The notes under the pieces were generated by a model, which had not been told where the DNA came from, did not search any database, and saw nothing but the letters and a program-made list of their open reading frames with translations. This document shows positions 1 through 64,000 of a stretch of 64,000 bases of DNA, piece after piece. The DNA lies in the IMG/VR virus record IMGVR_UViG_3300035182_002586, positions 1-64,000 of that record; one strand, written 5' to 3'. A program made the translations under genes and the position numbers. Position 1 is the first letter of the stretch; each line of letters starts with the position of its first letter.

Positions 1-786
1 TCACTCCTGACGCTCCAGCGTGATGCTGGCGAACGGGCAGAGGGTCTTGCGGAGGAGGAGCAGGCACCAGTCCTGGATGACGCCGATGACGAGGACGAGG
101 AGCTGGATCGCGAATACGGCGTCGAGCCTGATGTGCTTGTCTTCGGTGAGCATCATCGCACCGAGCCCGCCCTCGAAGCGCACGAGACCCTCGACCATGG
201 TGAGCATCACCCACCCCATGGCAGCGTTCTGCCGGATGATGTCGAGCACGGCGTCCATGCGACCGAGGATCACGACCTCAACGACCGACCCCCACGGCCC
301 CATGCGCAGCGTCCGGGCGTGATCGAACTCCTCTTTCGGGATCGACTCCACCACGTCGTAGAGGGACGTGAGCATGAACGCCCCCATCCCGAAGACCAAG
401 AGGGCGACCTTGAGGCCGTGACCTCCGCCGAACGTGATCGTGAAGAGCACCACGATTCCCGTCAGGCCGAGGAAGCGGAGCTTGCTGAGCACCCGCACGA
501 GCGGCCGCATGATCGGCAGCACCGTGAGGTAAGCGATCGGGAGCGTGAGCAGACAGGTGATAGCGATGGCCTGGAGGCTCGTCGACAGGCTCATGTAGAG
601 CTGGTTGAAGAGCCCTTGCGACAGGAGCGCAGGGTAGGCCGCGAAGACCTCTGCCGGCCCGGGAAGGAAGGGGGGCCGGCACGCCCACGCGCCGAGGAGC
701 GCGATGGACGTGCCGACGGCCAGCAGAAGCCTCGCCCTAGGGGAGATGCGACCGTTCGGCCGCCACATATCACGGAACGTGGACAC
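1..786 (-). CDS. ABC transporter permease (NitT/TauT/SsuC-like)
   Basis: Multiple hydrophobic helices; EAA-like loop (IPKEEFDHARTLRMG); C-terminal EG..GGLG motif typical of SsuC/TauC permeases. Confidence 0.85.
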   Translation of the reverse strand: MSTFRDMWRPNGRISPRARLLLAVGTSIALLGAWACRPPFLPGPAEVFAAYPALLSQGLFNQLYMSLSTSLQAIAITCLLTLPIAYLTVLPIMRPLVRVLSKLRFLGLTGIVVLFTITFGGGHGLKVALLVFGMGAFMLTSLYDVVESIPKEEFDHARTLRMGPWGSVVEVVILGRMDAVLDIIRQNAAMGWVMLTMVEGLVRFEGGLGAMMLTEDKHIRLDAVFAIQLLVLVIGVIQDWCLLLLRKTLCPFASITLERQE

Positions 787-970
787 TGGTTTCCTCCACC
801 ACAGCGTAGACGTTCACGATGTCAGAGGTCTCGGCGCCATTGCAGGGGCCGAAGTAGATCTCGGTGCAGCGATCGAGGCCCAACTCGTCGAGCCTACGGA
901 GGACATCCCCGTGGAGGTTACCGATCGGCATGGGACCCTCCACCGTGAGCACGTGTACGCGCTTCGTCAC
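770..970 (-). CDS. small hypothetical protein
   Basis: 66-aa ORF whose start overlaps the OmpA-gene stop (GTGA) and whose end overlaps the permease start. Confidence 0.5.
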
Positions 971-2763
971 GTGCCCGATCCCATGATGATCTCGACGCGA
1001 CGGTTCTTCGTACGGCCCGTGTCAGTGTCGTTCGTCGCGACGGGCTTGGTCTGGCCGAACGCTTTGACCGTGAAGCGGTCCGCCGGGAAGTTCGACGGCG
1101 ACTGCTTCATCAGCCACGACTTGACCGCTTCGGCGCGCGACTTCGAGAGGACCATGTTGCCCGCAGCGTCGCCCGTGTTGTCCGTGTGGCCGTCGATCTC
1201 GATGAGAAGGTCGGTGAGCACGAGGTCCTTCTCCAGCTCGCGGAGCGTCGCCTCGGTCTCCGGGGTGAAGCTCGCACTCCCCGACTGGAACGTGATGCTC
1301 CACGCGCGCTTGCTCACGACCTGCGCGATGGGCGCATCGGGCTTGTACTTGGGGAGGTCCGGGGCAGCCGTCTTGCCCGGGGCAGCCTTCTTGCCGAGGT
1401 TCGCCACGTAGGACGTGTCGAGGATGTCGTCGACCTTCGGGTAGGAGGGGACGAGCTTCGGGTACTGCTGGACGGCGATGTCGCCGAAGACCGTGTACGT
1501 AGCCGCGAACAGGTTCGAGCCACCCGGCGTGAGGCCGAAGACGTTCATCCCGTCCGCGAGGTTCAGCACGGCCGAGCCACCGAGGGTCACCTGGAGGCCC
1601 TGCTTGTCGGTCTCCGTGACGCCCTTGAAGTACTTCTCCCAGTAGTCCGCCGTCTCTTCCTTGTAGACCACCGCGCTGATCTCCGCAGCCTTACGACGGG
1701 CCTCGGGGAACGCGTTGATCTGATCCGCCGCCTCGAACGACGCCGAGAGCATCCCCTCGACCACATCGCGGTGGGCGCGGTCCCACTTCCGGATGCCGAT
1801 GATCGTCGTCGGCATCTGCGAGCGGTACTCCTTGGTGCTGACGATGCTGACGAGCCCGCCCTTCTCCTTGGCCACGTTCACATCGCCCGGCGTCCAGGTC
1901 ACCACGCCGTTGACGCAGACCTTCCGCGTCTCACCCGTCGGCTTGCCCGCATGCACGACCTTGCGGTCTTCGCAGGTGTTGAGGATGTACTTCTTCGAAG
2001 CGTCGAGGTACGTGTCCACGGCCACCCAGTTGAGCGCGTCCGGATCGTAGGTGGTCTCGTCGGGGTTGTTCGGGATGTTGTTGTCGCCGGCCCACTTCAT
2101 CGCGATGTTCCAGTCGCCGTCACGGAGCACGCCCGCGATGAGCCCGCCCTGCGCCGCCTTCGGGTTCGCCTTCCACTCGGGCGGACCCATGAACTTGTCT
2201 TCGCCGCGCGAGTAGCCGATCACGCCGACGACTTCCGCCGTACAGTCGGCGCAGATCTTCGCGAGGTCGGCGTTCACGCCCGCGAACCACGCGGGGGTGC
2301 CGTCGCCCATGAGGATCACGAAGTGCTGACCGTCCGTCGTGTCGGGGTTCTTCTGGATCCCCTTCGCGAACGCCATGAGCTGCGCCGCCATCTTGCTCGT
2401 GTCGTCCTCACGCGTGAAGTGCAGGTTGATGCCCTTCGCCGCCATGAGGGAGCCTTCGGTCGTGTCCTGGCCGCCGTTGGCGAACAAGATGCCGCTCTGC
2501 GCGTTCCAGGCCCACACCATCATGCGGACCGGCGTGCCCTTGCCCACCGGGTTCGCCCCCGGCAGAGCCGTCTTCGACACGGGGCCCGTCGGCGCCGCGT
2601 TGTCGGGCATGGTCGGCAACGCGGCTTGCTTCGGCACCTCGGCCGCCTTCTTGGGCGAGCCGATGATCCCGCTGGTCACGAGGTAGCGGAACGTCATGAA
2701 CAGGACGACGAAGATCGCGATGCCACCGAGGATCTTCGGGAGCGGTTTCACACGAGTAGCCAT
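967..2763 (-). CDS. membrane-anchored substrate-binding protein fused to C-terminal OmpA-like peptidoglycan-binding domain
   Basis: N-terminal TM; NMT1/SsuA-like core (SRGEDK, VTWTP); OmpA_C motifs [21 protein letters not shown]. Confidence 0.88.
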
Positions 2764-2790
2764 GGGTCAGCCTCTCTCTTCCTTCTGCAT

Positions 2791-3843
2791 CTAATACTGA
2801 CGGTTCTTGGCCTTGTCGGCCGGAGTCTGGAACAGGTCGTCGAACGCACTCACGCTGTGCGCGGGGAGGGCGTTGACGTGCGTGCCGGGGGGCGCTTCGA
2901 TGCGAAGACCGGGGGGCGCGGACGTGTTGGAGCCAAGGATGCTCGTGTTGCTCTGCTCCCACGCTTCGAGCTGCGCGAGGGCGTTGGCCTCGTAGATCCC
3001 GTTCTCCAGGTCCGCGGCACCGAGGACACCCTTCGAGGTCATCATGAAGGTCTCGATCTCGCCCATCTTCATGCCGTAGTCGTCGGCCAGGTGTTCGAGA
3101 GCCATGTCGAACATCTCCCGCTCGTCGCCACCGCCCTGCAAGATCTTCCGGGCGTTCGAGAACGCGCTGTAGCCCGCGAGGAGCGCCGCACGCTCCTTGG
3201 CACGCAGCTCGACCTCGTTGCTCATATCCTCGACCATCATCGCGGCCTTCGCACGAACGCGACGGAGCGTGTCGAAGAGCTTCTGGAAGTCGTTCATCGT
3301 CTTCTGGAGGGTCTTGTTCGACTCCGAGAGACGGTCGGCCTGTCTCGACTGTACGATGAAGGTATCCCGGTTCTCTTCGTTCGGCTGCTTTTTCGCCTGC
3401 TGCATCAGCGCGAGACAGTGCTGACGGGCTCGCTCGTTCTCCTCGATGTTCACGGCGAGCTTCTTGATCTGCCCACCGAGATTCGTGATCGAGGTGTCCA
3501 TCTCGTCACGGTGCGCTTCGAGCGTCTTGATGTACGTCTTGAGGACGCCGATGGGGTCGATCTCGATGAAGAAGCCCGTGAGGGTCCGCATCAGCGACTT
3601 GTACCCGTAGACCATCAGGTTGCGCCAACGCGGGTCGAAGAGAACGACGCCGATCACGGCGAGGATGCCTGCGAGCGCCACCGCCGTCAGCGTGTTCTCC
3701 AGCATCGTGACGACCCACGGGAGGATCGTCCCCCACATGTAGATCACGAGGCCCACGACGCATGCGCCAGCGCCCACCGTGAGCGCCGTACCGAACTTCC
3801 CCTCTGGCCGCGCGAGCCAGCTCTTCTGCTTTTCCACAGCCAT
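2791..3843 (-). CDS. two-TM coiled-coil protein, PspA/IM30-like
   Basis: Two N-terminal TM helices, then DP-starting long heptad coiled coil as in PspA-family proteins. Confidence 0.6.
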   Translation of the reverse strand: MAVEKQKSWLARPEGKFGTALTVGAGACVVGLVIYMWGTILPWVVTMLENTLTAVALAGILAVIGVVLFDPRWRNLMVYGYKSLMRTLTGFFIEIDPIGVLKTYIKTLEAHRDEMDTSITNLGGQIKKLAVNIEENERARQHCLALMQQAKKQPNEENRDTFIVQSRQADRLSESNKTLQKTMNDFQKLFDTLRRVRAKAAMMVEDMSNEVELRAKERAALLAGYSAFSNARKILQGGGDEREMFDMALEHLADDYGMKMGEIETFMMTSKGVLGAADLENGIYEANALAQLEAWEQSNTSILGSNTSAPPGLRIEAPPGTHVNALPAHSVSAFDDLFQTPADKAKNRQY

Positions 3844-3846
3844 GAA

Positions 3847-4530
3847 TCACCCCTTCGCCAATGCGTCGATGTGGGACTTCTGATCGTTGAGGCGCCCGAC
3901 GACCTGCGCGTGCGCGGCCTCGAAGCCCATGCGGATGCTGTCGAGCCGGTGCTGCTCCTCCTGGAGGTGCGAGGTGTCCAGCGCGAGCTTCGACTTGAGC
4001 GAGACGATCTCGTCTTCGATCGCCCTGAGCTGGCTCTCCCTCGACTGGAGAAGGGATTCGGTCGACGCGATGGCTTCCTTCGCCGCACTTTCGACCTTGG
4101 AGGTCTGCGCCTGGAATCCGCGCAGGAACTCTTCCTGCGCCTTGTCCATGGTGTTGATGAGCTGATCGACGGCACCCGAGAGCTGCACGGGCGTCGCGTT
4201 GCTCGTCTTGAGCGCGGCCTTGAACCGCATGGACTCGTCGGGAATGACCTCGGCGAGCTGCGTGTACTTCTCCATCCACGTCGAGTAGACGGGAGGCAGC
4301 GCCGCCTGGAGCATCGCTTCGAGCTTCGCCATCGCCGCGGGGTCCGCCGCCACGGCCGCCTGGGCCGGGCGAGGGGCGACGGATGCGCTCCCCGGCGGAG
4401 GCATGGGCGCCTGGCTCTCCCTGGCCTTGGCAGCTTTGGGTTGTGCCTGCCCTTCGGGCACCTCTTCGACGAAGGCGCTCTTGATGAAGCCGAGGAACCC
4501 GCCGCCGCTCTTCTCGTTCTTGTCCGACAC
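3847..4530 (-). CDS. coiled-coil protein, first gene of envelope cassette
   Basis: GTG start at 4530 with purine-rich RBS; N-terminal amphipathic GFLGFIKSAF; C-terminal coiled coil. Confidence 0.7.
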   Translation of the reverse strand: MSDKNEKSGGGFLGFIKSAFVEEVPEGQAQPKAAKARESQAPMPPPGSASVAPRPAQAAVAADPAAMAKLEAMLQAALPPVYSTWMEKYTQLAEVIPDESMRFKAALKTSNATPVQLSGAVDQLINTMDKAQEEFLRGFQAQTSKVESAAKEAIASTESLLQSRESQLRAIEDEIVSLKSKLALDTSHLQEEQHRLDSIRMGFEAAHAQVVGRLNDQKSHIDALAKG

Positions 4531-4645
4531 GTCTACCGCCTTTCCACGGATGCTCCCGAGGGAGCTGCCCTTAGATACACCGGCCGGAGGGCTCGGTAGG
4601 ATCAACAGGCGTGGGAAGGCAAGAGACAGAACCCTCAGAACGGAA

Positions 4646-4852
4646 TCACTCGCTCTTGGGGCTCTTCTGGCAGTAGACTACCTGGGGTTCGCCCCCACTT
4701 CGCTGGAGGACACACCAGCCGAAGGTTAAGTCATAGGCGAGAGCACGGGAAGGGTCCTCTGCGGCCAAAGCGCGAACGTCCTCGGGGGCATGACCCCAAT
4801 CGGACGGAGGCAGGATCCGCTTTTCGATCTGGCGGGCGTCAGGTTGATTCAT
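4646..4852 (-). CDS. hypothetical protein
   Basis: ATG preceded by AGTGTA motif variant at 12 nt. Confidence 0.55.
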   Translation of the reverse strand: MNQPDARQIEKRILPPSDWGHAPEDVRALAAEDPSRALAYDLTFGWCVLQRSGGEPQVVYCQKSPKSE

Positions 4853-4861
4853 GGCCCCACT

Positions 4862-5272
4862 CTACACTACTACTGCGAGGGCTGCCTTCGCCCCCACCAG
4901 CGCCACGAACTCTTTGGCGGCGTCTTCCACAGAGCCCTTGAATTTCAAGTCCTTCGAGGCTCCCGTGGACACGAACGCGTCCCCCTTGTTGACGTGAACG
5001 AACGCGAGGCTTCCGTCCGCGAGAGAAGCCGCAACCTCCCCGTCGTTGGTGATGTGCTCCAGGACGTGCTGTACGGCCTGGTCGTGCACACAGCACGGAC
5101 AGAGTACGTGCGTTTGCGCGTCCTCCGTCTCGGCCGTGGCCCACCCCTTCGGCAAGTCGACAGTGACGGTGAGCGGGGGCCCGAGGGAGAGAATCCGTAC
5201 CTGCTGCTCCGTTGCGATCGCCCGCTTCGAGCAAGCATCGCAAGACACCTGAGCCGGAATGACGATCGGCAT
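4862..5272 (-). CDS. hypothetical protein with two CxxC motifs
   Basis: CDAC and CPCC; packed in same-strand gene run. Confidence 0.6.
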   Translation of the reverse strand: MPIVIPAQVSCDACSKRAIATEQQVRILSLGPPLTVTVDLPKGWATAETEDAQTHVLCPCCVHDQAVQHVLEHITNDGEVAASLADGSLAFVHVNKGDAFVSTGASKDLKFKGSVEDAAKEFVALVGAKAALAVVV

Positions 5273-5283
5273 GACGGACCCCC

Positions 5284-5835
5284 TCAACGGTACTTACACG
5301 GCGCCCCTTCCATCCGGCACGCGCAGTTCGGCGGACACGGACGGTTCACACACGACCCTTTCACACGGCAGAAACAGTTCGGCGGGCACGGACAGGTCAT
5401 GGGGACCTCGTTTGCGTGCTCGCAGTACATCGCGTTGATCTCCTCTTCCCCCTCGTCCACCACAGGGGGCCCGGACCCGAGAGGGCGCGGTCCCGTCTCC
5501 GGTGTGCCGTCGACGAGGGTGTCCCACACCATGGCGGGGACCTTGAACGTGTGGAAGAGCGCCATGAGGCACGTCTCGCACATCGAGAAGCGGTAGGCCG
5601 TGAGGTGCTGGAGGATCTTGGACCCGTAACCGCCCTTCACTGTGAGGTTGACGATCCCCTCGGGGTAGCCGGCGCCTGCGGGGATGAGGTCCCCGCCGCA
5701 GGCATTGCACGGAGGGAGAGGCGGAGGCACTTCCTTGAGGCGCCGCGCTTGCAGATCCTTGAGGAGCCCCACCAGGGTCTCGTTCCCTGCCTGCTGAGCG
5801 TGCTCGATCTGCTGCTTCAGGGGGTCGTGCGCCAT
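5284..5835 (-). CDS. Cys-rich hypothetical protein
   Basis: CNAC, CETC and duplicated CPPNCxCR tail; start set by GGTGTA motif. Confidence 0.65.
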   Translation of the reverse strand: MAHDPLKQQIEHAQQAGNETLVGLLKDLQARRLKEVPPPLPPCNACGGDLIPAGAGYPEGIVNLTVKGGYGSKILQHLTAYRFSMCETCLMALFHTFKVPAMVWDTLVDGTPETGPRPLGSGPPVVDEGEEEINAMYCEHANEVPMTCPCPPNCFCRVKGSCVNRPCPPNCACRMEGAPCKYR

Positions 5836-5855
5836 GGCCGGGTCCGTACACCAGA

Positions 5856-6287
5856 TCACTCGGTGTCGGTATCCCCGTCCTGATAGAGCTGATCCCGCAG
5901 GACATCTACGCGGGCCGCGCGCTGTGAAACGCGGGCGCTCTGCGCTGCAAGACTGGAAGCCCGCATTCGGACGCCGTACACGTCACGCTTCCGGGCACTC
6001 TCGACCACACCCCACGCCTGGTCGAGCGCAGCGAGGGCGTCGTCCAGAGCCGCTGCCAGCTCGTCATCGATCCGGGAGATGATCTTGGCCCTCGGTACGG
6101 AGTCGGCCGGGCCGTACGGCTTGGCGCCCTCGGGCAGGTCGGGAAGACGCGCGGCGTCCGAAGTCTCGATCGTACTGGCCAGCGCTTCGATGTCCTTGGT
6201 GCTTCGGAGGAGCTGAACCAGGGTCACCCTCTGGTAGTCCCCGAGGTGAAGGTCGTCGACGCTGACGGGTTCGGTGGAGGGCTTCAT
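5856..6287 (-). CDS. hypothetical helical protein
   Basis: ATG 14 nt after GGTGTA motif. Confidence 0.65.
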   Translation of the reverse strand: MKPSTEPVSVDDLHLGDYQRVTLVQLLRSTKDIEALASTIETSDAARLPDLPEGAKPYGPADSVPRAKIISRIDDELAAALDDALAALDQAWGVVESARKRDVYGVRMRASSLAAQSARVSQRAARVDVLRDQLYQDGDTDTE

Positions 6288-6299
6288 GGGACGCCACGG

Positions 6300-6312
6300 T
6301 ACACCAGGTGTA
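6300..6312. promoter_or_regulatory. back-to-back GGTGTA motifs (divergent leaderless promoters)
   Basis: TACACCAGGTGTA between divergent starts 6287(-) and 6323(+). Confidence 0.65.
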
Positions 6313-6322
6313 CTAGAGCGTC

Positions 6323-6553
6323 ATGCGCTGGTTCGGGAAGTCGTGGGGCGCTCCGGCATGTAGCCCCGAAGAACACGAAAGCACTCCCGTGGGTCAGTCC
6401 TGTATGTTCTGCCCCACACCGATCGCAGAAGGGGACAGGGGGCTGATCATGCCCTTCGTGAAGGCCACCACGGAGCGGAAAGAAGCCTGCGTGCACATCC
6501 GCTGCTTCCTTCGGAACGTTGGGCACTCCAGGCAATACAACCCGGCGAACTAG
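6323..6553 (+). CDS. small Zn-binding-like protein
   Basis: CMFC...HIRC; ATG 12 nt after GGTGTA. Confidence 0.6.
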   Translation: MRWFGKSWGAPACSPEEHESTPVGQSCMFCPTPIAEGDRGLIMPFVKATTERKEACVHIRCFLRNVGHSRQYNPAN

Positions 6554-6858
6554 CCCTCGTCACCCGCGAAGCCGCTGATCTGCTCCCATCCGGAGCCGCC
6601 GTGCGACGACGAGCTACCCGGACCGTAGTAACGGTCATGGTTCGAGGACGTGAAGCCGCGAACGCGCTTCGTCACCGGCCGCTCTTCCATGATCAGCCCG
6701 TACTCGCGGAGCCCACGGATCACCGGCGTCGGACACGAGAGCTTGAGCGCTTCCGCAAGCTCCTCAGCCTCGTGAAACGTGAAGGTCACGCGGTCGTCTT
6801 CGACGAGGTACTCCGCGAAGGCATCGATCGACGCAAGCTCGGGGGCGGGGGCGTCCAT
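6550..6858 (-). CDS. hypothetical protein
   Basis: Protein-like composition from MDAPAPEL; CGTTGTA motif variant upstream. Confidence 0.6.
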   Translation of the reverse strand: MDAPAPELASIDAFAEYLVEDDRVTFTFHEAEELAEALKLSCPTPVIRGLREYGLIMEERPVTKRVRGFTSSNHDRYYGPGSSSSHGGSGWEQISGFAGDEG

Positions 6859-6892
6859 GCCCCCACTACAACGGGACGCCCCGGTCGATCCA

Positions 6893-8086
6893 TCACCCGA
6901 TGGGGCAATGCCCCACGAAACGGACGTTGAGCCCTTCTGGAGCGTGGACCTTCGCCACGAGCTTCTTGAGGGTCTCGACCAGGGCCTTGGCCGCACTCAG
7001 GGTCACCCACGTCGATCCACTCACGAGCGAGAAGCTACGGCCGTGCACTGCGTACTCGGCCGCCCGGTCTTCGGTGGTCGGCCAGTGCTTGCCGAAGCAA
7101 GTGGCCGTTTGCATGAACTCCGCAGCCACGTCAGCGGAGACCTTGACGGCCTCCCCGAGAACCGGCGGAACATCGAAGGTCGGTTCCTTACGTGCCCCGG
7201 TCTTGGACGGGAGCGTGAAGGGATCGAAGTCGAAACGAGCGGAGAACTGCGTCAAGTACGTCCCGTTCCGAGCTTCCGGGGCCACAGACAGAACGAACAC
7301 GAGCGAGTGCTTGAGAACCCTCGGTTCATCGACCCCGGTGTCCGGCTCCGTCGGGAAGAGGTAGGCCATCTGCTTGACCATCGAGGCCCGTTGCTTGCGG
7401 TAGTGGGCCTTCTGGTGCTCGTTGCCCCCTTCCGCTGCCAGCACGGTGTCGATCCGGGCCAGGGTGCCTTCCCACCGCTCTTTCGGGTAGTCCGTCGTCT
7501 CGGGGAGCCACCCCGTGTCTCCGCAGCCGTACACACAGTCGTTGCCGATCCCCGACCAGTGCCCCTTGTGCTCGGGACAGGGCCGCGTGCGGAGCTTCTC
7601 CCCGCTGTAGATCAGACGCGCGAGGAGGTTCGACTTGCTGATGTCGCGCAGCACATGGTCGAGAGCGTCCGCGTAGTCGGACCCCTGCTTGTTGTCGTCG
7701 TGCCCCCGGTAGACGTCGAGGAGGTAGCCAGGCTGATTCAGAGTCTTGATGCACTGCGCCCACGTGCGGATCGCGTCGCAGTAGCGGTTGATGGGCGAGA
7801 CGGGGGTGTTGTAGTGCCGCGAGAGGCGCTTGAGCATCGCCTCGGCCTCTTCGCGAGACAGGGGCTCGGGCTCCCCCTCACGCTTCGGTCGCTGGATCCC
7901 GAGGGTGCGCGCGGCGTCGAGAAGAGCCGCGTCCAGCGTGTCCCCGTGTCCAGTCAGAACCTCCGCGTCGCCGCGGGAAAAGGTGATCTTCACGCCTCCC
8001 CACACCTCGACCTTCATGGTGGGGTAGCCGCCCGTGTGCCCCGCCCTGTCGAGCAACGTGCTCGCGATCTGCGTGAAGAGGTCCAT
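6893..8086 (-). CDS. hypothetical protein
   Basis: 397-aa ORF, ATG 12 nt after GGTGTA; internal Cys/His cluster (CPEH...C...C). Confidence 0.7.
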   Translation of the reverse strand: MDLFTQIASTLLDRAGHTGGYPTMKVEVWGGVKITFSRGDAEVLTGHGDTLDAALLDAARTLGIQRPKREGEPEPLSREEAEAMLKRLSRHYNTPVSPINRYCDAIRTWAQCIKTLNQPGYLLDVYRGHDDNKQGSDYADALDHVLRDISKSNLLARLIYSGEKLRTRPCPEHKGHWSGIGNDCVYGCGDTGWLPETTDYPKERWEGTLARIDTVLAAEGGNEHQKAHYRKQRASMVKQMAYLFPTEPDTGVDEPRVLKHSLVFVLSVAPEARNGTYLTQFSARFDFDPFTLPSKTGARKEPTFDVPPVLGEAVKVSADVAAEFMQTATCFGKHWPTTEDRAAEYAVHGRSFSLVSGSTWVTLSAAKALVETLKKLVAKVHAPEGLNVRFVGHCPIG

Positions 8087-8104
8087 GCAGACCCCCTACA
8101 CCGG

Positions 8105-8434
8105 TCAGAGCGCGGGCTCCTCAGCCAAGTGGTCCCACGCGGTCTTCTGCGGCTCTTCGATCGTGGCTCGCCACCAGATCCGAGTCATCTCCGGTTCGAT
8201 GCCGTCGAGATCGAGGTTGTCCCCCTCGTCCGCGCTGAGCACGAACACGTCGGTGCCCACGGGGAAGGTGGAGATCGGAGCGATGTCATCGGGGTCGAGG
8301 TCCATCGTGATGAGACCCCCCTGCCCCTCATCGCACATCTTGTAGATACTCGCGGGGACCACTTCGGTCTCGGGGCCGAGGGTCGTCGGGCGGGTGTCGT
8401 TCGGGATGGAGCAAGCGTAGCGGACAACGGCCAT
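8105..8434 (-). CDS. hypothetical protein with C-terminal TAWDHLAEE tag
   Basis: Acidic 109-aa ORF carrying the shared C-terminal motif. Confidence 0.65.
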   Translation of the reverse strand: MAVVRYACSIPNDTRPTTLGPETEVVPASIYKMCDEGQGGLITMDLDPDDIAPISTFPVGTDVFVLSADEGDNLDLDGIEPEMTRIWWRATIEEPQKTAWDHLAEEPAL

Positions 8435-8477
8435 ACCCCCACTACATTGCGAGGGCTTTGATGATCCATCCTAAGAT

Positions 8478-8855
8478 ATGCCGCTTCGGGACTACGGGAG
8501 CGAGTACGCACGTGCCTGTGTGGTGTGGGCCGATGGTCGCGTAGGCGTCGGACCCTGGCGTGAGCCCCTCGACGCGAAAGCCGAGGTCGCCGTCCTGGCT
8601 CGCTCACCTCGAATCCGGCACGTGTGGCTGGAGAGCGAGTCGGACCTGGCAGCCGGTCAAGCCCGTGCCGAGCTGGAAGAAGACGGGTACGTGTCGGCCA
8701 AGGGCTTTCGGGGCCTCGTGCGGATCAGCACGAACCTCCGCTCTGAGGTGGATCTGCCGGACGACGTGTTCTCCCTGCAAGAAGAGCCCGAGTGGGACGA
8801 CGAGCACACGTGGGAGGAAGTCACCGACGACGGGATCGAACGCCCGGAGGAGTGA
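8478..8855 (+). CDS. hypothetical acidic protein
   Basis: 125-aa ORF divergent from 8434. Confidence 0.6.
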   Translation: MPLRDYGSEYARACVVWADGRVGVGPWREPLDAKAEVAVLARSPRIRHVWLESESDLAAGQARAELEEDGYVSAKGFRGLVRISTNLRSEVDLPDDVFSLQEEPEWDDEHTWEEVTDDGIERPEE

Positions 8856-8875
8856 CTTGGTGTAGAAGCCCCGAC

Positions 8876-9295
8876 GTGGCGTTCAACACCTTGTGGCCGC
8901 AACCGGAGCCGGAACCTCCGCCTACCTTGTGGGCGCTGGTCCTCGAAGACCCTTTCGGCCCCCCACCGCCCCCGCTACCACCCCCACCCCCAGACCCTCG
9001 TTTCGGCGTGGCCGGCATCCGTGACCCCGACGCCCCCTGCCACATGTTCGACGACTCAGGATGGGGCCCGAAAAACGGGGACTGTGATACGGACGGACAC
9101 TACCTCTGCGATGAATGCTCCCACATGTCGTTGCGGACGTACCGAGAGCGCCACGAGAAGTGCACCCTCTGCGGGATCCCCCTGGTCTGTGCCCCCTGGA
9201 GTCGTGAGCCGAGCATGTGCCCCTTCTGCGATGAAGAGTGGCTCGCGAAAGAGAGTGCCCGTCACCAGCAGGCCCGTCTGAAGGTGGTCCGATGA
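8876..9295 (+). CDS. Pro-rich, Cys-rich hypothetical protein
   Basis: GTG 13 nt after GGTGTA; CDTDGHYLCDEC, CTLC, CPFC. Confidence 0.6.
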   Translation: MAFNTLWPQPEPEPPPTLWALVLEDPFGPPPPPLPPPPPDPRFGVAGIRDPDAPCHMFDDSGWGPKNGDCDTDGHYLCDECSHMSLRTYRERHEKCTLCGIPLVCAPWSREPSMCPFCDEEWLAKESARHQQARLKVVR

Positions 9296-9603
9296 CGCCC
9301 TACATCCCGCCTGACGGTCAGACCACGATCCACGACAACAACGTGACGCAGACCTGCACCATCTCCCTCACAGCTACGGCCGCGACGACGAACCCCATCG
9401 TTCTCACGTACCCTGCGGACCCCATCGACCCTCCGTGGCCCCGCAACCGTAGCGACCGCCTCATCTTGAAGTCCCTCAAGGAAGCGGGCATCGTGGCCGC
9501 CGTCCGCCGGGCGGAATCTCTCTTCGGTCCCCGGAAGCTGGCTTCCGACCCCTCCGCCTGGAACGCCCGGTTCTGGTCGATGTTGCAGCGCCGTCGCCCC
9601 TGA
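9292..9603 (+). CDS. hypothetical protein
   Basis: ATGA overlap with previous gene. Confidence 0.5.
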   Translation: MTPYIPPDGQTTIHDNNVTQTCTISLTATAATTNPIVLTYPADPIDPPWPRNRSDRLILKSLKEAGIVAAVRRAESLFGPRKLASDPSAWNARFWSMLQRRRP

Positions 9604-9771
9604 CACAGAATCTAGGGGTCGAAGTAGAGCCGCCCCAGCGGTCCACCCGTAAGGCTCCGGCGTCCAAGAGCGAACAACCCAGTAGCAGCACCGGACAACA
9701 CGTGGGGCCCCGTCTTGCCGGAGAGCGCGGGGCCTTCGACGCTAGCCCTTCTATCGAAATCCTCCTGGTGC

Positions 9772-10671
9772 ATGGCCCCCGGAATGGTTCTTCGAGTTGC
9801 TGCCCGGTTCCAGGTTGAAAACCAGGAGGGGCGGGTACGGCTTGCAGCTAAGTACAAGGGCAAGACAGTTTCCGAAGAAGGGAACGTCATCTACCAGTAC
9901 AGTGAACGGCAGATCGCACTCCGCAACAAGGCGAAGGCCGAGAAAATCGAGGGCCTGAAAAGGCACATCGGTGACCTTCGGGCGACCGTCAAGAAAGATC
10001 TCCGCTCGGAAGATCCCGAGACGATGTTGACAGCACTCGCGGTGGCCTTGATGGACCACACGTTCGAGAGAGTCGGCAACGAGGAGTCAGCCAAGGACGG
10101 GCACGTTGGAGTGACTGGCTGGGCAAAAAAGCACATCAGCTTCGGCAAAAAAGTCACCGTCAGGTACGTCGGAAAGTCCGGCGTGAAGCACACAAAAGAG
10201 ATTACAGACGCGGGCCTAAAGAAGGCGCTCCGTGACGCCTATGAAGCGGTCGATGGGGACAACGAAAGCATCTTCTCGTGGGACGGCGGAAAGGTAACGG
10301 CCGAGAAGGTCAACGCCTACTTGGAGGAGTTTGGCATCACTGCGAAGGACATCCGAGGCTTCCACGCGAATGACACGATGCACGAGGCCCTACGAGCTGC
10401 ACGCAAAGCAGGCGGAAAGCTCCCCGAGGACAAGAAAGCTAGGGAGAAGCAACTCAAGGAGGAGTTCAAGAAAGCTCTCGAAGAGACGGCGGATGTCGTC
10501 GGCCACGAGCCTGCGACCCTCCGTTCACAGTACTTGGTCCCGGGGCTAGAGTCGGACTACCTACGGGACGGTACGATAACGGACTCTTTCATCAAGTCCT
10601 CTTCCAGTCTTGCAGCACGCGTCGTCGACCGTTATCTTAGGGTGCATGAAGTGGGTGATCTACGTCCTTGA
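9772..10671 (+). CDS. DNA topoisomerase IB (bacterial/viral type catalytic core)
   Basis: RVGNE, GKSG, KDIR, GHEPATLRSQY match the R-K-R-H/N-Y catalytic pentad of type IB enzymes. Confidence 0.85.
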   Translation: MAPGMVLRVAARFQVENQEGRVRLAAKYKGKTVSEEGNVIYQYSERQIALRNKAKAEKIEGLKRHIGDLRATVKKDLRSEDPETMLTALAVALMDHTFERVGNEESAKDGHVGVTGWAKKHISFGKKVTVRYVGKSGVKHTKEITDAGLKKALRDAYEAVDGDNESIFSWDGGKVTAEKVNAYLEEFGITAKDIRGFHANDTMHEALRAARKAGGKLPEDKKAREKQLKEEFKKALEETADVVGHEPATLRSQYLVPGLESDYLRDGTITDSFIKSSSSLAARVVDRYLRVHEVGDLRP

Positions 10672-11376
10672 GGATCCGCGTCCGGTACGTAGGAGTGACC
10701 CACCAAGAACCTAAGAAGCGGCTTCTCAATCATCTATCCCGAGCCCGAAAGGGTGCTCGTTACCATCTGTTCAACTGGATCCGAAAACTGCTAACGGAAG
10801 GCGTCGAGCCTACTTTGCGGGTAATCGAAACCGGGTCTGGGGACGGGTGGGGCGAGGCCGAGGCCAAGTGGATTACACGGCACCGCCTTCAAGGGTGTGC
10901 CCTCACGAACGCTACGGATGGAGGTGAGGGTTGCCCCGGGCATACGGTATCCGACGAAGCTCGCGCAAAGATCCGTGCTGCTCGTTTGGGGAAGCCTCTG
11001 ACAGAAGAACACAAGGCGAAGGTGGCTGCTGGTAACCGAGGGAAGAAGATGTCCCCGGAATCCATCGCTAGGGGCGTCGATAAGCGACGGGGGCTCAAGC
11101 ACACACCAGAAGCTAAAGCGAAGATCTCCGCCTCACGTAAAGGGGGGGAAAGGGTGGAAGCCTACCCCCGAGCAACTCGCTCAACGGGCCGAAGCTATCA
11201 AGACAGCCCTGGCGGCGAAACGTGCCTCCGGTTGGGTCAGACCCCCTGTGAGCAAGGAAGCGTGCGAAAAGATCAGTGCCTCTAAGAAAGGGTGGAAGCC
11301 TACCCCCGAGGCAAGAGCACGGATGTCTGCCGCGAGGCGACAACGGGACGCTTCACGCAAGACCGACCCGGTGTAG
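10646..11376 (+). pseudogene. GIY-YIG homing endonuclease with NUMOD3 repeats, two +1 frameshifts
   Basis: MKWVIYVLEDPR (10646) continues as VRYVGVT in the +1 frame; NATDGGEG; HTPEAKAKISASRKG repeats; second shift at G7 run 11142-11148; third frame ends TAG 11376. Confidence 0.75.
11149..11310 (+). repeat. 24-bp direct repeat AAAGGGTGGAAGCCTACCCCCGAG (2 copies)
   Basis: Copies at 11149-11172 and 11287-11310; both encode KGWKPTPE in the restored endonuclease frame. Confidence 0.8.
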
Positions 11377-11385
11377 ATGAGGGGG

Positions 11386-11961
11386 ATGCCCACCCCCCTC
11401 CAGATCGCCCCCAAGACCACCCTTCTCGTCACCGGTCGAGTCGGCGTGGGCAAGTCGCAGTTCCTCTACCACCTCGCGATCGACCATTCCCAGCGAGGGC
11501 AGAGGGTTCAGCTCTGGTCTCGTGACCTGGACCCCAACCGCCTCTCGGCACGTCTGCGATCGCACGGGGCAGGGCACGTGGAGGTCATCTCGGACCCCAT
11601 CACCGAGTCCCTGGCGGACGTCGCAATCAGGAAAGGGGTGGACCTCCTCTTGATCGACGACATCCACGAGATTCTCATGTCTGCGGACCCCTACGACCAA
11701 CCCGTAGGGTCGGGTGCCGCGGGGACCAAGATCATCGTCGACACAGCACGCGCCAAGGGTCTGCCTCTCGTTGCCACGATGGCACGGAGAGGCCCGAAGG
11801 ACGGGAAGGACCCAAACGTGGACGCGGGGGTCGGAGGGCTCTTCGACGAGTACTGGTGGTTCCGCACGACGCTGAACGTCGAGTGTCTGCGGGGCGCAGA
11901 TACGACACGGGCCTTCTACGTCGAACCCCTCGTCGACCGTCCTGTCCTGCACCACATCTGA
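11386..11961 (+). CDS. P-loop NTPase (RecA/DnaB-C-like fold)
   Basis: Walker A GRVGVGKS; Walker B LLLIDD. Confidence 0.7.
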   Translation: MPTPLQIAPKTTLLVTGRVGVGKSQFLYHLAIDHSQRGQRVQLWSRDLDPNRLSARLRSHGAGHVEVISDPITESLADVAIRKGVDLLLIDDIHEILMSADPYDQPVGSGAAGTKIIVDTARAKGLPLVATMARRGPKDGKDPNVDAGVGGLFDEYWWFRTTLNVECLRGADTTRAFYVEPLVDRPVLHHI

Positions 11962-12001
11962 GAAGTCCCCGGTGAGCCCCCAACTCACCGGGGATCCAGA
12001 C

Positions 12002-13237
12002 CTACTGCGCGGCTGCGGCCGCGGGCTTCCCAGAGAGCTGCCGCTCGATGTCGTTGAGAGCATCCGCGATCGAGGCCACGCCCGCTTTGTCCGCCGCCGC
12101 GAAGGGGGTGTTCGTGGCCTTGCAGGCGGCCTGCACGTCATACCACGCATTGTGACTCGTGAGCCCCTCTAGGAAGACGATGGCTCCGATGCGCCCCGCG
12201 CGGACGCGCTTCACCACACCCTTGATGTCCTTCGACGAGCCATTGTCGATCGAGAACCACCCCGGCTCGATACCGAAGCGCTCTTTCACCAGCTCGATCT
12301 TCTCCTCCCGGCGAAGCCCACCGACGAGGTAGAGCCCTGCGTCCTCGATGCGCTTCCGGAGGTTGGGCAGCTCCGGCCAGTCGTACGTCACCGGGCTCTC
12401 GGCGCGTTCCTTCTCCTTGGCTGGACGAGAGACGCGCGGTCCAGCCGGGGCTTGCGCGGCATCCCGGTCGAAGCGTTGGAGCCGGCGACGGGCATCCTGT
12501 GCAAGGAGGTGCCAGTTGTCGCGGAACGTCGGCGAAAGCCCCTTGATGAACCCGATCTCTTCCGGTAGCCCGCGCACGAACCCGTCGATGCGCTGCATGA
12601 GGCGTTCGAGCCGCCGATGGACCGGGTGGTCCATCTCGATGTGCCCCATGATCTGTCGCGCCTCGGCCACGATCGCCTGGAGCATGGGCTGGAGACGCAA
12701 CGCGTGATCTTCGGCGTCGGCCTTCTCGAACTCGGCGAGAAGGGCCTCCGCCTTGGCGATCTCTGCGCGCGTTGGAACATGACGGACGATCACTTCCCGA
12801 ACGGTGTCCGCGTCGTTCGAGGGCACGGCTCGCAGAGCGGACTCACTCAGCTCCGCGGGTCGGGGTACGGCTCGCAGGATCACCGGAACTGCGGGAGCCT
12901 CTTGGGGAACCGGTTCCGGGACCACTGGCGCGTCCTGTGGGGGCTCGTCGGCAACAGCAGGGGCTTCCTCCGGTAGGTCTCCCAACAGGCTGAGGAGCGC
13001 CCGGAGAGAGCTGCGGAGGTGCAACGCCGAGGGGTCGTCCTCGGGCGGAGGTAGCGGGTCGTGACCAAGCACCGAGAACACTTCGGTATGCACGTCGTGC
13101 TCGGCCTTACGGCGAGCGTGGGTGAGGTACGGATCGAGCCATCGGCGGACATCCTCGACAGCACCCGCCACGGGGGTGGTCCGAATCTCCACGCGTTTTC
13201 GAACCGCCTCCAGCAGCTTCTCGTTCAAGCCTTCCAT
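12002..13237 (-). CDS. hypothetical protein with C-terminal DUF2325-like domain
   Basis: C-terminal LTSHNAWYDVQAACKATNTPF...GVASIADAL pattern; GAGAGG RBS before ATG 13237. Confidence 0.6.
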   Translation of the reverse strand: MEGLNEKLLEAVRKRVEIRTTPVAGAVEDVRRWLDPYLTHARRKAEHDVHTEVFSVLGHDPLPPPEDDPSALHLRSSLRALLSLLGDLPEEAPAVADEPPQDAPVVPEPVPQEAPAVPVILRAVPRPAELSESALRAVPSNDADTVREVIVRHVPTRAEIAKAEALLAEFEKADAEDHALRLQPMLQAIVAEARQIMGHIEMDHPVHRRLERLMQRIDGFVRGLPEEIGFIKGLSPTFRDNWHLLAQDARRRLQRFDRDAAQAPAGPRVSRPAKEKERAESPVTYDWPELPNLRKRIEDAGLYLVGGLRREEKIELVKERFGIEPGWFSIDNGSSKDIKGVVKRVRAGRIGAIVFLEGLTSHNAWYDVQAACKATNTPFAAADKAGVASIADALNDIERQLSGKPAAAAAQ

Positions 13238-13329
13238 GGCGCCTCTCATAGGTGGGTCCCCGCGCCCCCTGTGGATGCGGCCACGTGATTCTGTGTACAC
13301 CGGGGCGAGCTGGTGTACCCTCACCCACG

Positions 13330-13890
13330 ATGCTCACGAAGAACGCTGTCAAGGCTGTCCGCGCGTACGAGAAGGCAACCCCAGATCGGGATGTCGCCCG
13401 TGCCCGAGTCACCGAAGGACACGTGACGCCTGGCCCCTACCTGGCCCTACCTCTCATCGGATGGCTCGCGCAGGTGGGAGGAGCACGCTTCCTCAGCCTC
13501 GGAATGGCGCTCATCCGCATCTCGGACAACTCGCCCGTCGGAAGTCTCGGGTGGGCCATCCCGTTCGGACCGAGAACGGACGAGACCTGTGCAAACGTCC
13601 TCGCAGCTCTCGGGTGGGACGGCCGCATCTGGCCCACGAACCCCGGCTGGCCGACGGGCACCGACCGAGAGGAGGCGATCCGCACGATGCTCGACGAGGC
13701 CAACCTCGGCAACGCGATCGTCTTCCCTCCGGATGAGACGCGTGGCGCCCCGGCCGTGCGCATCAATGTCCTTGCGAGTTCGGGCCCCTTCACCCTGGAC
13801 CCGTCTTGCGTGGGGGCTGCCAACGTCCCGGAGAGCTGGAAGCAGCGCCTTTGGGCGCTCGTCTCCGACCCCGCTTGGTTCCAGCGCTAG
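13330..13890 (+). CDS. hypothetical protein
   Basis: ATG 14 nt after GGTGTA. Confidence 0.65.
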   Translation: MLTKNAVKAVRAYEKATPDRDVARARVTEGHVTPGPYLALPLIGWLAQVGGARFLSLGMALIRISDNSPVGSLGWAIPFGPRTDETCANVLAALGWDGRIWPTNPGWPTGTDREEAIRTMLDEANLGNAIVFPPDETRGAPAVRINVLASSGPFTLDPSCVGAANVPESWKQRLWALVSDPAWFQR

Positions 13891-14423
13891 AAGCCCTCTT
13901 CGAGGATCCGATCCCATAGGGTGGGTGGGAGTGTCTTCTCTTGCGGCTTCTCCTGCGGAGTCAACGTGAACCCCGTGAGGGGCACCGCGGTGAACGGCGC
14001 CACTTCCCGCTGCTCCGTGAAGAACGGTTCGGCAGGGACGAGAACCAACCGCACTTCGTCCCGCGGGCTGAGCACGTCTTGGATGTGGCGCACCTCGCGG
14101 ACGATGTGAAGCACAGGCTCGTCATCCCCGTTCAGACGAAGAGCCACGCCGTCCAGGGGCCGCAGGTTGAACAACCTGGGGATCATACGGCCATCGATGA
14201 TGATATCCCCACCACGGTCGGACATGCGAGACTCTACGGTGAGGACCCCCGCTGACCCGAAGGACACGTCCGGGGGAACCCCCGGTTCATCCTCTGCGCT
14301 GAGGCTGTCTTCCAGTGCGTTCGCGATCCGCACCGCTTCACCGTGCTGCGCGAAGTCAGCCTCACCTCGAAGTAGGTCGAGAAGGAACCGCGCCGTGTCC
14401 TCGGCCAGCGTGATCGTCGGCAC
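13887..14423 (-). CDS. hypothetical protein with C-terminal TLWDRILEE tag
   Basis: GTG 12 nt after CGTTGTA; shared C-terminal motif. Confidence 0.65.
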   Translation of the reverse strand: MPTITLAEDTARFLLDLLRGEADFAQHGEAVRIANALEDSLSAEDEPGVPPDVSFGSAGVLTVESRMSDRGGDIIIDGRMIPRLFNLRPLDGVALRLNGDDEPVLHIVREVRHIQDVLSPRDEVRLVLVPAEPFFTEQREVAPFTAVPLTGFTLTPQEKPQEKTLPPTLWDRILEEGF

Positions 14424-14488
14424 ATGTCGATGCTACAACGCCAGAACCGCCCTCGCCAGAGGTTGCACTAGGTGTACCCTTCAAGCAG

Positions 14489-15139
14489 ATGGACGCAGCA
14501 TCCCTCGCACAGTTGTACGCCGAGCTGAGCCCACTTCTCCAGGAAGTGTCTCTTCGGATGCGGCCGTTCGAGGAGGCCGTCACGGTCCCTGACAGTGGGA
14601 CGGGGATGGCCGACAACTACAGCTACATCATGTCGGGGCCCGACGAGGTGTACCTCGGTGTCTACGAGATCCTCCACAAGGTCGCCCCGGCTGGCAGGAG
14701 TGCCCGAGGGAAGACGGCCGCCAAGTGGGAGAAGACGGGCCGACACGCCCTCTTCCTGTCTGCGCTGAACCTCCCCCGGAAGACCTATCACCAGCTCTCG
14801 GACGGCACATTCCCCCTCGAACGCGTCGTGACCGAAGCTCAACGGGTCATCCTCCGTCAGCGTAAGGATCGGGTCGAGGCCGAGCAGCGGCGGCGCCACA
14901 AGCAGAACTACACGGAGGTGGCTACCCGCTTGGCCAAACAGTTCCACCTCGACGACTCCGACGTGGATTGCCTCACCACTGGAAGGCCCGAAGGGGTCGA
15001 GCTGTCCTTCACGGGGCTCTCTGAGGATCGAGCACGACAGCTTCTCTCCCTGGCGCGTCAGGCGGGCTTCATCCAGAGACCACACGAACAGAAGACGCCC
15101 CTCCCCTCCATGTGGGACCACTTGCTGGACGAGAGCTGA
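14489..15139 (+). CDS. hypothetical protein with C-terminal SMWDHLLDE tag
   Basis: ATG 14 nt after GGTGTA; shared C-terminal motif. Confidence 0.7.
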   Translation: MDAASLAQLYAELSPLLQEVSLRMRPFEEAVTVPDSGTGMADNYSYIMSGPDEVYLGVYEILHKVAPAGRSARGKTAAKWEKTGRHALFLSALNLPRKTYHQLSDGTFPLERVVTEAQRVILRQRKDRVEAEQRRRHKQNYTEVATRLAKQFHLDDSDVDCLTTGRPEGVELSFTGLSEDRARQLLSLARQAGFIQRPHEQKTPLPSMWDHLLDES

Positions 15140-15576
15140 TGCCCCACAAGCTCAACCCAACGCAGCTCGATGTACTGTCCGTCTTGGACTGGCTGATGGA
15201 TCGATCCACGGACGCACGAGGTACGGGACGCACGTACGTCACAGCCATCGCTTGCATCCGCGCTGCGTGTCGGAACCCCTCGCAGTGGATCAGCGTGCAC
15301 GACTACCAGACGGCAGACCTACGCGCGCACCGACATCTCTTCGGCGTGATCATGGGGCTGATCCACGAGGACACCAACACGTATCACGGGCACCCCCTTG
15401 CGCGATGGGTGCGGGAGGAGGGGCACGGTCACATGTTCGTCCTTGACCTGCCTGCGCCCGTAGAGGACTGGTTGCCTGTGGGGGCGGTGGACATCTCCAT
15501 GATCCGGCTACCGCCCTCGGGACCGCCCCCATCCCCGACTGCGTGGGAGCACCTTCTCGACGAGGGTGCGATCTAG
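15139..15576 (+). CDS. hypothetical protein (degenerate P-loop RGTGRT) with C-terminal TAWEHLLDE tag
   Basis: TGATG overlap with previous gene; shared C-terminal motif. Confidence 0.65.
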   Translation: MPHKLNPTQLDVLSVLDWLMDRSTDARGTGRTYVTAIACIRAACRNPSQWISVHDYQTADLRAHRHLFGVIMGLIHEDTNTYHGHPLARWVREEGHGHMFVLDLPAPVEDWLPVGAVDISMIRLPPSGPPPSPTAWEHLLDEGAI

Positions 15577-16565
15577 GCAGGATCGTCGTCGATGTCGTAG
15601 GGCGGTCGCTCGACGACTGCGGCCAGAGCTTCGGGGAGAGCCGTGCTGTCCTCCTCGATCGCCTCTGTGTCCTCGACTTCGATGGGGGTAGAGATGGGTG
15701 GGATCGACTCCCCGCTGCGCCAGGTCGACGGTGACCGTCGACCGACAATAATCAGTTCGCTGATCGCCCCCCGGCCATTCGCCTTCGAGTTGATCGGGCG
15801 ACGCACCAGGACCGGGTGCAGCTCGAAGCCCTCATAAAGGGTCCGCACGATCTCCGTGTCAGAGTTCGATGCGACGACCGCTACCCCGCGCTCGACCAGA
15901 TCCTTGAAGAGCGCTGCGAGACGGTACTGCGCGTCGATGCCGAACCCGTTGGACGTGTACGACGTGAAGTCCGAGGTTGCGTTGACGGGGACGTAGGGAG
16001 GATCGAAGTACACAAGGTCGCCGTGTTTGGCGTCCGCACAGGCATCGGCGAAGTCCCCCTGCTTGATCGAGGCCCACCGATCCAGAATCGCCGAGCATGC
16101 ACGGAGGTTCACAGGGTCGCAGATGCGCGGGTTCTTATACTTGCCGAACGGGACGTTGAATTTGCCTGTCTTGTTCACGCGGTAGAGGCCGTTGAAGCAC
16201 GTGCGGTTGAGGAACAGCAGACGCGCCGCCCGGGTGATGGGGTCGAGGGATTCCGTGTGGAGAGCCCGCCACCACTCGAACGTCGAACGAGCATCCAGCT
16301 TGTACGCGTCGGTGATCTCCGAGAGCTTCGTGATCAGCTCCTCGGGGAAGTCTCGGATGGTGCGGTAGGCGGTGACCAGCTCGTCGTTCCAGTCGTTGAT
16401 GACTGCGCGCTCGAACCGGCCTTCGGCCGCAAGGGCGAAGAAGAGGGCACCGCCGCCGATGAACGGTTCGTAGTAGGTACGAACCCTCTTCGGGAAGAGG
16501 TCGAGGAGCGTGGGTAGGAGGGCCGTCTTCCCTCCCGCCCACTTCATGAAGGGGTGCGCTTGCAT
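15573..16565 (-). CDS. dam: Dam-family N6-adenine DNA methyltransferase
   Basis: KWAGGK, EPFIGGG, FNGLYRVN..G.FNVPFG, DPPY, SNS motifs. Confidence 0.93.
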   Translation of the reverse strand: MQAHPFMKWAGGKTALLPTLLDLFPKRVRTYYEPFIGGGALFFALAAEGRFERAVINDWNDELVTAYRTIRDFPEELITKLSEITDAYKLDARSTFEWWRALHTESLDPITRAARLLFLNRTCFNGLYRVNKTGKFNVPFGKYKNPRICDPVNLRACSAILDRWASIKQGDFADACADAKHGDLVYFDPPYVPVNATSDFTSYTSNGFGIDAQYRLAALFKDLVERGVAVVASNSDTEIVRTLYEGFELHPVLVRRPINSKANGRGAISELIIVGRRSPSTWRSGESIPPISTPIEVEDTEAIEEDSTALPEALAAVVERPPYDIDDDPA

Positions 16566-16613
16566 AGCGGGCCGGTACACCGGGTCACCCCCTTGGGGCT
16601 CGGGGCACTTTCG

Positions 16614-17849
16614 TCATGTGTCTTCCTCGATGTCGAGCCAGGCTTCCTTGGGCATATCCGTGGTGTTTCGGACCCGTTGGATGCGCTGTGTGATGAGGTC
16701 CCGGTAGTCCCCGTTGACCTCGATCCCGAGATAGTCCCGGCCAAGGCTGAGGGCCTCTGCACCCGTCGTCCCACTCCCCATGAACGGATCGAGCACGAGG
16801 CACGGCACAGGGTCGCCAGCATCACACTTGCAGGTAGGCGCCCACCCGATCGTGACGGACAAGGGTTCGTCCCCCTCCTCAACCTCCAGGGGCCTTTCGA
16901 CAACACGCTTCCAGGGCGCTCGACACTTCGGGCACGCCCCCTTCTCGCTCGTTCCGGCACGGATGCATCGTGCCGGCAGCTCCGGGGGAAAGACCGCGAA
17001 GTGCGCCCCCTTGTACGGCTGAGAGAAGATCGTCCAGACCGAGCGACTGTTGCGGCCCAAGGGGTTCGGCCCGTGGGTCGCCCTGGACCCTTCGTGGGGG
17101 TGCTGTCCGGGAGGGTTGTACGACCCCCCTCGGGTCTGGTCGTGGTAGTTCTTCCCCCGGAACGACTCCCGAATGGCGTCCGCATCGTAGAAGTAGTGAC
17201 GGCTCTTCGCGAGAAGGAAGATCTGCTCGTGGGCCTTCGTCGGACGGTCGATGACGCTCTCCGGCATCGCGTTGGGCTTCTCCCAGATGATTTCCTGCCG
17301 CAGGTACCACCCGTCCTTGCGAAGCGCGAGAGCGAGCATCCAGGGGATCCCGAGGAGGTCCTTGGCCTTGAACTCCCTCTCGGCCGCCTGAGCCTTCTTC
17401 ATCGGCTGTACGGCGCTGTCCCCGATGTTGAGCCAGAAGGTCCCGTCCGCGCGGAGAACACGCCGCAGCTCCCGAAAGACCTCGACCATGTGCTCGACGT
17501 ACGCTTCCGGGGTTGGCTCCAGACCAAGCTGGCCGTACCAGGCGCCGCACTGGACGCACGTGAGAGTCGTGGCCGTCTGCCCCTTGCCGGCGGCCTGAGC
17601 CGTCTTCCACTTCGTCTGCTCGACCTGGCCGGGATGATGGGGCCCGTTCTCTTTGACCTCCCCGTGCTCACAATCGGGGTTGCCACCCCCGAACCAGTGT
17701 CGGGTCCCGTAGTCCCGCAGACCGTAGTAGGGAGGGCTTGTCACGCACGTCTGGACGTACTCGTCCGGAAGCATACGAAGCACGTCGAGGACGTCACCAA
17801 AGACAACGTGAACCTGATCGGGCTCGAACGTAGGGGCCGTTTTCGTCAC
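16614..17849 (-). CDS. site-specific DNA methyltransferase (N4-C/N6-A, beta class)
   Basis: TSPPY catalytic motif before DPFMGSGTT SAM-binding motif; HFAVFP. Confidence 0.92.
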   Translation of the reverse strand: MTKTAPTFEPDQVHVVFGDVLDVLRMLPDEYVQTCVTSPPYYGLRDYGTRHWFGGGNPDCEHGEVKENGPHHPGQVEQTKWKTAQAAGKGQTATTLTCVQCGAWYGQLGLEPTPEAYVEHMVEVFRELRRVLRADGTFWLNIGDSAVQPMKKAQAAEREFKAKDLLGIPWMLALALRKDGWYLRQEIIWEKPNAMPESVIDRPTKAHEQIFLLAKSRHYFYDADAIRESFRGKNYHDQTRGGSYNPPGQHPHEGSRATHGPNPLGRNSRSVWTIFSQPYKGAHFAVFPPELPARCIRAGTSEKGACPKCRAPWKRVVERPLEVEEGDEPLSVTIGWAPTCKCDAGDPVPCLVLDPFMGSGTTGAEALSLGRDYLGIEVNGDYRDLITQRIQRVRNTTDMPKEAWLDIEEDT

Positions 17850-17871
17850 GGCGGCGACGCGTACACCGATT

Positions 17872-18561
17872 TCAGTCGTCCTCGGGAAGGCCCGCCCACG
17901 GTTCCCACCCTTGTGCGAGTGCAGGCTCTTCTTTCTTCACCAGAGCCGCGATCGGGGCGTAGCTCTTCCGGTGGATGAGACACGGACCGAGCTTCGCCAA
18001 GGCGACCTGGTGCACCTTCGTCCCGTACCCCACATGCCTCTCGAAGCCGTACCCGGGGTAGCGCACGGCGTTATCTGCCATCACCTCGTCCCGAGCGAGC
18101 TTCGCGAGGACCGACGCCATGGACACGGCTGGAACGAGCTTGTCCGCCTTGGGCAGGCCGATCGCCCCATCCACGCGAACGTTCCCGTCCGCGATGACGA
18201 GCGGGTGCTCTCCACCCGCTTGCACGCGCGCCCACGCCGCTGCCTCCCGTAGGGCCTTCTGGTGGAGCCCCGTCAGCGTCGGGCCCGCTCCGTCACGGTC
18301 GATGACGTCGGCTTCCGCCCACCAGATCCGCCAGTGCACGTCGGCTGCGTGACGGTTGATGAACTCCGCCCGGATCCGCTTCATCTGCGTGGTCGACAGC
18401 TCTTTCGAGTCGGTGAGCCCCACCGGGGGGACCCACTCCCGAGGCACGGCGACCGCGCAGACAGCGATGGGGCCCGCCCACGCGCCGAAGCCCACCTCGT
18501 CGGATCCGACAATGTAGGGGGCCTCAGAGTCGTCGATGAGGGAGTTCCCCGTGTTGAGCAT
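17872..18561 (-). CDS. rnhB: ribonuclease HII
   Basis: GSDEVG.G..AGP, DSK, ADG, ASVLAKLARD, HVGYGT..H, HRKSY. Confidence 0.92.
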   Translation of the reverse strand: MLNTGNSLIDDSEAPYIVGSDEVGFGAWAGPIAVCAVAVPREWVPPVGLTDSKELSTTQMKRIRAEFINRHAADVHWRIWWAEADVIDRDGAGPTLTGLHQKALREAAAWARVQAGGEHPLVIADGNVRVDGAIGLPKADKLVPAVSMASVLAKLARDEVMADNAVRYPGYGFERHVGYGTKVHQVALAKLGPCLIHRKSYAPIAALVKKEEPALAQGWEPWAGLPEDD

Positions 18562-18580
18562 GAAGCTCGGGTACACCGAA

Positions 18581-18931
18581 CTACTTGGGGAGATCTCCCG
18601 CCAACGTCTGCATCACCACGGGGTGCAAGTCGACGGGGCACCCCTTTTGTGCGGAGGAGAGGAAGCCCCCCATCCCCGTCAGGGCGGTGCGCGCAGCCGT
18701 GTCCAGGCCGGGATGCTGCTCGACGAACTTGCCGTCGATGCGGAGCCACTCGCGACCGAGATCGGGAACCCACACCCTGACGATGTGATGCGGGTCCTTC
18801 TCGATGTCTTGGACCCGCATCTCGGCCTGGTACTCGTAGTCGACCCGAACGGACCCCGCATGCGTGGGTCCGTCGCGGCCGTGCTTCTCACCGGGAGCTG
18901 CGGGCGTGTTGTCGTGCAGGGTGATTTCCAT
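18581..18931 (-). CDS. hypothetical protein
   Basis: ATG 12 nt after GGTGTA. Confidence 0.65.
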   Translation of the reverse strand: MEITLHDNTPAAPGEKHGRDGPTHAGSVRVDYEYQAEMRVQDIEKDPHHIVRVWVPDLGREWLRIDGKFVEQHPGLDTAARTALTGMGGFLSSAQKGCPVDLHPVVMQTLAGDLPK

Positions 18932-18951
18932 GCGCGACTACTACACCAAGG

Positions 18952-19125
18952 TCACTTGACGACGGCGGAGCGAACGGTCCCCTTCCAAGGGAACACCTGG
19001 AGGAACGCCTTGATCGACTTGATGAGACCGACCGCATCCAAGACACACCCGTCTTCCGGGGCCTCGACTTCGAGGACGATGCGGAGCGTGAGGTTGGACT
19101 GCGCGGAGCGAGTGTTGTTCTTCAT
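18952..19125 (-). CDS. 57-aa hypothetical protein (not in ORF track)
   Basis: MKNNTRSAQSNLTLRIVLEV...WKGTVRSAVVK; CATGTA variant 13 nt upstream; fills the gap. Confidence 0.5.
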   Translation of the reverse strand: MKNNTRSAQSNLTLRIVLEVEAPEDGCVLDAVGLIKSIKAFLQVFPWKGTVRSAVVK

Positions 19126-19164
19126 GCCGCCGACGCTACATGGCGCCGGAGGAGCGGGCCAAAT

Positions 19165-19593
19165 TCAGTGCACCCGACGCGTGGGGAAGGACTTCGACAC
19201 GTCCGGGGCACTGACCCAAAGGCGCGTCAGCAGCTCCAGGTCCGCTACGGTGTGGCCCTCCTGTGCTGAGACCCGCTCGGGACCGGGCATGTTCTCGAAC
19301 AGGCTCCGGAGCGCCTCCAGCTCCCGTTCGATGTCCCGCTTGGGTCGCGGCTGTGTGGTCGGGGTGCGCGCCGGGGTAGCCTTCGGCTTCCCTGCCACAC
19401 GACGCAGCCACGCTGCGATGCCCTCGATGTGATCGGCCGCCTGCTCGACGGTCATGGGCTGGCTGTGCCTCTTGATGAACCGCCCCAACGCCGTAGCCGC
19501 GCTCTCCATGTCCACGTGGTACAGGGGGTAGAGCAGCGTGCCATCGTTCACGAGGGCACGGAACCAGCCTTCCTTCTGCGCGACCTCTCGCAC
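19165..19593 (-). CDS. hypothetical protein (start uncertain)
   Basis: Frame stays open upstream to about 19785 without a canonical start. Confidence 0.55.
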   Translation of the reverse strand: MREVAQKEGWFRALVNDGTLLYPLYHVDMESAATALGRFIKRHSQPMTVEQAADHIEGIAAWLRRVAGKPKATPARTPTTQPRPKRDIERELEALRSLFENMPGPERVSAQEGHTVADLELLTRLWVSAPDVSKSFPTRRVH

Positions 19594-19797
19594 GATGCGG
19601 AAGAACCCCGTGGCACCGACCCCGAAGGGTGGGGGGGTGCCAAGAAAAGTGCGGCCCGGTGCTCGGGGGCGGTCGTGGCGACGGTACGTGATGCACGCGG
19701 CCGACGACGACAGACTCTTGTAGTGACATACGATTCCCTCTTTGATTTGGGGGTAACCCCCACGAAAAGGGAACGTAAGTACTGGAATTCAAGTCCG

Positions 19798-20313
19798 CTA
19801 GGTCGAGAGGATCTCGAAAGGCATGACCGCCACCAGCTCGGTCTTGAGGTCCACCCCATCCACACACGCTTGGGCGTAGGGATCACCCCACAAGAGAGTC
19901 GTGGGGTCTGCAAGGTCGAATATCTTCCGCCACGACTGCTTCTTGTCGACCCCGGGGAGGGGCTCTCCGTCGTCGTCGATGTCCAACGGAGTGTCGTTCA
20001 AGACCGCGTGCCACGCGTGGAACGACGACCGCAGAACCCTTTCGACGGGCACGTCCAGTATGAGAAGGACCATCCGCTCGCCGATGTTCCCCCACCCGCC
20101 AGCATGGCGAAGTCGACCCACCGGGGACTCGACCCACGCCCAGACCGGGTACTCTCCCGAGAACCCCGGCACACGCGCCGCCATCTCGTTCCGCATCCAG
20201 TCGTACGCAGGCTTCCACGCCGCGTCGATATGGTCGCCTGGTCCCCCCGTGAGTCGTCCTTGCTCTCGACACCGCAGCCAGTGCTGCTCCCCTTGCACAG
20301 TCCAGAGCCTCAT
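19798..20313 (-). CDS. DUF3841-like protein
   Basis: MRLWTVQ, AYDWM..EM, YPVWAW, S.F..WH.VLN, SW..IF, QA motifs. Confidence 0.75.
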   Translation of the reverse strand: MRLWTVQGEQHWLRCREQGRLTGGPGDHIDAAWKPAYDWMRNEMAARVPGFSGEYPVWAWVESPVGRLRHAGGWGNIGERMVLLILDVPVERVLRSSFHAWHAVLNDTPLDIDDDGEPLPGVDKKQSWRKIFDLADPTTLLWGDPYAQACVDGVDLKTELVAVMPFEILST

Positions 20314-20383
20314 CTGCGGGCACCCCCAAACATGCGCGGTCAACCGACTGTGTGCGCCTTCGTTCGGTTACACGTACACCGGA

Positions 20384-21046
20384 TCAGGTAGGAGGTCTCT
20401 TGATCTTTGCAGCCTCCCTCTTTTTCCGTAGGGAGACTTCCCGCACCACTTCGGAGTACGGGTTGAGCAGGTAGAGCCCACCTGGAGCAGTCACCTCGTA
20501 AACGAGGTTGGCCCGCCACCCGTTTGCGTCGAGTGCATCCCACACACGCCCCCGGGCTTCCCACTCGCGAGCACTGATGTTCCTCGGGCGGTCGGTGTTG
20601 TTCCAGTAGGCGAAGTCGACGACCCTTGGATCTCGACGTAGGAACGAGAAAACGTCCCCCCACATGGAATCCTTCCGCTTCACGCCGAAGGGCATCCCCC
20701 GATGCGGGATGATGTAGATCTCTTTCTTGTACTCGCGAAAGACGAGAGACGCAGAGAAGTCGAAGGGGTTGTTCTCAGCCGAACCGAGCTGACCCAGGTA
20801 CCCTTTGATCATCTTCATATCGGCGAACCCGAGGCGAGCCAGTTCCTCGTCTTTCTCTACGTAAGAAGACGTCTTGTACTTCTGGTACTCGTCACTCGAC
20901 GTGTCGATGTTCGACGCGAGGCCCACGAGCACCTTCTTGAGGATCGTCTTCGCCGCCAGCTCAGCCTTCTGCTGCACATCACGCACGAAGGGCCAGAGAT
21001 CCTTCGCGTTCACCATCTTGTAGGCTTCGTACACCTTCGTGCTCAC
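20384..21046 (-). CDS. hypothetical protein
   Basis: 220-aa ORF coupled to the BtpA gene (GTGA overlap). Confidence 0.7.
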   Translation of the reverse strand: MSTKVYEAYKMVNAKDLWPFVRDVQQKAELAAKTILKKVLVGLASNIDTSSDEYQKYKTSSYVEKDEELARLGFADMKMIKGYLGQLGSAENNPFDFSASLVFREYKKEIYIIPHRGMPFGVKRKDSMWGDVFSFLRRDPRVVDFAYWNNTDRPRNISAREWEARGRVWDALDANGWRANLVYEVTAPGGLYLLNPYSEVVREVSLRKKREAAKIKRPPT

Positions 21047-21768
21047 GGCGTACCTCTCAGGTCGATGTGCCGGCCGTACTTCTTGGCTCGGTGGATCTTG
21101 TCCGACAGGTCTCGTGTGAGACCTTCATCGAGAACTCCCAGAGACGATTCGATACCCGTTGCGACGAGGAACGCGTCCACGTGTTCCAAGTAGGGGTCGA
21201 CGTTCTTGGGCGTGATGCCGCTGGCCACAGCGAGAGGGTGCGTGTCCCCAAGAGCCTGACGGAACGTCCGAATTTTCTCTTCGGTCGGAGGGACCCCCGT
21301 GGCATCCCCGCTTGTCGTCACGACATCGACGAACGGGACAGCCTTCTTCACGATGTCCTTGATCTGATCGAGGGCGACGGGGGCCCGGTACTTGAACGCC
21401 ACGCCGCCAAAGTAGGCGCCCTGCCACCCACCCTGCTCGGCAATCTCCCTGGCCCGCATGAAGGCGACGGGGACCAGCGGGGACTCCAGCCCGGCGTCAT
21501 CGGACCAGAGCATCTGCGCACCCACGGACGCCAGCCTGCGTACGGTGATAGCCGCGGGAGACGAAAGAAGGTTGATCCCGACGGGGAGCGTGGGGTACTG
21601 CGCTCGCAGCTTCACAGCCAGAGCCAGCACCCCTTCGGCGCTCATCCCCTGGTCGATGAGGAACACCCCATCGGCACCGACACCCACAGCCACCCCCACG
21701 CTTCGGAGGGCTGCCTTGGTGTTGACGGGATGGATGACCGGGAAGAAAACGGGGCCGGGGAGGAGCAT
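21043..21768 (-). CDS. BtpA/SgcQ-family TIM-barrel protein
   Basis: PVIH, GADGVFLI, GINLL, GGVAFKY, TSG.ATG, ASGITP.N, FLVATGI. Confidence 0.75.
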   Translation of the reverse strand: MLLPGPVFFPVIHPVNTKAALRSVGVAVGVGADGVFLIDQGMSAEGVLALAVKLRAQYPTLPVGINLLSSPAAITVRRLASVGAQMLWSDDAGLESPLVPVAFMRAREIAEQGGWQGAYFGGVAFKYRAPVALDQIKDIVKKAVPFVDVVTTSGDATGVPPTEEKIRTFRQALGDTHPLAVASGITPKNVDPYLEHVDAFLVATGIESSLGVLDEGLTRDLSDKIHRAKKYGRHIDLRGTP

Positions 21769-21779
21769 CCCGCTCTCCC

Positions 21780-21968
21780 CTACACCGGGTTCAGCGGTGG
21801 AGTGTTCTTGCGTGCTGCCTCACGGCGACGGGCCAGAGCCTCCAGGATGCGCCCGAACAAGTTCTGAGGGATCCCGGCGCGGCGAACCATGTCGACGCGC
21901 TCTCTTGTCTGTGCTTCGGCGTCCGCGCCGTCAGCTTGCGCCCACCACGGGGTTTCCTCGGTTTTCAC
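21780..21968 (-). CDS. small hypothetical protein
   Basis: GTG 12 nt after GGTGTA. Confidence 0.5.
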   Translation of the reverse strand: MKTEETPWWAQADGADAEAQTRERVDMVRRAGIPQNLFGRILEALARRREAARKNTPPLNPV

Positions 21969-22040
21969 AGACAAGTTCTACACCGGCAGGGCCACCCGCC
22001 CGGGTCCGATCCTTCTTGTACGGGGGTATAGTCCGCCCCC

Positions 22041-23066
22041 ATGACGACGTTGCGCATTCGGCGTCCGGACGACTTCCACGTGCACCTGCGAGAAGGGGCG
22101 ATGCTCCAGCTCGTGTCCCCCTGGACGGCGCGGGATTTTGCACGAGCGCTGGTCATGCCGAACACGCAAAGTCCGATCCGAATCGCGGAGGAGGCCCTTG
22201 TCTACCGGCAAGCTGTCCTCGACGCTTGCCTCTGCTCCTCGTTCAACCCCCTCATGACGATCAAGATCGGCCCGTGGACAACCCCGGCGATCATCGAGGA
22301 AGCAAAGTCCGCCGGAATCGTTGCCGGCAAGGTCTACCCCGAGGGTGTCACCACGAACTCAGATGATGGGGCCCGGTCCGTAGACGACCTCTTCCCCGTG
22401 TTCGAGGCCATGGAGAAGCACGGCATGGTGCTCAGCCTCCACGGAGAAGATCCCGATGCGTTCTGCTTGGACCGCGAGGTTGCTTTCCTACCGACCTTGC
22501 GTCGTATCGCTGCCATCTTCCCACGCTTGAAGATTGTCCTAGAACACATCACGACACAGGCCGCCGTGACCGAGATCACGGCGTTGCCCGATACTGTCGC
22601 AGCGACGATCACCGTCCACCACCTGTTGCTCACTCTCGATGATGTCGTCGGACGGGAGATCGACCCACACCACTTCTGTAAGCCTCTTGCGAAGCGTCCC
22701 TCGGACAGGGATTCGTTGCGCGCTGCGGCACTGTCAGGATCTCCGAAGTTCTTTCTTGGCACGGACTCTGCACCCCACGCCCTCGACAAGAAAGAAGGCG
22801 CAAGCGGTTGCGCCGGGGTTTTCAGCGCTCCTACGGCCATACCCCTCCTCGCGGAATTCTTCGAGGAAGCTGGCTGTCTGCACCGACTGGAGGCGTTCAC
22901 GTCGGAGTTCGGCGCTCGATTCTACGACCTACCCCTGAACGAAGGGGTGATGCGTCTCACGAAGGTTACCCCACCGCGTGTCGGGTGTCCTACCGTAGGG
23001 GGGCCAGGCACACCCACGGTGAGAGTGTTTCGAGGAACACGTCCCGGTTTGTGGCGACGTACCTGA
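22041..23066 (+). CDS. pyrC: dihydroorotase (homodimeric, E. coli type)
   Basis: RPDDFHVHLREG, KVYP.G.TTNS, LHGE, LEHITT, FLGTDSAPH. Confidence 0.95.
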   Translation: MTTLRIRRPDDFHVHLREGAMLQLVSPWTARDFARALVMPNTQSPIRIAEEALVYRQAVLDACLCSSFNPLMTIKIGPWTTPAIIEEAKSAGIVAGKVYPEGVTTNSDDGARSVDDLFPVFEAMEKHGMVLSLHGEDPDAFCLDREVAFLPTLRRIAAIFPRLKIVLEHITTQAAVTEITALPDTVAATITVHHLLLTLDDVVGREIDPHHFCKPLAKRPSDRDSLRAAALSGSPKFFLGTDSAPHALDKKEGASGCAGVFSAPTAIPLLAEFFEEAGCLHRLEAFTSEFGARFYDLPLNEGVMRLTKVTPPRVGCPTVGGPGTPTVRVFRGTRPGLWRRT

Positions 23067-23126
23067 CACACCCCTATGACGAAAAGCCCCTGTACAGACG
23101 AGGGTTTACGTGTAGAGTAAGGGGTA

Positions 23127-23366
23127 ATGGAGACCCCCAAGGAACCCAAGAAGAAGTCGAGGCGCGGCTTTGCCGCGATGGATCCGGACAAGCAGAAGGC
23201 GATCGCGAAGGCGGGGGGCCGAGCGGCGCACGCAAAGGGAACAGCACACACGTTCTCGCCCGACGAGGCTCGTGAAGCGGGCCGTAAGGGCGGGCAGAAG
23301 GCAGCCGAGAAGCGTCGTGAGAAAAGCGACGAGACTGCTGCCCCTGACAGTGGCCGCGCGGCCTAG
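23127..23366 (+). CDS. KGG-repeat general stress protein (YciG/Con-10-like)
   Basis: RGFAAMD...IA..GGRAAH..G.AH.F...EAREAGRKGG. Confidence 0.85.
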   Translation: METPKEPKKKSRRGFAAMDPDKQKAIAKAGGRAAHAKGTAHTFSPDEAREAGRKGGQKAAEKRREKSDETAAPDSGRAA

Positions 23367-23444
23367 ACCACACGCGAGAAGCCCAGCAGCTCTTGGATGC
23401 TACGAACCGTACTCGGGAAGTGGCTCAAACTTGCGCATGAGATT

Positions 23445-24194
23445 CTACTCGATTCGAAGCTGTGCCGATGTCTCTTGAGAGAGATCCTCCGGTAGTAAGC
23501 CTCCGGCTCGACGGTACGAGCGCGTGGAACTCTCCCGGCGAAGCCGGTATCGCTCTCTCAGGAGGGCTTTCACTGCGGACGGATGATCGTTGAGCTGGAT
23601 CTCTTTGTCCTCGGAATGTCCGAGAAGACCCTGCCCTCCTACCACGTCCGCGTGACTCTTTCTGCCGCACGCGCGGCAGTGGAACTTAGTGCCCGAACGG
23701 TTCGCACGGGACACATACCAGCAGCTCGGGCACGTCTGGCTTGAATATGCTGGGTTGACGACCTCGCACGGGGCCTTCGTGACCAAGCTGTGATGCAACG
23801 CCCTGTAGGCGAACCTCTTGGTCCCCTTACATCCACGAAGGTCAAGATCCTCTATGACGAATACGGCACCTGGGTGGGCCACAACGAGCTTGTTTGCACA
23901 CTCGCCCGCCATCGTCTTGACCATGCCGGTGAGGCGGGACTCCAGGCGGTCTAGCCTCGGGCTGTTGTCCTTGAAGCCTTGGCGCTGACGGTTCGCTCGT
24001 AGGTCACGTACCTTGCTGTAGAGCGCGTTGAACTTGGGCTTGAGCGAGGCGCCGAAAAGCCGCCCTAACCGGAGGGCTTGCTCGGCAAGTCTCTCCGACT
24101 GGACACCCGTGTCCGTGGACAACTTCGCGTACAGCTCCTCTGCCGTCGTCAGGAACGGGGACAGGGAGCGCGAAGGTGGCCGGTACTCACTCAC
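23445..24194 (-). mobile_element. tnpB: truncated/chimeric TnpB (IS200/IS605-type) remnant
   Basis: IEDL (RuvC-II), VNPAYSSQTCPSC...CRACG..HAD (Zn ribbon, RuvC-III); RuvC-I Asp and N-terminal lobe absent. Confidence 0.75.
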
Positions 24195-24230
24195 ACCCTA
24201 AGGAGGGTATGAGAAGGTCCGCGGCCGAGG

Positions 24231-24404
24231 TTACTTGAGGTTCTCGGTGAAGAGCGCCGACAGGTCGATGTTCGCGGCTTTCAGCCCCTTCACCGCCTCT
24301 TCGTTGGAGACCCTGTGGTGCCGCAGCTCCACAACGATCTTCGCGACGGCCTCGTGAAGCCCATCACTGATGACCTCTCGCGCCCGATCGACCTTCTCGC
24401 TCAT
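24231..24404 (-). CDS. 57-aa hypothetical protein
   Basis: ATG 24404 preceded by AGGAGAGGG RBS. Confidence 0.55.
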   Translation of the reverse strand: MSEKVDRAREVISDGLHEAVAKIVVELRHHRVSNEEAVKGLKAANIDLSALFTENLK

Positions 24405-24426
24405 GTGATCGCCCTCTCCTGTGATC

Positions 24427-24975
24427 CTACCTCGTCGTGGACGAGGGGAGCAACTTTTCAGGGTCGAACGGCGGTAGAGGCGCCGACACCTGGATGCGCA
24501 AGAGGCGGAACAAGACCTTTTTCCACCACGGCAGGCGGATGATGGGCTCCGAGGAGAGGACCCAGTACAAGGTGTGTACCTCAGGCAGGTTCTCCCTGAG
24601 CCACGCGTCATCTTGCATCTGGCTGGTGAACTCCACCCACAGATCTTCCTTCGAGGTCCGTGGGTGGAAGATCGGGCAGCGCTGTGCGTCGATAGGGTCT
24701 TCGCAGATCGTCCCCGGCCACTGCTCGATGCTTTCCGCGCCGAGCATGCACAACCCCATCGTCTGGAGCACGGGAAGCCCTCGCTCCCCTTCGCGTGTGA
24801 TGCGATTGTAGTTCTCGTTCGGCGCCCCCTCGACACCCTTCCGTGTGTCGAGGGGCTGCTGGTGGTTGTGCGTACACAGGCGCGGAAGGCGCTGGTGAGC
24901 CAACGCCACGCGGCGGTCCAGCTCCTCGACGAGGAGACCCCTGATACGGTCCTCGATCTCCTCTGTCGTTCTCAT
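24427..24975 (-). CDS. hypothetical protein (Cys cluster)
   Basis: ATGA overlap with the SbcC-C stop. Confidence 0.65.
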   Translation of the reverse strand: MRTTEEIEDRIRGLLVEELDRRVALAHQRLPRLCTHNHQQPLDTRKGVEGAPNENYNRITREGERGLPVLQTMGLCMLGAESIEQWPGTICEDPIDAQRCPIFHPRTSKEDLWVEFTSQMQDDAWLRENLPEVHTLYWVLSSEPIIRLPWWKKVLFRLLRIQVSAPLPPFDPEKLLPSSTTR

Positions 24976-25670
24976 GCTGCCTTCCCTCGTATGTGACGGA
25001 GCCCCAAGCGCTTGTACCCACCGTCCAGGGCCTCCTCGTGCCCCATGTACGCGTGATCGGCGTGGTCGAGGAACTCCGGCTTGTGGGTCACCAGCAGTAC
25101 ATCTACACCCATCGAGGCGCACAGGCGTTGCAGGAAGCGACCCGTGGCCTCGACGTACTCCGCCGAGATGGCAGGGAGGGTCTCGTCTAGCAGTAAGAGG
25201 GGGGCCCGTCCGAGGCGACGGAGCGCGAAGACCCGCAGGAACAGCGAGACGATGGTGGACGGCCCCCCACCGAAAGCATCGAGGGGGTTGTCCTTGATGA
25301 CCAGCGCGTCCTTGCCCTGCTTGAGGAACAGGTCCATCTCGACGCGGTTGGCCCGCTGGACGACCTCAGCCTCGAACGAGAGTTCCTGGTCGTGGAAGAT
25401 GGCCTCCAGGCCCTCGGTGACCAGGCCCTCTACGATGGCCTTCTGCTTCTCGACGAGCTTGTCCATCAGCGAGCGAAACAGCTCGCTGACCATGGTGAGC
25501 TTGGTGGCCTTACTTTGAAGCGTGGCCACCTCTACACGACGGCTCTCGGTCTCTGTTTCCAGTCGGTCCCGAAGGGTGCGGTGGCGGGCAGCAGTCTCCC
25601 GCAACGCACGCACCCTCGGACCGAAGCTGGAAGTCAGTCCATCGACGGCGTGAACCGCGTCACCCGGCAT
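24972..25670 (-). CDS. sbcC: SbcC/Rad50 C-terminal half (ABC-ATPase signature lobe)
   Basis: Coiled coil, signature FGGG, Walker B LLLLDE, H-loop VTH; no Walker A. Confidence 0.8.
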   Translation of the reverse strand: MPGDAVHAVDGLTSSFGPRVRALRETAARHRTLRDRLETETESRRVEVATLQSKATKLTMVSELFRSLMDKLVEKQKAIVEGLVTEGLEAIFHDQELSFEAEVVQRANRVEMDLFLKQGKDALVIKDNPLDAFGGGPSTIVSLFLRVFALRRLGRAPLLLLDETLPAISAEYVEATGRFLQRLCASMGVDVLLVTHKPEFLDHADHAYMGHEEALDGGYKRLGLRHIRGKAA

Positions 25671-26956
25671 TCGTACGTCCCTTCGGGCTTCTTCTCCCCG
25701 CCCGCGCCCACGGCGAGGCGGTTGTCACTGTCGACGAGGTACGTGTCGATCGTGCGGAACATCGCGCGTTCCTTCGACTGCTTCTCGTCAGCCGGGCGAA
25801 CGTGGATGCGCAGCTCAACCTCCTCGGCCTTCGCGCCGTCGAAGAGCGAGATCATGTTGTCGATGTTGACGTTGAAGGCGAAGTCGCGCGGCTCCGAGAG
25901 GACGATCATGTTGTCGTCGATCTGGACCGGCCTCGTGCGCCCCTTGTCCTTGCTCTCGTTGACGTAGAAACGCAGCGACTTCTCCGCCGCCGACCAGCTC
26001 AGACGGATCTTCTTGGCGTCCTTGTTGAGCGTGGCCTTCGTGTACCGGAGCACGGCGAGGATCTTGTCGCGGTTGACGCGCAGAACCCACTGGTCGGTCT
26101 TGAGCCCGTAGTAGCTGAACTTGCCGTGCGTCTTGAGGTGGTGCGTCCACCCGATGACGTGCGTGCGTCCCGGGCGAGGCTCCGGAGGGGTCTCGCCCTC
26201 CTTGACCACGGGCGCGGGGGCCAGCTCCTCAGAGAGGGCGAAGATCTTGTTGCGGTTCGTCTTGAACGTGACCTTCCCCTTCACCTTCGAGAGGAAGTTC
26301 ATCAGGTGGCTGAGGTGCTTCCCGTGGACAGCCAGCCCCAAGTTCGCCGAGGCGAACGCGTCCGAGTAGAAGTAGAACGCCTGGCGGGCGTTCGAGGCGA
26401 AGAGAGTGCCCTTCCCCTTCTCCCACTCGGGCTTGCTCTCGTCGAAGATCTGGAGCGTCTTGAAGTTGTCCTCGGCCTTCTCGTCGTCGGCCTTCGCGAG
26501 GAAGTTCTTCGACAGGGCGATGGCGTCGCGGAGGATCTCGACGGAGAAGTCGCGGCCCTCTGCGGCCTCTTCCAGCTCCTTGTCGAGGGACGCCATCAGC
26601 TTCGGGTCGAACGCGATCATCTCGCGGTCGTCGCCGCTAGAGGTCGAGTAGGACACGACGTACTGTCCGTTGTCGTCCTTGGCGGTGAACGTGATCTCCT
26701 CCCCGTCGAGGTACTTGAACGGCTCGATCGACGCCGACGGGTAGATGAACGCACCCTCACCCTCGACCTCGATGAGGGCGACTTGGGCTCGGGTCGTGTG
26801 CATGCTGTCCTGTGAGTAGATGGAGAGCATCTCCCCACGCACGACGAACAGGTAGCCGGCGGCCCCCTGCGCGTTCACGGGACGCGGTTGGACGATAGAG
26901 ACGATTTCGAGGGCGTCCTTGAGCTTCGACGCGTCCAGCTTGAATCTGATGTTCAT
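25634..26956 (-). CDS. DNA polymerase beta sliding-clamp-like protein
   Basis: N-terminus follows the DnaN pattern (F.L....L..AL..VS......P......L.V....L.I...D...EGEG....P); about 440 aa; replication/repair context. Confidence 0.6.
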   Translation of the reverse strand: MNIRFKLDASKLKDALEIVSIVQPRPVNAQGAAGYLFVVRGEMLSIYSQDSMHTTRAQVALIEVEGEGAFIYPSASIEPFKYLDGEEITFTAKDDNGQYVVSYSTSSGDDREMIAFDPKLMASLDKELEEAAEGRDFSVEILRDAIALSKNFLAKADDEKAEDNFKTLQIFDESKPEWEKGKGTLFASNARQAFYFYSDAFASANLGLAVHGKHLSHLMNFLSKVKGKVTFKTNRNKIFALSEELAPAPVVKEGETPPEPRPGRTHVIGWTHHLKTHGKFSYYGLKTDQWVLRVNRDKILAVLRYTKATLNKDAKKIRLSWSAAEKSLRFYVNESKDKGRTRPVQIDDNMIVLSEPRDFAFNVNIDNMISLFDGAKAEEVELRIHVRPADEKQSKERAMFRTIDTYLVDSDNRLAVGAGGEKKPEGTYECRVTRFTPSMD

Positions 26957-26966
26957 CCGTGCATCC

Positions 26967-27245
26967 TCACTTCTTGTTGAAGGCGTCGAGGGCTTTCTCG
27001 GCCTCGGCCAGGTCCTTTTCGTAGGTGGCGATCTCTGCGAGCAGCTCCTTTTCGAGCAGCTCCTTGTCCGCCGCGAGCGTCTGGGGGTTCCGACCGGCGG
27101 CCCGGATCTCCTTGATCAGCTCGACCAGCTCTTCTTTCTTGGCCTGGAGCTGCCCCTGGAGACCCGCCTTCTTCTTCTCGAAAGACTCCGACCTCTTCGT
27201 GAGGTCCGCGATCTTCTTCTGGATATCATCCGGCGTCGTCGTCAT
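26967..27245 (-). CDS. small coiled-coil protein
   Basis: 92 aa of heptad repeats; GAGGAG RBS. Confidence 0.75.
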   Translation of the reverse strand: MTTTPDDIQKKIADLTKRSESFEKKKAGLQGQLQAKKEELVELIKEIRAAGRNPQTLAADKELLEKELLAEIATYEKDLAEAEKALDAFNKK

Positions 27246-27289
27246 CGCTCATCTCCTCTAGTTCCTGGGGTACACGAACGCCGCCAGGG

Positions 27290-28279
27290 TCATAGCCCCA
27301 CGTCCTCTACACCCGTTCCATCGGCGGGGACGGAGGAAACGGTCGACGGCAGCGTAGTCTTCTCGGACTCCTCCCAGACCTTGCCCGTCGGGCAAATCTG
27401 GAGGTATTTACACAACTTGCAGTGGGTGGGGCCGGGGTGGGGAGGGAACCACTCGTTCCCGAGGGCTTCCTTCGCTTCCGGGGTGGTTGCGAGGGACAGA
27501 CGAACACGGCCCGTCTCGATGGTCTCGACCACTTCCAGCAGGTGCGCGCGAAGACCGTCTACCTCTGCGGCTGACAGGGACACCCACGACATGGCCTTGT
27601 CTGGCTCTTTGCGCCAGAGGATGAAGCCCACCCGATCCGGCAGGCGCTTCGTCCTCTCTCGCCAGAGCATCGAGTACCAGACGAGCTGCGTCTCATCGAG
27701 GAACTTGTCCCCCCAACGGCTCCCCTTGCCGTCGAGGATGTGCCTCTCCTTGTTCTCGTGCGCGATCACGAAGTCGGCGCGACCTACGTAGGTGTGGTCA
27801 CCGATCTGCGCGTCGAGCTTCAACTCGGCGTAGGCCGCTGCCCCTGTGAGCCCGTGCTGGCGAACGATTTCGATGCCGCGAGGGATGGCGGTCTTGATGT
27901 CGTCCAAGAGCGCCTCACGGCTCACGTAGTTGGCCTTCGGATCCTGCCCCTCTCCGTTGCCCTTCCAGCGGATGGCGTTGCGGGCCCACTCCTCCGGGTC
28001 CGCCTTGATCTCCTCTGCCGTGTTCCGGGCGGCCGCCACCAGCTCGTTGAGTTCCCGGTCCAGGAGCTTCTCCCCGAGAGTCAGCATGAACTCTTCGTGG
28101 CCAGGGCGTTTCCAGAGCGTCTTCTCGAAGAAGATCTCGAACGTCTTGCCCACGATGGTCCCGAACAAGGCGTTGACCTTGTTCTCCGGCATCGGCAGCG
28201 CCGGCTTCGTCACGTACTGGTACATGTACGCGCGAGGGCACCCGTCATACAGCTTCCAGCCGGAGTAGGAGAGGAACAT
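27290..28279 (-). CDS. PD-(D/E)XK RecB/Cas4-like exonuclease
   Basis: LSYS...Y..CPR, E...GRADFV, ILDGK, QL..Y, C-terminal CKLC...C. Confidence 0.85.
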   Translation of the reverse strand: MFLSYSGWKLYDGCPRAYMYQYVTKPALPMPENKVNALFGTIVGKTFEIFFEKTLWKRPGHEEFMLTLGEKLLDRELNELVAAARNTAEEIKADPEEWARNAIRWKGNGEGQDPKANYVSREALLDDIKTAIPRGIEIVRQHGLTGAAAYAELKLDAQIGDHTYVGRADFVIAHENKERHILDGKGSRWGDKFLDETQLVWYSMLWRERTKRLPDRVGFILWRKEPDKAMSWVSLSAAEVDGLRAHLLEVVETIETGRVRLSLATTPEAKEALGNEWFPPHPGPTHCKLCKYLQICPTGKVWEESEKTTLPSTVSSVPADGTGVEDVGL

Positions 28280-28280
28280 C

Positions 28281-29255
28281 TCAGCCCACCTCGGCGCGTG
28301 CCCGCTGGAGGTACTCGCGCGCGAGGTCCTGGACATCGCGCGCATAGGACATGGACGCCAGCGTCTCCTCGATGGAGGCTGACGGGTCGATGTTCGCGTC
28401 GTTCTTGAGGCGCTCGACGAACTGCTCGATCTCCTTGCCCTCTTTCTCTTCCCGCTCCTTGCGATCGAGGTCGAATACGTCTGCGGGCGCAGCTACGACG
28501 AGGGGGATGGGCGTCACCCGGAACGACCCCTTCGTGAACTCGAAGTGGGCGACCTTCGGGGTGCGCTCCAGGTTCTCACGGATCAGCGCCCCCCGGCTCA
28601 CGGCCCCCAAGTTGACGAACTTGCGGCCACGCAGGTCCACGATCCCCTGGTCCTTGTGCCAGTGCCCGAACGCGAACACGTCGGGCCCGTCTTCGGTGAG
28701 CAGCTCTGCGTAGCGGAAGACAGGCTCTCCGAAGAAGTCCTCCACGGAGGCGGGAGGGTTCTCCGAGGCGAGCTGGTGGATGATCACGACGAGGAAGTCA
28801 TCCCCGGGCTTCTTCTGCACGGCACGGATCTCGTCCGCCGTCCGGTGAGGGCTGTACGGCATGCCTACGACACGCACGCGCACCCCATCCGAGTCGAAGA
28901 CCGTCTCTCGGAGCTGCTTGAAGACGCCTGCCGCGTAGAGCACGCCGAGGGGCTGCCTTTCGATGCTCGCGAGGTCGTTGTAGGCGATGTCGTGGTTGCC
29001 CTCCACGCAGTGGACCGGGCACGTGTAGTCCTGGTGCAACCGGGCCGTGTGCTCGACGAGCCCATGACTGTTGCGGCTCGCGGCCTTCACGTGGAAGTAG
29101 TCGCCCCCGTCAAGGATCGCAGAAGCCCCCCGCTCTCGCGCGAGGACCCCGATCTGGCGCACGTTCTCCCAGATCTCCGCCGGGTAGTCACCCTTCCACG
29201 AGATCGGACTGCGATCTGCGACGTGGGTGTCAGTCCGGTAGATGAACGACGGCAT
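28281..29255 (-). CDS. sbcD: SbcD/Mre11 metallophosphoesterase nuclease
   Basis: DTH, GDYFH, GNHD, GHWH motifs; adjacent to SbcC-N. Confidence 0.88.
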   Translation of the reverse strand: MPSFIYRTDTHVADRSPISWKGDYPAEIWENVRQIGVLARERGASAILDGGDYFHVKAASRNSHGLVEHTARLHQDYTCPVHCVEGNHDIAYNDLASIERQPLGVLYAAGVFKQLRETVFDSDGVRVRVVGMPYSPHRTADEIRAVQKKPGDDFLVVIIHQLASENPPASVEDFFGEPVFRYAELLTEDGPDVFAFGHWHKDQGIVDLRGRKFVNLGAVSRGALIRENLERTPKVAHFEFTKGSFRVTPIPLVVAAPADVFDLDRKEREEKEGKEIEQFVERLKNDANIDPSASIEETLASMSYARDVQDLAREYLQRARAEVG

Positions 29256-30624
29256 GTTCGTGCCCCTTCCCCTGCGGTTGGTCCTGGTACGTCTGTGCGC
29301 AGGTCGGGCACACCCCGAGCGCTCGAAGTTCCGCCCGCGCCTCCTCCAGGAGCACGGTGGCCTCCTCGGCTTCCTTGGCGGCGGCTCGAATCTGCTCCTC
29401 CAGCAGATCGACCCCCCGCGTGAGGAAATCGAGCTTGCGGGCAAGGTCTGCGCACCCTGTCAGGGCCCGACCCTTTTCCACGAGGGGTCGAGAGTCGAGG
29501 GTGGGGAGCTGCTCGCCCTTCTGGATCTCAGCCTTCCAGACCCGCGCCGCCACGAGCTTGGCGATCCAAGTTCCCATCTGGCGGAGCGTCGTGACCGCCG
29601 ACGCATTGGGAAGGCTCGTGGGTGCATGTACCGACTCGACGCCGATGCAGGCTGCGATGGTCGCCTGACACTCGGCCTCGCGAATCTGCATGCTCACGAG
29701 CTGCTGGTACTCCGCAGCCTTCCGTACGAGGTTCGCGGGCGAGGGGGCTTCGACCTTCTCCACGCCTTGCAGCGCCTTGTACGGCGGCATGAGCGTCAGC
29801 CACTTGTCCGTGTACTCCACCGTCTTGCGGTACTCGTCTCCGCGTGCCACCAAGGAGGCGACCACAGGGGCCCGGACAGCATCCACACCCGAAAGAGAAT
29901 CGACGCGCTCTTTGGCGGCCTCAAGGGAAACGATGAACCCGTACACACGGGCCCCCTCAACCTCCATGGCTTGGAGCTTACCGAGCCGTGCCTCCACCTT
30001 CGCCGCACGGTCAAGTGCCGGGTCGAGGCCGCCATACTGATCGAGCTGCGCGTTCAGCTCTGCGAGGTCCTTCTCGCGTACCTTCCGCAGCGAGTTCGCC
30101 TCACGTCTGTCCTTCTCGACCATCTTGACCGCGACGTTGATCGCGTCGAGGCGGGCAACGTCCGAGAGAACGTTCGCAACCGTGGCCCCGGACTCGTCGA
30201 GGAGGAAGATGGGCTTGAGCTGGTCGCTCACCTGGATGAGGCGCGAGTCGTCACCGATGCGCACGGGCTCGAACCCGGATCCCTTGAGGAACTCCGGGAA
30301 GCCTCGGCCAGGGACCGTCAGCTCCACGCCGTTGAAGACGTAGCGGTTGATCGCGTCACCCTTCTCCCACAGGAGGTCGAACCCTTCCTTCTTGATGTGC
30401 ACGGATGCCTGGCACCGGCAGGTCTTCGCCCCCTTCAAGCGCCGAGCACAAGAGACCCCATGCCGAACGAACGACGCGCCCGAAGCCCCGGACAGAGCCG
30501 CCTTCACGGCTCGAACGATGGAACTCTTGCCGATGTTGGACCGCCCGGAGAGCGCGGTGAAGCCTTCGACACGCACCTTCACGTGCTCGATGCTCTGAAA
30601 CCCCCGGATCTCGATGTCGATCAT
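29230..30624 (-). CDS. sbcC: SbcC/Rad50 N-terminal half ending in zinc hook
   Basis: IRGFQS, Walker A GRSNIGKSS, Q-loop, coiled coil, terminal CPTCAQ. Confidence 0.85.
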   Translation of the reverse strand: MIDIEIRGFQSIEHVKVRVEGFTALSGRSNIGKSSIVRAVKAALSGASGASFVRHGVSCARRLKGAKTCRCQASVHIKKEGFDLLWEKGDAINRYVFNGVELTVPGRGFPEFLKGSGFEPVRIGDDSRLIQVSDQLKPIFLLDESGATVANVLSDVARLDAINVAVKMVEKDRREANSLRKVREKDLAELNAQLDQYGGLDPALDRAAKVEARLGKLQAMEVEGARVYGFIVSLEAAKERVDSLSGVDAVRAPVVASLVARGDEYRKTVEYTDKWLTLMPPYKALQGVEKVEAPSPANLVRKAAEYQQLVSMQIREAECQATIAACIGVESVHAPTSLPNASAVTTLRQMGTWIAKLVAARVWKAEIQKGEQLPTLDSRPLVEKGRALTGCADLARKLDFLTRGVDLLEEQIRAAAKEAEEATVLLEEARAELRALGVCPTCAQTYQDQPQGKGHEHAVVHLPD

Positions 30625-30684
30625 GTGGGAGACCCTCCGGAGAGGGTGGGTGCACGAACGGCCCCCACCCTCTCCTTACGTCGA

Positions 30685-32040
30685 TCAGGACGCAGGGTTC
30701 TCTACACCACCCGTCTCGCTCACGAGGATCTCAGCAGCCTCGGCAGCGAGATCCTTCTCGTCCTCGTCGTCATCCCCAGTGGCGGTGGCCGCGTTGTACT
30801 CGGCCATCAGACGATCTTCCTCGGACAGCTCCTCGTCGGGGATCGTGTCCGCCGTCGCGAGTACTGCGGACGTAACCCTTGAGGTAAGCTCCGCGAAGAG
30901 CTTGGGGTCGTTCTTGAGATGGTCGCGCCACTTGTCGCGACCCTGGAGGCGCAGGCCGTTGTAGGTGAGCCAGGCCCCGTCCTTCTTCATGATGTTCTGC
31001 GCGCACGCCGTCTGGATCACGGAGTAGTAGTTGTCGATCCCATCGCCGTAGCGGATGAAGATCTCCACCTCGTGGCCCTGCTTCGCGTCGCACTTCGACT
31101 TGACGCACTTCACCTTCGTCTGGTTGCCGTAGGGGTAGCGCTTGTCCTTGCCGGTGAGCGGGTCCTTGCGCTGGATGAACTCCGACCCGATGCGCGTGAG
31201 CTGGAGGCGCACATAGGCGAAGAACTTGAGCGCCTTGCCGCCCGTCGTGTTCGTGTTGTCCGGAGCACCACCGCCACCACCGCCACTCGTCTGGATCAGC
31301 GAGCGCGTCTGGTTGATGAACACGAGGGCCGAACCCTTCGCGCCCGGGAGGGGTTTGCCCGACTCTTTGTCCTGTGGGTACTTCGTCAGCCAGAGCATGA
31401 ACTTCGGGAGAAGCTCGCTCATCGGCTTAGCGACCCCGCCGACCTTCGCCGCGTCTCCGATGTCCTTCTCCAGCTCGGCTGCCGGGACCATCGCGGCCAC
31501 CGAGTCGACGATGATGAGATCGATCCCCGCCATGATGCCCGCGAGCATCATCTGGAACCCCTCCTCCATCGTGTCCGGCTGCCACCAGCCGAACGAGTCG
31601 TCGAACTTGACGCCGATGCTCTCGGCGTACCCCTTGTGGAGCGCGTGCTCGAAGTCGAGGAACATCACGTTCCCGCCCTCACGCTGGCACTTGGCGGCCG
31701 ATGCGAGGGTGAGGGTCGTCTTGCCCGACGACTCACCACCGAACACCTCGGTGAGACGACGACGAGGGAAGCCGGGGCAGACCGGGCCCTTGCCATCCTT
31801 CGCGGGCGTCCCGCCGATCAGGTAGTCGACGATCACCGAACCCGTCGAGGTCGCGGCCATCGTCGAGACGCCACCCGCGATCGGCTTCTGGCCCGTCTTC
31901 TTGAAGATCATGGCCTTGGTGAGGTCCATGACCGACATCTTGCCCGGCGCCTTCTTCGTGACGGTGCTCGCCTTGGCGGCGGCTTGTGCCTTGGGGGCAG
32001 CCTTCGTGTCAGCCTTCGTGTCCTTCTTCGGGTCTACCAT
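30685..32040 (-). CDS. recA: RecA recombinase
   Basis: STGS, GGESSGKTT, DFEHAL, VDSVAAMVP, FINQ.R, GGKALKF.A.VRL. Confidence 0.95.
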   Translation of the reverse strand: MVDPKKDTKADTKAAPKAQAAAKASTVTKKAPGKMSVMDLTKAMIFKKTGQKPIAGGVSTMAATSTGSVIVDYLIGGTPAKDGKGPVCPGFPRRRLTEVFGGESSGKTTLTLASAAKCQREGGNVMFLDFEHALHKGYAESIGVKFDDSFGWWQPDTMEEGFQMMLAGIMAGIDLIIVDSVAAMVPAAELEKDIGDAAKVGGVAKPMSELLPKFMLWLTKYPQDKESGKPLPGAKGSALVFINQTRSLIQTSGGGGGGAPDNTNTTGGKALKFFAYVRLQLTRIGSEFIQRKDPLTGKDKRYPYGNQTKVKCVKSKCDAKQGHEVEIFIRYGDGIDNYYSVIQTACAQNIMKKDGAWLTYNGLRLQGRDKWRDHLKNDPKLFAELTSRVTSAVLATADTIPDEELSEEDRLMAEYNAATATGDDDEDEKDLAAEAAEILVSETGGVENPAS

Positions 32041-32734
32041 GACGGGGGATCTCCAGTACGCGTTCGAGTTGATCGTCCGAGTCCGGTCCGAGGCGGGAGA
32101 AACGGTAGAACCGCTTACCCTCCTTGAAGGCCGCCCCTTGGTAGAGGGTCTCGCCCGCGCGCTTACCTTTGGTGAAGGTGTGCACGAGAGCGAAAGCCCT
32201 CTTCTCCGCGGGTGTCAGCTCCTCCACACCGACTCTCTCGTCTATGAAGTCGAAGAATCGGGCTGCGAACCGTGCGATGTGGTAGGCGTCCGCTTCATTG
32301 TGGTTGAAGCGGCCTGTGACACCGGTGTCCGCCTTGGCGGCGTCCACCATGTCTTGCTTGAACATCTTGCCCTTGCGGACGCTCGGATCTCCCTTGGTCA
32401 GCATCTTCACGCTGCCAGGATCGAAGTACACGACGTCCTTGCGACGCGTGTAGATCGCCTCGTTGACGTACAGGAAGAGCCCGTATAGCCCTTCGCTGAA
32501 CTGTTCACCGAATGGAGGGGACTCGACCCCAATCGCCTGGATCGACGGGAACTTGTCGATCAGACGCTCTATGTCTGCCCTGAGGGCGCGGTAGCGAGTG
32601 ACGAAGATGGACTTCGCCGACGTCACAAACCGCCCCCTCGCTACAACCCGAGCAGGCCCTACGGCTTCTGAGTTGTGGACACACCAGCCGAAGCCGGTCA
32701 GAGAAGGGTCGAGTCCGAGCGAGATCATGGGCAC
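32009..32734 (-). CDS. RuvC-like Holliday junction resolvase
   Basis: LGLDPSLTGFG, GVE.P, K..MV, NEADAY. Confidence 0.8.
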   Translation of the reverse strand: MPMISLGLDPSLTGFGWCVHNSEAVGPARVVARGRFVTSAKSIFVTRYRALRADIERLIDKFPSIQAIGVESPPFGEQFSEGLYGLFLYVNEAIYTRRKDVVYFDPGSVKMLTKGDPSVRKGKMFKQDMVDAAKADTGVTGRFNHNEADAYHIARFAARFFDFIDERVGVEELTPAEKRAFALVHTFTKGKRAGETLYQGAAFKEGKRFYRFSRLGPDSDDQLERVLEIPRHGRPEEGHEG

Positions 32735-32769
32735 GTGGACGGGGGGCGACTACTCGCCCCCGTGCCCAC

Positions 32770-33684
32770 TCAGACGTTGCTCAGGATGTCGTCGAAGTTG
32801 GTGGCATCACCACCACCCGCATCGAGCGCCGGAGCCGACCCACCGCCGCCGCTCGTGAGAGCGCCGGCCGAGGAGGAGGAGGAGGAGGACGTGCTCGAAC
32901 CGCCGCCGAGCTTCTGACGGAGCTGCTCCGTCGTCATGTCGCGGAACGGCGAGAGCTTGTCGTAGAACGGGAGAGCCTTGCTGAGGACGAGCTGCGCGAA
33001 GTCTTCCTTCGATGCCCAGATCGCCTTGCCCGCCGCCGTGACCGTGAACTTCTGGTACGTCGGGTCTTTGCAGTCGAGGAGGAAGTCCTGCCCTGCGACG
33101 GGGATGTTGTTCGTCATCAGGGTGTTCTTGGTCTTCTCGAACTCCTGGTACGACGGCTCCGAGAGGCGCCACGGTCTGACCTGGAGGCCCGCCTGGAACG
33201 CTTCCTTGTCGCGGATGATCTGCCCCTTGTTGTCCGTGAGGTAGAAGACCATCAGCGTGACGTAGTAGACGCGCGGCTCGGGGAGCTGACGCCACACCTT
33301 GTCTGCGTCCGACCCCTCCAGACCCAGGCGTGAGGTCACGAAGCCGAGACCCTCCTGGAAGTGGGCCCGGATCTTCTTGAACTTCGCCGTGCCGCGATCG
33401 AGCTTGTCGATGTCGGTCAGGTCGTCGACGCTCTTGCCGAGCTGGTCAGCGCGAGCCTTGAGCGCCTTCGCGCCGATGGCCATCTGCTCGTCGCGGGAGA
33501 GGCGCGGGTTGTCACGCTTCGCCGCGAGGACCGCGTTCACGTCGACGCGGTGGAAGTAGACCGGCGAGGCGCGCTCGATCTTCCCCTTGATGCCCTTGTA
33601 CCAGGCATCGCGGTCATTGGTCGTCGTGTGGGTTTCGAGATCGATGTCGCCCGCGAAATCGTCGTAGTCGAACGGAGTGCTCAT
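32770..33684 (-). CDS. probable single-stranded DNA-binding protein
   Basis: Ser/Gly linker and acidic-hydrophobic tail (NFDDILSNV) as in T4 gp32-type SSBs; strong RBS; upstream of ruvC-recA. Inference. Confidence 0.55.
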   Translation of the reverse strand: MSTPFDYDDFAGDIDLETHTTTNDRDAWYKGIKGKIERASPVYFHRVDVNAVLAAKRDNPRLSRDEQMAIGAKALKARADQLGKSVDDLTDIDKLDRGTAKFKKIRAHFQEGLGFVTSRLGLEGSDADKVWRQLPEPRVYYVTLMVFYLTDNKGQIIRDKEAFQAGLQVRPWRLSEPSYQEFEKTKNTLMTNNIPVAGQDFLLDCKDPTYQKFTVTAAGKAIWASKEDFAQLVLSKALPFYDKLSPFRDMTTEQLRQKLGGGSSTSSSSSSSAGALTSGGGGSAPALDAGGGDATNFDDILSNV

Positions 33685-33838
33685 GGTCGTCTCCTCTTGC
33701 GGACCGTCCCGTGCAAACGGTGCCTTGTAGGCGGGTAGCCGGGGCAGTCAGGTTGGTGTTCGTGAGTGCCTATCCAGAGGGAGGGTCCCCCCGAACAGGC
33801 GCGCCGGTACACCAGACGATGCGAGGTCGCACCGCCTA

Positions 33839-34909
33839 TCACGAGAGGAGGAACGAAAGATCCTCGTCAGACACGTCAACAGGCGGCGGCGTGGGCTTTC
33901 CAGCGAGAAACGCCTTGGTTTCGTCATCCATCACGGCCGGCTGGAGGAGACTTTGAATCCGGTCTTCGTCCGGGAGAGCCTCTTTCGAGACTGATGCGCC
34001 CGGGGTCGACGTTGTAGCGTCCAGGCTCGCCAGGATATCTTCGACGCTCGGAGGGGGCGGCGTGGGCCCGGACTTGGGCTTGGGTGCCTCCACGGGCGCT
34101 TCTGAGGGCCCGGAAGTCGGAGCCGTGGCCGGTGAAGGGCCCGTACTTGCGGGGACCGTCAGAGAGCCTTCGAGAGCCATCCGCACGATCTCATCAGAGG
34201 GTGTCTCGGGCGCCTTCGGCGTGGGCACCACTTCCGGGGTCACTTCCGGGGTCACTTCCGGGGTCACTTCCGGGGTCACTTCCGGGGTCACTTCCGGGGT
34301 CACTTCCGGGGTCGCCTTGTCGTCACCGTTCATCCCCGAGGTGTCGAGGATCTCCCGCAGCTCCTCTTCGTCGATGTCTTCGTCAGGCAGGATGGGCTCG
34401 ACGTAGGATGAGCTTCCCTTCGAGGGCCGCTCGTCACCGTACATGGCACCCGTGTCGATCTCGGCACGAATGAGAGCACGCTGCTCACGGACCTCGGTGA
34501 TGGTGTCTCGGATCTCTCGATGCCTGTGACGGATGGCCTTCTCGACGTGCGTGAGGTCTGCGATCTCTCGCTTCTTCGTGTGGATCTCGCGGAGCTGCTC
34601 ACGCAGGATCGTCTTGATCGCAGCCTCGCGGTCCTTGATATTCGCACGTGAGGTGACGCGCTCATCTCCCGCCAGCAGCTCTGAGCAGTCGATCTCGTAG
34701 GCACCCTCAAGGGCGTTCAACTCGCTTGTGAGCTGCGAGCGCTCCTGGTGGATCTCCATGAGGATCAAGGAGACCCTGTTGGTCCAGTTGCGGAGCGTGG
34801 CGATGCAATCCTGGAGGTACTTGGGCCCGAGAGAAACGGGGTCCCTTGCCAGGGTCATCTGGAACTGGTTCAGCTCGTCGTAGATCTTCGCAGCGCGCTC
34901 CGGTGTCAT
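33839..34909 (-). CDS. helical protein with TPEV repeats (possible recombination mediator)
   Basis: N-terminal coiled coil, Pro/acidic disordered C-terminus; ATGA overlap with upstream gene. Confidence 0.65.
   Translation of the reverse strand: MTPERAAKIYDELNQFQMTLARDPVSLGPKYLQDCIATLRNWTNRVSLILMEIHQERSQLTSELNALEGAYEIDCSELLAGDERVTSRANIKDREAAIKTILREQLREIHTKKREIADLTHVEKAIRHRHREIRDTITEVREQRALIRAEIDTGAMYGDERPSKGSSSYVEPILPDEDIDEEELREILDTSGMNGDDKATPEVTPEVTPEVTPEVTPEVTPEVTPEVVPTPKAPETPSDEIVRMALEGSLTVPASTGPSPATAPTSGPSEAPVEAPKPKSGPTPPPPSVEDILASLDATTSTPGASVSKEALPDEDRIQSLLQPAVMDDETKAFLAGKPTPPPVDVSDEDLSFLLS
34229..34312. repeat. perfect 12-bp tandem repeat CACTTCCGGGGT x7
   Basis: Seven exact copies; encode (TPEV)7 on the minus strand. 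Confidence 0.95.
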
Positions 34910-35331
34910 CGTTTGCCTCCGCCCCCGTTGCCGAGGAGACGAGCGATCTGCTTGTCGTACGCTCCTAGGACCCGTCGAACCTCTTCTTCCGCCGAGTGGG
35001 GCAGAAGAATGCCTCGCCGAGCGGCATCCCCGTACACCGCAGCGACCACCTGCTGTGAAAGCAGGGCGTGCACGACCTTCGCCTCGCTCACATCCCAACC
35101 GGCGGACTCTGCACCCTGATCGTGCTGACGTGAGGCGGTGAGGCTGTAAAACGCACTCTTCCGGACCCCGTTCAGGTCCCTCCCCTCGATGGAGAAGGAC
35201 ACCATCAGCTTCTCGTTGCAGATCTCCGATCGGATCTTGTCGAGGCGTGCACGTTGCTCTGCCGTCAGGCCGGTGAAGTCGTCTCCCTCAGCCTGCGTTT
35301 GCAGGGACTCCTGTGTCGGAGGTGCGCTCAT
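34906..35331 (-). CDS. hypothetical protein
   Basis: GGTGTA upstream (in-frame TTG at 12 nt, ATG at 18 nt). Confidence 0.65.
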   Translation of the reverse strand: MSAPPTQESLQTQAEGDDFTGLTAEQRARLDKIRSEICNEKLMVSFSIEGRDLNGVRKSAFYSLTASRQHDQGAESAGWDVSEAKVVHALLSQQVVAAVYGDAARRGILLPHSAEEEVRRVLGAYDKQIARLLGNGGGGKR

Positions 35332-37573
35332 TGTCAACTTGACAACGTACACCGCCCGCAGCCGCCACGACCGCCGCCTGTGCCTCAGCGATGGCACGCG
35401 CAAGCATCGTATTTCTCTGCACCACCATGTCATTCGCGATGGCACGACCCACCGCATCGGCGTGCCCGATCAGCCAGAGCTTCTTCTTGGCCCGGGTCAC
35501 GGCCGTGTAGAGGAGGTTCCGCTGGAGCATGCGACGCTGCGTACGGGCGATGGGGAGGATGACCGTTTCCCACTCCGACCCCTGGCTCTTGTGCACCGTG
35601 ACGGCGTAGGCGAGGCACAGCTTGTAGGGCGCCTCGCTCTTCGGGACACGGACGTAGGTGTCCACATCCATCGGCCCGATCCCGTGGATCTTGATCACCA
35701 CGTCTTCACGGGAGAATGAGTTCACCTTCGCCATGTCCCCGTTGTAGATCCCGAGCTGGTAGTCGTTCTTGACCACCATCACACGATCGCCCTCTCGAAG
35801 AGAGAAGTCGCCCGCCGCCCACTCCGGCTGACCCACGGCAGGGTTCAGCTTGTCCCGCATCTGCGTGTTGAGGGCGTCCACTCCGACCGACCCCTCATAC
35901 TTGGGCGAGAGCACTTGGAAGTTGGCGTCACGGGCCTTGAGCTTCGCCGCCATCTCGACGATCAGGTGGGCTGCCTTCTCCTCGTTCTCCAGGGGGATGA
36001 AGCGGAACTCGCTTGTAGGATCCTTCTCGTCGAGGTCGAGGCTCTCTCCTCCGTTGATCCGGTGGGAGTTCGTGACGATGCCGCCCTTGGCGGATTGACG
36101 GAAGATCTGCGTCAGTCGGACGTTCGGGATCGCCGGACACGCGAGAAGCTCACGCAGCACGTTACCGGGCCCAACCGATGGGAGCTGCGCGTCGTCCCCC
36201 ACGAACACGAGGATCGTCGAGGGGTGTAGAGCGTCGAGGATGCGGAAGAACAGCTCGATGTCGACCATCGACATCTCGTCGATGATCACGGCGTCGATCG
36301 TGTACTTGTTCGCCCGGTTGAAGGCCCACGTCTCCCCGTCGTACCCGAAGGTGCGGTGGATGGTCGCAGACTCTTTGCCCGTGACGCTGGCCATCCTCTT
36401 GGCTGCGATGCCCGTCGGGGCCATCTGCCGAAAGCTCAGCCCCGCAGCCTGAAAGAGGTTCACGAAGGTCTTCACCACCGTGGTCTTGCCCGTGCCCGGG
36501 AGCCCCGTGAGGACCAACACCCGGCTCGTCAGCAGCTTCTCTACGGCCTCTTTCTGCGCGTTCGACAGGTCGATGCGGTGAGACCTCTCGTACTCATCGA
36601 GGAACGCGAGGGGTTCGACTTCGAGCTGCACGGGGGTCAGGAACTCGGCCAGCATGGTGGCCGCTTCTCGTTCGTAGCGGAAGTACTCGGGGAGGTAGAC
36701 GGCTTCCCCATCCACCACAACAGCGCCCTCCGCCGCCAAGCCTTCGACGGCCGTGTTGACCCGTGAGGGTCTCGTGGGGAACGCCGACACCCGGGCATCC
36801 CGAGCCACATCCGGGAACAGCATGGGGAAGTCCCCCTGCTTCACGAATACGTGACCTTCCGTAGTGGCGGCACGCAAGGTGGCGAGAACCGCCCCCTGCG
36901 TACGGCGAGGGTCTTCAAGGTCGAGACCCATGCGCGCAGCGATACGATCAGCTTGCTGCATGGAGAACCCACGGATCTCCAGGAGCCGGTATGGGTTCTT
37001 GGACACGATGTCCTTCGCATCATGCCCAAACCGCACGAACACGTCCTTGATCACCTGCGCGGTGAGCCCCTGGTCCTGGAGGACACCCAACAGCTCGTAC
37101 GTCGTCCGGAGCCGGTCCCACGCGACCAGTGCACGGCTCATCGAGCTGTGCTTGATCTGCCCCGGCATCGCGAGGTGGTCTGGTTCGGCCAACGCCAGAA
37201 CGGCCTTAGGGTTTTCGGCCAGAGCTGCGAACGTCCCCTCCTCGAAGTGATCGCAGATCGTCCGCGTCAGGTTGTAGTCGAGGAAGCCGTCCACACACTC
37301 GTGAAGGAAGCGCAGAGCGCTTTCCCCGTCGGGAGCCCACGGCGCCCAACAGTGGATTGCGAACTGCCTCCCGTACTTCGGGTGCATGACCCACTCCCCA
37401 TTGAGCTGGAGAGTGATGCCCCCGGAGACCCCAAGGAGCCCGCTCAGGTGGCCTCGTGCCTTGCAGAGCACTTCGGACACAGGAGGGTTCGCTGACGCAA
37501 CCTGTAGGGACAGGATGTAGAAGTCCTTGCTCGCGTGCACCACACTGTGTACGCGAGCGCGAATCGTAGCCAT
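35288..37573 (-). CDS. recD2: RecD2/TraA-family SF1B helicase
   Basis: HPKYGRQF, NPYRL, GLPGTGKTT, APTG.AA, DEMSM, GD..QLPSVG, YAVTVHKSQGSE, LYTAVTRAK. Confidence 0.93.
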   Translation of the reverse strand: MATIRARVHSVVHASKDFYILSLQVASANPPVSEVLCKARGHLSGLLGVSGGITLQLNGEWVMHPKYGRQFAIHCWAPWAPDGESALRFLHECVDGFLDYNLTRTICDHFEEGTFAALAENPKAVLALAEPDHLAMPGQIKHSSMSRALVAWDRLRTTYELLGVLQDQGLTAQVIKDVFVRFGHDAKDIVSKNPYRLLEIRGFSMQQADRIAARMGLDLEDPRRTQGAVLATLRAATTEGHVFVKQGDFPMLFPDVARDARVSAFPTRPSRVNTAVEGLAAEGAVVVDGEAVYLPEYFRYEREAATMLAEFLTPVQLEVEPLAFLDEYERSHRIDLSNAQKEAVEKLLTSRVLVLTGLPGTGKTTVVKTFVNLFQAAGLSFRQMAPTGIAAKRMASVTGKESATIHRTFGYDGETWAFNRANKYTIDAVIIDEMSMVDIELFFRILDALHPSTILVFVGDDAQLPSVGPGNVLRELLACPAIPNVRLTQIFRQSAKGGIVTNSHRINGGESLDLDEKDPTSEFRFIPLENEEKAAHLIVEMAAKLKARDANFQVLSPKYEGSVGVDALNTQMRDKLNPAVGQPEWAAGDFSLREGDRVMVVKNDYQLGIYNGDMAKVNSFSREDVVIKIHGIGPMDVDTYVRVPKSEAPYKLCLAYAVTVHKSQGSEWETVILPIARTQRRMLQRNLLYTAVTRAKKKLWLIGHADAVGRAIANDMVVQRNTMLARAIAEAQAAVVAAAGGVRCQVDNERTSDTGVPANAG

Positions 37574-37576
37574 AGG

Positions 37577-39619
37577 TCAGACCTCATCCACAATCGAGAT
37601 GTCCGTGAGTGCGTCGAGGTCGGGATCTACCTCCTCGGCGGGGGTCTCCGAACCGGTGCCGGGGTCAGCATCCGGATCGATACCCGCCATCCGAAGGAAG
37701 TCTTCCTCCGAGATGGTCTTCGTCCCGTTCTTGCGGGCAGCCTGAGCTTTCGTCGTCGTGGAGTTCGCGTCAGCCATCACGAGATAGCTGAGGTTCTTCA
37801 CGACGGAGGACTTCACGACGCCCCCGCACGCGACGACGATCTCTTGCAGCTCCGGGCGGGGACGCTTCGACGATCCCGTGAAGCAGAACGTCATCCCGCT
37901 CAGGGTGCCTTTCACCTTCTGCTTGATCTGCACGCCGGCCCCGAGAAGCTCGACGACGATTCCGGAGCTTTCTCGGAGCCACTTGTGGAGGGCCTCGGCC
38001 TTTACGGGCCCAAGACCCGGGACTGCCTGGAGTTGCTCTTTGGACGCGGCGAGCAGGGCATCGAACGTGTCGATACCCGTGGAGGTGACCATCTCGATGG
38101 TCGAGGCAGCGCAGAGGGGGATGGATAGAGCCCCGAGCAGTTGCTCGATCGGAATGGGGTTGCGCGCCCACAGGGACTTGAGGACGGCGGCCGCGCTCCT
38201 CTTGCCCATGCGCTCGATGCTGGCGATCTGGTCGGCCGTCAGGCGGTAGAGGTCCGGGATCCCCTTCACGAGGCCCGACGAGAGAAGACGCTCGACCAGG
38301 GTTTCACCCCACTCCTTGATGTCGAGGGCCTGCACGTAGCGCTTGATCCGGCCTGCCGACTGTGCGGGGCAGCTCCCGATGTGAGGGCAGACGTAGTACT
38401 CCCCCTCGACGACCACGGCCCCGCCGCACGACTCGCAGTGCGTCGGCTCGGGGTACGTCGTCCCCGTCCCCTTGGACACGGACACCACACGGGGAATCAC
38501 ATCGTTTGAGCGGGTCACGAGGATCATGGCCCCCACGTCGAACCCGATCTCGCGGATGTACTTCCAGTTATAGAGGCTCGCCTGCGTCACTTCGGCCCCG
38601 AGCAGGTGCACGGGGTCGAACACTGCGACGGGGGTGATGCGGCCAGAGGGGCCCGTCTGCTTGAGGCACCCCGTCGCACGCGTCTCGCGGGCAGGGCTCT
38701 TGAACTTGAACGCGACGGCGCCGTTCGGGCAGTTGTCCGTCTCTCCAAGGGAGATCTGGCGTGCGAGCTGGTTGATGCGAACGACGAGCCCGTCGATGTC
38801 GTAGTCGAGGGTCGCTCGCTTTGACTGCTGGTACTCGACCCAGATGTCCTGCGGCGTCCGAATCCCGGGCACCATCGCCGTGACGTACCAGTTGGGCACG
38901 AAGAAGCCGAGAGAGGAGAGCCACTCGAACTGCTCCATCTCCGTCGTGAACTCTTTGCCGTCGAGCACCTGGTAGAAGTAGACGGTCAGGTGCTCGCACC
39001 CCACGCCGTCATGACGGTGGGAGACGCCCCCTGCCGTGTTCCGGGTGTTCGCATTGTCGGGGAAGTACGTCGAGAGACGGCTCTTGTGGAGGACGATCTC
39101 GCCTCGCAGTGAGCCCGTGAAGCGTTCCGGGATGTTCGTCGGAACGCCTTCCATCTTGGCGACGTTGCGGGTGATGTCCTCCCCTGTGACCCCATCCCCA
39201 CGAGTGATCGCCTGGACGAGTCTCCCCCGCTTGTACTTGACGTGGATCGAGATCCCGTCGAGCTTCTCGGTCACGAGCAGCTCATCGAACTGCGGCGTCC
39301 CATCCAGGTCGTTCGGCGTGCGGCTGACGATCCAGGAGGTCATCTCCTCCATCGTCTTGACCTTGTGCAGAGACCCCATGGGCAGTCCGTGCAGGGCCTT
39401 AGTCCAACCTGAGTCCTCGGGGACCTTGGCGCCGACGGAGATGACCTCGGGGCTTCGGGCCTTCAGTTCCGCCAGCTCATCCTGGAGGGCATCGTACACG
39501 TCGTCGGTCATGATCGGCTGACCGTTGTGGTAGGTGTGACGGGCCTTCGCGAGCCGCTCCTCCAGCTCGCGTACGCGGTCCCCCTCAACTGCCTTCATCA
39601 GCTCTTCAAACTCGCTCAT
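37577..39619 (-). CDS. ligA: NAD-dependent DNA ligase
   Basis: KLDG, TRGDG..GEDIT, RGE, DGLVV, Zn finger, HhH, C-terminal BRCT. Confidence 0.95.
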   Translation of the reverse strand: MSEFEELMKAVEGDRVRELEERLAKARHTYHNGQPIMTDDVYDALQDELAELKARSPEVISVGAKVPEDSGWTKALHGLPMGSLHKVKTMEEMTSWIVSRTPNDLDGTPQFDELLVTEKLDGISIHVKYKRGRLVQAITRGDGVTGEDITRNVAKMEGVPTNIPERFTGSLRGEIVLHKSRLSTYFPDNANTRNTAGGVSHRHDGVGCEHLTVYFYQVLDGKEFTTEMEQFEWLSSLGFFVPNWYVTAMVPGIRTPQDIWVEYQQSKRATLDYDIDGLVVRINQLARQISLGETDNCPNGAVAFKFKSPARETRATGCLKQTGPSGRITPVAVFDPVHLLGAEVTQASLYNWKYIREIGFDVGAMILVTRSNDVIPRVVSVSKGTGTTYPEPTHCESCGGAVVVEGEYYVCPHIGSCPAQSAGRIKRYVQALDIKEWGETLVERLLSSGLVKGIPDLYRLTADQIASIERMGKRSAAAVLKSLWARNPIPIEQLLGALSIPLCAASTIEMVTSTGIDTFDALLAASKEQLQAVPGLGPVKAEALHKWLRESSGIVVELLGAGVQIKQKVKGTLSGMTFCFTGSSKRPRPELQEIVVACGGVVKSSVVKNLSYLVMADANSTTTKAQAARKNGTKTISEEDFLRMAGIDPDADPGTGSETPAEEVDPDLDALTDISIVDEV

Positions 39620-39632
39620 CGTACGGTTCCCA

Positions 39633-40028
39633 TCACGTGAGGTTGACTGTCATCCGGAGATTCACGGTGTCCCCGGGAAGGACATGCTTGGTCACCATCA
39701 GGCGGGACTCGTATACGAGGTTTCCGCCTTCCTGTGCTGTCCAGATCAGCGCTTTTTCGATCTTGCCCGTGTGGTGCATCGGGAAGGACGTTGGAGCGAA
39801 GACCAGGGTTGAACCCTCTACGGTCACAGTGGAGCTAACCCTGGGCGTGGCCTCGCACAGCCCGTCCGACAGGGACACCCACCACACACCCGTGGGTCCC
39901 ACCGAGAAGAGTGTCGCCAGCAGTTGGGGCACGACCTGTGGACCCCTCTCATCCCCGTGCTCGGAGAGAGGAGGTTCGGGGCCTCGTACGAGCGGCCACC
40001 AGGATTCGATGTCGTCTTCGACTTCCAC
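39633..40028 (-). CDS. hypothetical beta-rich protein
   Basis: GTG 14 nt after GGTGTA. Confidence 0.6.
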   Translation of the reverse strand: MEVEDDIESWWPLVRGPEPPLSEHGDERGPQVVPQLLATLFSVGPTGVWWVSLSDGLCEATPRVSSTVTVEGSTLVFAPTSFPMHHTGKIEKALIWTAQEGGNLVYESRLMVTKHVLPGDTVNLRMTVNLT

Positions 40029-40066
40029 GGGGGACGCCCGTACACCACGTGTTAGACTTCGGCGCG

Positions 40067-40420
40067 ATGTACGTGATCCTCGAACGCGAAGAGAGCGGCC
40101 GGCTGCGGGAAATTGAGAAGGCGGAAGATGCCGTTGGGGCGAGCCGCAAAATCGCCGAATGGCTCTGCATGACCGGAGCCGAGCTGCCGAACGGCAGCCG
40201 GGTCAAGGACACCGATCACGTGCTCCTCCGCGCTCTCCCCGTCCCTTCCTCCGACCTGCCCGTTGGTACGCGATCTGCTTTCGCCGCCTACCTGCTTCGG
40301 GATGGCAACGTCGTCGACGTGGGGGCCGTGCTGATCGAGAAGTGGGCGTTGATCACGCGAGGGTCGACCGTAAGCTCTGCCTCAAACGTCAGAACGCCGC
40401 GACGTCGCGACCGGAAGTAG
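40067..40420 (+). CDS. hypothetical protein
   Basis: Protein-like from MYVILER; divergent from 40028. Confidence 0.55.
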   Translation: MYVILEREESGRLREIEKAEDAVGASRKIAEWLCMTGAELPNGSRVKDTDHVLLRALPVPSSDLPVGTRSAFAAYLLRDGNVVDVGAVLIEKWALITRGSTVSSASNVRTPRRRDRK

Positions 40421-40572
40421 AGGGTCGGTGTGCGGATGCTACGTCCCACAGAGGTGGTGTGCCCACACCGAGTGTACACCATCGTGCGGGCTCTGCACGT
40501 CCCACGGAAGCGCATCGAAAGAAGTGCGAATGCTGCATTCTTCCTATGCCGTGGGATCATCAAGAGACCACG

Positions 40573-41040
40573 ATGCTGATCGACCTGACGAGAAGGATCC
40601 CAACGATCCTCTACGACGTGGAACCCACCCTCGTCGTCGTTCGCGTCCTCTCGATCGACGAGAGCCCTGCATGGGTCCGAGAGACCGGTGACGGAGTTGT
40701 CGACGGGCTCCTGACGCCCACCCTCTGGTCTTCCGGCAAGGGCAAGTCAACTTGGGCGCACCACGTCGTGCCTGCTCCCGGAAACCGAGATGAGCTGCTG
40801 ACCTACGAATGCACGACCATGCGGTTCGAGGTTGAACCCCCTCCCCAAGACGGCCCGATGATGCCCTGGGACGGGTTCGTGTCCATAGAGATGCTGACCA
40901 CCGAGTTCCACCGGGTGATCATCACGGGCCCCGATGGACTTGAGTGTCAGTGCCGCGTGAAGAATCTCTCGACGTTGGCCTCCGACGACAACGAGCCCCG
41001 CATGTCACTGTGGGAAAGACTAGGTAATTCAGACGCTTGA
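40573..41040 (+). CDS. hypothetical protein with C-terminal SLWERLG tag
   Basis: Protein-like from MLIDLTRR; shared C-terminal motif. Confidence 0.6.
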   Translation: MLIDLTRRIPTILYDVEPTLVVVRVLSIDESPAWVRETGDGVVDGLLTPTLWSSGKGKSTWAHHVVPAPGNRDELLTYECTTMRFEVEPPPQDGPMMPWDGFVSIEMLTTEFHRVIITGPDGLECQCRVKNLSTLASDDNEPRMSLWERLGNSDA

Positions 41041-41102
41041 GGTGCGGACTCGACGACCGACTGAGCCGTGTCTAGCTTGGCGTCGAACCTCGGAGGACCC
41101 GC

Positions 41103-41831
41103 ATGTACGCAACTACTACTCGCCAGAGCGCAACGCCGATCCTCTACCTTCGCCGGGTCTACGCCTGGCTCCTCGCCGGCATCGCGCTGTCGGGTCTCGG
41201 CGGGTACGCCGCGCTCAATGTGGGGTCGCCGGTCCACACGACCATCGACAGACACGACGTTCTCGTCGCCCCCGTCGTCGCGATGATGAGTGCGCACCCC
41301 ATCCTCTCGGGGTTCCTCCTCATCGCCATGACCTTCCTCACGATGGCCGTACGGAAGGCTGAGGGCATGAACGCCGTCGCCTTCTTCATGCTCACGCTGT
41401 TCGCAGGCGCGTTCGTCGCCCCGCTCATCGTCTTCGCGCAGGCAAAGGCGGCCGCGGGGACCTCCCTGACCTCCCACCCCGTACGTGACGCGTTCATGCT
41501 CACGTCGGCCGCGTTCGTCGGGCTCACGTCCTACACGATGGTGACGAAGAGGGACTTCTCGTATCTTCGTGCCGGGCTCGTGGCCGGATTGTGGGTGCTC
41601 CTCGTCGCCCTGATCATCGGGATGCTCCTCGGGTCCAGCGTGTACAGCCTCGCTGTGTCGTCGATGGCCGTCCTGCTCTTCTGCGGGTTCATCATCCTGG
41701 ACACGAGCAAGGTCTTGCGGTCGTCGGACCGCGATGATCCGGTCGGTGACGCCCTCAATCTGTATCTCGACGTTCTGAACATCTTCGTGCACCTGCTCTC
41801 GATCTTCGCAGGCGGCTCGAACCGTGACTGA
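41103..41831 (+). CDS. Bax inhibitor-1/YccA family membrane protein
   Basis: About 7 TM helices; YLRRVY, KRDFS, ILDT, ALNLYLDVLNIF; GGAGG RBS. Confidence 0.92.
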   Translation: MYATTTRQSATPILYLRRVYAWLLAGIALSGLGGYAALNVGSPVHTTIDRHDVLVAPVVAMMSAHPILSGFLLIAMTFLTMAVRKAEGMNAVAFFMLTLFAGAFVAPLIVFAQAKAAAGTSLTSHPVRDAFMLTSAAFVGLTSYTMVTKRDFSYLRAGLVAGLWVLLVALIIGMLLGSSVYSLAVSSMAVLLFCGFIILDTSKVLRSSDRDDPVGDALNLYLDVLNIFVHLLSIFAGGSNRD

Positions 41832-41837
41832 ACAACG

Positions 41838-42029
41838 TCACGCCTCCGGGGGTAGAAACCCCCGGGTGACGAGAACGGCACCGTCCGGAGAGAAGACCCG
41901 GGCTTTGCCCTTCGTGCTGAGGAAGTAGCGGAGCATCTTCTCGGGGTCGTCGAACGTCCTGTCCGCCTCTCCTGGCTGACGAACGAGGTACCCCTGGAGA
42001 ACCCTACTCGGGGGTTCCGACGTGCTCAC
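41838..42029 (-). CDS. small hypothetical protein
   Basis: Protein-like C-terminal part of the 41838..42638 frame; start uncertain. Confidence 0.4.
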   Translation of the reverse strand: MSTSEPPSRVLQGYLVRQPGEADRTFDDPEKMLRYFLSTKGKARVFSPDGAVLVTRGFLPPEA

Positions 42030-42957
42030 GTCCAGCCTCGTACGCGAAGAGCAGGTGCTCGAACATCGAGTAGGGGTTGGGGTCACCCTCGGAGAGACGG
42101 AGAGAGAACCCGGCGGCCTTCGTGTGGCCTCCGCCACCGTGGGACCGTGCGAACGAAGAGCAGTCGAAGTTCGTGTGTGATCGCGTGGAGAAGACCAGAA
42201 TCCGCTTCCCGTCCTCCACGCGATAGGAGAACCCGACCACGAGGTCGGCCTCTTGGTCCAGGGTCTCTGCGGCGAAGGACGAGTGGGACAACCCCTCGAA
42301 GAGGACGACCCTCGTACCGTTCGTCGTCGTCGTGAAGCGATGCGCCTCCGCGATGGACTTCGAGGTCCTCTTGTCCTGGCTCGCGATCTTGGCCTCGCCC
42401 ACCCACTTGAACCGGGTGTCCCACGAAGCCGCGATCTCGGAGAACGGGAGCTGGAGCCAGAAGCTCTGCGTCGGGAAGGTGAGGATGGCCTGCTGCACGC
42501 GCGCAGCCTCCCACTCGGGGCTCTGGCGCTGCCACGTGTCGAAGACGCCTGCGAGCATCGCGAACCGCTCGGCGAAAGCACTCTGCTTCCCCATGGGCTT
42601 GCAGATGTGCTCGTAGACGAGACTTGCCCCGCAGACACCGGGCTGCGTCTTCTCGTCGCCGAAGCGACCGTTCTCCCCGAAGGACTCGACCAGGGCTTTC
42701 GCGGTCTTGTGGTGATCGAGAACGATCGAGCCGGCTTCTACGAAGTACCTTGCCCGATCAGGGTGCGGTGAGAAGTCGGCGAACAGGATGCCGGCCTCCG
42801 CCTTCATGAGCTTGTGAGCGTCCGTCGAGTACTGGACGAACTCCACCGTCGCCCACGGAAGAGCCTCGTGCGCGAGGATGGCGCTGGCCGTCCCGTCCGC
42901 GCAATTGTCGTGAACCACGATCTTCGTGACGGCCTTGAGCTTTTCGAGATCGAACAT
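42004..42957 (-). CDS. DHH/DHHA1 phosphoesterase (NrnB-like)
   Basis: H..C.DG, DFS, LDHH, DTW, GGGGHTKAAGF. Confidence 0.85.
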   Translation of the reverse strand: MFDLEKLKAVTKIVVHDNCADGTASAILAHEALPWATVEFVQYSTDAHKLMKAEAGILFADFSPHPDRARYFVEAGSIVLDHHKTAKALVESFGENGRFGDEKTQPGVCGASLVYEHICKPMGKQSAFAERFAMLAGVFDTWQRQSPEWEAARVQQAILTFPTQSFWLQLPFSEIAASWDTRFKWVGEAKIASQDKRTSKSIAEAHRFTTTTNGTRVVLFEGLSHSSFAAETLDQEADLVVGFSYRVEDGKRILVFSTRSHTNFDCSSFARSHGGGGHTKAAGFSLRLSEGDPNPYSMFEHLLFAYEAGREHVGTPE

Positions 42958-43002
42958 GGGTGCGCCCGTACACCAGGCACACCCATGTTCGGCCCTTCTA
43001 GA

Positions 43003-43287
43003 TCAGGTCGTCGTAGAAGACGTCCCGCCGACGCTGGCTTCGATCGCGACGGCCTTCGGCGAGGGCTCCTCGAACTTGGTCTCCGACTTCGAGGTGAGGG
43101 TGGCGCCGTTCGGAAGCACGACCTCCAGCTTCAAGCACCACGACACGGGCTTCTCCGAGACCTTCTCGGCCTCCTGCATGACTTCCGCCCACGCGTCTTG
43201 CAGGTTCTTGTGGATGTCTACCTGACGCGCCTCCAGGTGCTCGGCGGTCGTCATCTTCAACGGCTCATTTTGTGCGGTCATGCCCAT
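43003..43287 (-). CDS. hypothetical protein
   Basis: GGAGG RBS; GGTGTA upstream. Confidence 0.55.
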   Translation of the reverse strand: MGMTAQNEPLKMTTAEHLEARQVDIHKNLQDAWAEVMQEAEKVSEKPVSWCLKLEVVLPNGATLTSKSETKFEEPSPKAVAIEASVGGTSSTTT

Positions 43288-43308
43288 GGTGGAACCTCCA
43301 CCCTAGGT

Positions 43309-43719
43309 CTACACCGACTCGACCGTACGACGCTGACCCTTCGAGTCGATGATCTCGACGGGGACCCCCGCAGCCAAGCAGCGCTTCACCATATCCCGTG
43401 TCCCCTTGCTGTTCACGATGTCATCGGTGAACGCGAGACACAGATCGAAGGGAAGGCCGTCCGGGCCAGGATGCTCCTTTTCGAGCATCCGCGCGTTTCG
43501 ACGCGGGCCCGCACCACGCCCCTCCCCCTCCCAATCTGCCGGGTAGGAACGTACGGTGAACCCTAGCTCCCGGGCTGCGAAGTCCGCCATGGTGTCCGCA
43601 CCACGCGCATCCCCATGGATGATGATGGACCCCTCGGGCAGCTCCGATAGACGCCCCTTCACGACGGAGCGGAAGGTGAACGTGCGAGAACCACAACAGA
43701 GGACCTTCAGAGCTTTCAC
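43309..43719 (-). CDS. DUF2493/YspA SLOG-family protein
   Basis: VLCCGSR, IIHGDARGAD, ADW...GAGPRRN..ML, SKGT.DM. Confidence 0.85.
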   Translation of the reverse strand: MKALKVLCCGSRTFTFRSVVKGRLSELPEGSIIIHGDARGADTMADFAARELGFTVRSYPADWEGEGRGAGPRRNARMLEKEHPGPDGLPFDLCLAFTDDIVNSKGTRDMVKRCLAAGVPVEIIDSKGQRRTVESV

Positions 43720-44102
43720 GGCTCGGGCTCGACGAGGAAGAACTTGGCGACATCCACAGCGCACTCGGCTGCGGTCTCCGTGGAAGCACGAGGTCCCGTG
43801 AAATGGAAGGGCGTGTACGGGCCGGTACCCTCGATCGCGGCCTCGTACTCACCGAAGGTCCGGATCGCCCGAAGCCGCTCCGACACGATCTCTTTGATGG
43901 CTTCCCCACCCCACTTCGGGAACGCACGGAAAACCCTCGACCAGTCCTTCAACAGGTGGAGGTAGACAGGTGCGTCCGAAGCGGGCTTCAGGTCAGGGCT
44001 AGCGTTCGACCCAGGGGGCAAGTCCCACGTGAGAACGGCGACGTTCATGACCTCCCCGCGGTTCAGGTCGCCGAACTGTGCGACGATGTACCGGCAGGTC
44101 AC
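43716..44102 (-). CDS. DUF3037-like protein
   Basis: YIVAQF.D..RGEVMNVAV, FT.PR, F.VEP pattern. Confidence 0.55.
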   Translation of the reverse strand: MTCRYIVAQFGDLNRGEVMNVAVLTWDLPPGSNASPDLKPASDAPVYLHLLKDWSRVFRAFPKWGGEAIKEIVSERLRAIRTFGEYEAAIEGTGPYTPFHFTGPRASTETAAECAVDVAKFFLVEPEP

Positions 44103-44821
44103 TACCGAGCCTCAAGGGCAAGCTTCTTCGCCCGGATGGCGTCGACCAGTGTGTTGCGGAGTGTCTGGCTCACCACGCTGTCGATGTCCTTCTTGCTCTG
44201 CTGGTACCACAGAGCGAGCGTATCCAAGCCGTCCACCGTCTCCAGCTCCATCAGAAGGCGCCGCTGCACGTCGTACTCCCCGAACTGCGCCGGGGGCTTC
44301 TTGAACTCCTCCGCCCCCTTCCCCGAAGCAGCCTCCGGGACCTCCTCCAGACGGCGGGTGATGTCCGTGGCGAGCCGGAGAGCTTCGATCCCCTGGTTGA
44401 GGGCAGCCTGAGCCTGCGTGGCAGCTTCCTTGTTCCCCTCGAAGATCGAGTTGGCGAGGGCGCGCAACGCGTCGAACGTCGCCATGAACGCCGTGAACTG
44501 CGCCTGCGTCTTGAGCCCTGGCATCGACATCCGAAGGGCCTCGACCATCATCTGGTTCGGGTCCGGAGCCGGCTGTGCCGGGGCCTCCACCGGGGTGGGT
44601 TCCGGTTCCGGCTTCGCTGCTGCGACCTCGGCTTCGATCTCGCTCAGAACCTCTTCCCCGAGGAAGGACGTGAAGATCTTCCGTGCGAGTTGCACCCCTC
44701 CGGGCCCTTGCCGGATGAACTCGCGCGCATAGTTGCGTGAAGCCGCCATGAACGCGTCCTCCCCCTTGGCTTGACGGAGGCGTTCAAGTTCACGCAGCAA
44801 TGAGTCCATGTGGTCGGCCAT
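44102..44821 (-). CDS. hypothetical helical protein
   Basis: GAGGG RBS; packed operon. Confidence 0.7.
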   Translation of the reverse strand: MADHMDSLLRELERLRQAKGEDAFMAASRNYAREFIRQGPGGVQLARKIFTSFLGEEVLSEIEAEVAAAKPEPEPTPVEAPAQPAPDPNQMMVEALRMSMPGLKTQAQFTAFMATFDALRALANSIFEGNKEAATQAQAALNQGIEALRLATDITRRLEEVPEAASGKGAEEFKKPPAQFGEYDVQRRLLMELETVDGLDTLALWYQQSKKDIDSVVSQTLRNTLVDAIRAKKLALEAR

Positions 44822-44835
44822 CGAGCCCTCGTTCC

Positions 44836-45132
44836 CTAGGAGAGTCGTTTCCCGCTCTTCTCGATGAAGAGCCTGTACACCTGGTCGGCAGCGGCCTCCG
44901 GGTCTCGGTGGCCTTGGGCCCGGAAGTTCGCCACGGCGAACCCCCGCATCAGCCTCGCCCCTGCTTCTCTGTCTCCGAGGATACGCCAGCACGGCTTGCA
45001 GTAGATGTACTCGTCACGTGGGGTCTGCCCGAGCTTTCGAACGGCTTCCCGCTCGGCCTCGTTGAGCACGATGACCTCGCACTCTTGACGAGGCTTGTCA
45101 CGACCACACACGCTGCACTTGAGGAGGGACAT
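44836..45132 (-). CDS. small Zn-finger protein
   Basis: CSVC...CKPC. Confidence 0.65.
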   Translation of the reverse strand: MSLLKCSVCGRDKPRQECEVIVLNEAEREAVRKLGQTPRDEYIYCKPCWRILGDREAGARLMRGFAVANFRAQGHRDPEAAADQVYRLFIEKSGKRLS

Positions 45133-45774
45133 CTAGATCTCCCCTCCGTACCCCTTTGCAATGGTCTTGTCGACGTCACCAACTTCGACTTCCCCCTCCT
45201 CCACCTTTTCCGCGAGGAGAAGGGCGTAGGGAAGAGGTGTCAGCAACCGGTGCACCCCAAGACGACGAAGCACCTCCGTCTCCGCGGCCTCGAAGTCCCG
45301 GAGAGGTTCTTGACGAGGGAGGATGTCCGTACTCGATGCGATGTGGTGCGGATGACACTTTTCTGCATCACCGATCGAGAAGACCGTCCGACACGACACC
45401 GGGCGAACGTCGTACGCACTGCACAGACCCGTCGGAGTCAGGAGTACACAAGGAAGTGCTGCGAGCATCCACACCTCGAAGCTCAGCCCGGCAGACTTCT
45501 GTGCGGCTGCCTGACACGCCGCGCGTAGCTTCGGGGTCCACATCCCGCGTGAGACCAGGTGACGATAGAGGAGGAGACCCTCCATTACACTCACGGCCAC
45601 CGGGTGCAGACAGCAGTTGTGACACCCCTTACGACACGACAGAGGGGGGCCTGACTCCTCCTCCATCGTCATACCGAAAAGTGTCTGCTCGAACTCCGAC
45701 CCGATACGCCCCTGTGCCTCTCTCACCTCGGCAAGAGCGCGTTCGACGAGCAGGGGTAGGCGACGGCGGATCAC
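45133..45774 (-). CDS. YkgJ/CxxCxxCC cysteine-cluster protein
   Basis: CRKGCHNCC, PC.LL...LCSAY..RP..CR. Confidence 0.85.
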   Translation of the reverse strand: MIRRRLPLLVERALAEVREAQGRIGSEFEQTLFGMTMEEESGPPLSCRKGCHNCCLHPVAVSVMEGLLLYRHLVSRGMWTPKLRAACQAAAQKSAGLSFEVWMLAALPCVLLTPTGLCSAYDVRPVSCRTVFSIGDAEKCHPHHIASSTDILPRQEPLRDFEAAETEVLRRLGVHRLLTPLPYALLLAEKVEEGEVEVGDVDKTIAKGYGGEI

Positions 45775-45789
45775 GAGGCCCCCCGGTGT

Positions 45790-46314
45790 CTAGTCGTCGT
45801 CTTCTTCTGCATCGCCTTCATCCTCCAGTATCCGGTCGATCTGCTCGTAGGGGTCTGTGATCGGAGCGGGGCGTTGCCGCGCTTCCTCCGCCCTCTTCGT
45901 GATCTCACCCACGGTCACCAGGGGACGACGTACATCGACTCGTACAAGACCTCGCGCGAACTGGCCCGCGAGCACTTCACCGACGGAGAGCCTGAGGTCG
46001 GGGTTGACGAATACCGCCGAGGTCCGCCCCCCGATCGTCGTCGGAACGAAGTCGTACAGGGGGCGAAGTGGCTCCCCCTCGCGGAGAAGCGTGACGAAGG
46101 CCCCGTGCTTGATCTTTGAGGTCAAGTGCAAGATGGGCCAGTCTGCGGGGAGGTCCGCGACGATAGCGCACAGGTCGGGGTTGCGATCCGAATTCGACCT
46201 GATCTCGACGTAGCCCTGTACCGTCTCTACGGAGGCCACCCCCGTTCGACGATCGACGTGGCGGACAACCCCGCGCCGACCCTCGAAGTCGATGAGTTCC
46301 CCCGCTTTCAGCAT
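45790..46314 (-). CDS. hypothetical protein
   Basis: SH3-like N-terminus; acidic tail. Confidence 0.65.
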   Translation of the reverse strand: MLKAGELIDFEGRRGVVRHVDRRTGVASVETVQGYVEIRSNSDRNPDLCAIVADLPADWPILHLTSKIKHGAFVTLLREGEPLRPLYDFVPTTIGGRTSAVFVNPDLRLSVGEVLAGQFARGLVRVDVRRPLVTVGEITKRAEEARQRPAPITDPYEQIDRILEDEGDAEEDDD

Positions 46315-46682
46315 GGGAGAGCCTGCGGGCCCAAGAGGGTGGATGCCCGGAACGAGAGGATGAAGTCCGAGACGAGCTGCTGGAGCTGCTCAGCCTCGAT
46401 GCGCTCACCGAGGCTCTCGACCACTCCGCTACATGCTGCATACAGGGCTTCCCCGACCACACGTACGAGAGTGTCGTCGTCCGGCTTGTTGGCCTCGCAT
46501 TCAGCCACCCAAGAGGCTTGTGCCTCGCTCTGGATGGCCTCCTCCAACGTCAACATGCTCCACCAGACTCGCTCGTTCGCTCCGCCCTCCGTGAGCTTAG
46601 CGGCGAAGGTGTGGCGGCGCAGACGGCTCTTGAGGAGCTGCCGCGCCGCCATCATCAGCGAGGTCTCGTTCATGTCTTCCAT
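46308..46682 (-). CDS. hypothetical protein
   Basis: Same-strand packed ORF. Confidence 0.6.
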   Translation of the reverse strand: MEDMNETSLMMAARQLLKSRLRRHTFAAKLTEGGANERVWWSMLTLEEAIQSEAQASWVAECEANKPDDDTLVRVVGEALYAACSGVVESLGERIEAEQLQQLVSDFILSFRASTLLGPQALPC

Positions 46683-46716
46683 AGGACACCGGAAGGTGGT
46701 CCCGAGGAGAGACTGA

Positions 46717-47685
46717 TCAGCTCTGCGTGCCGGTGACGGCCGGCTTGTCGCCGCCGATACCCACGCCCGCGAGGATCTCGTCCACCGAGGCGCTGCCGTT
46801 CGCCTTGGTCTCCGCCTTCGGGGCCGCCTTGGTCTCGGTCTCCGCCTTCGCGGGGGCCGCCTTGGCCGTCTTCTTCGCGGGGGCCGCCTTGGCCTTCGGG
46901 GCCGCCTTGGCCGCCTTGGCCGCCTTCTTCGCGGGAGCCGCCTTCGGAGCCGCCTTGGCCTTCGCGGGAGCCGTCTTGGCCGCCTTCTTCGCGGGAGCCG
47001 CCTTGGCCTTGATCGGCTTCGGCGACTTCGCAGGCGCCTTGCCGGCCGCCTTGGCCTTGAACTCCTCGTACGCCTTGGCGACGTCGGCGACGACGTTGGG
47101 CTTCACGCGGTAGAAGCCGCGCCCCTTGCCCTCGACGCGCTCGAAGGTCTCCTTGTTCTGCGAGAGCATGTAGCCGATGTACGTCTTCTGATCCGACGTG
47201 TCGGCCTGCCAGCCCTTCTGCTCCAGGAGCGGGACGATCTCGGCCGCGTTCATGGTCTTCTCGCCCATGACCGTCGCGATCGCGACCCGGATGGTCGGAC
47301 GCAGCCCTTCCGCGACCGCCCTGCGACCCGCGGTCGCCCTGCGGTTCAAGGTCTTCGCAGGGGCCGCCTTGGCCTTCGCAGGGGCCGCCTTGGCCGCCTT
47401 CTTCGCCGGGGTCTTGGCCGCCTTCTTCGCCGGGACCGCCGCCTTGGCCTCCACCTTCACGGGAGCCGCCGCCTTGGTCTCGCCCTTCTTGATGCCCATG
47501 TCCACGCCGTAGACGGCATCGAACTTGGCCAGACGATCCTGCGCCGTCTTGGAGACCGTCTTGGCCTCGTTGTACTGCGGGACGAGCTTCTCGATGCGGG
47601 TCTTGAGATCCGCCTCGACTTTGGCCGCCTGCTGCACTTCCTTCACGTGGTCGGCGCGCAGCTTCTTGAGCGTATTTGCATCCAT
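46717..47685 (-). CDS. histone H1-like nucleoid protein with central winged-helix-like domain
   Basis: Lys/Ala/Pro repeats (APAKKAAK) flank a domain ending FERVEGKGRGFYRVK; N-terminal coiled coil. Confidence 0.75.
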   Translation of the reverse strand: MDANTLKKLRADHVKEVQQAAKVEADLKTRIEKLVPQYNEAKTVSKTAQDRLAKFDAVYGVDMGIKKGETKAAAPVKVEAKAAVPAKKAAKTPAKKAAKAAPAKAKAAPAKTLNRRATAGRRAVAEGLRPTIRVAIATVMGEKTMNAAEIVPLLEQKGWQADTSDQKTYIGYMLSQNKETFERVEGKGRGFYRVKPNVVADVAKAYEEFKAKAAGKAPAKSPKPIKAKAAPAKKAAKTAPAKAKAAPKAAPAKKAAKAAKAAPKAKAAPAKKTAKAAPAKAETETKAAPKAETKANGSASVDEILAGVGIGGDKPAVTGTQS

Positions 47686-47730
47686 CTTGATCTCTCCTCT
47701 GTTCTGCATCTGTGACCCTACAAGGGCCCG

Positions 47731-47795
47731 AGACTAGTCTAGTACCGAAATTCGTGCAACGACCCCAATGAAGTCTTCCTCACTGGGGGTGTCAA
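47731..47795 (-). promoter_or_regulatory. two tandem sigma70-type promoters
   Basis: TTGACA-17-TTCATT (47795-47767) and TTGCAC-17-TAGTCT (47759-47731) upstream of the histone-like gene. Confidence 0.65.
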
Positions 47796-47813
47796 GTACC
47801 CAAAGAGGGTTTT

Positions 47814-48149
47814 CTAGTCCCCCCCGAGAACACGCAGGATCCTGGACACCCTAGGATCCGTCGAACCCTCCTTGAAGTTGTCGTAGTGGCACTGCTTCAT
47901 CTGGTAGCACGTGGCCACCACCCCGGGCCCTGCTTTGAGCCCCTCGCAAGACTCACACTGAGAAGTCCCGAAGTTCACCCGATACCGGAGTTGAGCTGCC
48001 TCGAACGCCAGCTCGCGGTGCGAGGCAGCAAGACCTACGGACGCCTGGTAGGCCGCTGCGGGGTCTCCTGCCTCGAAGGCGTGTAGAAGAGCCTCGATCA
48101 GCCGCTCCCCGTCGGCTCCGGGAATTCGCGAAGCAGGTCGGCTTCGCAA
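47814..48149 (-). CDS. hypothetical Cys-containing protein (start uncertain)
   Basis: Protein-like from ERLIEALL; CESC...CYQMKQC; only a TTG start is available nearby. Confidence 0.5.
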   Translation of the reverse strand: MRSRPASRIPGADGERLIEALLHAFEAGDPAAAYQASVGLAASHRELAFEAAQLRYRVNFGTSQCESCEGLKAGPGVVATCYQMKQCHYDNFKEGSTDPRVSRILRVLGGD

Positions 48150-48346
48150 ATGATGCCCATGGCCCTCAGATGTGCCTCCGACCTCCCGTCGGCCTTCGCT
48201 TTCTGCAAGCCAGTGAGCCTCCGGTCCCCCTTCTCGACCGCCCTCTCGATCGCCCGATCGATGAGCGCCGTCCACCCCCCGGCGGTCTGCGGGTGACGTT
48301 GCCTCGGAGCCTGCGGCCCCGTGTTGAAGACCCTCGACTTTGCCAT
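48098..48346 (-). CDS. hypothetical protein
   Basis: GGAGG RBS before ATG. Confidence 0.6.
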   Translation of the reverse strand: MAKSRVFNTGPQAPRQRHPQTAGGWTALIDRAIERAVEKGDRRLTGLQKAKADGRSEAHLRAMGIICEADLLREFPEPTGSG

Positions 48347-48361
48347 GGGACACCTCCAGCC

Positions 48362-48778
48362 TCACGCCGATGTAGTGGTCTCACCAGCGCTCAGGGCAGG
48401 CGCCGGGGGTTCGACCATCGCCCCCACATCCGGGAGCGGGTTCTCCGCGTCCCACGAGGCTGCGATCTCTTCGTAGAGTTCCTGCACGGCTTCCGGCTGG
48501 AGCTTCGCCACGTGGGCGATGACCCCGAGGATCGCAGCGCTATCGCGGTGGACCTTGCGTTCGAGGTCAGCCTTCTCCTGGATCAGCCCCGCGCACGCCT
48601 GCTGTACCTCGACGAGCCGAGGCATGATCTCCTGCACAAGGCCGAGCAGGTCGTTGAGCTGCTTCACCTTGTCCAGGTTCGAGAGTGCCTTCACGGCATC
48701 CCCGAGCGCGGCCAGGTTCGGCACGCCGGCCATTGCCTTGCGCGCCTGGTTGCGCGCGATCTTCCGTCCGATGCTCAT
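48362..48778 (-). CDS. hypothetical coiled-coil protein
   Basis: GAGGA RBS. Confidence 0.7.
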   Translation of the reverse strand: MSIGRKIARNQARKAMAGVPNLAALGDAVKALSNLDKVKQLNDLLGLVQEIMPRLVEVQQACAGLIQEKADLERKVHRDSAAILGVIAHVAKLQPEAVQELYEEIAASWDAENPLPDVGAMVEPPAPALSAGETTTSA

Positions 48779-48799
48779 TTGATCCTCATCTAGGTAGGT

Positions 48800-49165
48800 C
48801 TACTGCGAGAAGGGAGGTTGCCCCCTGAAGATCGCGTAGAAGGGGATCGACGCTGCCGTGTTGTTCCGGTTCACGTCGTTCTGAATCTCGTCGTCCTGTT
48901 CCGTTACCGGCAGCCGAGGCGTCGTCTCTGCGATCTCTCGGAGTCGGGGGTCCGTCGTGACACGCAAGAGGTCGGCTCGCGCGACATCGTTGCGTTCGAC
49001 GGAGAAGATCACCTGCGCCTCCGTCAGCGTGTCGAGGAGACAGATGCCGATCCGACCCTCTTCGGCTCGCTCCACCCACAGGTTGTCGGTGGTGTCCCCG
49101 TCACACAGAGTCCCTGCCGTAGGGGGCGGACAGGGAGGGGCATTCGGCGGGCGCTGGTTCGACAT
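48800..49165 (-). CDS. hypothetical protein
   Basis: GAGG RBS. Confidence 0.6.
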   Translation of the reverse strand: MSNQRPPNAPPCPPPTAGTLCDGDTTDNLWVERAEEGRIGICLLDTLTEAQVIFSVERNDVARADLLRVTTDPRLREIAETTPRLPVTEQDDEIQNDVNRNNTAASIPFYAIFRGQPPFSQ

Positions 49166-49208
49166 GTCGGTGGCCTCTGATCTCTAGGGGTCGGAAAGGA
49201 AGACTATC

Positions 49209-49502
49209 CTATCCGACCCCCAAGGGCTGCACCCAATCCGCTCGTAGAACCACCCTCTGGTCGTGCCCGCCTTCACAGGCCAGACGTACACGCCAGTAGA
49301 GGTAGGGCTTGCGCCTCCGGAGAGCGTAGGCAGTGGGGGTCGCCCGTAGCGAACACCCCGGCGTGGAGCACGTGACCCTGCCGAGGAACTCAGCGATCGC
49401 TTCGGGTGCGGGCATAGCCACAGCCGAAGCGATCTCCTCGTCCGAGAGGTCCTCGGAGTCCTCGTGAAGAGAGACTCCGGCTTCCTCAGGTCGCAGGGCC
49501 AT
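49209..49502 (-). CDS. hypothetical Zn-ribbon-like protein
   Basis: CSTPGC...CEGGH; TGATG overlap. Confidence 0.55.
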   Translation of the reverse strand: MALRPEEAGVSLHEDSEDLSDEEIASAVAMPAPEAIAEFLGRVTCSTPGCSLRATPTAYALRRRKPYLYWRVRLACEGGHDQRVVLRADWVQPLGVG

Positions 49503-49813
49503 CAGTCGTCCCACGAGTCGCGACGACGACCCCCGCCACCCCCGCCCTTCTTCCGGCCCCCGCCACCCCCGCCCTTGCGGTACTCCTCGTAGGCGGGCGC
49601 CGCCTGCTGCACGACGACCGGAGCGGGGACGCCACCCCCATCCCGCGCTTCCTTCTCGGCCTTACGTCGCTGACGACAGGGCTTGCAGCGGGTCGGGGGC
49701 GTGAACTGACGCTCAGCGAAGAACGCCTGCTCCCCCGCGGTGAAGGTGAACTGGTTCGGGCAGTCGCGGCACTGGATGACTTGATCGGCGGAGTTCGGAG
49801 TTTCGTTGTTCAT
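49502..49813 (-). CDS. zinc-ribbon (zf-trcl, CxxC-x-FT.GEQ) protein with Gly/Arg tail
   Basis: CRDC..FTFTAGEQAFF.ER.F..P.RCKPCR. Confidence 0.85.
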   Translation of the reverse strand: MNNETPNSADQVIQCRDCPNQFTFTAGEQAFFAERQFTPPTRCKPCRQRRKAEKEARDGGGVPAPVVVQQAAPAYEEYRKGGGGGGRKKGGGGGGRRRDSWDD

Positions 49814-49882
49814 GGGAGGTTTCTGCCTTGTTCCTTATGTCGAGATGCGCTCTCGGCCGGCGCCTCGGAAGTCGAGGTCGAT

Positions 49883-50719
49883 TCAGCGAAGGACGGGAAG
49901 CGAGCGGGTCGTGTTCCGCTTCTTGCCCGAAAGCTCTTGATCTGCGGCGTAACAGTAGGAGCAACCGAAGACGCAGCTCTCGTTGATGGTGAACGGGTCC
50001 ACCATCAGAACACAACCGCAACCCTCGGAAGATGCACGGGGACGGTCAGGCAACGAGAAGTCGTCGGGAGGTGCACACACGACCGACGCCAAATTCGCCA
50101 CCGAGGTAGCCCCCACGAGAGTCCTGTCCTCATTACAGAGCCCGACCGCCACCCCGACGTCGGCTGCCGCTTGGGCGAGCTTCGTCAGAAGGGCAACCTT
50201 AGCCTCCGTACCACGCGTCTCCGCCATCCGGTCGTTGGTCTGGAGGAACGACAGGACAGAGCTGTGGATGCCCATACCCGCCGCTGCGGTGGCGATCTTC
50301 ATGAATCGGTCGACCACGACCTCATCAGGAAGCAGGGGGATCGGGCTGAACCGCCAACGCACGCGATCCACACCGAAGGCTTGGACGACCTGCCGGAGAA
50401 GCTCTACTCCCTGGTCCAGGGTCGGGGCGCCCTTCTCGACTTCCTCCCACCCGGTGAGAGTCATGTGGATGCGCACGTCGTAGGGGCGAAGCATCTGCCG
50501 GTCGCGCACGAGGTTCGTGGGGTCCCTGGTCCAGAAGACCAGGCCGAGCACGTCCTTGGGCTTGAGCGACCACCGGTCCGGCAGGTACTCGTTCTGCGCG
50601 AACGCCGTCATCCACCCCTGCGTGAGCTGAGCCTGGAACCACAACCACTTGGCTGCCGGCACGTCCGTCCAGCGGGAAAGGCTGTACGGCAGATTTGCGT
50701 CCCGACCCGTCTTCACCAT
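49883..50719 (-). CDS. DUF1848-like Fe-S (radical-SAM-related) protein
   Basis: SRWTDVPA, VFWTRDP, WRFSPI, C-terminal CVFGCSYCYA. Confidence 0.75.
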   Translation of the reverse strand: MVKTGRDANLPYSLSRWTDVPAAKWLWFQAQLTQGWMTAFAQNEYLPDRWSLKPKDVLGLVFWTRDPTNLVRDRQMLRPYDVRIHMTLTGWEEVEKGAPTLDQGVELLRQVVQAFGVDRVRWRFSPIPLLPDEVVVDRFMKIATAAAGMGIHSSVLSFLQTNDRMAETRGTEAKVALLTKLAQAAADVGVAVGLCNEDRTLVGATSVANLASVVCAPPDDFSLPDRPRASSEGCGCVLMVDPFTINESCVFGCSYCYAADQELSGKKRNTTRSLPVLR

Positions 50720-50763
50720 GAACAGCATATACACCAGATCTACGACCCTCAGGACGAGAAACC

Positions 50764-51399
50764 CTACCGCATGAGGGCGGTGGGCTCACGATCCACACGG
50801 GGCCCGAGCACAGCCGACTGGAAGGCGTCGGCAACCCTCATGGCGGTGACCGACACGGTTTCCAAGGGGTGCTCCTCCCCCTTACCGCAAGAACCGCTGC
50901 ACTGGCCACCGCAAGAACCGCTGCACTGGCCACCACAAGTACCCGTACACGACCCCCCGCAAGTGCAACCACCCTCACAGGCGTGCAGGTACCTCGCAAG
51001 CACCCGGTGAGCTGTCTTCGACTCACTCTTGTACTGCACGGGTGTAGAGGCGGGAGCCATGGCTTCCTCCCCACCCTCGACGGAAGGGTCGCGGGTATCG
51101 TACGTGTGGTAGCGGTCTCCTTGGTAGTCGAGCAAGGGGACGGTCCGTGCGAGCGCCTCTCCCAACCAACGGGCGATGTCACTCGTCCCGAGGGGGAAAG
51201 ATCCGTCGACCATCGCACTCATGTGGGAGAACGAGTACTCGAACCGGTAGGACCTCGACACGGGCTCCAGCGTCGGCAAGTTCATCAGCGTAGCAGGGTC
51301 CCAAACCATCGCCTCCTCGACAATACGAAGAGTCAGCCCCCCGTTCCCCGTGTGGAAGTAGGACTCTTCGAGGACGCGTCGGGTGCGTTCAGTGCCCAT
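50764..51399 (-). CDS. hypothetical protein with RVLARY tag and Cys-Gly repeats
   Basis: HRVLARYLHA followed by (C..G.C)n; 24-bp tandem duplication 50884-50931. Confidence 0.65.
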   Translation of the reverse strand: MGTERTRRVLEESYFHTGNGGLTLRIVEEAMVWDPATLMNLPTLEPVSRSYRFEYSFSHMSAMVDGSFPLGTSDIARWLGEALARTVPLLDYQGDRYHTYDTRDPSVEGGEEAMAPASTPVQYKSESKTAHRVLARYLHACEGGCTCGGSCTGTCGGQCSGSCGGQCSGSCGKGEEHPLETVSVTAMRVADAFQSAVLGPRVDREPTALMR

Positions 51400-51406
51400 G
51401 GGTCCC

Positions 51407-52297
51407 TCAGGCCGCTACGGCGCGTTTGGAGACGGGCAGGAACTCTGACCCGTACTCGTTCATGAAGCGGAGCAGCCCACCCTGGTCGAGGATGTCCTGG
51501 TAGAACGTGCCCGGGACCGTGGGGTTCATCTCCCACGTGCAAAGGCGCACCGAAGTGGAGATACGGTCCAGCTTCTCGTTGAAGAATCGGTAGAACTGCC
51601 CCTGCTTCTCCCCAGCGCTGGACAGGGCGACCATCGAGGGGCCGGGAAGGCTTGACCCCACCACCGAAGGAAGCACAGCCTGGTAGAGGTCGGTACCACC
51701 ATCGTCGTGGTAGTACGCCATCTCGTCGAAGAGGACGAAGCTGTGCCGCACCCCGCAGAGACCCTTGAACCCGGCTGAACGCACCGTGATTCTCACGGAC
51801 GAGTTGTGGGTCTTGCAACCGCACACACAGTGGTTGGGGCTCGGGATCTGGATGGAGGAGGTCGTCTCCTGCGAGGGGGTGACGTGGCCCTCACGGACCG
51901 CCTTGCGGACCCCTTTCATCATGGTCTGAGCCATGGCGCGGTCGATCGTGAACCCGGCCACCGTCATCGCGCCGGGGTCCCGCTCCGCCTGCGCGAGTGC
52001 CGCCATCGCACGCTGGTAGAGCAGACGTGCCCCGAGGTAGGACTTGCCCGACCGGCGACCCGCTGCGAGGGCAACGAGTTGCTCCTCCGAGTTCACCTCA
52101 CGGGTGTTGGAGCGCCCCTCGTCGTAGAGGTAGACGAGGAAGTCCTTCTCCGTGAACAACCGCACGCGTCCGGTCAGGGGATGGGTGAACTCGACCCGAT
52201 CCGTATCTGACAGAGGAACCCCGTCCAGTACTTTCAAGGCGAATCGCTGACCGGGGTAGAGAGGGTACGCCCTCTCCGCGTGCTCGATGGTGTTCAT
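51407..52297 (-). CDS. ATPase-only paralog of terminase large subunit
   Basis: LYPGQRF, LYDEGR.N.RE, GRRSGKS, FDEMA, LSS, TWEMNP, F..EYG..F are colinear with the N-terminal half of TerL at 61177..63204. Confidence 0.8.
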   Translation of the reverse strand: MNTIEHAERAYPLYPGQRFALKVLDGVPLSDTDRVEFTHPLTGRVRLFTEKDFLVYLYDEGRSNTREVNSEEQLVALAAGRRSGKSYLGARLLYQRAMAALAQAERDPGAMTVAGFTIDRAMAQTMMKGVRKAVREGHVTPSQETTSSIQIPSPNHCVCGCKTHNSSVRITVRSAGFKGLCGVRHSFVLFDEMAYYHDDGGTDLYQAVLPSVVGSSLPGPSMVALSSAGEKQGQFYRFFNEKLDRISTSVRLCTWEMNPTVPGTFYQDILDQGGLLRFMNEYGSEFLPVSKRAVAA

Positions 52298-52307
52298 GCA
52301 GAAGGTC

Positions 52308-53165
52308 TCAGTGCCAGACGGAGTGGTGAACGTCGTAGTCCACCTTGTTGCTCTTGAGCCAATCACTGAACTTGGCCCAGGCGATCGACTTGAGGGCGCC
52401 CGGGTTCTCCTTGAGGAGCTTGTAGAGCTTGCGAGCGCTCGTCGGCTTGCCCTCGTAGAGCGTGTAGTGAGGGTCACCGCTGTGGCCCATGTCGGAGTCC
52501 GGCGAGTAAGCGGACCACTTCGTCCACTCGATGTGGACCGTGAAGTCCTTGCCCTCGGCGTTGAACGGGTCGACGTTCTCCGGAGTCACCTCCAGGAAGT
52601 AGACCTGCTGCTCCCACCAAGAGGTGCGACGAAGGAAGTCCCACGACCCAGGCTTGACGCCCTGGATCGCGTCGGCCTTCTTGATCACCTCGTCGGCAGC
52701 GTCCGCCATCCCCTGGCTGACCTTTTCCTTCACCTGGTCGTAGGTATCCGACGCGGAGATGTGCTGCCTCCGGATGATGTTGTCCGGAATGAAGGCGTCG
52801 AAGTTACCGTGCTGGCTGAAGTGCAGGTTGGTCTGCACCGTCGCGACACGGAGCTTGCGCTTGCCCTTCATCGGCAGCTCTTCCAGCTTCCACTGGTCGT
52901 GCGTCCACGAGAGGCGGAAGTCCTTGCCGACGAGCTTGCCGTCCCACGAGCCCTGGAGGAACTTCGCTGCGACGCGGACCGCTGCCCCACCGTTCGTGAG
53001 CCCCGACGCTTGCTTCGTCAGGTACTCGTCCTGGTGGCAGGAGTCCGAGCCCGGGTTGACGTTCTTGCAGTAGATCGACCATGCGGTCGCCCATGCCTGC
53101 TCGTCCGAGTAGGACGGGTTGCCTTCCTTCACTTCCTTGAAGTAGTCGTCGACAGGCTTCGGCAT
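52308..53165 (-). CDS. hypothetical protein with internal RVAAKF tag
   Basis: AGGAG RBS; ChaB-like N-terminal helix (EQAWATAWSIY). Confidence 0.75.
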   Translation of the reverse strand: MPKPVDDYFKEVKEGNPSYSDEQAWATAWSIYCKNVNPGSDSCHQDEYLTKQASGLTNGGAAVRVAAKFLQGSWDGKLVGKDFRLSWTHDQWKLEELPMKGKRKLRVATVQTNLHFSQHGNFDAFIPDNIIRRQHISASDTYDQVKEKVSQGMADAADEVIKKADAIQGVKPGSWDFLRRTSWWEQQVYFLEVTPENVDPFNAEGKDFTVHIEWTKWSAYSPDSDMGHSGDPHYTLYEGKPTSARKLYKLLKENPGALKSIAWAKFSDWLKSNKVDYDVHHSVWH

Positions 53166-53205
53166 GGTGTGGGCTCCTATGGGGCACCCGCGATAAACAC
53201 TTCCG

Positions 53206-53865
53206 TTAGTGCAAATGACGCCCCCAGCTCGGGGCCGAGGTCGGATCGAAGGCCGTATCCTGCATGTCCACGAAGTTCGGCCAGTCGACGCCAGGCACGA
53301 CAAGCGCGATCTGGTAGCGCCAACGCTTGACCCCGTGCTCGTGGCCGGGCCCTAGGCGCTCCGCCACGTACCCGAACACATAGGACACGGAATCCTCGTG
53401 GTAGGGCTTCCGCAGCCGAACCCACGCACCCTCAGGAAGCTGCGGCTTCTCTGGCTCAACCTTCCGTCTTGCACCGGGCACCTCGACCCACTTGTGCACG
53501 AGGGCGGGCACGGTCGTGAACCCACTCTCAAGGGAGGCGTTCGTCCTGTGGATCCCGTCGTCGATGTGCAGTCTCCCCTCGTGCTCTGTGAGCTGTACGG
53601 GGGGCAGAGCCACACCGGCTGCGATCGCTGCCCGGACCTTCTCAATCCGGTCCTTGTGCCACACAGGGGGCACGCTGATGTGCGAGAGGGGCACCAGCTC
53701 GAACCGATACTCGTTGTGCCCTCCGAACTCCGCGTCCGACTCGGCCCTGGCCTCAGGGTTGTTGAGGGTGTGGAGCTGCGCGTGTACGACGCCTTCGTCG
53801 TAGCGGTAGTGCGTCGTCGACGCGACGAACCGCGCGGCAACCCGGAGGGCCAGCGGGGGCATCAC
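53206..53865 (-). CDS. ParB/Srx-like domain protein with N-terminal RVAARF tag
   Basis: LPPVQL......IDDGIHR motif. Confidence 0.7.
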   Translation of the reverse strand: MMPPLALRVAARFVASTTHYRYDEGVVHAQLHTLNNPEARAESDAEFGGHNEYRFELVPLSHISVPPVWHKDRIEKVRAAIAAGVALPPVQLTEHEGRLHIDDGIHRTNASLESGFTTVPALVHKWVEVPGARRKVEPEKPQLPEGAWVRLRKPYHEDSVSYVFGYVAERLGPGHEHGVKRWRYQIALVVPGVDWPNFVDMQDTAFDPTSAPSWGRHLH

Positions 53866-54131
53866 ACGTCGTCGGAGCGGAGGAGGTATTCGAGGCCCTC
53901 CTTGATGGACTTCACGAGCGCTTCGACACCCTCGTGGGTCGACTCCACCTGGTCGATCATCCAGTCGAGGGACTGCTCGGTGTGGAGCGTACGCGCGTGC
54001 TGGAGCGCCTTGTGGAGCGCAGCGTCAGCCACACGCAGCTCGGCGAGCATCGCCTTGGCGTTCCCCTCGATGTGAGGGTCCATCTGACGGCGGGCGTAGC
54101 GGTTGGCGACCTTCGAGGCGAGGGGGTCCAT
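53862..54131 (-). CDS. small helical protein with N-terminal KVANRY tag
   Basis: 89 aa; overlaps the next start. Confidence 0.65.
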   Translation of the reverse strand: MDPLASKVANRYARRQMDPHIEGNAKAMLAELRVADAALHKALQHARTLHTEQSLDWMIDQVESTHEGVEALVKSIKEGLEYLLRSDDV

Positions 54132-54164
54132 ACCCCGAAGCCCCTGATAAAAGGATCGGGCGCG

Positions 54165-54551
54165 CTAGAGGTCTTCTTCTCCGAGCCGTTCCCATGCGGA
54201 AGGGGCTGAAACGGACTCGACGGAAGGCTCGGGAGGGGAGGCCGCCAAGAGAGCTTCGGCAGCCTCACGCTGACGGTTGGCCTCCGTGATCAGGTCGTTG
54301 GCCAGCTCGTCTGCCGCTTGGACCACTTCCGGCCGCACGAACGACAGGTCCCCGTAGCCAGAAGTGTTGTACCCGAGCATCTATCAGAACTGCTCGCGAT
54401 CCTCCACGGGGATGTCCCGCCAGGCAGCGATCGTGTTCAGGTCGATGATCCTCTCTTGGAACAGACGGCCGATGATCCTATTCTCCCGGAACCGGACGAC
54501 CCCCTCACCATCCAGGTAGATCGGCTGCATCGGAGGCGGAGGAGGGGGCAT
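54165..54551 (-). pseudogene. hypothetical gene interrupted by tandem in-frame TGA-TAG
   Basis: MPPPPPPMQPIYLD...EDREQF-TGA-TAG-MLGYNTSGYGDLSFV...SAWERLGEEDL, all in one frame. Confidence 0.6.
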
Positions 54552-54554
54552 GGC

Positions 54555-55877
54555 TCAACCCGTCGCTTCGGCCGGCGTAACGACGATGAGAGGGCGACGC
54601 GTGACCTCCGCCGCCTTCTCGCCTTTCACGACATCCGCCGTAACGGTGATCGAAGCGATCGTCGCGTCGCTAGGGGCATCGAACGAGTAGGGGCGAAGCA
54701 GGTCCTCGACGATCGACCGGAGGGCTCGGGCACCCGTCGGACGCGACTTCGCGAGGCGGCCGATCTCCAAGAGTGCGTCGTCCGTGAACACGAGGTCGAT
54801 GTTGTCGTAGGCAAAGAGGGCTCGGAACTGCTTGATGATCGAGTGCTTCGGCTCCGTGAGGACGCGCACCATGTCCGTGTCCGTCAGCGGGAGCGTCGAC
54901 GTGCGGACCGGGAGGCGGCCGAGCAGCTCGGGGATGATCCCGAAGTCCAGGATGTCCTCCTCCGTGATCGCCGAGTACACGTCGGTGAGGTCGAGCTTGC
55001 GCTTCGTACTCTCGTTGGCCCCGAAGCCCAAACGGGAACTCTTGTTGATGCGACGGTCGACCGTCTCCTGGATACCGTCGAACGACCCCGCGCAGACGAA
55101 CAGCACGTTGGTGGTGTCCAGCATGTCGAGGCTCGGTTTGGCCGTCCCGTCCGCGCCGATCGTGATGACAGTGCCGCCCTTCCCCATGCCGCGAGGCACC
55201 GGGACCATCGAGCCCTCGATGAGCTTGAGGAGGGACTGCTGCACGCCCTCTCCGCTCACGTCTCGGTAGCCGGAGGCGCCGCGCCCCGACTTGCGCGCGA
55301 GCTTGTCGAACTCGTCGATGAAAATGATGCCCCACTGCGCCTTCTCCGGGTCGCCGTTGGCCGCCTGGAGGAGCCCCTGGAGCATGCTCTCCACGTCGTC
55401 CCCCACGTATCCCGCCTGCGTCAGGCGGGTCGCATCGGCCACGTAGAAGGGCACCTTGAGCATCCGGGCGATGGCCCGGAACAGCTCGGTCTTGCCCGTA
55501 CCGGAGGGCCCGAGGAGCATGATGTTGCTCTTCTGGATCTCGACCCCTTCGGCCTTCTCGATCTTCGCGGCACGAGCACGGTCTCGCCGCTTGAAGTGGT
55601 TGTAGACCGCGACGGCCACGTCCTGCTTCGCTCGCTCTTGGGCGATGACGTGCTGGTCGAGAAACGCCTTGATCTCCCGGGGCTTGCGGAGCGGCTCTTC
55701 CTTGACCGTGGCCTTCTGACGGTGACGGTTCTCCGCCTCCATCGCCTCAGCGATCTCCCCGTTGCAACGGTCGCAGATCAGGACTTCGCCGCCCTGCTTG
55801 AGCGGTGCCGCGATGAGGTTGCGCACCTCGTTGCTGGCACGGTGGCAGACGTTACAGCGAAGGATCTCGTTGGCCAT
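54555..55877 (-). CDS. clpX: ATP-dependent Clp protease ATP-binding subunit ClpX
   Basis: C4 Zn domain, KSNI.LLGPSGTGKT, AGYVGDDVE, DEFDK, RDVSGEGVQQ, LGF loop, TGARALR. Confidence 0.95.
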   Translation of the reverse strand: MANEILRCNVCHRASNEVRNLIAAPLKQGGEVLICDRCNGEIAEAMEAENRHRQKATVKEEPLRKPREIKAFLDQHVIAQERAKQDVAVAVYNHFKRRDRARAAKIEKAEGVEIQKSNIMLLGPSGTGKTELFRAIARMLKVPFYVADATRLTQAGYVGDDVESMLQGLLQAANGDPEKAQWGIIFIDEFDKLARKSGRGASGYRDVSGEGVQQSLLKLIEGSMVPVPRGMGKGGTVITIGADGTAKPSLDMLDTTNVLFVCAGSFDGIQETVDRRINKSSRLGFGANESTKRKLDLTDVYSAITEEDILDFGIIPELLGRLPVRTSTLPLTDTDMVRVLTEPKHSIIKQFRALFAYDNIDLVFTDDALLEIGRLAKSRPTGARALRSIVEDLLRPYSFDAPSDATIASITVTADVVKGEKAAEVTRRPLIVVTPAEATG

Positions 55878-55898
55878 GGGGGATCTTACACCGGGGGT

Positions 55899-56495
55899 TC
55901 AGGCAGCAGCGTAAGGCTTGGGGTCGTACTTGCACAGGAGCATGGGCGTGCTTTCGAGCCCCTGCGGAAAGTGCTGCAACACCCTCTGTTGATAGTCGTT
56001 CGGCTCCCACTCGGGGTTGGCCGCCTTGTACTTGAGCAGAAACTCCGCCTCGTATGCACGAGCCCGGATCTGCACCTTGCCAGGGGGACTGATGCGCCCG
56101 TTCCAGTAGTCCACGGCCTGGCTGCCGAGGAAGATGAGCGCCCCCGTCTGCATGACAGGATCCTCCTCGATTCTCCTGACCCACTCGACGGGCAAGAGAA
56201 TCAGGGCCCGGGTTGCGTCCCCCGCCCGCACGACGGTGAAAGAAGGGGTTGCCACGGGGCCGAGAGCCGACTCGACAACCCGGTGCTTCACCAGGTCCCA
56301 CACGATCGACATGAGACGGCGGATGTTCGGGTCGGGGAACTGCGACCGGAGGAGGTGCACGGACGCCGTGAAGAGGCTTTCCACAGTCTTCACGTTGGCA
56401 TACTCCGCAGAATCGTGCGGCATTTCCTCGACGTTTTTCGACTGGCGGAGGATCTCCGCGAACCGTTCCGCCCAGCTCGGTGCGCCCGTAGTCAT
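55899..56495 (-). CDS. hypothetical protein
   Basis: ATG 13 nt after GGTGTA. Confidence 0.7.
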   Translation of the reverse strand: MTTGAPSWAERFAEILRQSKNVEEMPHDSAEYANVKTVESLFTASVHLLRSQFPDPNIRRLMSIVWDLVKHRVVESALGPVATPSFTVVRAGDATRALILLPVEWVRRIEEDPVMQTGALIFLGSQAVDYWNGRISPPGKVQIRARAYEAEFLLKYKAANPEWEPNDYQQRVLQHFPQGLESTPMLLCKYDPKPYAAA

Positions 56496-56502
56496 CGATC
56501 TA

Positions 56503-56512
56503 GGTGTACACC
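56503..56512. promoter_or_regulatory. palindromic GGTGTACACC bidirectional motif
   Basis: Perfect 10-bp palindrome; each half lies 13 nt from a divergent ATG (56495 and 56520). Confidence 0.7.
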
Positions 56513-56519
56513 GGGGAGC

Positions 56520-56857
56520 ATGACGGCCCCCGTCTGCTCGACGAACCTCTCTTGGTCGCGTCAGGTCAGGGGATCCAAAGGCGACCTCTACAACGTGACG
56601 TTCGGGGAGAGGTACGACAGCACCGTCGGGTGGTCCTGTACCTGCCCCGACTACCGGCTCCGCCGCCAAGCCAAGGGTGAGGTCTGCAAGCACATCCGGG
56701 TCGCGAGTAGCTGGCGGTGCTGCTGGAACGCCGAGCTGGACCCTACCAGAACCCTACCAGAACCGTCCCCGCAGACGGGCTCTGCCCTCTTTGTCGGGCG
56801 AAGATCGTGTGGGCCGAAGCGCTACCTGATCAATTTCGTTCTATCACAGGTGGGTGA
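56520..56857 (+). pseudogene. SWIM Zn-finger protein, frameshifted by an 11-bp duplication
   Basis: CTCPDY...CKHI; removing one ACCCTACCAGA copy restores a CPLC-containing C-terminus ending at TGA 56857. Confidence 0.65.
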
Positions 56858-56858
56858 T

Positions 56859-57254
56859 ATGGATCCGAGCCACCCCGCCTGGAAGGCCAAGTCCGCCTCG
56901 ATGTTCGACGACTCGCTCTGGATCGCCATCCAGAACGCCTTCCACGGATGGGCCGACCACGTGTTTCTCCCCATCCTCTCGAAAGACCTCAAGGGAGCGT
57001 GGAGTATCGACAGTAGCCATCCGGCGGCGCTGAACCAGATGCAGGTCTCCTGCGCCCTGTCAGCGGCGGACGGGTCGAAGCTCAACGTCTACCTCGGCCT
57101 CGACGGGTCGCTGCACATCAGCATCTTCGCCGCGTACTACGCCCCCGGCGCGCGTGACGTGACCGAGCGATACAAGGGCAAGATCGACTCGTTCTCGGGG
57201 TCGCACGCGGCATCCAGTGTTGCCCACGAGATGAACGCCGCGTTCAAGATCTAG
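56859..57254 (+). CDS. hypothetical protein
   Basis: ATG with AGGTGGG RBS; TTCTATC motif upstream. Confidence 0.65.
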   Translation: MDPSHPAWKAKSASMFDDSLWIAIQNAFHGWADHVFLPILSKDLKGAWSIDSSHPAALNQMQVSCALSAADGSKLNVYLGLDGSLHISIFAAYYAPGARDVTERYKGKIDSFSGSHAASSVAHEMNAAFKI

Positions 57255-57430
57255 TTCTTCGCGTCTCCAGCACACAAGACAGCACAGAGGTCCTCGATCA
57301 TTTCGAGGACCTCTGCGTCTTTCGTGGCGTCCAAAGGCGGAGGAAGACGGCCGACGTACTTCGGCTCCCCTTGGATGTAGATCGTCCCACCGGGGAGCTT
57401 GGTCACCGTGTGCTTGCTCTTGACGCTCAC
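57251..57430 (-). CDS. 59-aa hypothetical protein (not in ORF track)
   Basis: MSVKSKHTVTKLPGGTIYIQGEPKYVG...; GTG 12 nt after GGTGTA. Confidence 0.55.
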   Translation of the reverse strand: MSVKSKHTVTKLPGGTIYIQGEPKYVGRLPPPLDATKDAEVLEMIEDLCAVLCAGDAKN

Positions 57431-57452
57431 GGTGAACCCCTACACCGGACGG

Positions 57453-59264
57453 TCAGAAGCGGTTGTCTTCTCCGCCCCCACCCTCACCCTCAGGCTTCTT
57501 CTTCATCTTGAGCTTGAGATAGTGGGCGATGCGTTCGGCGATGTCCGTCTCCTCGGCGAGCTTACCCGCGACGCCCGTGGAGATACCACGGATGACCTCG
57601 TTGAACGTGGAGTCGTTCACCGTGAACATGTCTTCTTCGAGCTTCTTCTTCGTGTCCACCGGATCGATGTTGAACATCTCCAGGATGACGTCGATCGGCA
57701 CTGACCCCTTGATGTAGAGGTTGTTGAGGGCGTCGAACGTGTCCTGCGAGTCGCGCAGCGGCAGACGCGTGAACGTGAGCTTCGGGTAGAGGACGATCTC
57801 CTCCCCCCACTTGTCCTTCTCCACGAACCCCTTGCGCCGTGCGACGGGCTTGAAGAGATACTCTTCCACGTACTCCTGGAGCACGTCGCGGAGGAACATG
57901 TAGCGCGAGTTGATGACTTCGAGCTTGAGACGGTCGCCCGAGAAGAGGGTCTCGCCACTCATCAGCGACTCGGTGACGCCGAGCCCCGTGATGAGGTGCT
58001 TGTCCGTGATCTCGTACTCACCTGAGAGGTCGAGGAGGCGGTCCTTGCTGCCCATCTCCTCCCAGTGAACCTCGTAGTTCGCGACGATCGAGTAGTCCGG
58101 GTCCACGAGTGCAAGGTCAACCTGCTCGCGAAGCTGGTCGGTGTCGGACTCTGAGATACGGTCTCCCCAGACGATGCGCTTCGGGGTCATCGCACGGCTG
58201 GCGATCTGCGTCTGCGCCTGGCGGAGCTTCTCCTTGTAATAGAGGTCGCGGAGGCAGCGGTCGAGGATGGACTGGCCGAGTTCGTCCGTCGCACCACGAC
58301 GACCGGCGAGGTGGTAGACGAACGAGCCCTCGTCGGGGTCCGTACCAAGCGGGATCAAGCGTCCGCGCTCGATGTGCTCGCGCACCTCTTCGGGGATCTC
58401 TTGGGCCATCTGCTCGGCGATGGGGTCGCCGCCCATGCGCGCCTGCTCGATGAGCCCACGGTCTCGGTCGGAGGGGATCAGCTCGATGCGAACCTTGTCC
58501 GTGAAGCTGTACGTGGTGACCTTCACCTGGTCGAGGGGCATGATGATCAGGCGATCCCACCCCTTGTACTGCTTCCGGTAGTGGTTCAGCTCCTCTTCCT
58601 GACGGTTGGCCTTCTCGACCCACTCCGTCGACTCCTCCTCCATCGTCTCGCCGTCATCGGAAAGAACATCCCTCTTGACGACTCTCTGCTCGTAACCGAT
58701 CTCCGGAGGGAGCGGCACCTCTGAGTCTTCGGCGAAGATGAATGCGTTGCCGTCGAGCCAGTAGTGGTGAACTGCGGTGATCAAGCGCTGGAAGAGCTTG
58801 ATCCGCTTGCACATGCGATCGAAGAAGTTGAAGATGTACTTGCCGTAGTCGTCCGGCGAATCGAAGCCCTTCGGGCATGTACGCGGCTTCGGGGCCGCGA
58901 GTCTGACCTTCGAGAGCGGCAGCTCCGTGTGCAGGTCGATGGCCTGCCCGACCAGGGGGTCAGAGTTGTAGAAGTGTCGGTAGATCTCCCGCTTCTCGCG
59001 GAGGCTCTGCGGCAGCTCCAGGAAGTCGGTCGAGAGCTGCGGGGAGAAGAAGTTCGAGCCCGTGGAGATGGAGGTGTTCATCCCCATCCCGCCACCAGCC
59101 ATGGCCATGTCGAGGGCCGCGCCACGCTGGTTGAAGTTCGGGCCTCCCCCTGAGGGTCGGTTGAAAGTCCCCGTTCCCGTCCCAGCCGTTCGGCTGAACA
59201 CGTTGGGGCGGCTCACCATCCGGGCCTGACGGCGAGCCTCTCGCTCCTTGTCGGTGAGAGGCAT
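57453..59264 (-). CDS. phage portal protein
   Basis: About 600 aa, downstream of TerL; portal-like segments (FYNSDPLVGQAIDLH, HYWLDGNAFI, GQSILDRC, ITGLGV...L.SG). Confidence 0.7.
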   Translation of the reverse strand: MPLTDKEREARRQARMVSRPNVFSRTAGTGTGTFNRPSGGGPNFNQRGAALDMAMAGGGMGMNTSISTGSNFFSPQLSTDFLELPQSLREKREIYRHFYNSDPLVGQAIDLHTELPLSKVRLAAPKPRTCPKGFDSPDDYGKYIFNFFDRMCKRIKLFQRLITAVHHYWLDGNAFIFAEDSEVPLPPEIGYEQRVVKRDVLSDDGETMEEESTEWVEKANRQEEELNHYRKQYKGWDRLIIMPLDQVKVTTYSFTDKVRIELIPSDRDRGLIEQARMGGDPIAEQMAQEIPEEVREHIERGRLIPLGTDPDEGSFVYHLAGRRGATDELGQSILDRCLRDLYYKEKLRQAQTQIASRAMTPKRIVWGDRISESDTDQLREQVDLALVDPDYSIVANYEVHWEEMGSKDRLLDLSGEYEITDKHLITGLGVTESLMSGETLFSGDRLKLEVINSRYMFLRDVLQEYVEEYLFKPVARRKGFVEKDKWGEEIVLYPKLTFTRLPLRDSQDTFDALNNLYIKGSVPIDVILEMFNIDPVDTKKKLEEDMFTVNDSTFNEVIRGISTGVAGKLAEETDIAERIAHYLKLKMKKKPEGEGGGGEDNRF

Positions 59265-59355
59265 CGTGTGGTGTCCCCCGCTCGACGTGTAACCGCCAAT
59301 GCGCGAGGAGACCGTCGGGACGACGACCTGCCGCTGAGGCGAAACGTTCGTGAAG

Positions 59356-59829
59356 CTACCGGGAGGCATCGTCAACCAGCTCCTTGCCGTACAGTTCAAT
59401 CAAATCATCCATCGGCTCCCCCTCCGAACCCGACGGGCGAGTGACCGCAGAGGGGCTCATCGCCTCCTGCCGGGCCTCACGGGCCCGCCTCTGCTCGGTA
59501 GCCTCCCGGCGCCTCCGTTCCTGCTCTTCCCGCTGTTTCTCCTCCGCAAGGCTCCGGTGGCCCTCGTCGAGCATCCGGTCCGCCATCTCGGTGCGACGCA
59601 CAGCCTGTTGGACAAGGCCGGCAACACGTGCCCAGGCGTTGGCGTAGACCACGTGCATGGCCGCAACAGGGTCCGCCGAAGCGCGGCGGCCGTCACGTCT
59701 GGACCGCTCCAGAAGCGCCTTACACAGCTCCCCCATCCGCGCGGTCCCGCGCGTGATCCCTCCGTGGATCGCCCGGATTTCCGTGACGATCTCCGCGTAG
59801 GACATCTGTTGAGGGTTGTTGGAAGGCAT
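59356..59829 (-). CDS. hypothetical coiled-coil protein (head module)
   Basis: Between TerL and portal. Confidence 0.65.
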   Translation of the reverse strand: MPSNNPQQMSYAEIVTEIRAIHGGITRGTARMGELCKALLERSRRDGRRASADPVAAMHVVYANAWARVAGLVQQAVRRTEMADRMLDEGHRSLAEEKQREEQERRRREATEQRRAREARQEAMSPSAVTRPSGSEGEPMDDLIELYGKELVDDASR

Positions 59830-59835
59830 AAGGTC

Positions 59836-60354
59836 CTAGATGATGGTCTGAATCCCGAGGAACTGCCGGTTAATGGTGCTTGGAACCTGCGCTACGAACC
59901 CAACAGGGAGGGCCGGCGCCCTTGGATCTGCGGTGAGAGACAGCTCGTCTTCTTTGGTGAAGAGGCCGCGAAGGCTAAAGTAAAGCTCCTCCTGCGATCC
60001 GTAAAGGAGGGGAACGAGCGGACCCCCTCCAATCCTCGATGCGTACGTGTAGCGCTCGTACGAAGACGTGGAAATCAGGCTCGATCCCGAGACCATGACT
60101 CCGTACTTGTACGTGGGAAACTGGCGCGTCGACGCGATGTACTGGTCCGCCGGCTCGTCGCTCCCCCACAGGAGAAAGCCCCCAAAGCGCCCGGAAGAGT
60201 AGGTCACTACCCGGTCGTCCACCGACACGTCGACCCACTCGACGCCCTGACCCCCCGGCCACCCGTTGTTCACCATCGCCTGCGAGACCGTGACGGCGTA
60301 GATGTCCCCCCTCACGAGGAGCACACAGTCACGGGAACGAAGGATCTCGGGCAT
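59836..60354 (-). CDS. putative structural protein, paralog B
   Basis: Strong similarity to the adjacent 60364..60885. Confidence 0.75.
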   Translation of the reverse strand: MPEILRSRDCVLLVRGDIYAVTVSQAMVNNGWPGGQGVEWVDVSVDDRVVTYSSGRFGGFLLWGSDEPADQYIASTRQFPTYKYGVMVSGSSLISTSSYERYTYASRIGGGPLVPLLYGSQEELYFSLRGLFTKEDELSLTADPRAPALPVGFVAQVPSTINRQFLGIQTII

Positions 60355-60363
60355 CGGTAGTCC

Positions 60364-60885
60364 TCAGAACGAGGTTTGAATCGTGATGTAGTTGGAGGTA
60401 ACCCCTGTGGGGGACTGCGAGACGAACCCCACGATGTTCTCGTTCGGGGCTCGAATGTCCCCCGACAGTGCCCACTCGTCCTCCACTGTCCAGAGGCCCC
60501 GGAGGCTGAACCTGAGGTGGTCACTGGCCGTGTAGGTGAGCGGAACCAGAGGGCCGCCACCCGTACGTGAGGCGTACGTGTAGCGCTCGAACGCCACGGT
60601 CATGATGAGCCAGCGTCCGAAGGCCATCGTACCCGCACGGTACGTGGGCTGGTTCATTGTCATCGACGTGAACTGGTCGGCCGACTCGTTCGACCCCCAG
60701 ATCATGAAGCCCGCCACCTCCCCATCGGAGAGTTCGACCTCGAAGTCGTCCTTCGTGGACCCTGCCCACCGAACCCCGGTCCCACCTACCCACCCGGCAG
60801 TGGACATGGAGCTGGACAAGGTGGGCGTGATCGAGCGTCCCCGGGAGAGGATGATCAGATCACGGGATCGCGGGTTCTCGGACAT
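60364..60885 (-). CDS. putative structural protein, paralog A
   Basis: Shares WGS.E.ADQ, ERYTYASR.GGGPLVPL, FSLRGL.T.EDE with paralog B. Confidence 0.75.
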   Translation of the reverse strand: MSENPRSRDLIILSRGRSITPTLSSSMSTAGWVGGTGVRWAGSTKDDFEVELSDGEVAGFMIWGSNESADQFTSMTMNQPTYRAGTMAFGRWLIMTVAFERYTYASRTGGGPLVPLTYTASDHLRFSLRGLWTVEDEWALSGDIRAPNENIVGFVSQSPTGVTSNYITIQTSF

Positions 60886-61142
60886 CAGACCACCACGTCA
60901 GAGTCCTTGACTCGTCCAGGCATCTTCCCCCACGCCAACACCACATCCTTGAGCAGCTCCAGGTGGTGGATGTCCCCCTGCTCGATCATGCTCCACTGGC
61001 CGCCGAGCTTCCGAAACACCACACGCATGGCGATGTAGTCCCACGGGTGGACTGTCATGTCCGGCGCCAGCATGTGCGAGATGAACTGCCGGATCACATG
61101 GTTGGCGAAGACCAACGGCGGCGGAAGCGGATCATCGTACAT
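60885..61142 (-). CDS. hypothetical protein
   Basis: TGATG overlap with paralog A. Confidence 0.6.
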   Translation of the reverse strand: MYDDPLPPPLVFANHVIRQFISHMLAPDMTVHPWDYIAMRVVFRKLGGQWSMIEQGDIHHLELLKDVVLAWGKMPGRVKDSDVVV

Positions 61143-61176
61143 AGGCTGCCCTCAAGAGGGCTTTGAGAGAAGAGGT

Positions 61177-63204
61177 TTACCGGCGGAACCGGAGACCGAG
61201 GCTCTTCGGGACGGCCCGCTCCGAGAAACCCCCGTGCATACGGGCTCGGGAGAGCTGATAGGCCCCCGTTCCCGCCGCCCGCGAGATGGTCGGTGTGGCT
61301 GTTGCTCCGTAAAGCGCGCGCCCTTGACCGAGCCTCTCCACAGAGAGCCAGACCGAACGTACAAGGGCGTCGCTCATGTCGTCGTGCTTGCCCTTCGGGG
61401 CCTCGACTTCGACGATGTTCTTGCTCACCTGCTCGGCTTGGAGAGTCATCAGCTCTGTGATGAGCGGGGAGTGCTTCAAGTTGTCCCCCACGCCTGCCGG
61501 GGGCGGCCAGTCGTAGAGACGAAGCTTGCGGTCGTACATGAGCAGCTTCGTCGCCTGGAACATCTGCGACGTGTCCATCTTCTGGAAACGCTCAGACCGG
61601 AACTGCTTGAGGCCGCGCTTGTGGAGGTTCTGCTCCAGTGAGAGCCCCTCCCACCGGTCGAAGATGACGTCGGTGATGTAGAAGCGCCTGCACATCACCT
61701 CCATCCAGTTGGCGATCTCGTCGAAGTCGAGGCGCTCCACGTCCCGGAGCGTGCGTGCGTACGGCGTCGTGAACTCGGTCAGGTGGGGGTTGGACTCCCG
61801 CCAGTCCGTACCCGCGTACCAGACCTCGTGATAGTCGATGACGATCACGTCGTCTTCCACGTGGGAAAGCACGAAGGCCGTACCGTCGCCGACAGCCGCG
61901 ACGTCGAGACCGCCCTGGTGCGGTGCCCGGGGGATGCCCTGGAGCCTCGGGCGATGCTCGGGGTCAATACAGGCGAGGAGGTCCTCGGGGCGTTCGATCC
62001 ACCCGCGCATACGGTCGGAGAAGCGCGCCCCGTGCTCCACCATGAAGCTGTTCGGGTCCGCGTGGAACCGCTGCCGGTAGTAGCTGATGGGGACCGACGG
62101 GTTGATCTCCCACGTCGGCATCTGGAGAGCGAGCATGTTCTCGGACCCCTCTCCCCTCGACATCGCGAGGTTGAAGAGGTCGAAGAACTGTCCCTGCTTG
62201 TTCAGGGGGGACGAGATGCAGATGATGCGGCTCTCGACCGGGTAGTCCGTCCCGTCGGGGTGCTTGAGCACCATCCCGTCCGGACCCTTCGGAGAGAAGG
62301 TCGCTGCGGAGGGCTGGACCGCCTTGTATATCTCCTCGGCCGAGGACCCACCTTCGTCGATGAAGTGAGCCATCTCGTCGAGGATGATGACGATGTTGCC
62401 CATACCACGGAGGCCCTTCGCGATACAGGGGCGGAACGTGACCCTGATCGAGGACTTGCCGTTGTAGCTGACGAACTTCCCGTCGGCGTGGCGGTTGTAC
62501 GTGCCGAAGGTGTCGAGGTCGAACGGTGTCTGGAGGTCTACGAACGTCTTGTTGTCGGAGAGCTTGTACGGGTGGAAGTACTCGCACCGCGCCATGTGAT
62601 TCGAGACTTCGCGGAAGAGAATCGCCGCCTGCTCCTTATCGGTAGCGACGCTGACGATCTGGATGGTGTTACCGTCCGGGAGACCGTAGTACTCCTGGGG
62701 GTTGTACATATTCAAGAGGCGGTAGACCTCGTACGAGGCGAAGATCGACGAGAGCATGGTCTTGCCCCCGCGACGCCCGATGGCGAGCACCAGCTCGCGT
62801 CGTTCGTGGTCCTGCTCTCGGATGTTGCAGCGTCCCTCGTCATAGAGGTGCCGCAGGTACTCCACCTCCGTGAAACGCCCTACGAGGTTCTCACGGAACA
62901 TGTCCCAGATCTCGATCGTCTTCTCCTTGTCATCGAGAGGGATGTGGTAGTAGAGCTTCACAATGAAGCGCTGGACTGGATAGAGCTTCCGATCCAGACC
63001 CCACTTGGACTCGATGTAGTCGATGACTGAGAAGATCTTGGGCTTCTTCGGCTGCGCCTGTCCTGTTGGGACGGGCATCATGGACGCGAGGTAGTCGTCG
63101 ACCTGAGGATCCTCGGTCCCGGTCCTCTCTGCTTCGACTTTGGCTTCTTGTGCGGCTTGGCGGAATAGCCCCGCCATCCCGCTGCCGCGTTTCGTGGCTG
63201 CCAT
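61177..63204 (-). CDS. terL: terminase large subunit
   Basis: Walker A GRRGGKT, Walker B IILDEMAH, ISSP, nuclease GLDVAAVGD, FD, HDDMSDA. Confidence 0.9.
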   Translation of the reverse strand: MAATKRGSGMAGLFRQAAQEAKVEAERTGTEDPQVDDYLASMMPVPTGQAQPKKPKIFSVIDYIESKWGLDRKLYPVQRFIVKLYYHIPLDDKEKTIEIWDMFRENLVGRFTEVEYLRHLYDEGRCNIREQDHERRELVLAIGRRGGKTMLSSIFASYEVYRLLNMYNPQEYYGLPDGNTIQIVSVATDKEQAAILFREVSNHMARCEYFHPYKLSDNKTFVDLQTPFDLDTFGTYNRHADGKFVSYNGKSSIRVTFRPCIAKGLRGMGNIVIILDEMAHFIDEGGSSAEEIYKAVQPSAATFSPKGPDGMVLKHPDGTDYPVESRIICISSPLNKQGQFFDLFNLAMSRGEGSENMLALQMPTWEINPSVPISYYRQRFHADPNSFMVEHGARFSDRMRGWIERPEDLLACIDPEHRPRLQGIPRAPHQGGLDVAAVGDGTAFVLSHVEDDVIVIDYHEVWYAGTDWRESNPHLTEFTTPYARTLRDVERLDFDEIANWMEVMCRRFYITDVIFDRWEGLSLEQNLHKRGLKQFRSERFQKMDTSQMFQATKLLMYDRKLRLYDWPPPAGVGDNLKHSPLITELMTLQAEQVSKNIVEVEAPKGKHDDMSDALVRSVWLSVERLGQGRALYGATATPTISRAAGTGAYQLSRARMHGGFSERAVPKSLGLRFRR

Positions 63205-63215
63205 TCAGGATCCGA

Positions 63216-63923
63216 TCAGCGCTTCGCGAGTTGCACCGAGGCGCGTTCCTCCCACCCCTCCAGCTTCGTCATGAGACGGTTGGTGAGGAGGTCGAGTTCT
63301 TCGGTCTTGAGGACTTCGCCTGCGACGGCCAGGACTGACTGCACCCACAGCTTGAAGACCGCCTGGAACTTCTCGCTGTGCAGGTCGAGAAGGTCACCAC
63401 CGAGCTTCTTGATCTCCAGCTCGATGTTCGCGATCTTCGTCAGGGCGTCGATGCGGCGCGTCGAGATCTGCGCGGTGTCCTTGCCGAGCTTCTCGTTCTC
63501 GATGCGCTGGAACTGGAGAGCCGCCGACTCCTTGGCGACTTCTGCCTTCACGAGATGCAGGATCTCCGCTGAGTCCGCCTTGCCGAGGGCAGCCCGCAGG
63601 ATCGGGTCGTTCTGAACGAACTTCTGCTTCTCGTTCGACATCTCCGCGTGGTATTCGAGGTCCGATGTCGTCGGCATCCTCTCGACCTTGCGCGGCCGCC
63701 CACGCTGGCGCGTCACCTTGAGGTCGTTCTTCCCCGTTCGCGGCGCTGCGTGCACCGGAAGAAGACGAAGCACGTTGCCCTCACGGTCATCCGAACCGCC
63801 TTCGGCCTCCCCGGACTCGCCGATCGGGTCTGCGTCGTCGACATCTTGCCCCTCGCCTTCATCGGCGGTGGCCTCGTCGATCACTCGCTCCAGCTCGTCG
63901 TCATGTTCCGCAGACATGCTCAT
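63216..63923 (-). CDS. probable terminase small subunit
   Basis: Immediately upstream of TerL; AT-hook-like RGRPRK and helical C-terminus. Positional inference. Confidence 0.5.
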   Translation of the reverse strand: MSMSAEHDDELERVIDEATADEGEGQDVDDADPIGESGEAEGGSDDREGNVLRLLPVHAAPRTGKNDLKVTRQRGRPRKVERMPTTSDLEYHAEMSNEKQKFVQNDPILRAALGKADSAEILHLVKAEVAKESAALQFQRIENEKLGKDTAQISTRRIDALTKIANIELEIKKLGGDLLDLHSEKFQAVFKLWVQSVLAVAGEVLKTEELDLLTNRLMTKLEGWEERASVQLAKR

Positions 63924-64000
63924 TTCTCCTTGACGCCGACTGCTTTGGCGCCACCCCCACCCTGCGTCTCGATGAGATACTGAGAGAGGTTGCTCACAGC
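63920..64000 (-). CDS. 3' end of a gene truncated by the window edge
   Basis: ...NLSQYLIETQGGGGAKAVGVKEK-TGA overlapping the next ATG (ATGA). Confidence 0.5.
   Translation of the reverse strand, partial: AVSNLSQYLIETQGGGGAKAVGVKEK

What the first reader, a model, noticed from the sequence alone, without database searches (positions are those of the whole stretch)
9772..54131. Second recurrent tag (RVAARF / KVANRY / RVLARY): candidate capsid-targeting or prohead-protease signal
Seen: VLRVAARF and LAARVVDRYL (topo IB), LALRVAARFVA (ParB-like 53865), LASKVANRYA (54131), AVRVAAKFL (internal in 53165), AHRVLARYLHA and AMRVADAF (50764). The consensus is about [AL]-x-[RK]-V-[AL]-x-[RK]-[FY], at termini or domain junctions. 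The set does not overlap the W-tag set. Known: T4 internal proteins use a short capsid-targeting sequence that the prohead protease removes. Inference: these are virion cargo proteins injected with the DNA. With the W tag, this would give two parallel address systems, each matched to its own promoter class.
Basis: partly seen in the sequence, partly recalled or inferred. Interest (0 to 1): 0.75.

Follow-up and report, generated by a model that had tools for sequence, protein, structure and literature searches.

The report
Shared address tag on megaphage proteins
About two dozen unrelated proteins of a 0.5-0.6 Mb soil phage carry the same 14-residue helix (consensus L-A-x-R-V-A-x-R-F/Y) at one end, and it most likely docks them to one common partner, probably the assembling phage head.

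Summary
All seven quoted strings are present. Genome-wide (529 kb, about 697 genes) the motif [LT]-A-x-R-V-[AL]-x-R-[FY] occurs at 28 sites in 23-24 proteins, against 0-0.4 expected, always in the coding frame. Thirteen sites lie in the first 20 residues and eight in the last 40. The tag is added to unrelated enzymes outside their catalytic cores, often in two or three copies. It is conserved on orthologues in related huge phages with 44-64% GC.

The receptor is not established. My best reading (0.4) is a prohead or virion docking helix. One tagged protein lies between portal and prohead protease in the head operon. Another lies in the terminase module. Tagged genes share a promoter-like motif with head genes and avoid the commonest motif. 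The cargo looks like host-takeover enzymes.

The main rival (0.2) is docking to ClpX. A phage ClpX sits inside the island of tagged genes, and the tag resembles the SspB tail RGGRPALRVVK. However, two ClpX-less relatives keep the tag.

The parts
9784..10671 (+). Type IB topoisomerase carrying three tags. An in-frame ATG at 9772 would add four residues.
   Evidence: Pfam Topoisom_I E 1e-28, residues 47-245. PDB homologues align only to residues 34-271, so the tags lie outside the catalytic core.
9784..9825 (+). N-terminal tag MVLRVAARFQVENQ of topo IB. A degenerate second copy, RVRLAAKY, follows at about 9829-9864.
   Evidence: PSSM 26.6 bits. Orthologues in G004, G008 and G009 keep an N-terminal tag; G004 has two tandem copies.
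10609..10650 (+). C-terminal tag LAARVVDRYLRVHE of topo IB, after a Ser-rich linker.
   Evidence: PSSM 21.2 bits. The G008 orthologue keeps a C-terminal RVVARYL.
9759..9770 (+). Loose copy of the class-B promoter-like motif (ATCCTCCTGGTG) upstream of topo IB.
   Evidence: It does not match the strict class-B pattern, so it is a weak member.
50764..51399 (-). 211-aa protein with a Cys/Gly-rich repeat and two tags (50974-51015 and 50806-50847).
   Evidence: PSSM 27.2 and 23.0 bits. No Pfam or PHROG family.
52308..53165 (-). 285-aa protein made of a Trp-rich N-terminal module, then the tag (52944-52985), then a C-terminal domain.
   Evidence: PSSM 21.2 bits. The G004 orthologue begins with the tag. 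This family recurs next to ClpX in relatives.
53206..53865 (-). 219-aa protein with an N-terminal tag (53812-53853). It has a DGIHR motif reminiscent of ParB, but no family hit.
   Evidence: PSSM 27.2 bits. Pfam and PHROG gave no family.
53862..54131 (-). 89-aa helical protein with an N-terminal tag (54081-54122).
   Evidence: PSSM 22.5 bits. An orthologue with the tag lies near ClpX in L157.
54144..54156 (-). Class-B promoter-like motif ATCCTTTTATCAG, 25 nt before the start of 53862-54131.
   Evidence: The same ATCCTTTTATCAG core stands before the Q-rich scaffold-like head gene (genome 344771-346282).
54555..55877 (-). Phage ClpX: C4 zinc-binding N-domain, GYVG pore loop and an LGF (IGF-type) loop. 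It is untagged and has a class-A promoter-like motif.
   Evidence: Pfam zf-C4_ClpX, AAA_2 and ClpB_D2-small. E 1e-95 to solved ClpX. Sequence. N-domain aligns to 1OVX/2DS5. CGGTGTAA lies 16 nt before the ATG.
57453..59369 (-). Portal protein.
   Evidence: PHROG 16240, E 6e-28. 60-72% identical in 30 or more IMG/VR relatives.
61177..63177 (-). Large terminase.
   Evidence: PHROG 2, 9 and 17415.
63920..64000 (-). 3' part of a 134-aa basic protein (gene 63920-64324). Its N-terminal tag, the best-scoring in the genome, lies just outside the window at about 64271-64312.
   Evidence: PSSM 28.2 bits. This is the most widely conserved tagged family, always upstream of TerL.

Best explanation
The tag is a modular docking helix of about 14 residues. 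It has a broad hydrophobic face (L-3, A-2, V1, A/L2, F/Y5, L6, A8) and two arginines one helical turn apart. A Pro/Gly/Ser-rich linker leashes it to either end of a protein, or between its domains.

It addresses a polymorphic set of late-expressed phage proteins to one conserved receptor. These include at least four zincin peptidases, a type IB topoisomerase, a 2H phosphoesterase, a HAD phosphatase, a J-domain protein, a protein with a ParB-like motif and small basic proteins. I think the receptor is most likely a component of the assembling prohead (capsid inner surface, scaffold/core or portal). The tagged proteins would then be encapsidated and delivered with the DNA, as with the capsid targeting sequence of T4 internal proteins, but without an obligatory N-terminal position and without a recognisable protease site.

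Shown: the motif exists, is non-random, is mostly terminal, is added to unrelated folds, is often multivalent, is conserved across the clade, is linked to a distinct promoter-like motif, and is present in a head-operon protein. Inferred: the receptor, packaging and injection.
For: (1) Enrichment, coding frame and terminal bias.

(2) The tag is an add-on. The topo IB core (residues 34-271) aligns to poxvirus and bacterial enzymes, and the tags lie outside it. The 2H and HAD domains end well before their C-terminal tags. A Pro-rich breaker follows the helix (28% Pro at +12) and Ser-rich linkers precede C-terminal tags.

(3) Conservation. There are 90 non-redundant tags in related IMG/VR huge phages of 44-64% GC, on orthologues of topo IB, the 2H enzyme, the zincins and the 63920 family.

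(4) Head context. In relatives the gene order is portal, twice-tagged large protein, two small genes, prohead protease (PHROG 18299; 40% identical to the annotated Tunturi_5 protease), Q-rich scaffold-like protein, a 190-aa protein in the position of phage G's capsid-decoration gene (gp26), then the major capsid protein. The 63920 family sits two genes upstream of TerL everywhere. L020 and L021 have an extra tagged gene inside the head operon. In G000 three tagged genes lie 3-8 kb from the capsid gene.

(5) Regulation. The class-B motif precedes 6 of 23 tagged genes against 16 of 674 others (p = 3e-5). It also precedes the post-portal protein, the scaffold-like gene and a PHROG-240 'head protein'. 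Class A (ClpX, replication genes, about 120 genes) precedes no tagged gene.

(6) Multivalency suits a lattice or oligomeric receptor: tandem, N-plus-C or triple tags.

(7) The tag consensus does not change across phages whose capsid protein is 82-96% identical, while portal and ClpX are only 50-70% identical.

(8) Precedent: the T4 capsid targeting sequence is shared by divergent, fast-evolving internal proteins, and T4 Alt is processed at both termini (PMC9026906).
Against: There are no virion data of any kind. No cultured relative carries the tag: Tunturi_5 gave only one probably spurious antisense hit and phage G gave none.

No protease site lies beside the tag. No tag was found on the scaffold-like protein, protease, capsid protein or portal themselves.

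'Class B = late' is inferred only from which genes carry the motif. Only 6 of 23 tagged genes match the strict pattern.

Most variable tagged genes cluster around ClpX, far from the head operon in relatives.

The large post-portal protein has no recognised domain.
Confidence: 0.4

Rival explanations
1. The tag is a ClpX-docking peptide, like the XB tail of SspB. It would tether proteins to the zinc-binding N-domain of the phage-encoded ClpX, or of the host ClpX. The outcome could be timed degradation, service as adaptors that bring host targets to ClpXP, or unfolding and translocation.
For: A complete ClpX with an intact C4 N-domain, GYVG loop and LGF loop lies at 54555-55877. In 45 IMG/VR loci centred on ClpX, 49 of 59 tag hits lie within 3 kb of ClpX and 58 of 59 on its strand. 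None lies in the distal 7 kb upstream. In G000, four tagged genes lie within 4 kb downstream of ClpX.

E. coli XB is RGGRPALRVVK (PMC3983244 and PMC8808172). It shares A-x-R-V-hydrophobic with the tag, and 'LRV' is the commonest form beside ClpX. XB works at any position in a polypeptide (PMC12373786), and the zinc-binding domain is the common adaptor platform (PMC7226468). Leashing by a flexible linker and multivalency match SspB.
Against: G009 has the same island, between the conserved flanking genes, with tagged genes but no ClpX. G008 (direct terminal repeats) has neither ClpX nor any zf-C4_ClpX domain, yet keeps intact tags on topo IB (N and C) and the 2H enzyme.

The XB likeness is only p = 0.0125 against random 11-mers. 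ClpX has a different promoter-like class from the tagged genes. The adjacency may simply reflect a hypervariable island. G000 has the most tags but the most divergent zinc-binding domain (26 bits against 47 bits in G004). A head-operon protein carrying ClpX tags would be odd.
Confidence: 0.2
2. The tag docks to some other partner. Candidates are another phage or host hub protein, an intracellular compartment or membrane patch, or the tags themselves: tagged proteins might bundle into an inner-body-like assembly.
For: The helix is amphipathic, with only positions -1, +3 and +7 free to vary. That fits a deep groove or a helical bundle. The receptor was not identified by any test here. The set includes a J-domain co-chaperone with a C-terminal tag, which suggests recruitment to a site of protein handling.
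Against: The strict sequence conservation (V invariant, R/K at 0, mostly R at +4, F/Y at +5) argues against generic membrane binding. No BMC shell or encapsulin gene is present. Nothing positively points to another hub.
Confidence: 0.25
3. The motif has no function of its own. It is either a chance product of an Ala/Arg/Val-rich proteome, or an N-terminal helix inherited by gene duplication within one paralogous family.
For: The proteome is Ala-, Leu-, Val- and Arg-rich. At least four tagged proteins are paralogous zincins. The ThyX hit is probably coincidental.
Against: Observed 14 against 0.3 expected, and 28 against at most 0.4, with composition preserved. There are no hits in non-coding frames. 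The motif is kept in relatives of 44% GC. It is present on unrelated folds (topo IB, 2H, HAD, J-domain) outside their homologous cores and at either terminus.
Confidence: 0.02

Closest known systems
Capsid targeting sequence (CTS) of phage T4 internal proteins IPI-III and Alt
   Same: Both are short conserved peptides shared by otherwise divergent, fast-evolving, non-essential proteins. T4's targets them into the prohead core, and the genes are late and lie in a variable region. T4 Alt is processed at both termini (PMC9026906; PMC5694885). Here too there is a hypervariable island of tagged genes, small basic tagged proteins and enzymes suited to host takeover.
   Different: The T4 CTS is a 10-20-residue N-terminal propeptide ending in a gp21 site (L/I-x-E). 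The tag here also occurs at C-termini, at domain junctions and in tandem. It has no sequence likeness to MKTYQEFIAE (recalled from memory, not checked here) and no adjacent cleavage motif. Packaging is unproven.
XB / XBR ClpX-binding tail of the SspB adaptor
   Same: Both are short peptides on a flexible leash and work at any position. Both share an A-x-R-V-hydrophobic core. A ClpX with the cognate N-domain is encoded amid the tagged genes.
   Different: As I recall it (not checked here), XB is a 7-11-residue C-terminal strand-forming tail. The tag here has the i/i+4 periodicity of a helix and needs a further R-[FY] that XB lacks. Statistical likeness is modest (p = 0.0125). ClpX-less relatives keep the tag.
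Long N-terminal propeptides of phiKZ/SPN3US-type giant-phage head and ejection proteins
   Same: These are giant phages that package many enzymes. Paralogous head proteins share identical N-termini thought to target them into the prohead (PMC5694885).
   Different: Those propeptides are 20 to more than 100 residues long and end at A/S/G-x-E sites cut by the prohead protease. No such site is enriched here, and the phage lineage is different (the capsid protein is related to phage G and Tunturi_5).
Cargo-loading peptides of encapsulins and encapsulation peptides of bacterial microcompartments
   Same: Both are short terminal peptides (amphipathic helices in microcompartments) on flexible linkers, at the N- or C-terminus of unrelated enzymes, docking to the inside of a protein shell. 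Encapsulin shells share the HK97 fold with phage capsids (my own knowledge).
   Different: No BMC or encapsulin shell gene is in the genome. The only HK97-type shell is the phage capsid. The sequence motifs are unrelated.

Membership tests
T4-type capsid targeting sequence | A short conserved peptide shared by otherwise unrelated or divergent proteins | tested here: met
   28 sites in 23 proteins of unrelated folds.
T4-type capsid targeting sequence | An N-terminal propeptide ending in a prohead-protease cleavage site (L/I-x-E in T4; S/A/G-x-E in phiKZ-like phages) | tested here: not met
   Only 13 of 28 sites are N-terminal. [SAG]-x-E follows 17% of tags against 16% of controls, and no other conserved site was seen.
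T4-type capsid targeting sequence | Tagged proteins are found in proheads and virions and are ejected into the host | not testable with these tools
   The phage is uncultured. The cultured distant relatives (Tunturi_5, phage G) show no credible tag.
T4-type capsid targeting sequence | Expressed late, together with head genes | tested here: inconclusive
   Tagged genes share a class-B promoter-like motif with head-operon genes (p = 3e-5) and avoid class A. There are no expression data.
SspB-type ClpX-binding (XB) motif | A ClpX with an intact zinc-binding N-domain is available to bind it | tested here: inconclusive
   Present in G000 and most relatives. Absent from tag-bearing G008 and G009, where only a host ClpX could serve.
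SspB-type ClpX-binding (XB) motif | Sequence likeness to the XB core (…ALRVVK) | tested here: inconclusive
   A, R and V match. XB scores 6.3 bits on the tag PSSM, p = 0.0125.
SspB-type ClpX-binding (XB) motif | Physical binding to the ClpX N-domain dimer | tested here: inconclusive
   Co-folding of two N-domains, Zn and a 26-residue tag scored 0.20, below the 0.32 mark. The tool returned no verdict.
SspB-type ClpX-binding (XB) motif | Works on a flexible leash, independent of position | tested here: met
   N-terminal, C-terminal, junctional and tandem copies, with Pro/Gly/Ser linkers.
Encapsulin or microcompartment cargo peptides | A dedicated shell protein (encapsulin Linocin_M18 or BMC domain) is encoded | tested here: not met
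   No PF04454 or PF00936 match in the genome.

The most novel reading that the evidence does not exclude
The tag is a natural ClpX-tethering anchor. On this reading, a clade of huge soil phages equips a fast-evolving set of enzymes and binding modules with an XB-like helix. The helix would plug them into a phage-encoded or host ClpX in one of two ways. They could act as PROTAC-like adaptors that feed host defence proteins to ClpXP, or as substrates that ClpX unfolds and threads, for example into the prohead. Either would be a phage-borne targeted-degradation or protein-translocation system with its own address code.
Probability: 0.2. Interest if true: 0.85.

Novelty: new variant of a known kind. 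Interest (0 to 1): 0.68.

Why it matters
How huge phages load, sort or time the dozens of accessory enzymes they encode is largely unknown outside T4 and the phiKZ group. Here a simple, portable 14-residue code marks about 24 proteins in one genome and at least 90 non-redundant sites across a clade of uncultured 0.3-0.6 Mb soil phages.

This gives a direct handle on the problem. The tag predicts which unknown genes belong to one functional set. It can be synthesised for pull-downs to find the receptor. If it is a packaging signal, it could be used to load foreign proteins into capsids, as the T4 capsid targeting sequence is. If instead it docks to ClpX, it would be the first phage-encoded adaptor or degron code for a phage-encoded unfoldase. 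Either way, the set of zincins, nucleases and phosphoesterases is a catalogue of candidate host-takeover or anti-defence effectors.

Tried and rejected
(1) Co-folding of the ClpX N-domain dimer, Zn and the best tag scored 0.20, under the 0.32 mark. The tool's verdict was 'no answer', so this is not evidence either way.

(2) Cleavage-site search after N-terminal tags: no [SAG]-x-E enrichment and no other conserved site.

(3) Tags on the head proteins themselves (capsid protein, scaffold-like protein, protease, portal, the 190-aa pre-capsid protein): none.

(4) The ClpP-family gene (genome 143509-144126) as a ClpX partner. It lies next to an exonuclease. It is absent from ClpX-positive G004 and present in ClpX-less G009, so it is not coupled to ClpX.

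(5) Annotation of the large post-portal protein by Pfam, PHROG and the ESM Atlas, in G000 and seven relatives: nothing. Its C-terminal third is helical with a Q/E-rich stretch.

(6) Cultured relatives as a route to virion proteomics. Tunturi_5 (capsid protein 49% identical) gave only one probably spurious antisense hit, and phage G (39%) gave none.

(7) IMG/VR-wide scan for the DNA pattern encoding LRVAARF. Of the 80 loci listed, about 11 are real tags, all in recognisable families of this clade. The rest are out-of-frame noise or an unrelated conserved ORF.

(8) Twin-arginine signal, clamp-binding and membrane-anchor readings were rejected on sequence grounds: no h-region, C-terminal copies exist, and residue conservation is strict.

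(9) BMC and encapsulin shells: absent.

(10) Megablast of the window against GenBank phages: no match.

Full report
WHAT THE GENOME IS. The window is the first 64 kb of a 528,957-bp, 63.9% GC virus record. That record is cut from a 620,031-bp metagenome contig whose flank also looks phage-like. It encodes a portal, large terminase, UvsX/RecA, NAD ligase, RecD2 helicase, ClpX, a 310-aa HK97-type major capsid protein, a prohead protease and a tail sheath. More than 30 IMG/VR contigs of up to 452 kb have portals 60-72% identical. The nearest cultured phages by capsid protein are Tunturiibacter phage Tunturi_5 (49% identity; an Acidobacteriota host) and Bacillus phage G (39%). Because 64% GC produces many spurious ORFs, I built a codon-usage gene call of 697 genes.

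THE OBSERVATION. All seven quoted strings are present. The six-residue core occurs 23 times against 1.8. An iterated PSSM separates 28 sites (18-28 bits) from everything else (11 bits or less), with 0-0.4 expected. All 28 lie in the coding frame of called genes. Thirteen have the core Arg within the first 20 residues (p = 3e-7), usually two to eight residues after the Met. Eight lie in the last 40 residues.

ANATOMY. The consensus is [LT]-A-x-R-V-[AL]-x-R-[FY]-[LQA]-x-A-[ST]. Variable positions fall at -1, +3 and +7, which is the periodicity of a helix with one exposed stripe. Across 90 non-redundant copies in the clade the helix is followed by a breaker (Pro 28% at +12). C-terminal copies are preceded by Ser/Thr-rich linkers.

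Copies are often multiple. Topo IB has two tandem N-terminal copies and one C-terminal copy. Gene 299120 has two in tandem. Gene 335722 has one at each end. Gene 50764 has two, and the large head-operon protein has two.

The tag is an add-on. Solved poxvirus and bacterial topo IB structures align only to residues 34-271. The 2H and HAD domains end well before their C-terminal tags. The 'internal' tag of 52308-53165 marks a fusion point, because the G004 orthologue begins with it.

WHO CARRIES IT. The carriers are:
- topo IB;
- a LigT/2H phosphoesterase, with a weak Acb1 hit;
- a HAD_SAK_1 phosphatase;
- at least four paralogous zincins (HExxH … E-x-F-A-E-x-F);
- a J-domain protein with a C-terminal copy;
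- a protein with a ParB-like DGxHR motif;
- a Cys-repeat protein;
- several small helical or basic proteins.
The hit inside ThyX lies within its catalytic domain and is probably chance.

CONSERVATION. Relatives of 44-64% GC carry the same tag on orthologues and on genes with no G000 counterpart. A collection-wide DNA scan for one heptapeptide form recovered about 11 real copies among the 80 loci listed. All were in recognisable families of this clade, chiefly the 63920 family. Tunturi_5 gave only one probably spurious antisense hit and phage G gave none.

TWO CONTEXTS.

(a) ClpX. Gene 54555-55877 is a complete ClpX. In 45 IMG/VR loci centred on ClpX, 49 of 59 tag hits lie within 3 kb of it, and 58 of 59 on the same strand. 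Gene-by-gene comparison shows a conserved backbone (homologues of genome genes 308124 and 49883). Between these lies a hypervariable island holding ClpX and varying tagged genes. ClpX adaptors dock through short peptides to its zinc-binding domain, and XB of SspB is RGGRPALRVVK, active at any position.

However, G009 has the island with tagged genes and no ClpX. G008, which has terminal repeats, lacks the island, ClpX and any ClpX-type zinc finger, yet keeps intact tags on topo IB and the 2H enzyme. XB's fit to the tag profile is only p = 0.0125. Co-folding gave no verdict.

(b) The head. In relatives the order is portal, a 1,100-1,400-aa protein with two tags (one after a conserved NYKNVGGS motif near residue 75, one about 250 residues from the end), two small genes, prohead protease, a Q-rich scaffold-like protein, a 190-aa protein in the position of phage G's decoration gene, and a capsid protein that is 82-96% identical across the clade. 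In G000 this operon is split, with the portal in the window and the rest at 343-354 kb. The 63920 family lies two genes upstream of TerL in every relative examined.

REGULATION. Three upstream motif classes stand out.
- Class A, YGGTGTA[GC], sits 16-19 nt before about 95 start codons, and about 120 genes within 10-40 nt, including ClpX and replication genes.
- Class C, GATGGATC, is concentrated at 420-520 kb.
- Class B, (A/T)TCCTYTT(G/A)T, sits 20-55 nt upstream of 22 genes.
Class B precedes the post-portal protein, the scaffold-like gene and a PHROG-240 head protein. It is almost the only class in the long structural blocks. It precedes 6 of 23 tagged genes against 16 of 674 others (p = 3e-5). 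Class A precedes none, against 120 of 674 (p = 0.02).

WEIGHING. Chance and simple paralogy are excluded. For a head-docking role:
- membership of the head operon and terminase module;
- co-regulation with head genes;
- an effector-like, fast-evolving cargo, for which late expression makes sense mainly if the proteins are carried into the next cell;
- multivalency;
- a tag that stays constant alongside an unusually constant capsid protein;
- persistence in ClpX-less phages.
Against it: no virion data, no protease site, and no tag on core head proteins.

For ClpX docking: the island, the XB likeness, and the leash-and-position logic. Against it: the ClpX-less genomes, the different promoter class, and the modest statistics. 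I put head or virion docking at 0.4, ClpX docking at 0.2, another receptor or self-assembly at 0.25, and leave the remainder unassigned.

COMPARISON WITH WHAT IS KNOWN. The system works most like the T4 capsid targeting sequence, but it fails the N-terminal-propeptide-plus-cleavage criterion. I therefore do not file it as a member. It is a new variant of the 'shared address peptide' idea in a different phage lineage. Phage-encoded ClpX has been noted in jumbo phages and suggested to act as a translocase or assembly aid (PMC7824862). ClpX and ClpP were detected in phage G virions (PMC12484599). I found no report of a cognate tag.

Noticed in passing
window 1-64000 and locus L192: The 528,957-bp 'provirus' record is cut from a 620,031-bp contig (JGI 3300035182, Ga0373636_0000001). 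The DNA beyond the window's start carries small phage-like genes (Endonuclease_7, an RF-1 domain, an ABC ATPase), not obvious host genes. The phage may therefore be about 620 kb and the provirus call an artefact.
   Followed up: partly
genome-wide; in the window for example 54555-55877 (16 nt upstream), 55899-56495, 57251-57430, 6893-8086, 42004-42957: The motif YGGTGTA[GC] sits at a fixed 16-19 nt before about 95 start codons. That is too far for a Shine-Dalgarno site and looks like a promoter for near-leaderless transcripts. A third motif, GATGGATC, precedes about 55 genes, concentrated at 420-520 kb.
   Followed up: partly
window 52308-53165 (-), residues 1-57; relatives' ClpX loci L131-L161: A Trp-rich N-terminal module (…SDEQAWATAWSIYCKN…) recurs on many different ORFs in the same hypervariable island in relatives. 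Here it is on the same protein as the RVAAKF tag. Pfam gave no family.
   Followed up: partly
window 50764-51399 (-), residues 140-172: A Cys/Gly repeat (C-x-x-G-G-x-C-x-G-x-C-G-G-Q-C-S-G-S-C, repeated) lies between two tags. It looks like a metal- or disulfide-rich linker and has no family match.
   Followed up: no
loci L151, L153, L154, L160, L161 (ClpX ORFs of 777-795 aa); protein P0064: Some relatives' ClpX genes are about 350 residues longer. One database homologue carries Hom_end_hint and LAGLIDADG domains, which indicates an intein inside ClpX.
   Followed up: no
genome 343027-343959 (-) and portal loci L019-L052: The 310-aa major capsid protein is 82-96% identical among phages whose portal, ClpX and other proteins are only 45-70% identical. 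Its first 21 residues are not conserved, so they could be a propeptide. A homing-endonuclease-like gene (341940-342905) sits beside it.
   Followed up: partly
genome 85097-86308, 135639-136754, 335722-337029, 337614-338390: Four or more paralogous minimal zincins (HE[LMF]GH … E-x-F-A-E-x-F) all carry the tag. My gene call for 85097-86308 probably starts about 93 codons too early; the true start is likely the Met of MDPLAIKVARRF.
   Followed up: partly
genome 125601-126635 (-): A J-domain protein (HPD motif) ends in …IAHRVVSRYINRV, a tag at the extreme C-terminus that the PSSM under-scored (8.4 bits). It has a class-B motif upstream.
   Followed up: partly
window 54318-57254 (+): A 978-aa ORF lies antisense to ClpX and its neighbours. 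It is almost certainly a high-GC artefact. My caller's 56520-57254(+) gene is doubtful for the same reason, so 56495-57251 may hold an uncalled minus-strand gene.
   Followed up: no
loci L198, L213, L217, L224 and others (IMG/VR sample 3300045988, about 40% GC): An unrelated conserved ORF containing …FCRLHPFHAFKLRVAARFAGYFQI… recurs in many 30-60-kb viral contigs. It matches the heptapeptide by DNA pattern but has none of the tag's context.
   Followed up: no
genome 143509-144126 (-): A 205-aa ClpP-family protein (Pfam CLP_protease, E 1e-22) lies next to an Mre11-like exonuclease, not in the head operon. It is present in ClpX-less G009 and absent from ClpX-positive G004.
   Followed up: partly

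What the first reader, a model, noticed from the sequence alone, without database searches (positions are those of the whole stretch)
51407..52297. Second, nuclease-less terminase ATPase paralog
Seen: a 296-aa protein colinear with TerL (LYPGQRF/LYPVQRF, LYDEGRSNTRE/LYDEGRCNIRE, GRRSGKS/GRRGGKT, DEMAYY/DEMAHF, TWEMNP/TWEINP, FMNEYGSEF/FMVEHGARF). It stops at the ATPase-nuclease hinge, is diverged but keeps intact Walker motifs, and lies 9 kb from terL among tagged genes. Known: Avs/STAND defences sense the TerL ATPase domain. Inference: a motor-only subunit of a heteromeric packaging ring, a packaging regulator, a protein-cargo loader, or a decoy for terminase-sensing immunity.
Basis: partly seen in the sequence, partly recalled or inferred. 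Interest (0 to 1): 0.7.

Follow-up and report, generated by a model that had tools for sequence, protein, structure and literature searches.

The report
Nuclease-less terminase ATPase paralog family
A 529-kb phage carries, besides its normal DNA-packaging enzyme, a short fast-evolving copy of only that enzyme's ATPase half; the copy belongs to an apparently undescribed family found in many huge phages, whose members often have broken catalytic residues, so it is more likely a helper or regulator than a second motor.

Summary
Window 51407-52297(-) encodes a 296-aa protein collinear with residues 74-395 of the 675-aa TerL at 61177-63204(-) (30% identity, E 8e-34). Its AlphaFold model (pLDDT 93) matches TerL ATPase domains. 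It ends at the ATPase-nuclease linker, and the 529-kb genome holds no second nuclease domain.

It is not a remnant. It sits in a well-supported clade of 14 short proteins, inside a larger set of about 45-60 ATPase-only TerL paralogs from huge-phage contigs (80-660 kb). The order terL...portal-ClpX-like...paralog-DUF1848 recurs in two independent assemblies. In five other contigs one or two short copies lie directly upstream of terL.

"Intact motifs" is only partly right. Walker A, Walker B and the C-motif are kept, but the trans arginine finger (P74-26 R139) is Cys181. The syntenic orthologue in a 659-kb phage lacks the Walker A lysine, and 30 of 45 family members have lost at least one catalytic element.

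A related population shows 9 synonymous to 17 nonsynonymous changes in the paralog against 36 to 2 in TerL. One relative, LR745208.1, lacks the gene.

Most likely it is a dispensable, non-motor accessory or regulator of the terminase. An anti-defence decoy remains possible. The mechanism is untested.

The parts
51407..52297 (-). Nuclease-less TerL ATPase-domain paralog, 296 aa (stop codon included)
52040..52060 (-). Walker A / P-loop, GRRSGKS (G80-S86, K85)
51755..51757 (-). Cys181, at the position of the trans-acting arginine finger (P74-26 TerL R139; R266 of this phage's TerL)
51722..51727 (-). Walker B Asp191 and catalytic Glu192
51617..51622 (-). C (coupling) motif, Ser226-Ser227
61177..63204 (-). 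Full-length TerL, 675 aa: ATPase domain to about residue 400, then nuclease domain (invariant D434, D516, D609)
63216..63923 (-). Conserved gene X directly upstream of terL. It has an AT-hook-like RGRPRK motif and a helical C-terminal half, and is a candidate small terminase. In relatives the short paralog(s) lie between X and terL
57453..59399 (-). Portal protein (true start probably at Met46 of this ORF)
54555..55877 (-). ClpX-like AAA+ ATPase, syntenic neighbour in L008 and L090
49883..50734 (-). DUF1848 protein. In L008 and L090 it is the gene immediately after the short paralog

Best explanation
Shown: the gene encodes a folded, maintained, ATPase-domain-only paralog of the large terminase. 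It belongs to an old paralog family that huge phages carry alongside a complete TerL, usually directly upstream of terL and here moved 9 kb downstream, past the portal and a ClpX-like gene. Inferred: it is a dispensable accessory or regulatory partner of the terminase/portal machinery, not a force-generating motor subunit. It keeps the P-loop, the catalytic Glu and the lid motifs, so it probably still binds nucleotide. It lacks several things a motor subunit would need. It has no trans arginine finger, so it cannot activate a neighbouring subunit's ATP site. It has no N-terminal extension, no nuclease domain and no C-terminal arm of TerL. Its likely action is through TerL-like contacts with TerL, DNA or gene X, modulating assembly, initiation, DNA gripping or the timing of cleavage. 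Catalysis is not the conserved function of the family.
For: Homology and fold. Length and ends: lengths are bimodal, and 53 short proteins start within 15 residues of the profile start and end within 25 residues of its end. Phylogeny: all full-length TerLs form one clade (100/99) and the window protein sits in a clade of 14 short proteins (98/96), so this is not a recent copy of its own TerL. Co-occurrence with a complete TerL in the same contig: window, L090 (659 kb), L093, L095, L096, L017, L020. Synteny with L008 and L090. Gene X upstream of terL is homologous to the gene upstream of the [short-terL] pair in L093, L095 and L096. Catalytic erosion: Cys181 replaces the finger (role of R139 from bioRxiv 10.1101/080440). 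The L090 orthologue has GRRSGAT. Of 45 short members, 15 keep everything, 9 lose the finger only, 10 lose a Walker residue only, and 11 lose both. All non-intein full-length TerLs keep all of these residues. Weak constraint: orthologues are 31-34% identical where TerL is 59%, portal 66-72% and ClpX-like 57-59%. In run X4 the paralog shows 9 synonymous to 17 nonsynonymous codons against 36 to 2 in TerL, Fisher p 2.6e-7, with no frame-breaking indels. Dispensability: LR745208.1 (485 kb) has TerL only, with a TnpB gene where relatives carry the short copy.
Against: There is no direct evidence of binding to TerL, portal, DNA or gene X. The co-fold with TerL scored 0.26, below the mark of 0.34, which counts as no answer. 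This copy keeps all cis catalytic motifs, so ATPase activity is not excluded. The syn/nonsyn counts come from the 40 best-supported of more than 200 variant sites per region, from Logan contigs of a mixed population. Fast evolution, patchy presence and variable copy number fit a conflict (anti-defence) gene at least as well as a machine accessory. Gene X is not proven to be TerS.
Confidence: 0.45

Rival explanations
1. It is a catalytically active motor subunit. The paralog would co-assemble with TerL into a heteromeric packaging ring and hydrolyse ATP to help translocate the 529-kb genome, diluting the number of nuclease domains at the motor.
For: Walker A, Walker B, the catalytic Glu and the C-motif are intact in this copy. 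The gene lies in the packaging/head module and relatives lie directly next to terL. The complete ATPase fold is predicted with high confidence.
Against: The arginine finger is Cys181, and the equivalent R139A mutation in P74-26 abolishes activity. The syntenic orthologue P0011 lacks the Walker A lysine, and 30 of 45 family members have a catalytic lesion. Losses of the active site and of the finger are not complementary (Fisher p 0.38). Constraint is much weaker than on TerL. The protein lacks the TerL N-terminal extension and the C-terminal arm, which is proposed to contact the portal in D6E TerL (PMC5727402 abstract). The gene is absent from LR745208.1.
Confidence: 0.15
2. It is an anti-defence decoy or sponge. 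As a TerL ATPase-domain look-alike, it would occupy terminase-sensing host receptors (Avs1-3 type) or another TerL-directed factor without triggering them. Alternatively it would poison the terminase of competing phages.
For: The gene evolves fast, with a dN/dS of about 0.6 by my crude estimate from the counts, against about 0.02 for TerL. Presence is patchy, with 0, 1 or 2 copies, and the position is variable. Catalytic residues erode while the fold is retained. Avs sensors are reported to recognise the TerL fold, including its ATPase domain, as monomers (PMC13581612 and PMC11564622). The PhiV-1 TerL chain from the Avs3 complex is among the fold matches (8dgc_E).
Against: No TerL-mimic decoy has been described in the papers I searched. 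A faithful mimic would be expected to activate Avs, not block it. The host and its defences are unknown, and there are no relatives in GTDB genomes. Tight operon linkage to terL, gene X and portal points to a packaging role. The padloc library was not scanned and no interaction test was possible.
Confidence: 0.15
3. It is a neutral remnant of a duplicated terL that is decaying.
For: The nonsynonymous fraction is high. The arginine finger is lost. One related phage lacks the gene.
Against: The reading frame is open, with the same start and the same end at the linker, in 50 or more proteins that are only 25-46% identical. There are 34-40 invariant positions among the closest five. The model has pLDDT 93. 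Divergent population variants carry no frame-breaking indels. The syntenic position is kept across phages whose TerLs are 59% identical. The duplication predates the sampled TerL radiation.
Confidence: 0.03
4. It is one half of an ordinary split terminase, with the nuclease half encoded elsewhere. Alternatively it is an artefact of two phage genomes assembled together.
For: One relative, L095, has a 148-aa paralog of part of the nuclease domain. terL is commonly used as a single-copy marker to detect chimeric assemblies (bioRxiv 10.1101/2025.02.27.640493).
Against: A sensitive tblastn of the TerL nuclease half against all 528,957 bases finds only TerL itself. TerL is complete, with all invariant residues. 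The same gene order recurs in independent assemblies from other samples (L008, L090). Identical sequence is present in at least three runs from different studies.
Confidence: 0.02

Closest known systems
Large terminase subunit (TerL) ATPase domain, for example Thermus phage P74-26 TerL (PDB 4ZNI/4ZNK/4ZNL/7KS4) and T4 gp17
   Same: Same ASCE P-loop fold (Foldseek E 8e-12, TM 0.6-0.68; profile hit E 6e-10). It keeps the P-loop with its arginines, Walker B with the catalytic Glu, the C-motif, and the lid motifs TWEMNP and EYGxEF. It ends exactly where the crystallised P74-26 ATPase-domain construct ends.
   Different: It has no nuclease domain, no N-terminal extension and no C-terminal arm. The trans arginine finger is replaced by Cys. 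It is encoded in addition to a complete TerL, and it evolves much faster.
phi29-type packaging ATPase (gp16; phi28 gp11, PDB 7JQ6)
   Same: Both are terminase-related packaging ATPases of about 300-330 aa with no nuclease activity. There is a weak fold match (E 1e-4).
   Different: gp16 is the only packaging ATPase of its phage and has a vestigial nuclease-like C-terminal domain (from general knowledge). Here a complete TerL coexists and the protein stops at the linker.
Non-catalytic paralogous subunits of ring ATPases (F1 alpha, clamp-loader delta/delta-prime, Rad51 paralogs), as an analogy only
   Same: A duplicated P-loop subunit keeps the fold while catalytic residues erode, and it is encoded beside the catalytic paralog.
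   Different: In those machines the dead subunit is obligatory, strongly conserved, and loses its sites in a complementary way. Here the losses are not complementary, constraint is weak, and the gene can be absent.
Herpesvirus terminase accessory subunits (pUL28/pUL33 with pUL15)
   Same: They illustrate a TerL-type ATPase/nuclease working with extra dedicated subunits (PMC7196598, listed).
   Different: Those accessory subunits are not TerL paralogs. No homology is implied.

Membership tests
TerL ATPase-domain superfamily (Pfam TerL_ATPase / Terminase_6N / MJ0330_N; PHROG phrog_2) | Significant sequence similarity to TerL ATPase domains | tested here: met
   BLASTP E 8e-34 to the phage's own TerL. 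phrog_2 at 4.5e-10. The family profile hits P74-26 TerL at 6.4e-10. No Pfam hit for the single sequence at E 0.01 or better. Homologues carry precomputed PF27249 hits.
TerL ATPase-domain superfamily | ASCE P-loop fold with a lid subdomain | tested here: met
   AF2 model with pLDDT 93.3 and pTM 0.92. The top 32 PDB matches are all TerL structures.
TerL ATPase-domain superfamily | Walker A, Walker B with catalytic Glu, and C-motif | tested here: met
   GRRSGKS at 80-86, D191 E192, S226 S227.
TerL ATPase-domain superfamily | Trans-acting arginine finger (P74-26 R139) | tested here: not met
   Cys181 aligns with the Arg that differs between 4ZNI and the R139A mutant 4ZNJ. The Arg is invariant in the 45 non-intein full-length relatives.
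Large terminase subunit (functional TerL) | C-terminal RNase H-fold nuclease domain | tested here: not met
   The protein ends 10 residues after the ATPase domain. There is no nuclease remnant downstream or anywhere else in the genome.
Large terminase subunit (functional TerL) | Sole, essential, strongly conserved packaging enzyme of the phage | tested here: not met
   A complete TerL is present. The paralog is absent from LR745208.1. Syn:nonsyn is 9:17 against 36:2 for TerL.
Split terminase (ATPase and nuclease as separate genes) | A separate nuclease-domain gene and no full-length TerL | tested here: not met
phi29 gp16-type nuclease-less packaging ATPase | The only packaging ATPase in the genome, with a vestigial nuclease-like C-terminal domain | tested here: not met
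   A full TerL coexists and there is no C-terminal domain. The fold match to phi28 gp11 is weak, E 1e-4.
Small terminase (TerS) | Small oligomeric DNA-recognition protein encoded upstream of terL | tested here: not met
   Relatives occupy the upstream-of-terL position, but the fold is that of the TerL ATPase. A separate conserved gene X occupies the position further upstream.
Anti-defence decoy of TerL-sensing Avs | Binds the Avs sensor domain and prevents activation | not testable with these tools
   The host and its Avs repertoire are unknown. No described precedent was found.

The most novel reading that the evidence does not exclude
Huge phages have repeatedly kept TerL-derived pseudo-ATPases as conflict proteins. 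These would be molecular mimics of the terminase ATPase domain that soak up or blind terminase-sensing immune receptors (Avs1-3 type), or that poison the packaging motors of competing phages. That would explain their fast evolution, variable copy number, catalytic decay and dispensability.
Probability: 0.15. Interest if true: 0.85.

Novelty: new variant of a known kind. Interest (0 to 1): 0.62.

Why it matters
TerL is treated as the universal, single-copy hallmark of tailed phages. This result shows a sizeable family of ATPase-only TerL paralogs that coexist with a complete TerL in phages of roughly 250-660 kb. I found no description of it in the papers searched.

If these proteins modulate the motor, they bear on how very long genomes are packaged without premature cleavage or slippage. 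If they are mimics aimed at terminase-sensing immunity, they would be a new class of counter-defence.

There is also a practical consequence. Short terL-like genes can confuse terL-based phylogenies and 'two terL genes means chimeric assembly' checks for huge phages.

Tried and rejected
I did not resend those rows. The run with the two window proteins alone gave 'no answer', score 0.26, and is not used as evidence.

2. I tested whether family members lose either their own active site or the arginine finger but not both, as expected for an obligate heteromeric ring. They do not. The counts are 15/9/10/11, Fisher p 0.38.

3. I considered pairwise dN/dS between family members. The closest pairs differ by 1 aa and the others are 46% identical or less, so dS is saturated. 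I used population variants from run X4 instead.

4. Search for a second nuclease domain in the genome: none found.

5. Search for relatives in GTDB species genomes, to find a host: none found.

6. Gene X as a proven TerS: its model is helical with a disordered, AT-hook-like N-terminus, but it has no significant PDB or PHROG match. It remains a candidate only.

7. The neighbour at 53206-53865 looked ParB-like by eye (DGIHR). Pfam gives nothing even at E 5, so I dropped the idea.

8. A DNA-level 'tag' near the neighbouring genes: no convincing repeat.

9. Net charge and pI of the short clade against TerL ATPase domains: no clear difference.

10. The local Pfam copy does not report PF27249, so membership of that model could not be scored for the window protein.

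Full report
**Source of the window.** The window is the first 64 kb of a 528,957-bp IMG/VR virus record. The record is classed as a provirus, with CheckV completeness 100, and is about 64% G+C. The same protein is also on record on a 620-kb contig. Sequence identical over the parts covered occurs in runs from sediment and microbial-mat studies, and a relative differing at roughly one site in ten occurs in a groundwater run.

**Check of the observation.**
- The 675-aa ORF at 61177-63204(-) is the TerL. It hits phrog_2 'terminase large subunit' at 3.9e-20 and gives a weak Pfam TerL_ATPase hit.
- BLASTP aligns paralog 13-286 with TerL 74-395 at 30% identity, E 8e-34. All quoted motif pairs are present.
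- The paralog ends 10 residues after NEYGSEF. The first invariant nuclease aspartate of TerL is D434, so the protein stops in the interdomain linker.

**Fold.**
- With a 95-sequence alignment, AlphaFold2 gives pLDDT 93.3 and pTM 0.92.
- Foldseek returns TerL ATPase domains as the top 32 PDB matches. The best is Thermus phage P74-26 (E 8e-12, TM 0.59-0.68), followed by T4 gp17, D6E, Sf6 and HK97. The PhiV-1 TerL chain of the Avs3 complex is also among them.
- A profile of the family hits P74-26 TerL by sequence at 6.4e-10.

**Not a split terminase, a remnant or a chimera.**
- A sensitive tblastn of the TerL nuclease half against the whole genome finds only TerL itself. The ATPase half finds only TerL and the paralog.
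- The database holds four word-sharing homologues of 288-315 aa.
- A full profile search finds 247 proteins at E 1e-30 or better. Among the best 150 the lengths are bimodal, about 290-350 aa and about 585-680 aa, plus intein-bearing TerLs.
- Fifty-three short proteins begin within 15 residues of the profile start and end within 25 residues of its end. Full-length TerLs carry a 20-60-residue N-terminal extension and a 250-300-residue C-terminal nuclease part.

**Phylogeny.**
- I built a careful tree (LG+C20 PMSF, 57 rows).
- It places all full-length TerLs in one clade (100/99).
- It places the window paralog in a separate clade of 14 short proteins (98/96).
- The phage's own TerL is not the paralog's sister, so the duplication is older than the sampled TerL radiation.
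- One short protein, P0010, falls inside the TerL clade and is probably a fragment.

**Genomic context of relatives.**

| Locus | Contig size | Arrangement |
|---|---|---|
| L090 | 659 kb | terL (with intein), 85-aa gene, three 173-aa paralogs, 147-aa gene, portal, ClpX-like, ..., short paralog, DUF1848, further shared genes. Same order as the window |
| L008 | 6.8 kb | Same order as the window, over the part it covers |
| L093 | 152 kb | Short copy directly upstream of terL |
| L095 | 232 kb | Short copy directly upstream of terL |
| L020 | 81 kb | Short copy directly upstream of terL |
| L096 | 280 kb | Two copies (about 384 aa and about 316-323 aa) in tandem upstream of terL |
| L017 | 257 kb | Two copies in tandem upstream of terL |
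| L005, L092 (490-kb NCBI contig), L094 | see note | Short gene stands alone within 10 kb on each side |

- The gene upstream of terL in the window (63216-63923, 'X') is homologous to the gene upstream of the [short-terL] block in L093, L095 and L096. The window's lineage therefore probably moved the short gene from between X and terL to its present place.
- X is very widely conserved, with more than 250 clusters at 52-75% identity. It has an invariant RGRPRK motif and a helical C-terminal half. It has no fold or family match. It is a candidate TerS, no more.
- The 485-kb phage LR745208.1 has a 639-aa TerL that is 47% identical to the window's. It has no short copy anywhere, and an IS605-type TnpB gene sits directly upstream of terL.
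- The other 75 IMG/VR loci that match the family profile show only a single full-length TerL-type ORF within the stretch held, up to 10 kb on each side.
- No relative exists in the GTDB species genomes.

**Catalytic motifs.**
- The window paralog keeps Walker A (GRRSGKS, K85), Walker B with the catalytic Glu (D191 E192) and the C-motif (S226 S227).
- The Arg of 'KGLRG' is Cys181.
- That Arg aligns with the one residue that differs between PDB 4ZNI and the R139A mutant 4ZNJ of P74-26 TerL.
- R139 is described as the trans-acting arginine finger, critical for ATP hydrolysis, and its mutation also abolishes DNA binding and nuclease activity (bioRxiv 10.1101/080440).
- All 45 non-intein full-length relatives keep the Walker A Lys-Ser/Thr, the Walker B Asp-Glu and this Arg.
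- Among 45 short proteins, 15 keep all three elements, 9 have lost only the Arg, 10 have lost only a Walker residue, and 11 have lost both. The losses are not complementary (Fisher p 0.38).
- Within the window's own clade, the syntenic orthologue in L090 reads GRRSGAT. P0013 and P0019 have Lys-Asn in Walker A and Ser-Glu or Glu-Glu in Walker B.
- What stays conserved in the clade is the N-terminal LxPxQxFxLK motif, the P-loop glycines and arginines, Glu192, Ser226, PTWExNP and ExGAxF.
- The conserved property is therefore the fold, and perhaps nucleotide binding, but not hydrolysis.

**Rate of evolution.**
- Between the window and L090, TerL is 59% identical, portal 66%, ClpX-like 59% and DUF1848 50%. 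The paralog is 31% identical. L008 gives the same picture.
- Terminal branches of short proteins are two to three times longer than those of TerLs.
- I laid Logan contigs of the groundwater run X4 on the region. Of the variant sites the tool listed, those in the paralog fall in 9 synonymous and 17 nonsynonymous codons, with no frame-breaking indel inside the gene.
- The same run on terL gives 36 synonymous and 2 nonsynonymous codons. Fisher p is 2.6e-7.
- With 218 synonymous and 670 nonsynonymous sites in the paralog, I estimate dN/dS at roughly 0.6. For TerL it is about 0.02.
- The listed sites are the 40 best supported of more than 200 per region and come from a mixed population, so the numbers are rough. 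The contrast is large all the same.

**Interpretation.**
- The gene is real, old and maintained, yet weakly constrained, dispensable in at least one relative, variable in copy number and position, and catalytically eroding across its family.
- It lacks the TerL N-terminal extension, the nuclease domain and the C-terminal arm. That arm is proposed to contact the portal in D6E TerL (PMC5727402 abstract).
- These facts argue against a force-generating ring subunit.
- They fit a non-motor partner that acts through TerL-like contacts. Its repeated placement between gene X and terL, or inside the portal module, ties it to packaging.
- I rate an accessory or regulatory role at the terminase as most likely (0.45).
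- An active heteromeric-motor role and an anti-defence decoy role each get about 0.15. The literature searched confirms that Avs sensors recognise TerL, including its ATPase domain, but describes no TerL-mimic decoy.
- The co-fold with TerL gave no answer.

**Novelty.** Searches for terminase paralogs, second or truncated large terminases, and huge-phage terminase copies found no description of such a family. Automatic cluster names in the ESM Atlas show that short MJ0330_N-type proteins exist but carry no function. I class this as a new variant of a known kind: the TerL ATPase domain, here as a stand-alone and often pseudo-enzymatic paralog family.

Noticed in passing
window 54555-55877 (-): A ClpX-like AAA+ protein (ClpX zinc finger, AAA_2, ClpB_D2-small) lies between the portal and the paralog. 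It is conserved at 57-59% identity and in the same position in L008 and L090. A phage unfoldase inside the head/packaging module is unusual.
   Followed up: partly
window 59836-60354 and 60364-60885 (-): Two tandem paralogous genes (172 and 173 aa, 50% identical) lie between terL and the portal. L090 has three copies. They match no family.
   Followed up: partly
window 53862-54131, 53206-53865 (-); genome about 86,030 (-); L090 9297-9980; L008 4682-5365: These otherwise unrelated proteins share an N-terminal motif, M(D)PLAxKVAxRF, and include the gene just upstream of the paralog in L090 and L008. Its meaning is unknown.
   Followed up: partly
window 50764-51399 (-), repeat 50884-50931: A 211-aa ORF directly after the paralog has a Cys/Gly-rich stretch (CGGQCSGS repeated) encoded by a perfect 24-nt tandem repeat. 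It is absent from L090 and L008, where DUF1848 follows the paralog directly.
   Followed up: partly
window 63216-63923 (-): Gene X upstream of terL has an invariant RGRPRK (AT-hook-like) motif in a disordered N-terminal part and a helical C-terminal half. It has more than 250 clusters at 52-75% identity and no Pfam, PHROG or PDB match. It is a candidate small terminase for this huge-phage group.
   Followed up: partly
L090 1-2768; L096 10951-14157; L017; L020: The TerLs of several relatives are interrupted by inteins with LAGLIDADG domains (1068-1140 aa). The window's TerL has no intein.
   Followed up: no
L095 13140-13586: A 148-aa ORF downstream of terL is a paralog of the N-terminal part of the TerL nuclease domain (35-38% identity to TerL residues about 400-510). 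Both TerL domains have therefore spawned stand-alone copies in this phage group.
   Followed up: no
L009 (LR745208.1) 4599-5900: An IS605-type TnpB gene (OrfB_IS605, Cas12f1-like TNB) lies directly upstream of terL, and a second similar gene lies downstream on the other strand. This 485-kb phage has no short TerL paralog.
   Followed up: partly
window 51400-51484 (run X4): One contig of the groundwater relative replaces the last ~26 codons of the paralog and the intergenic spacer with 84 unlike bases of nearly the same length, so the C-terminal tail is hypervariable.
   Followed up: no
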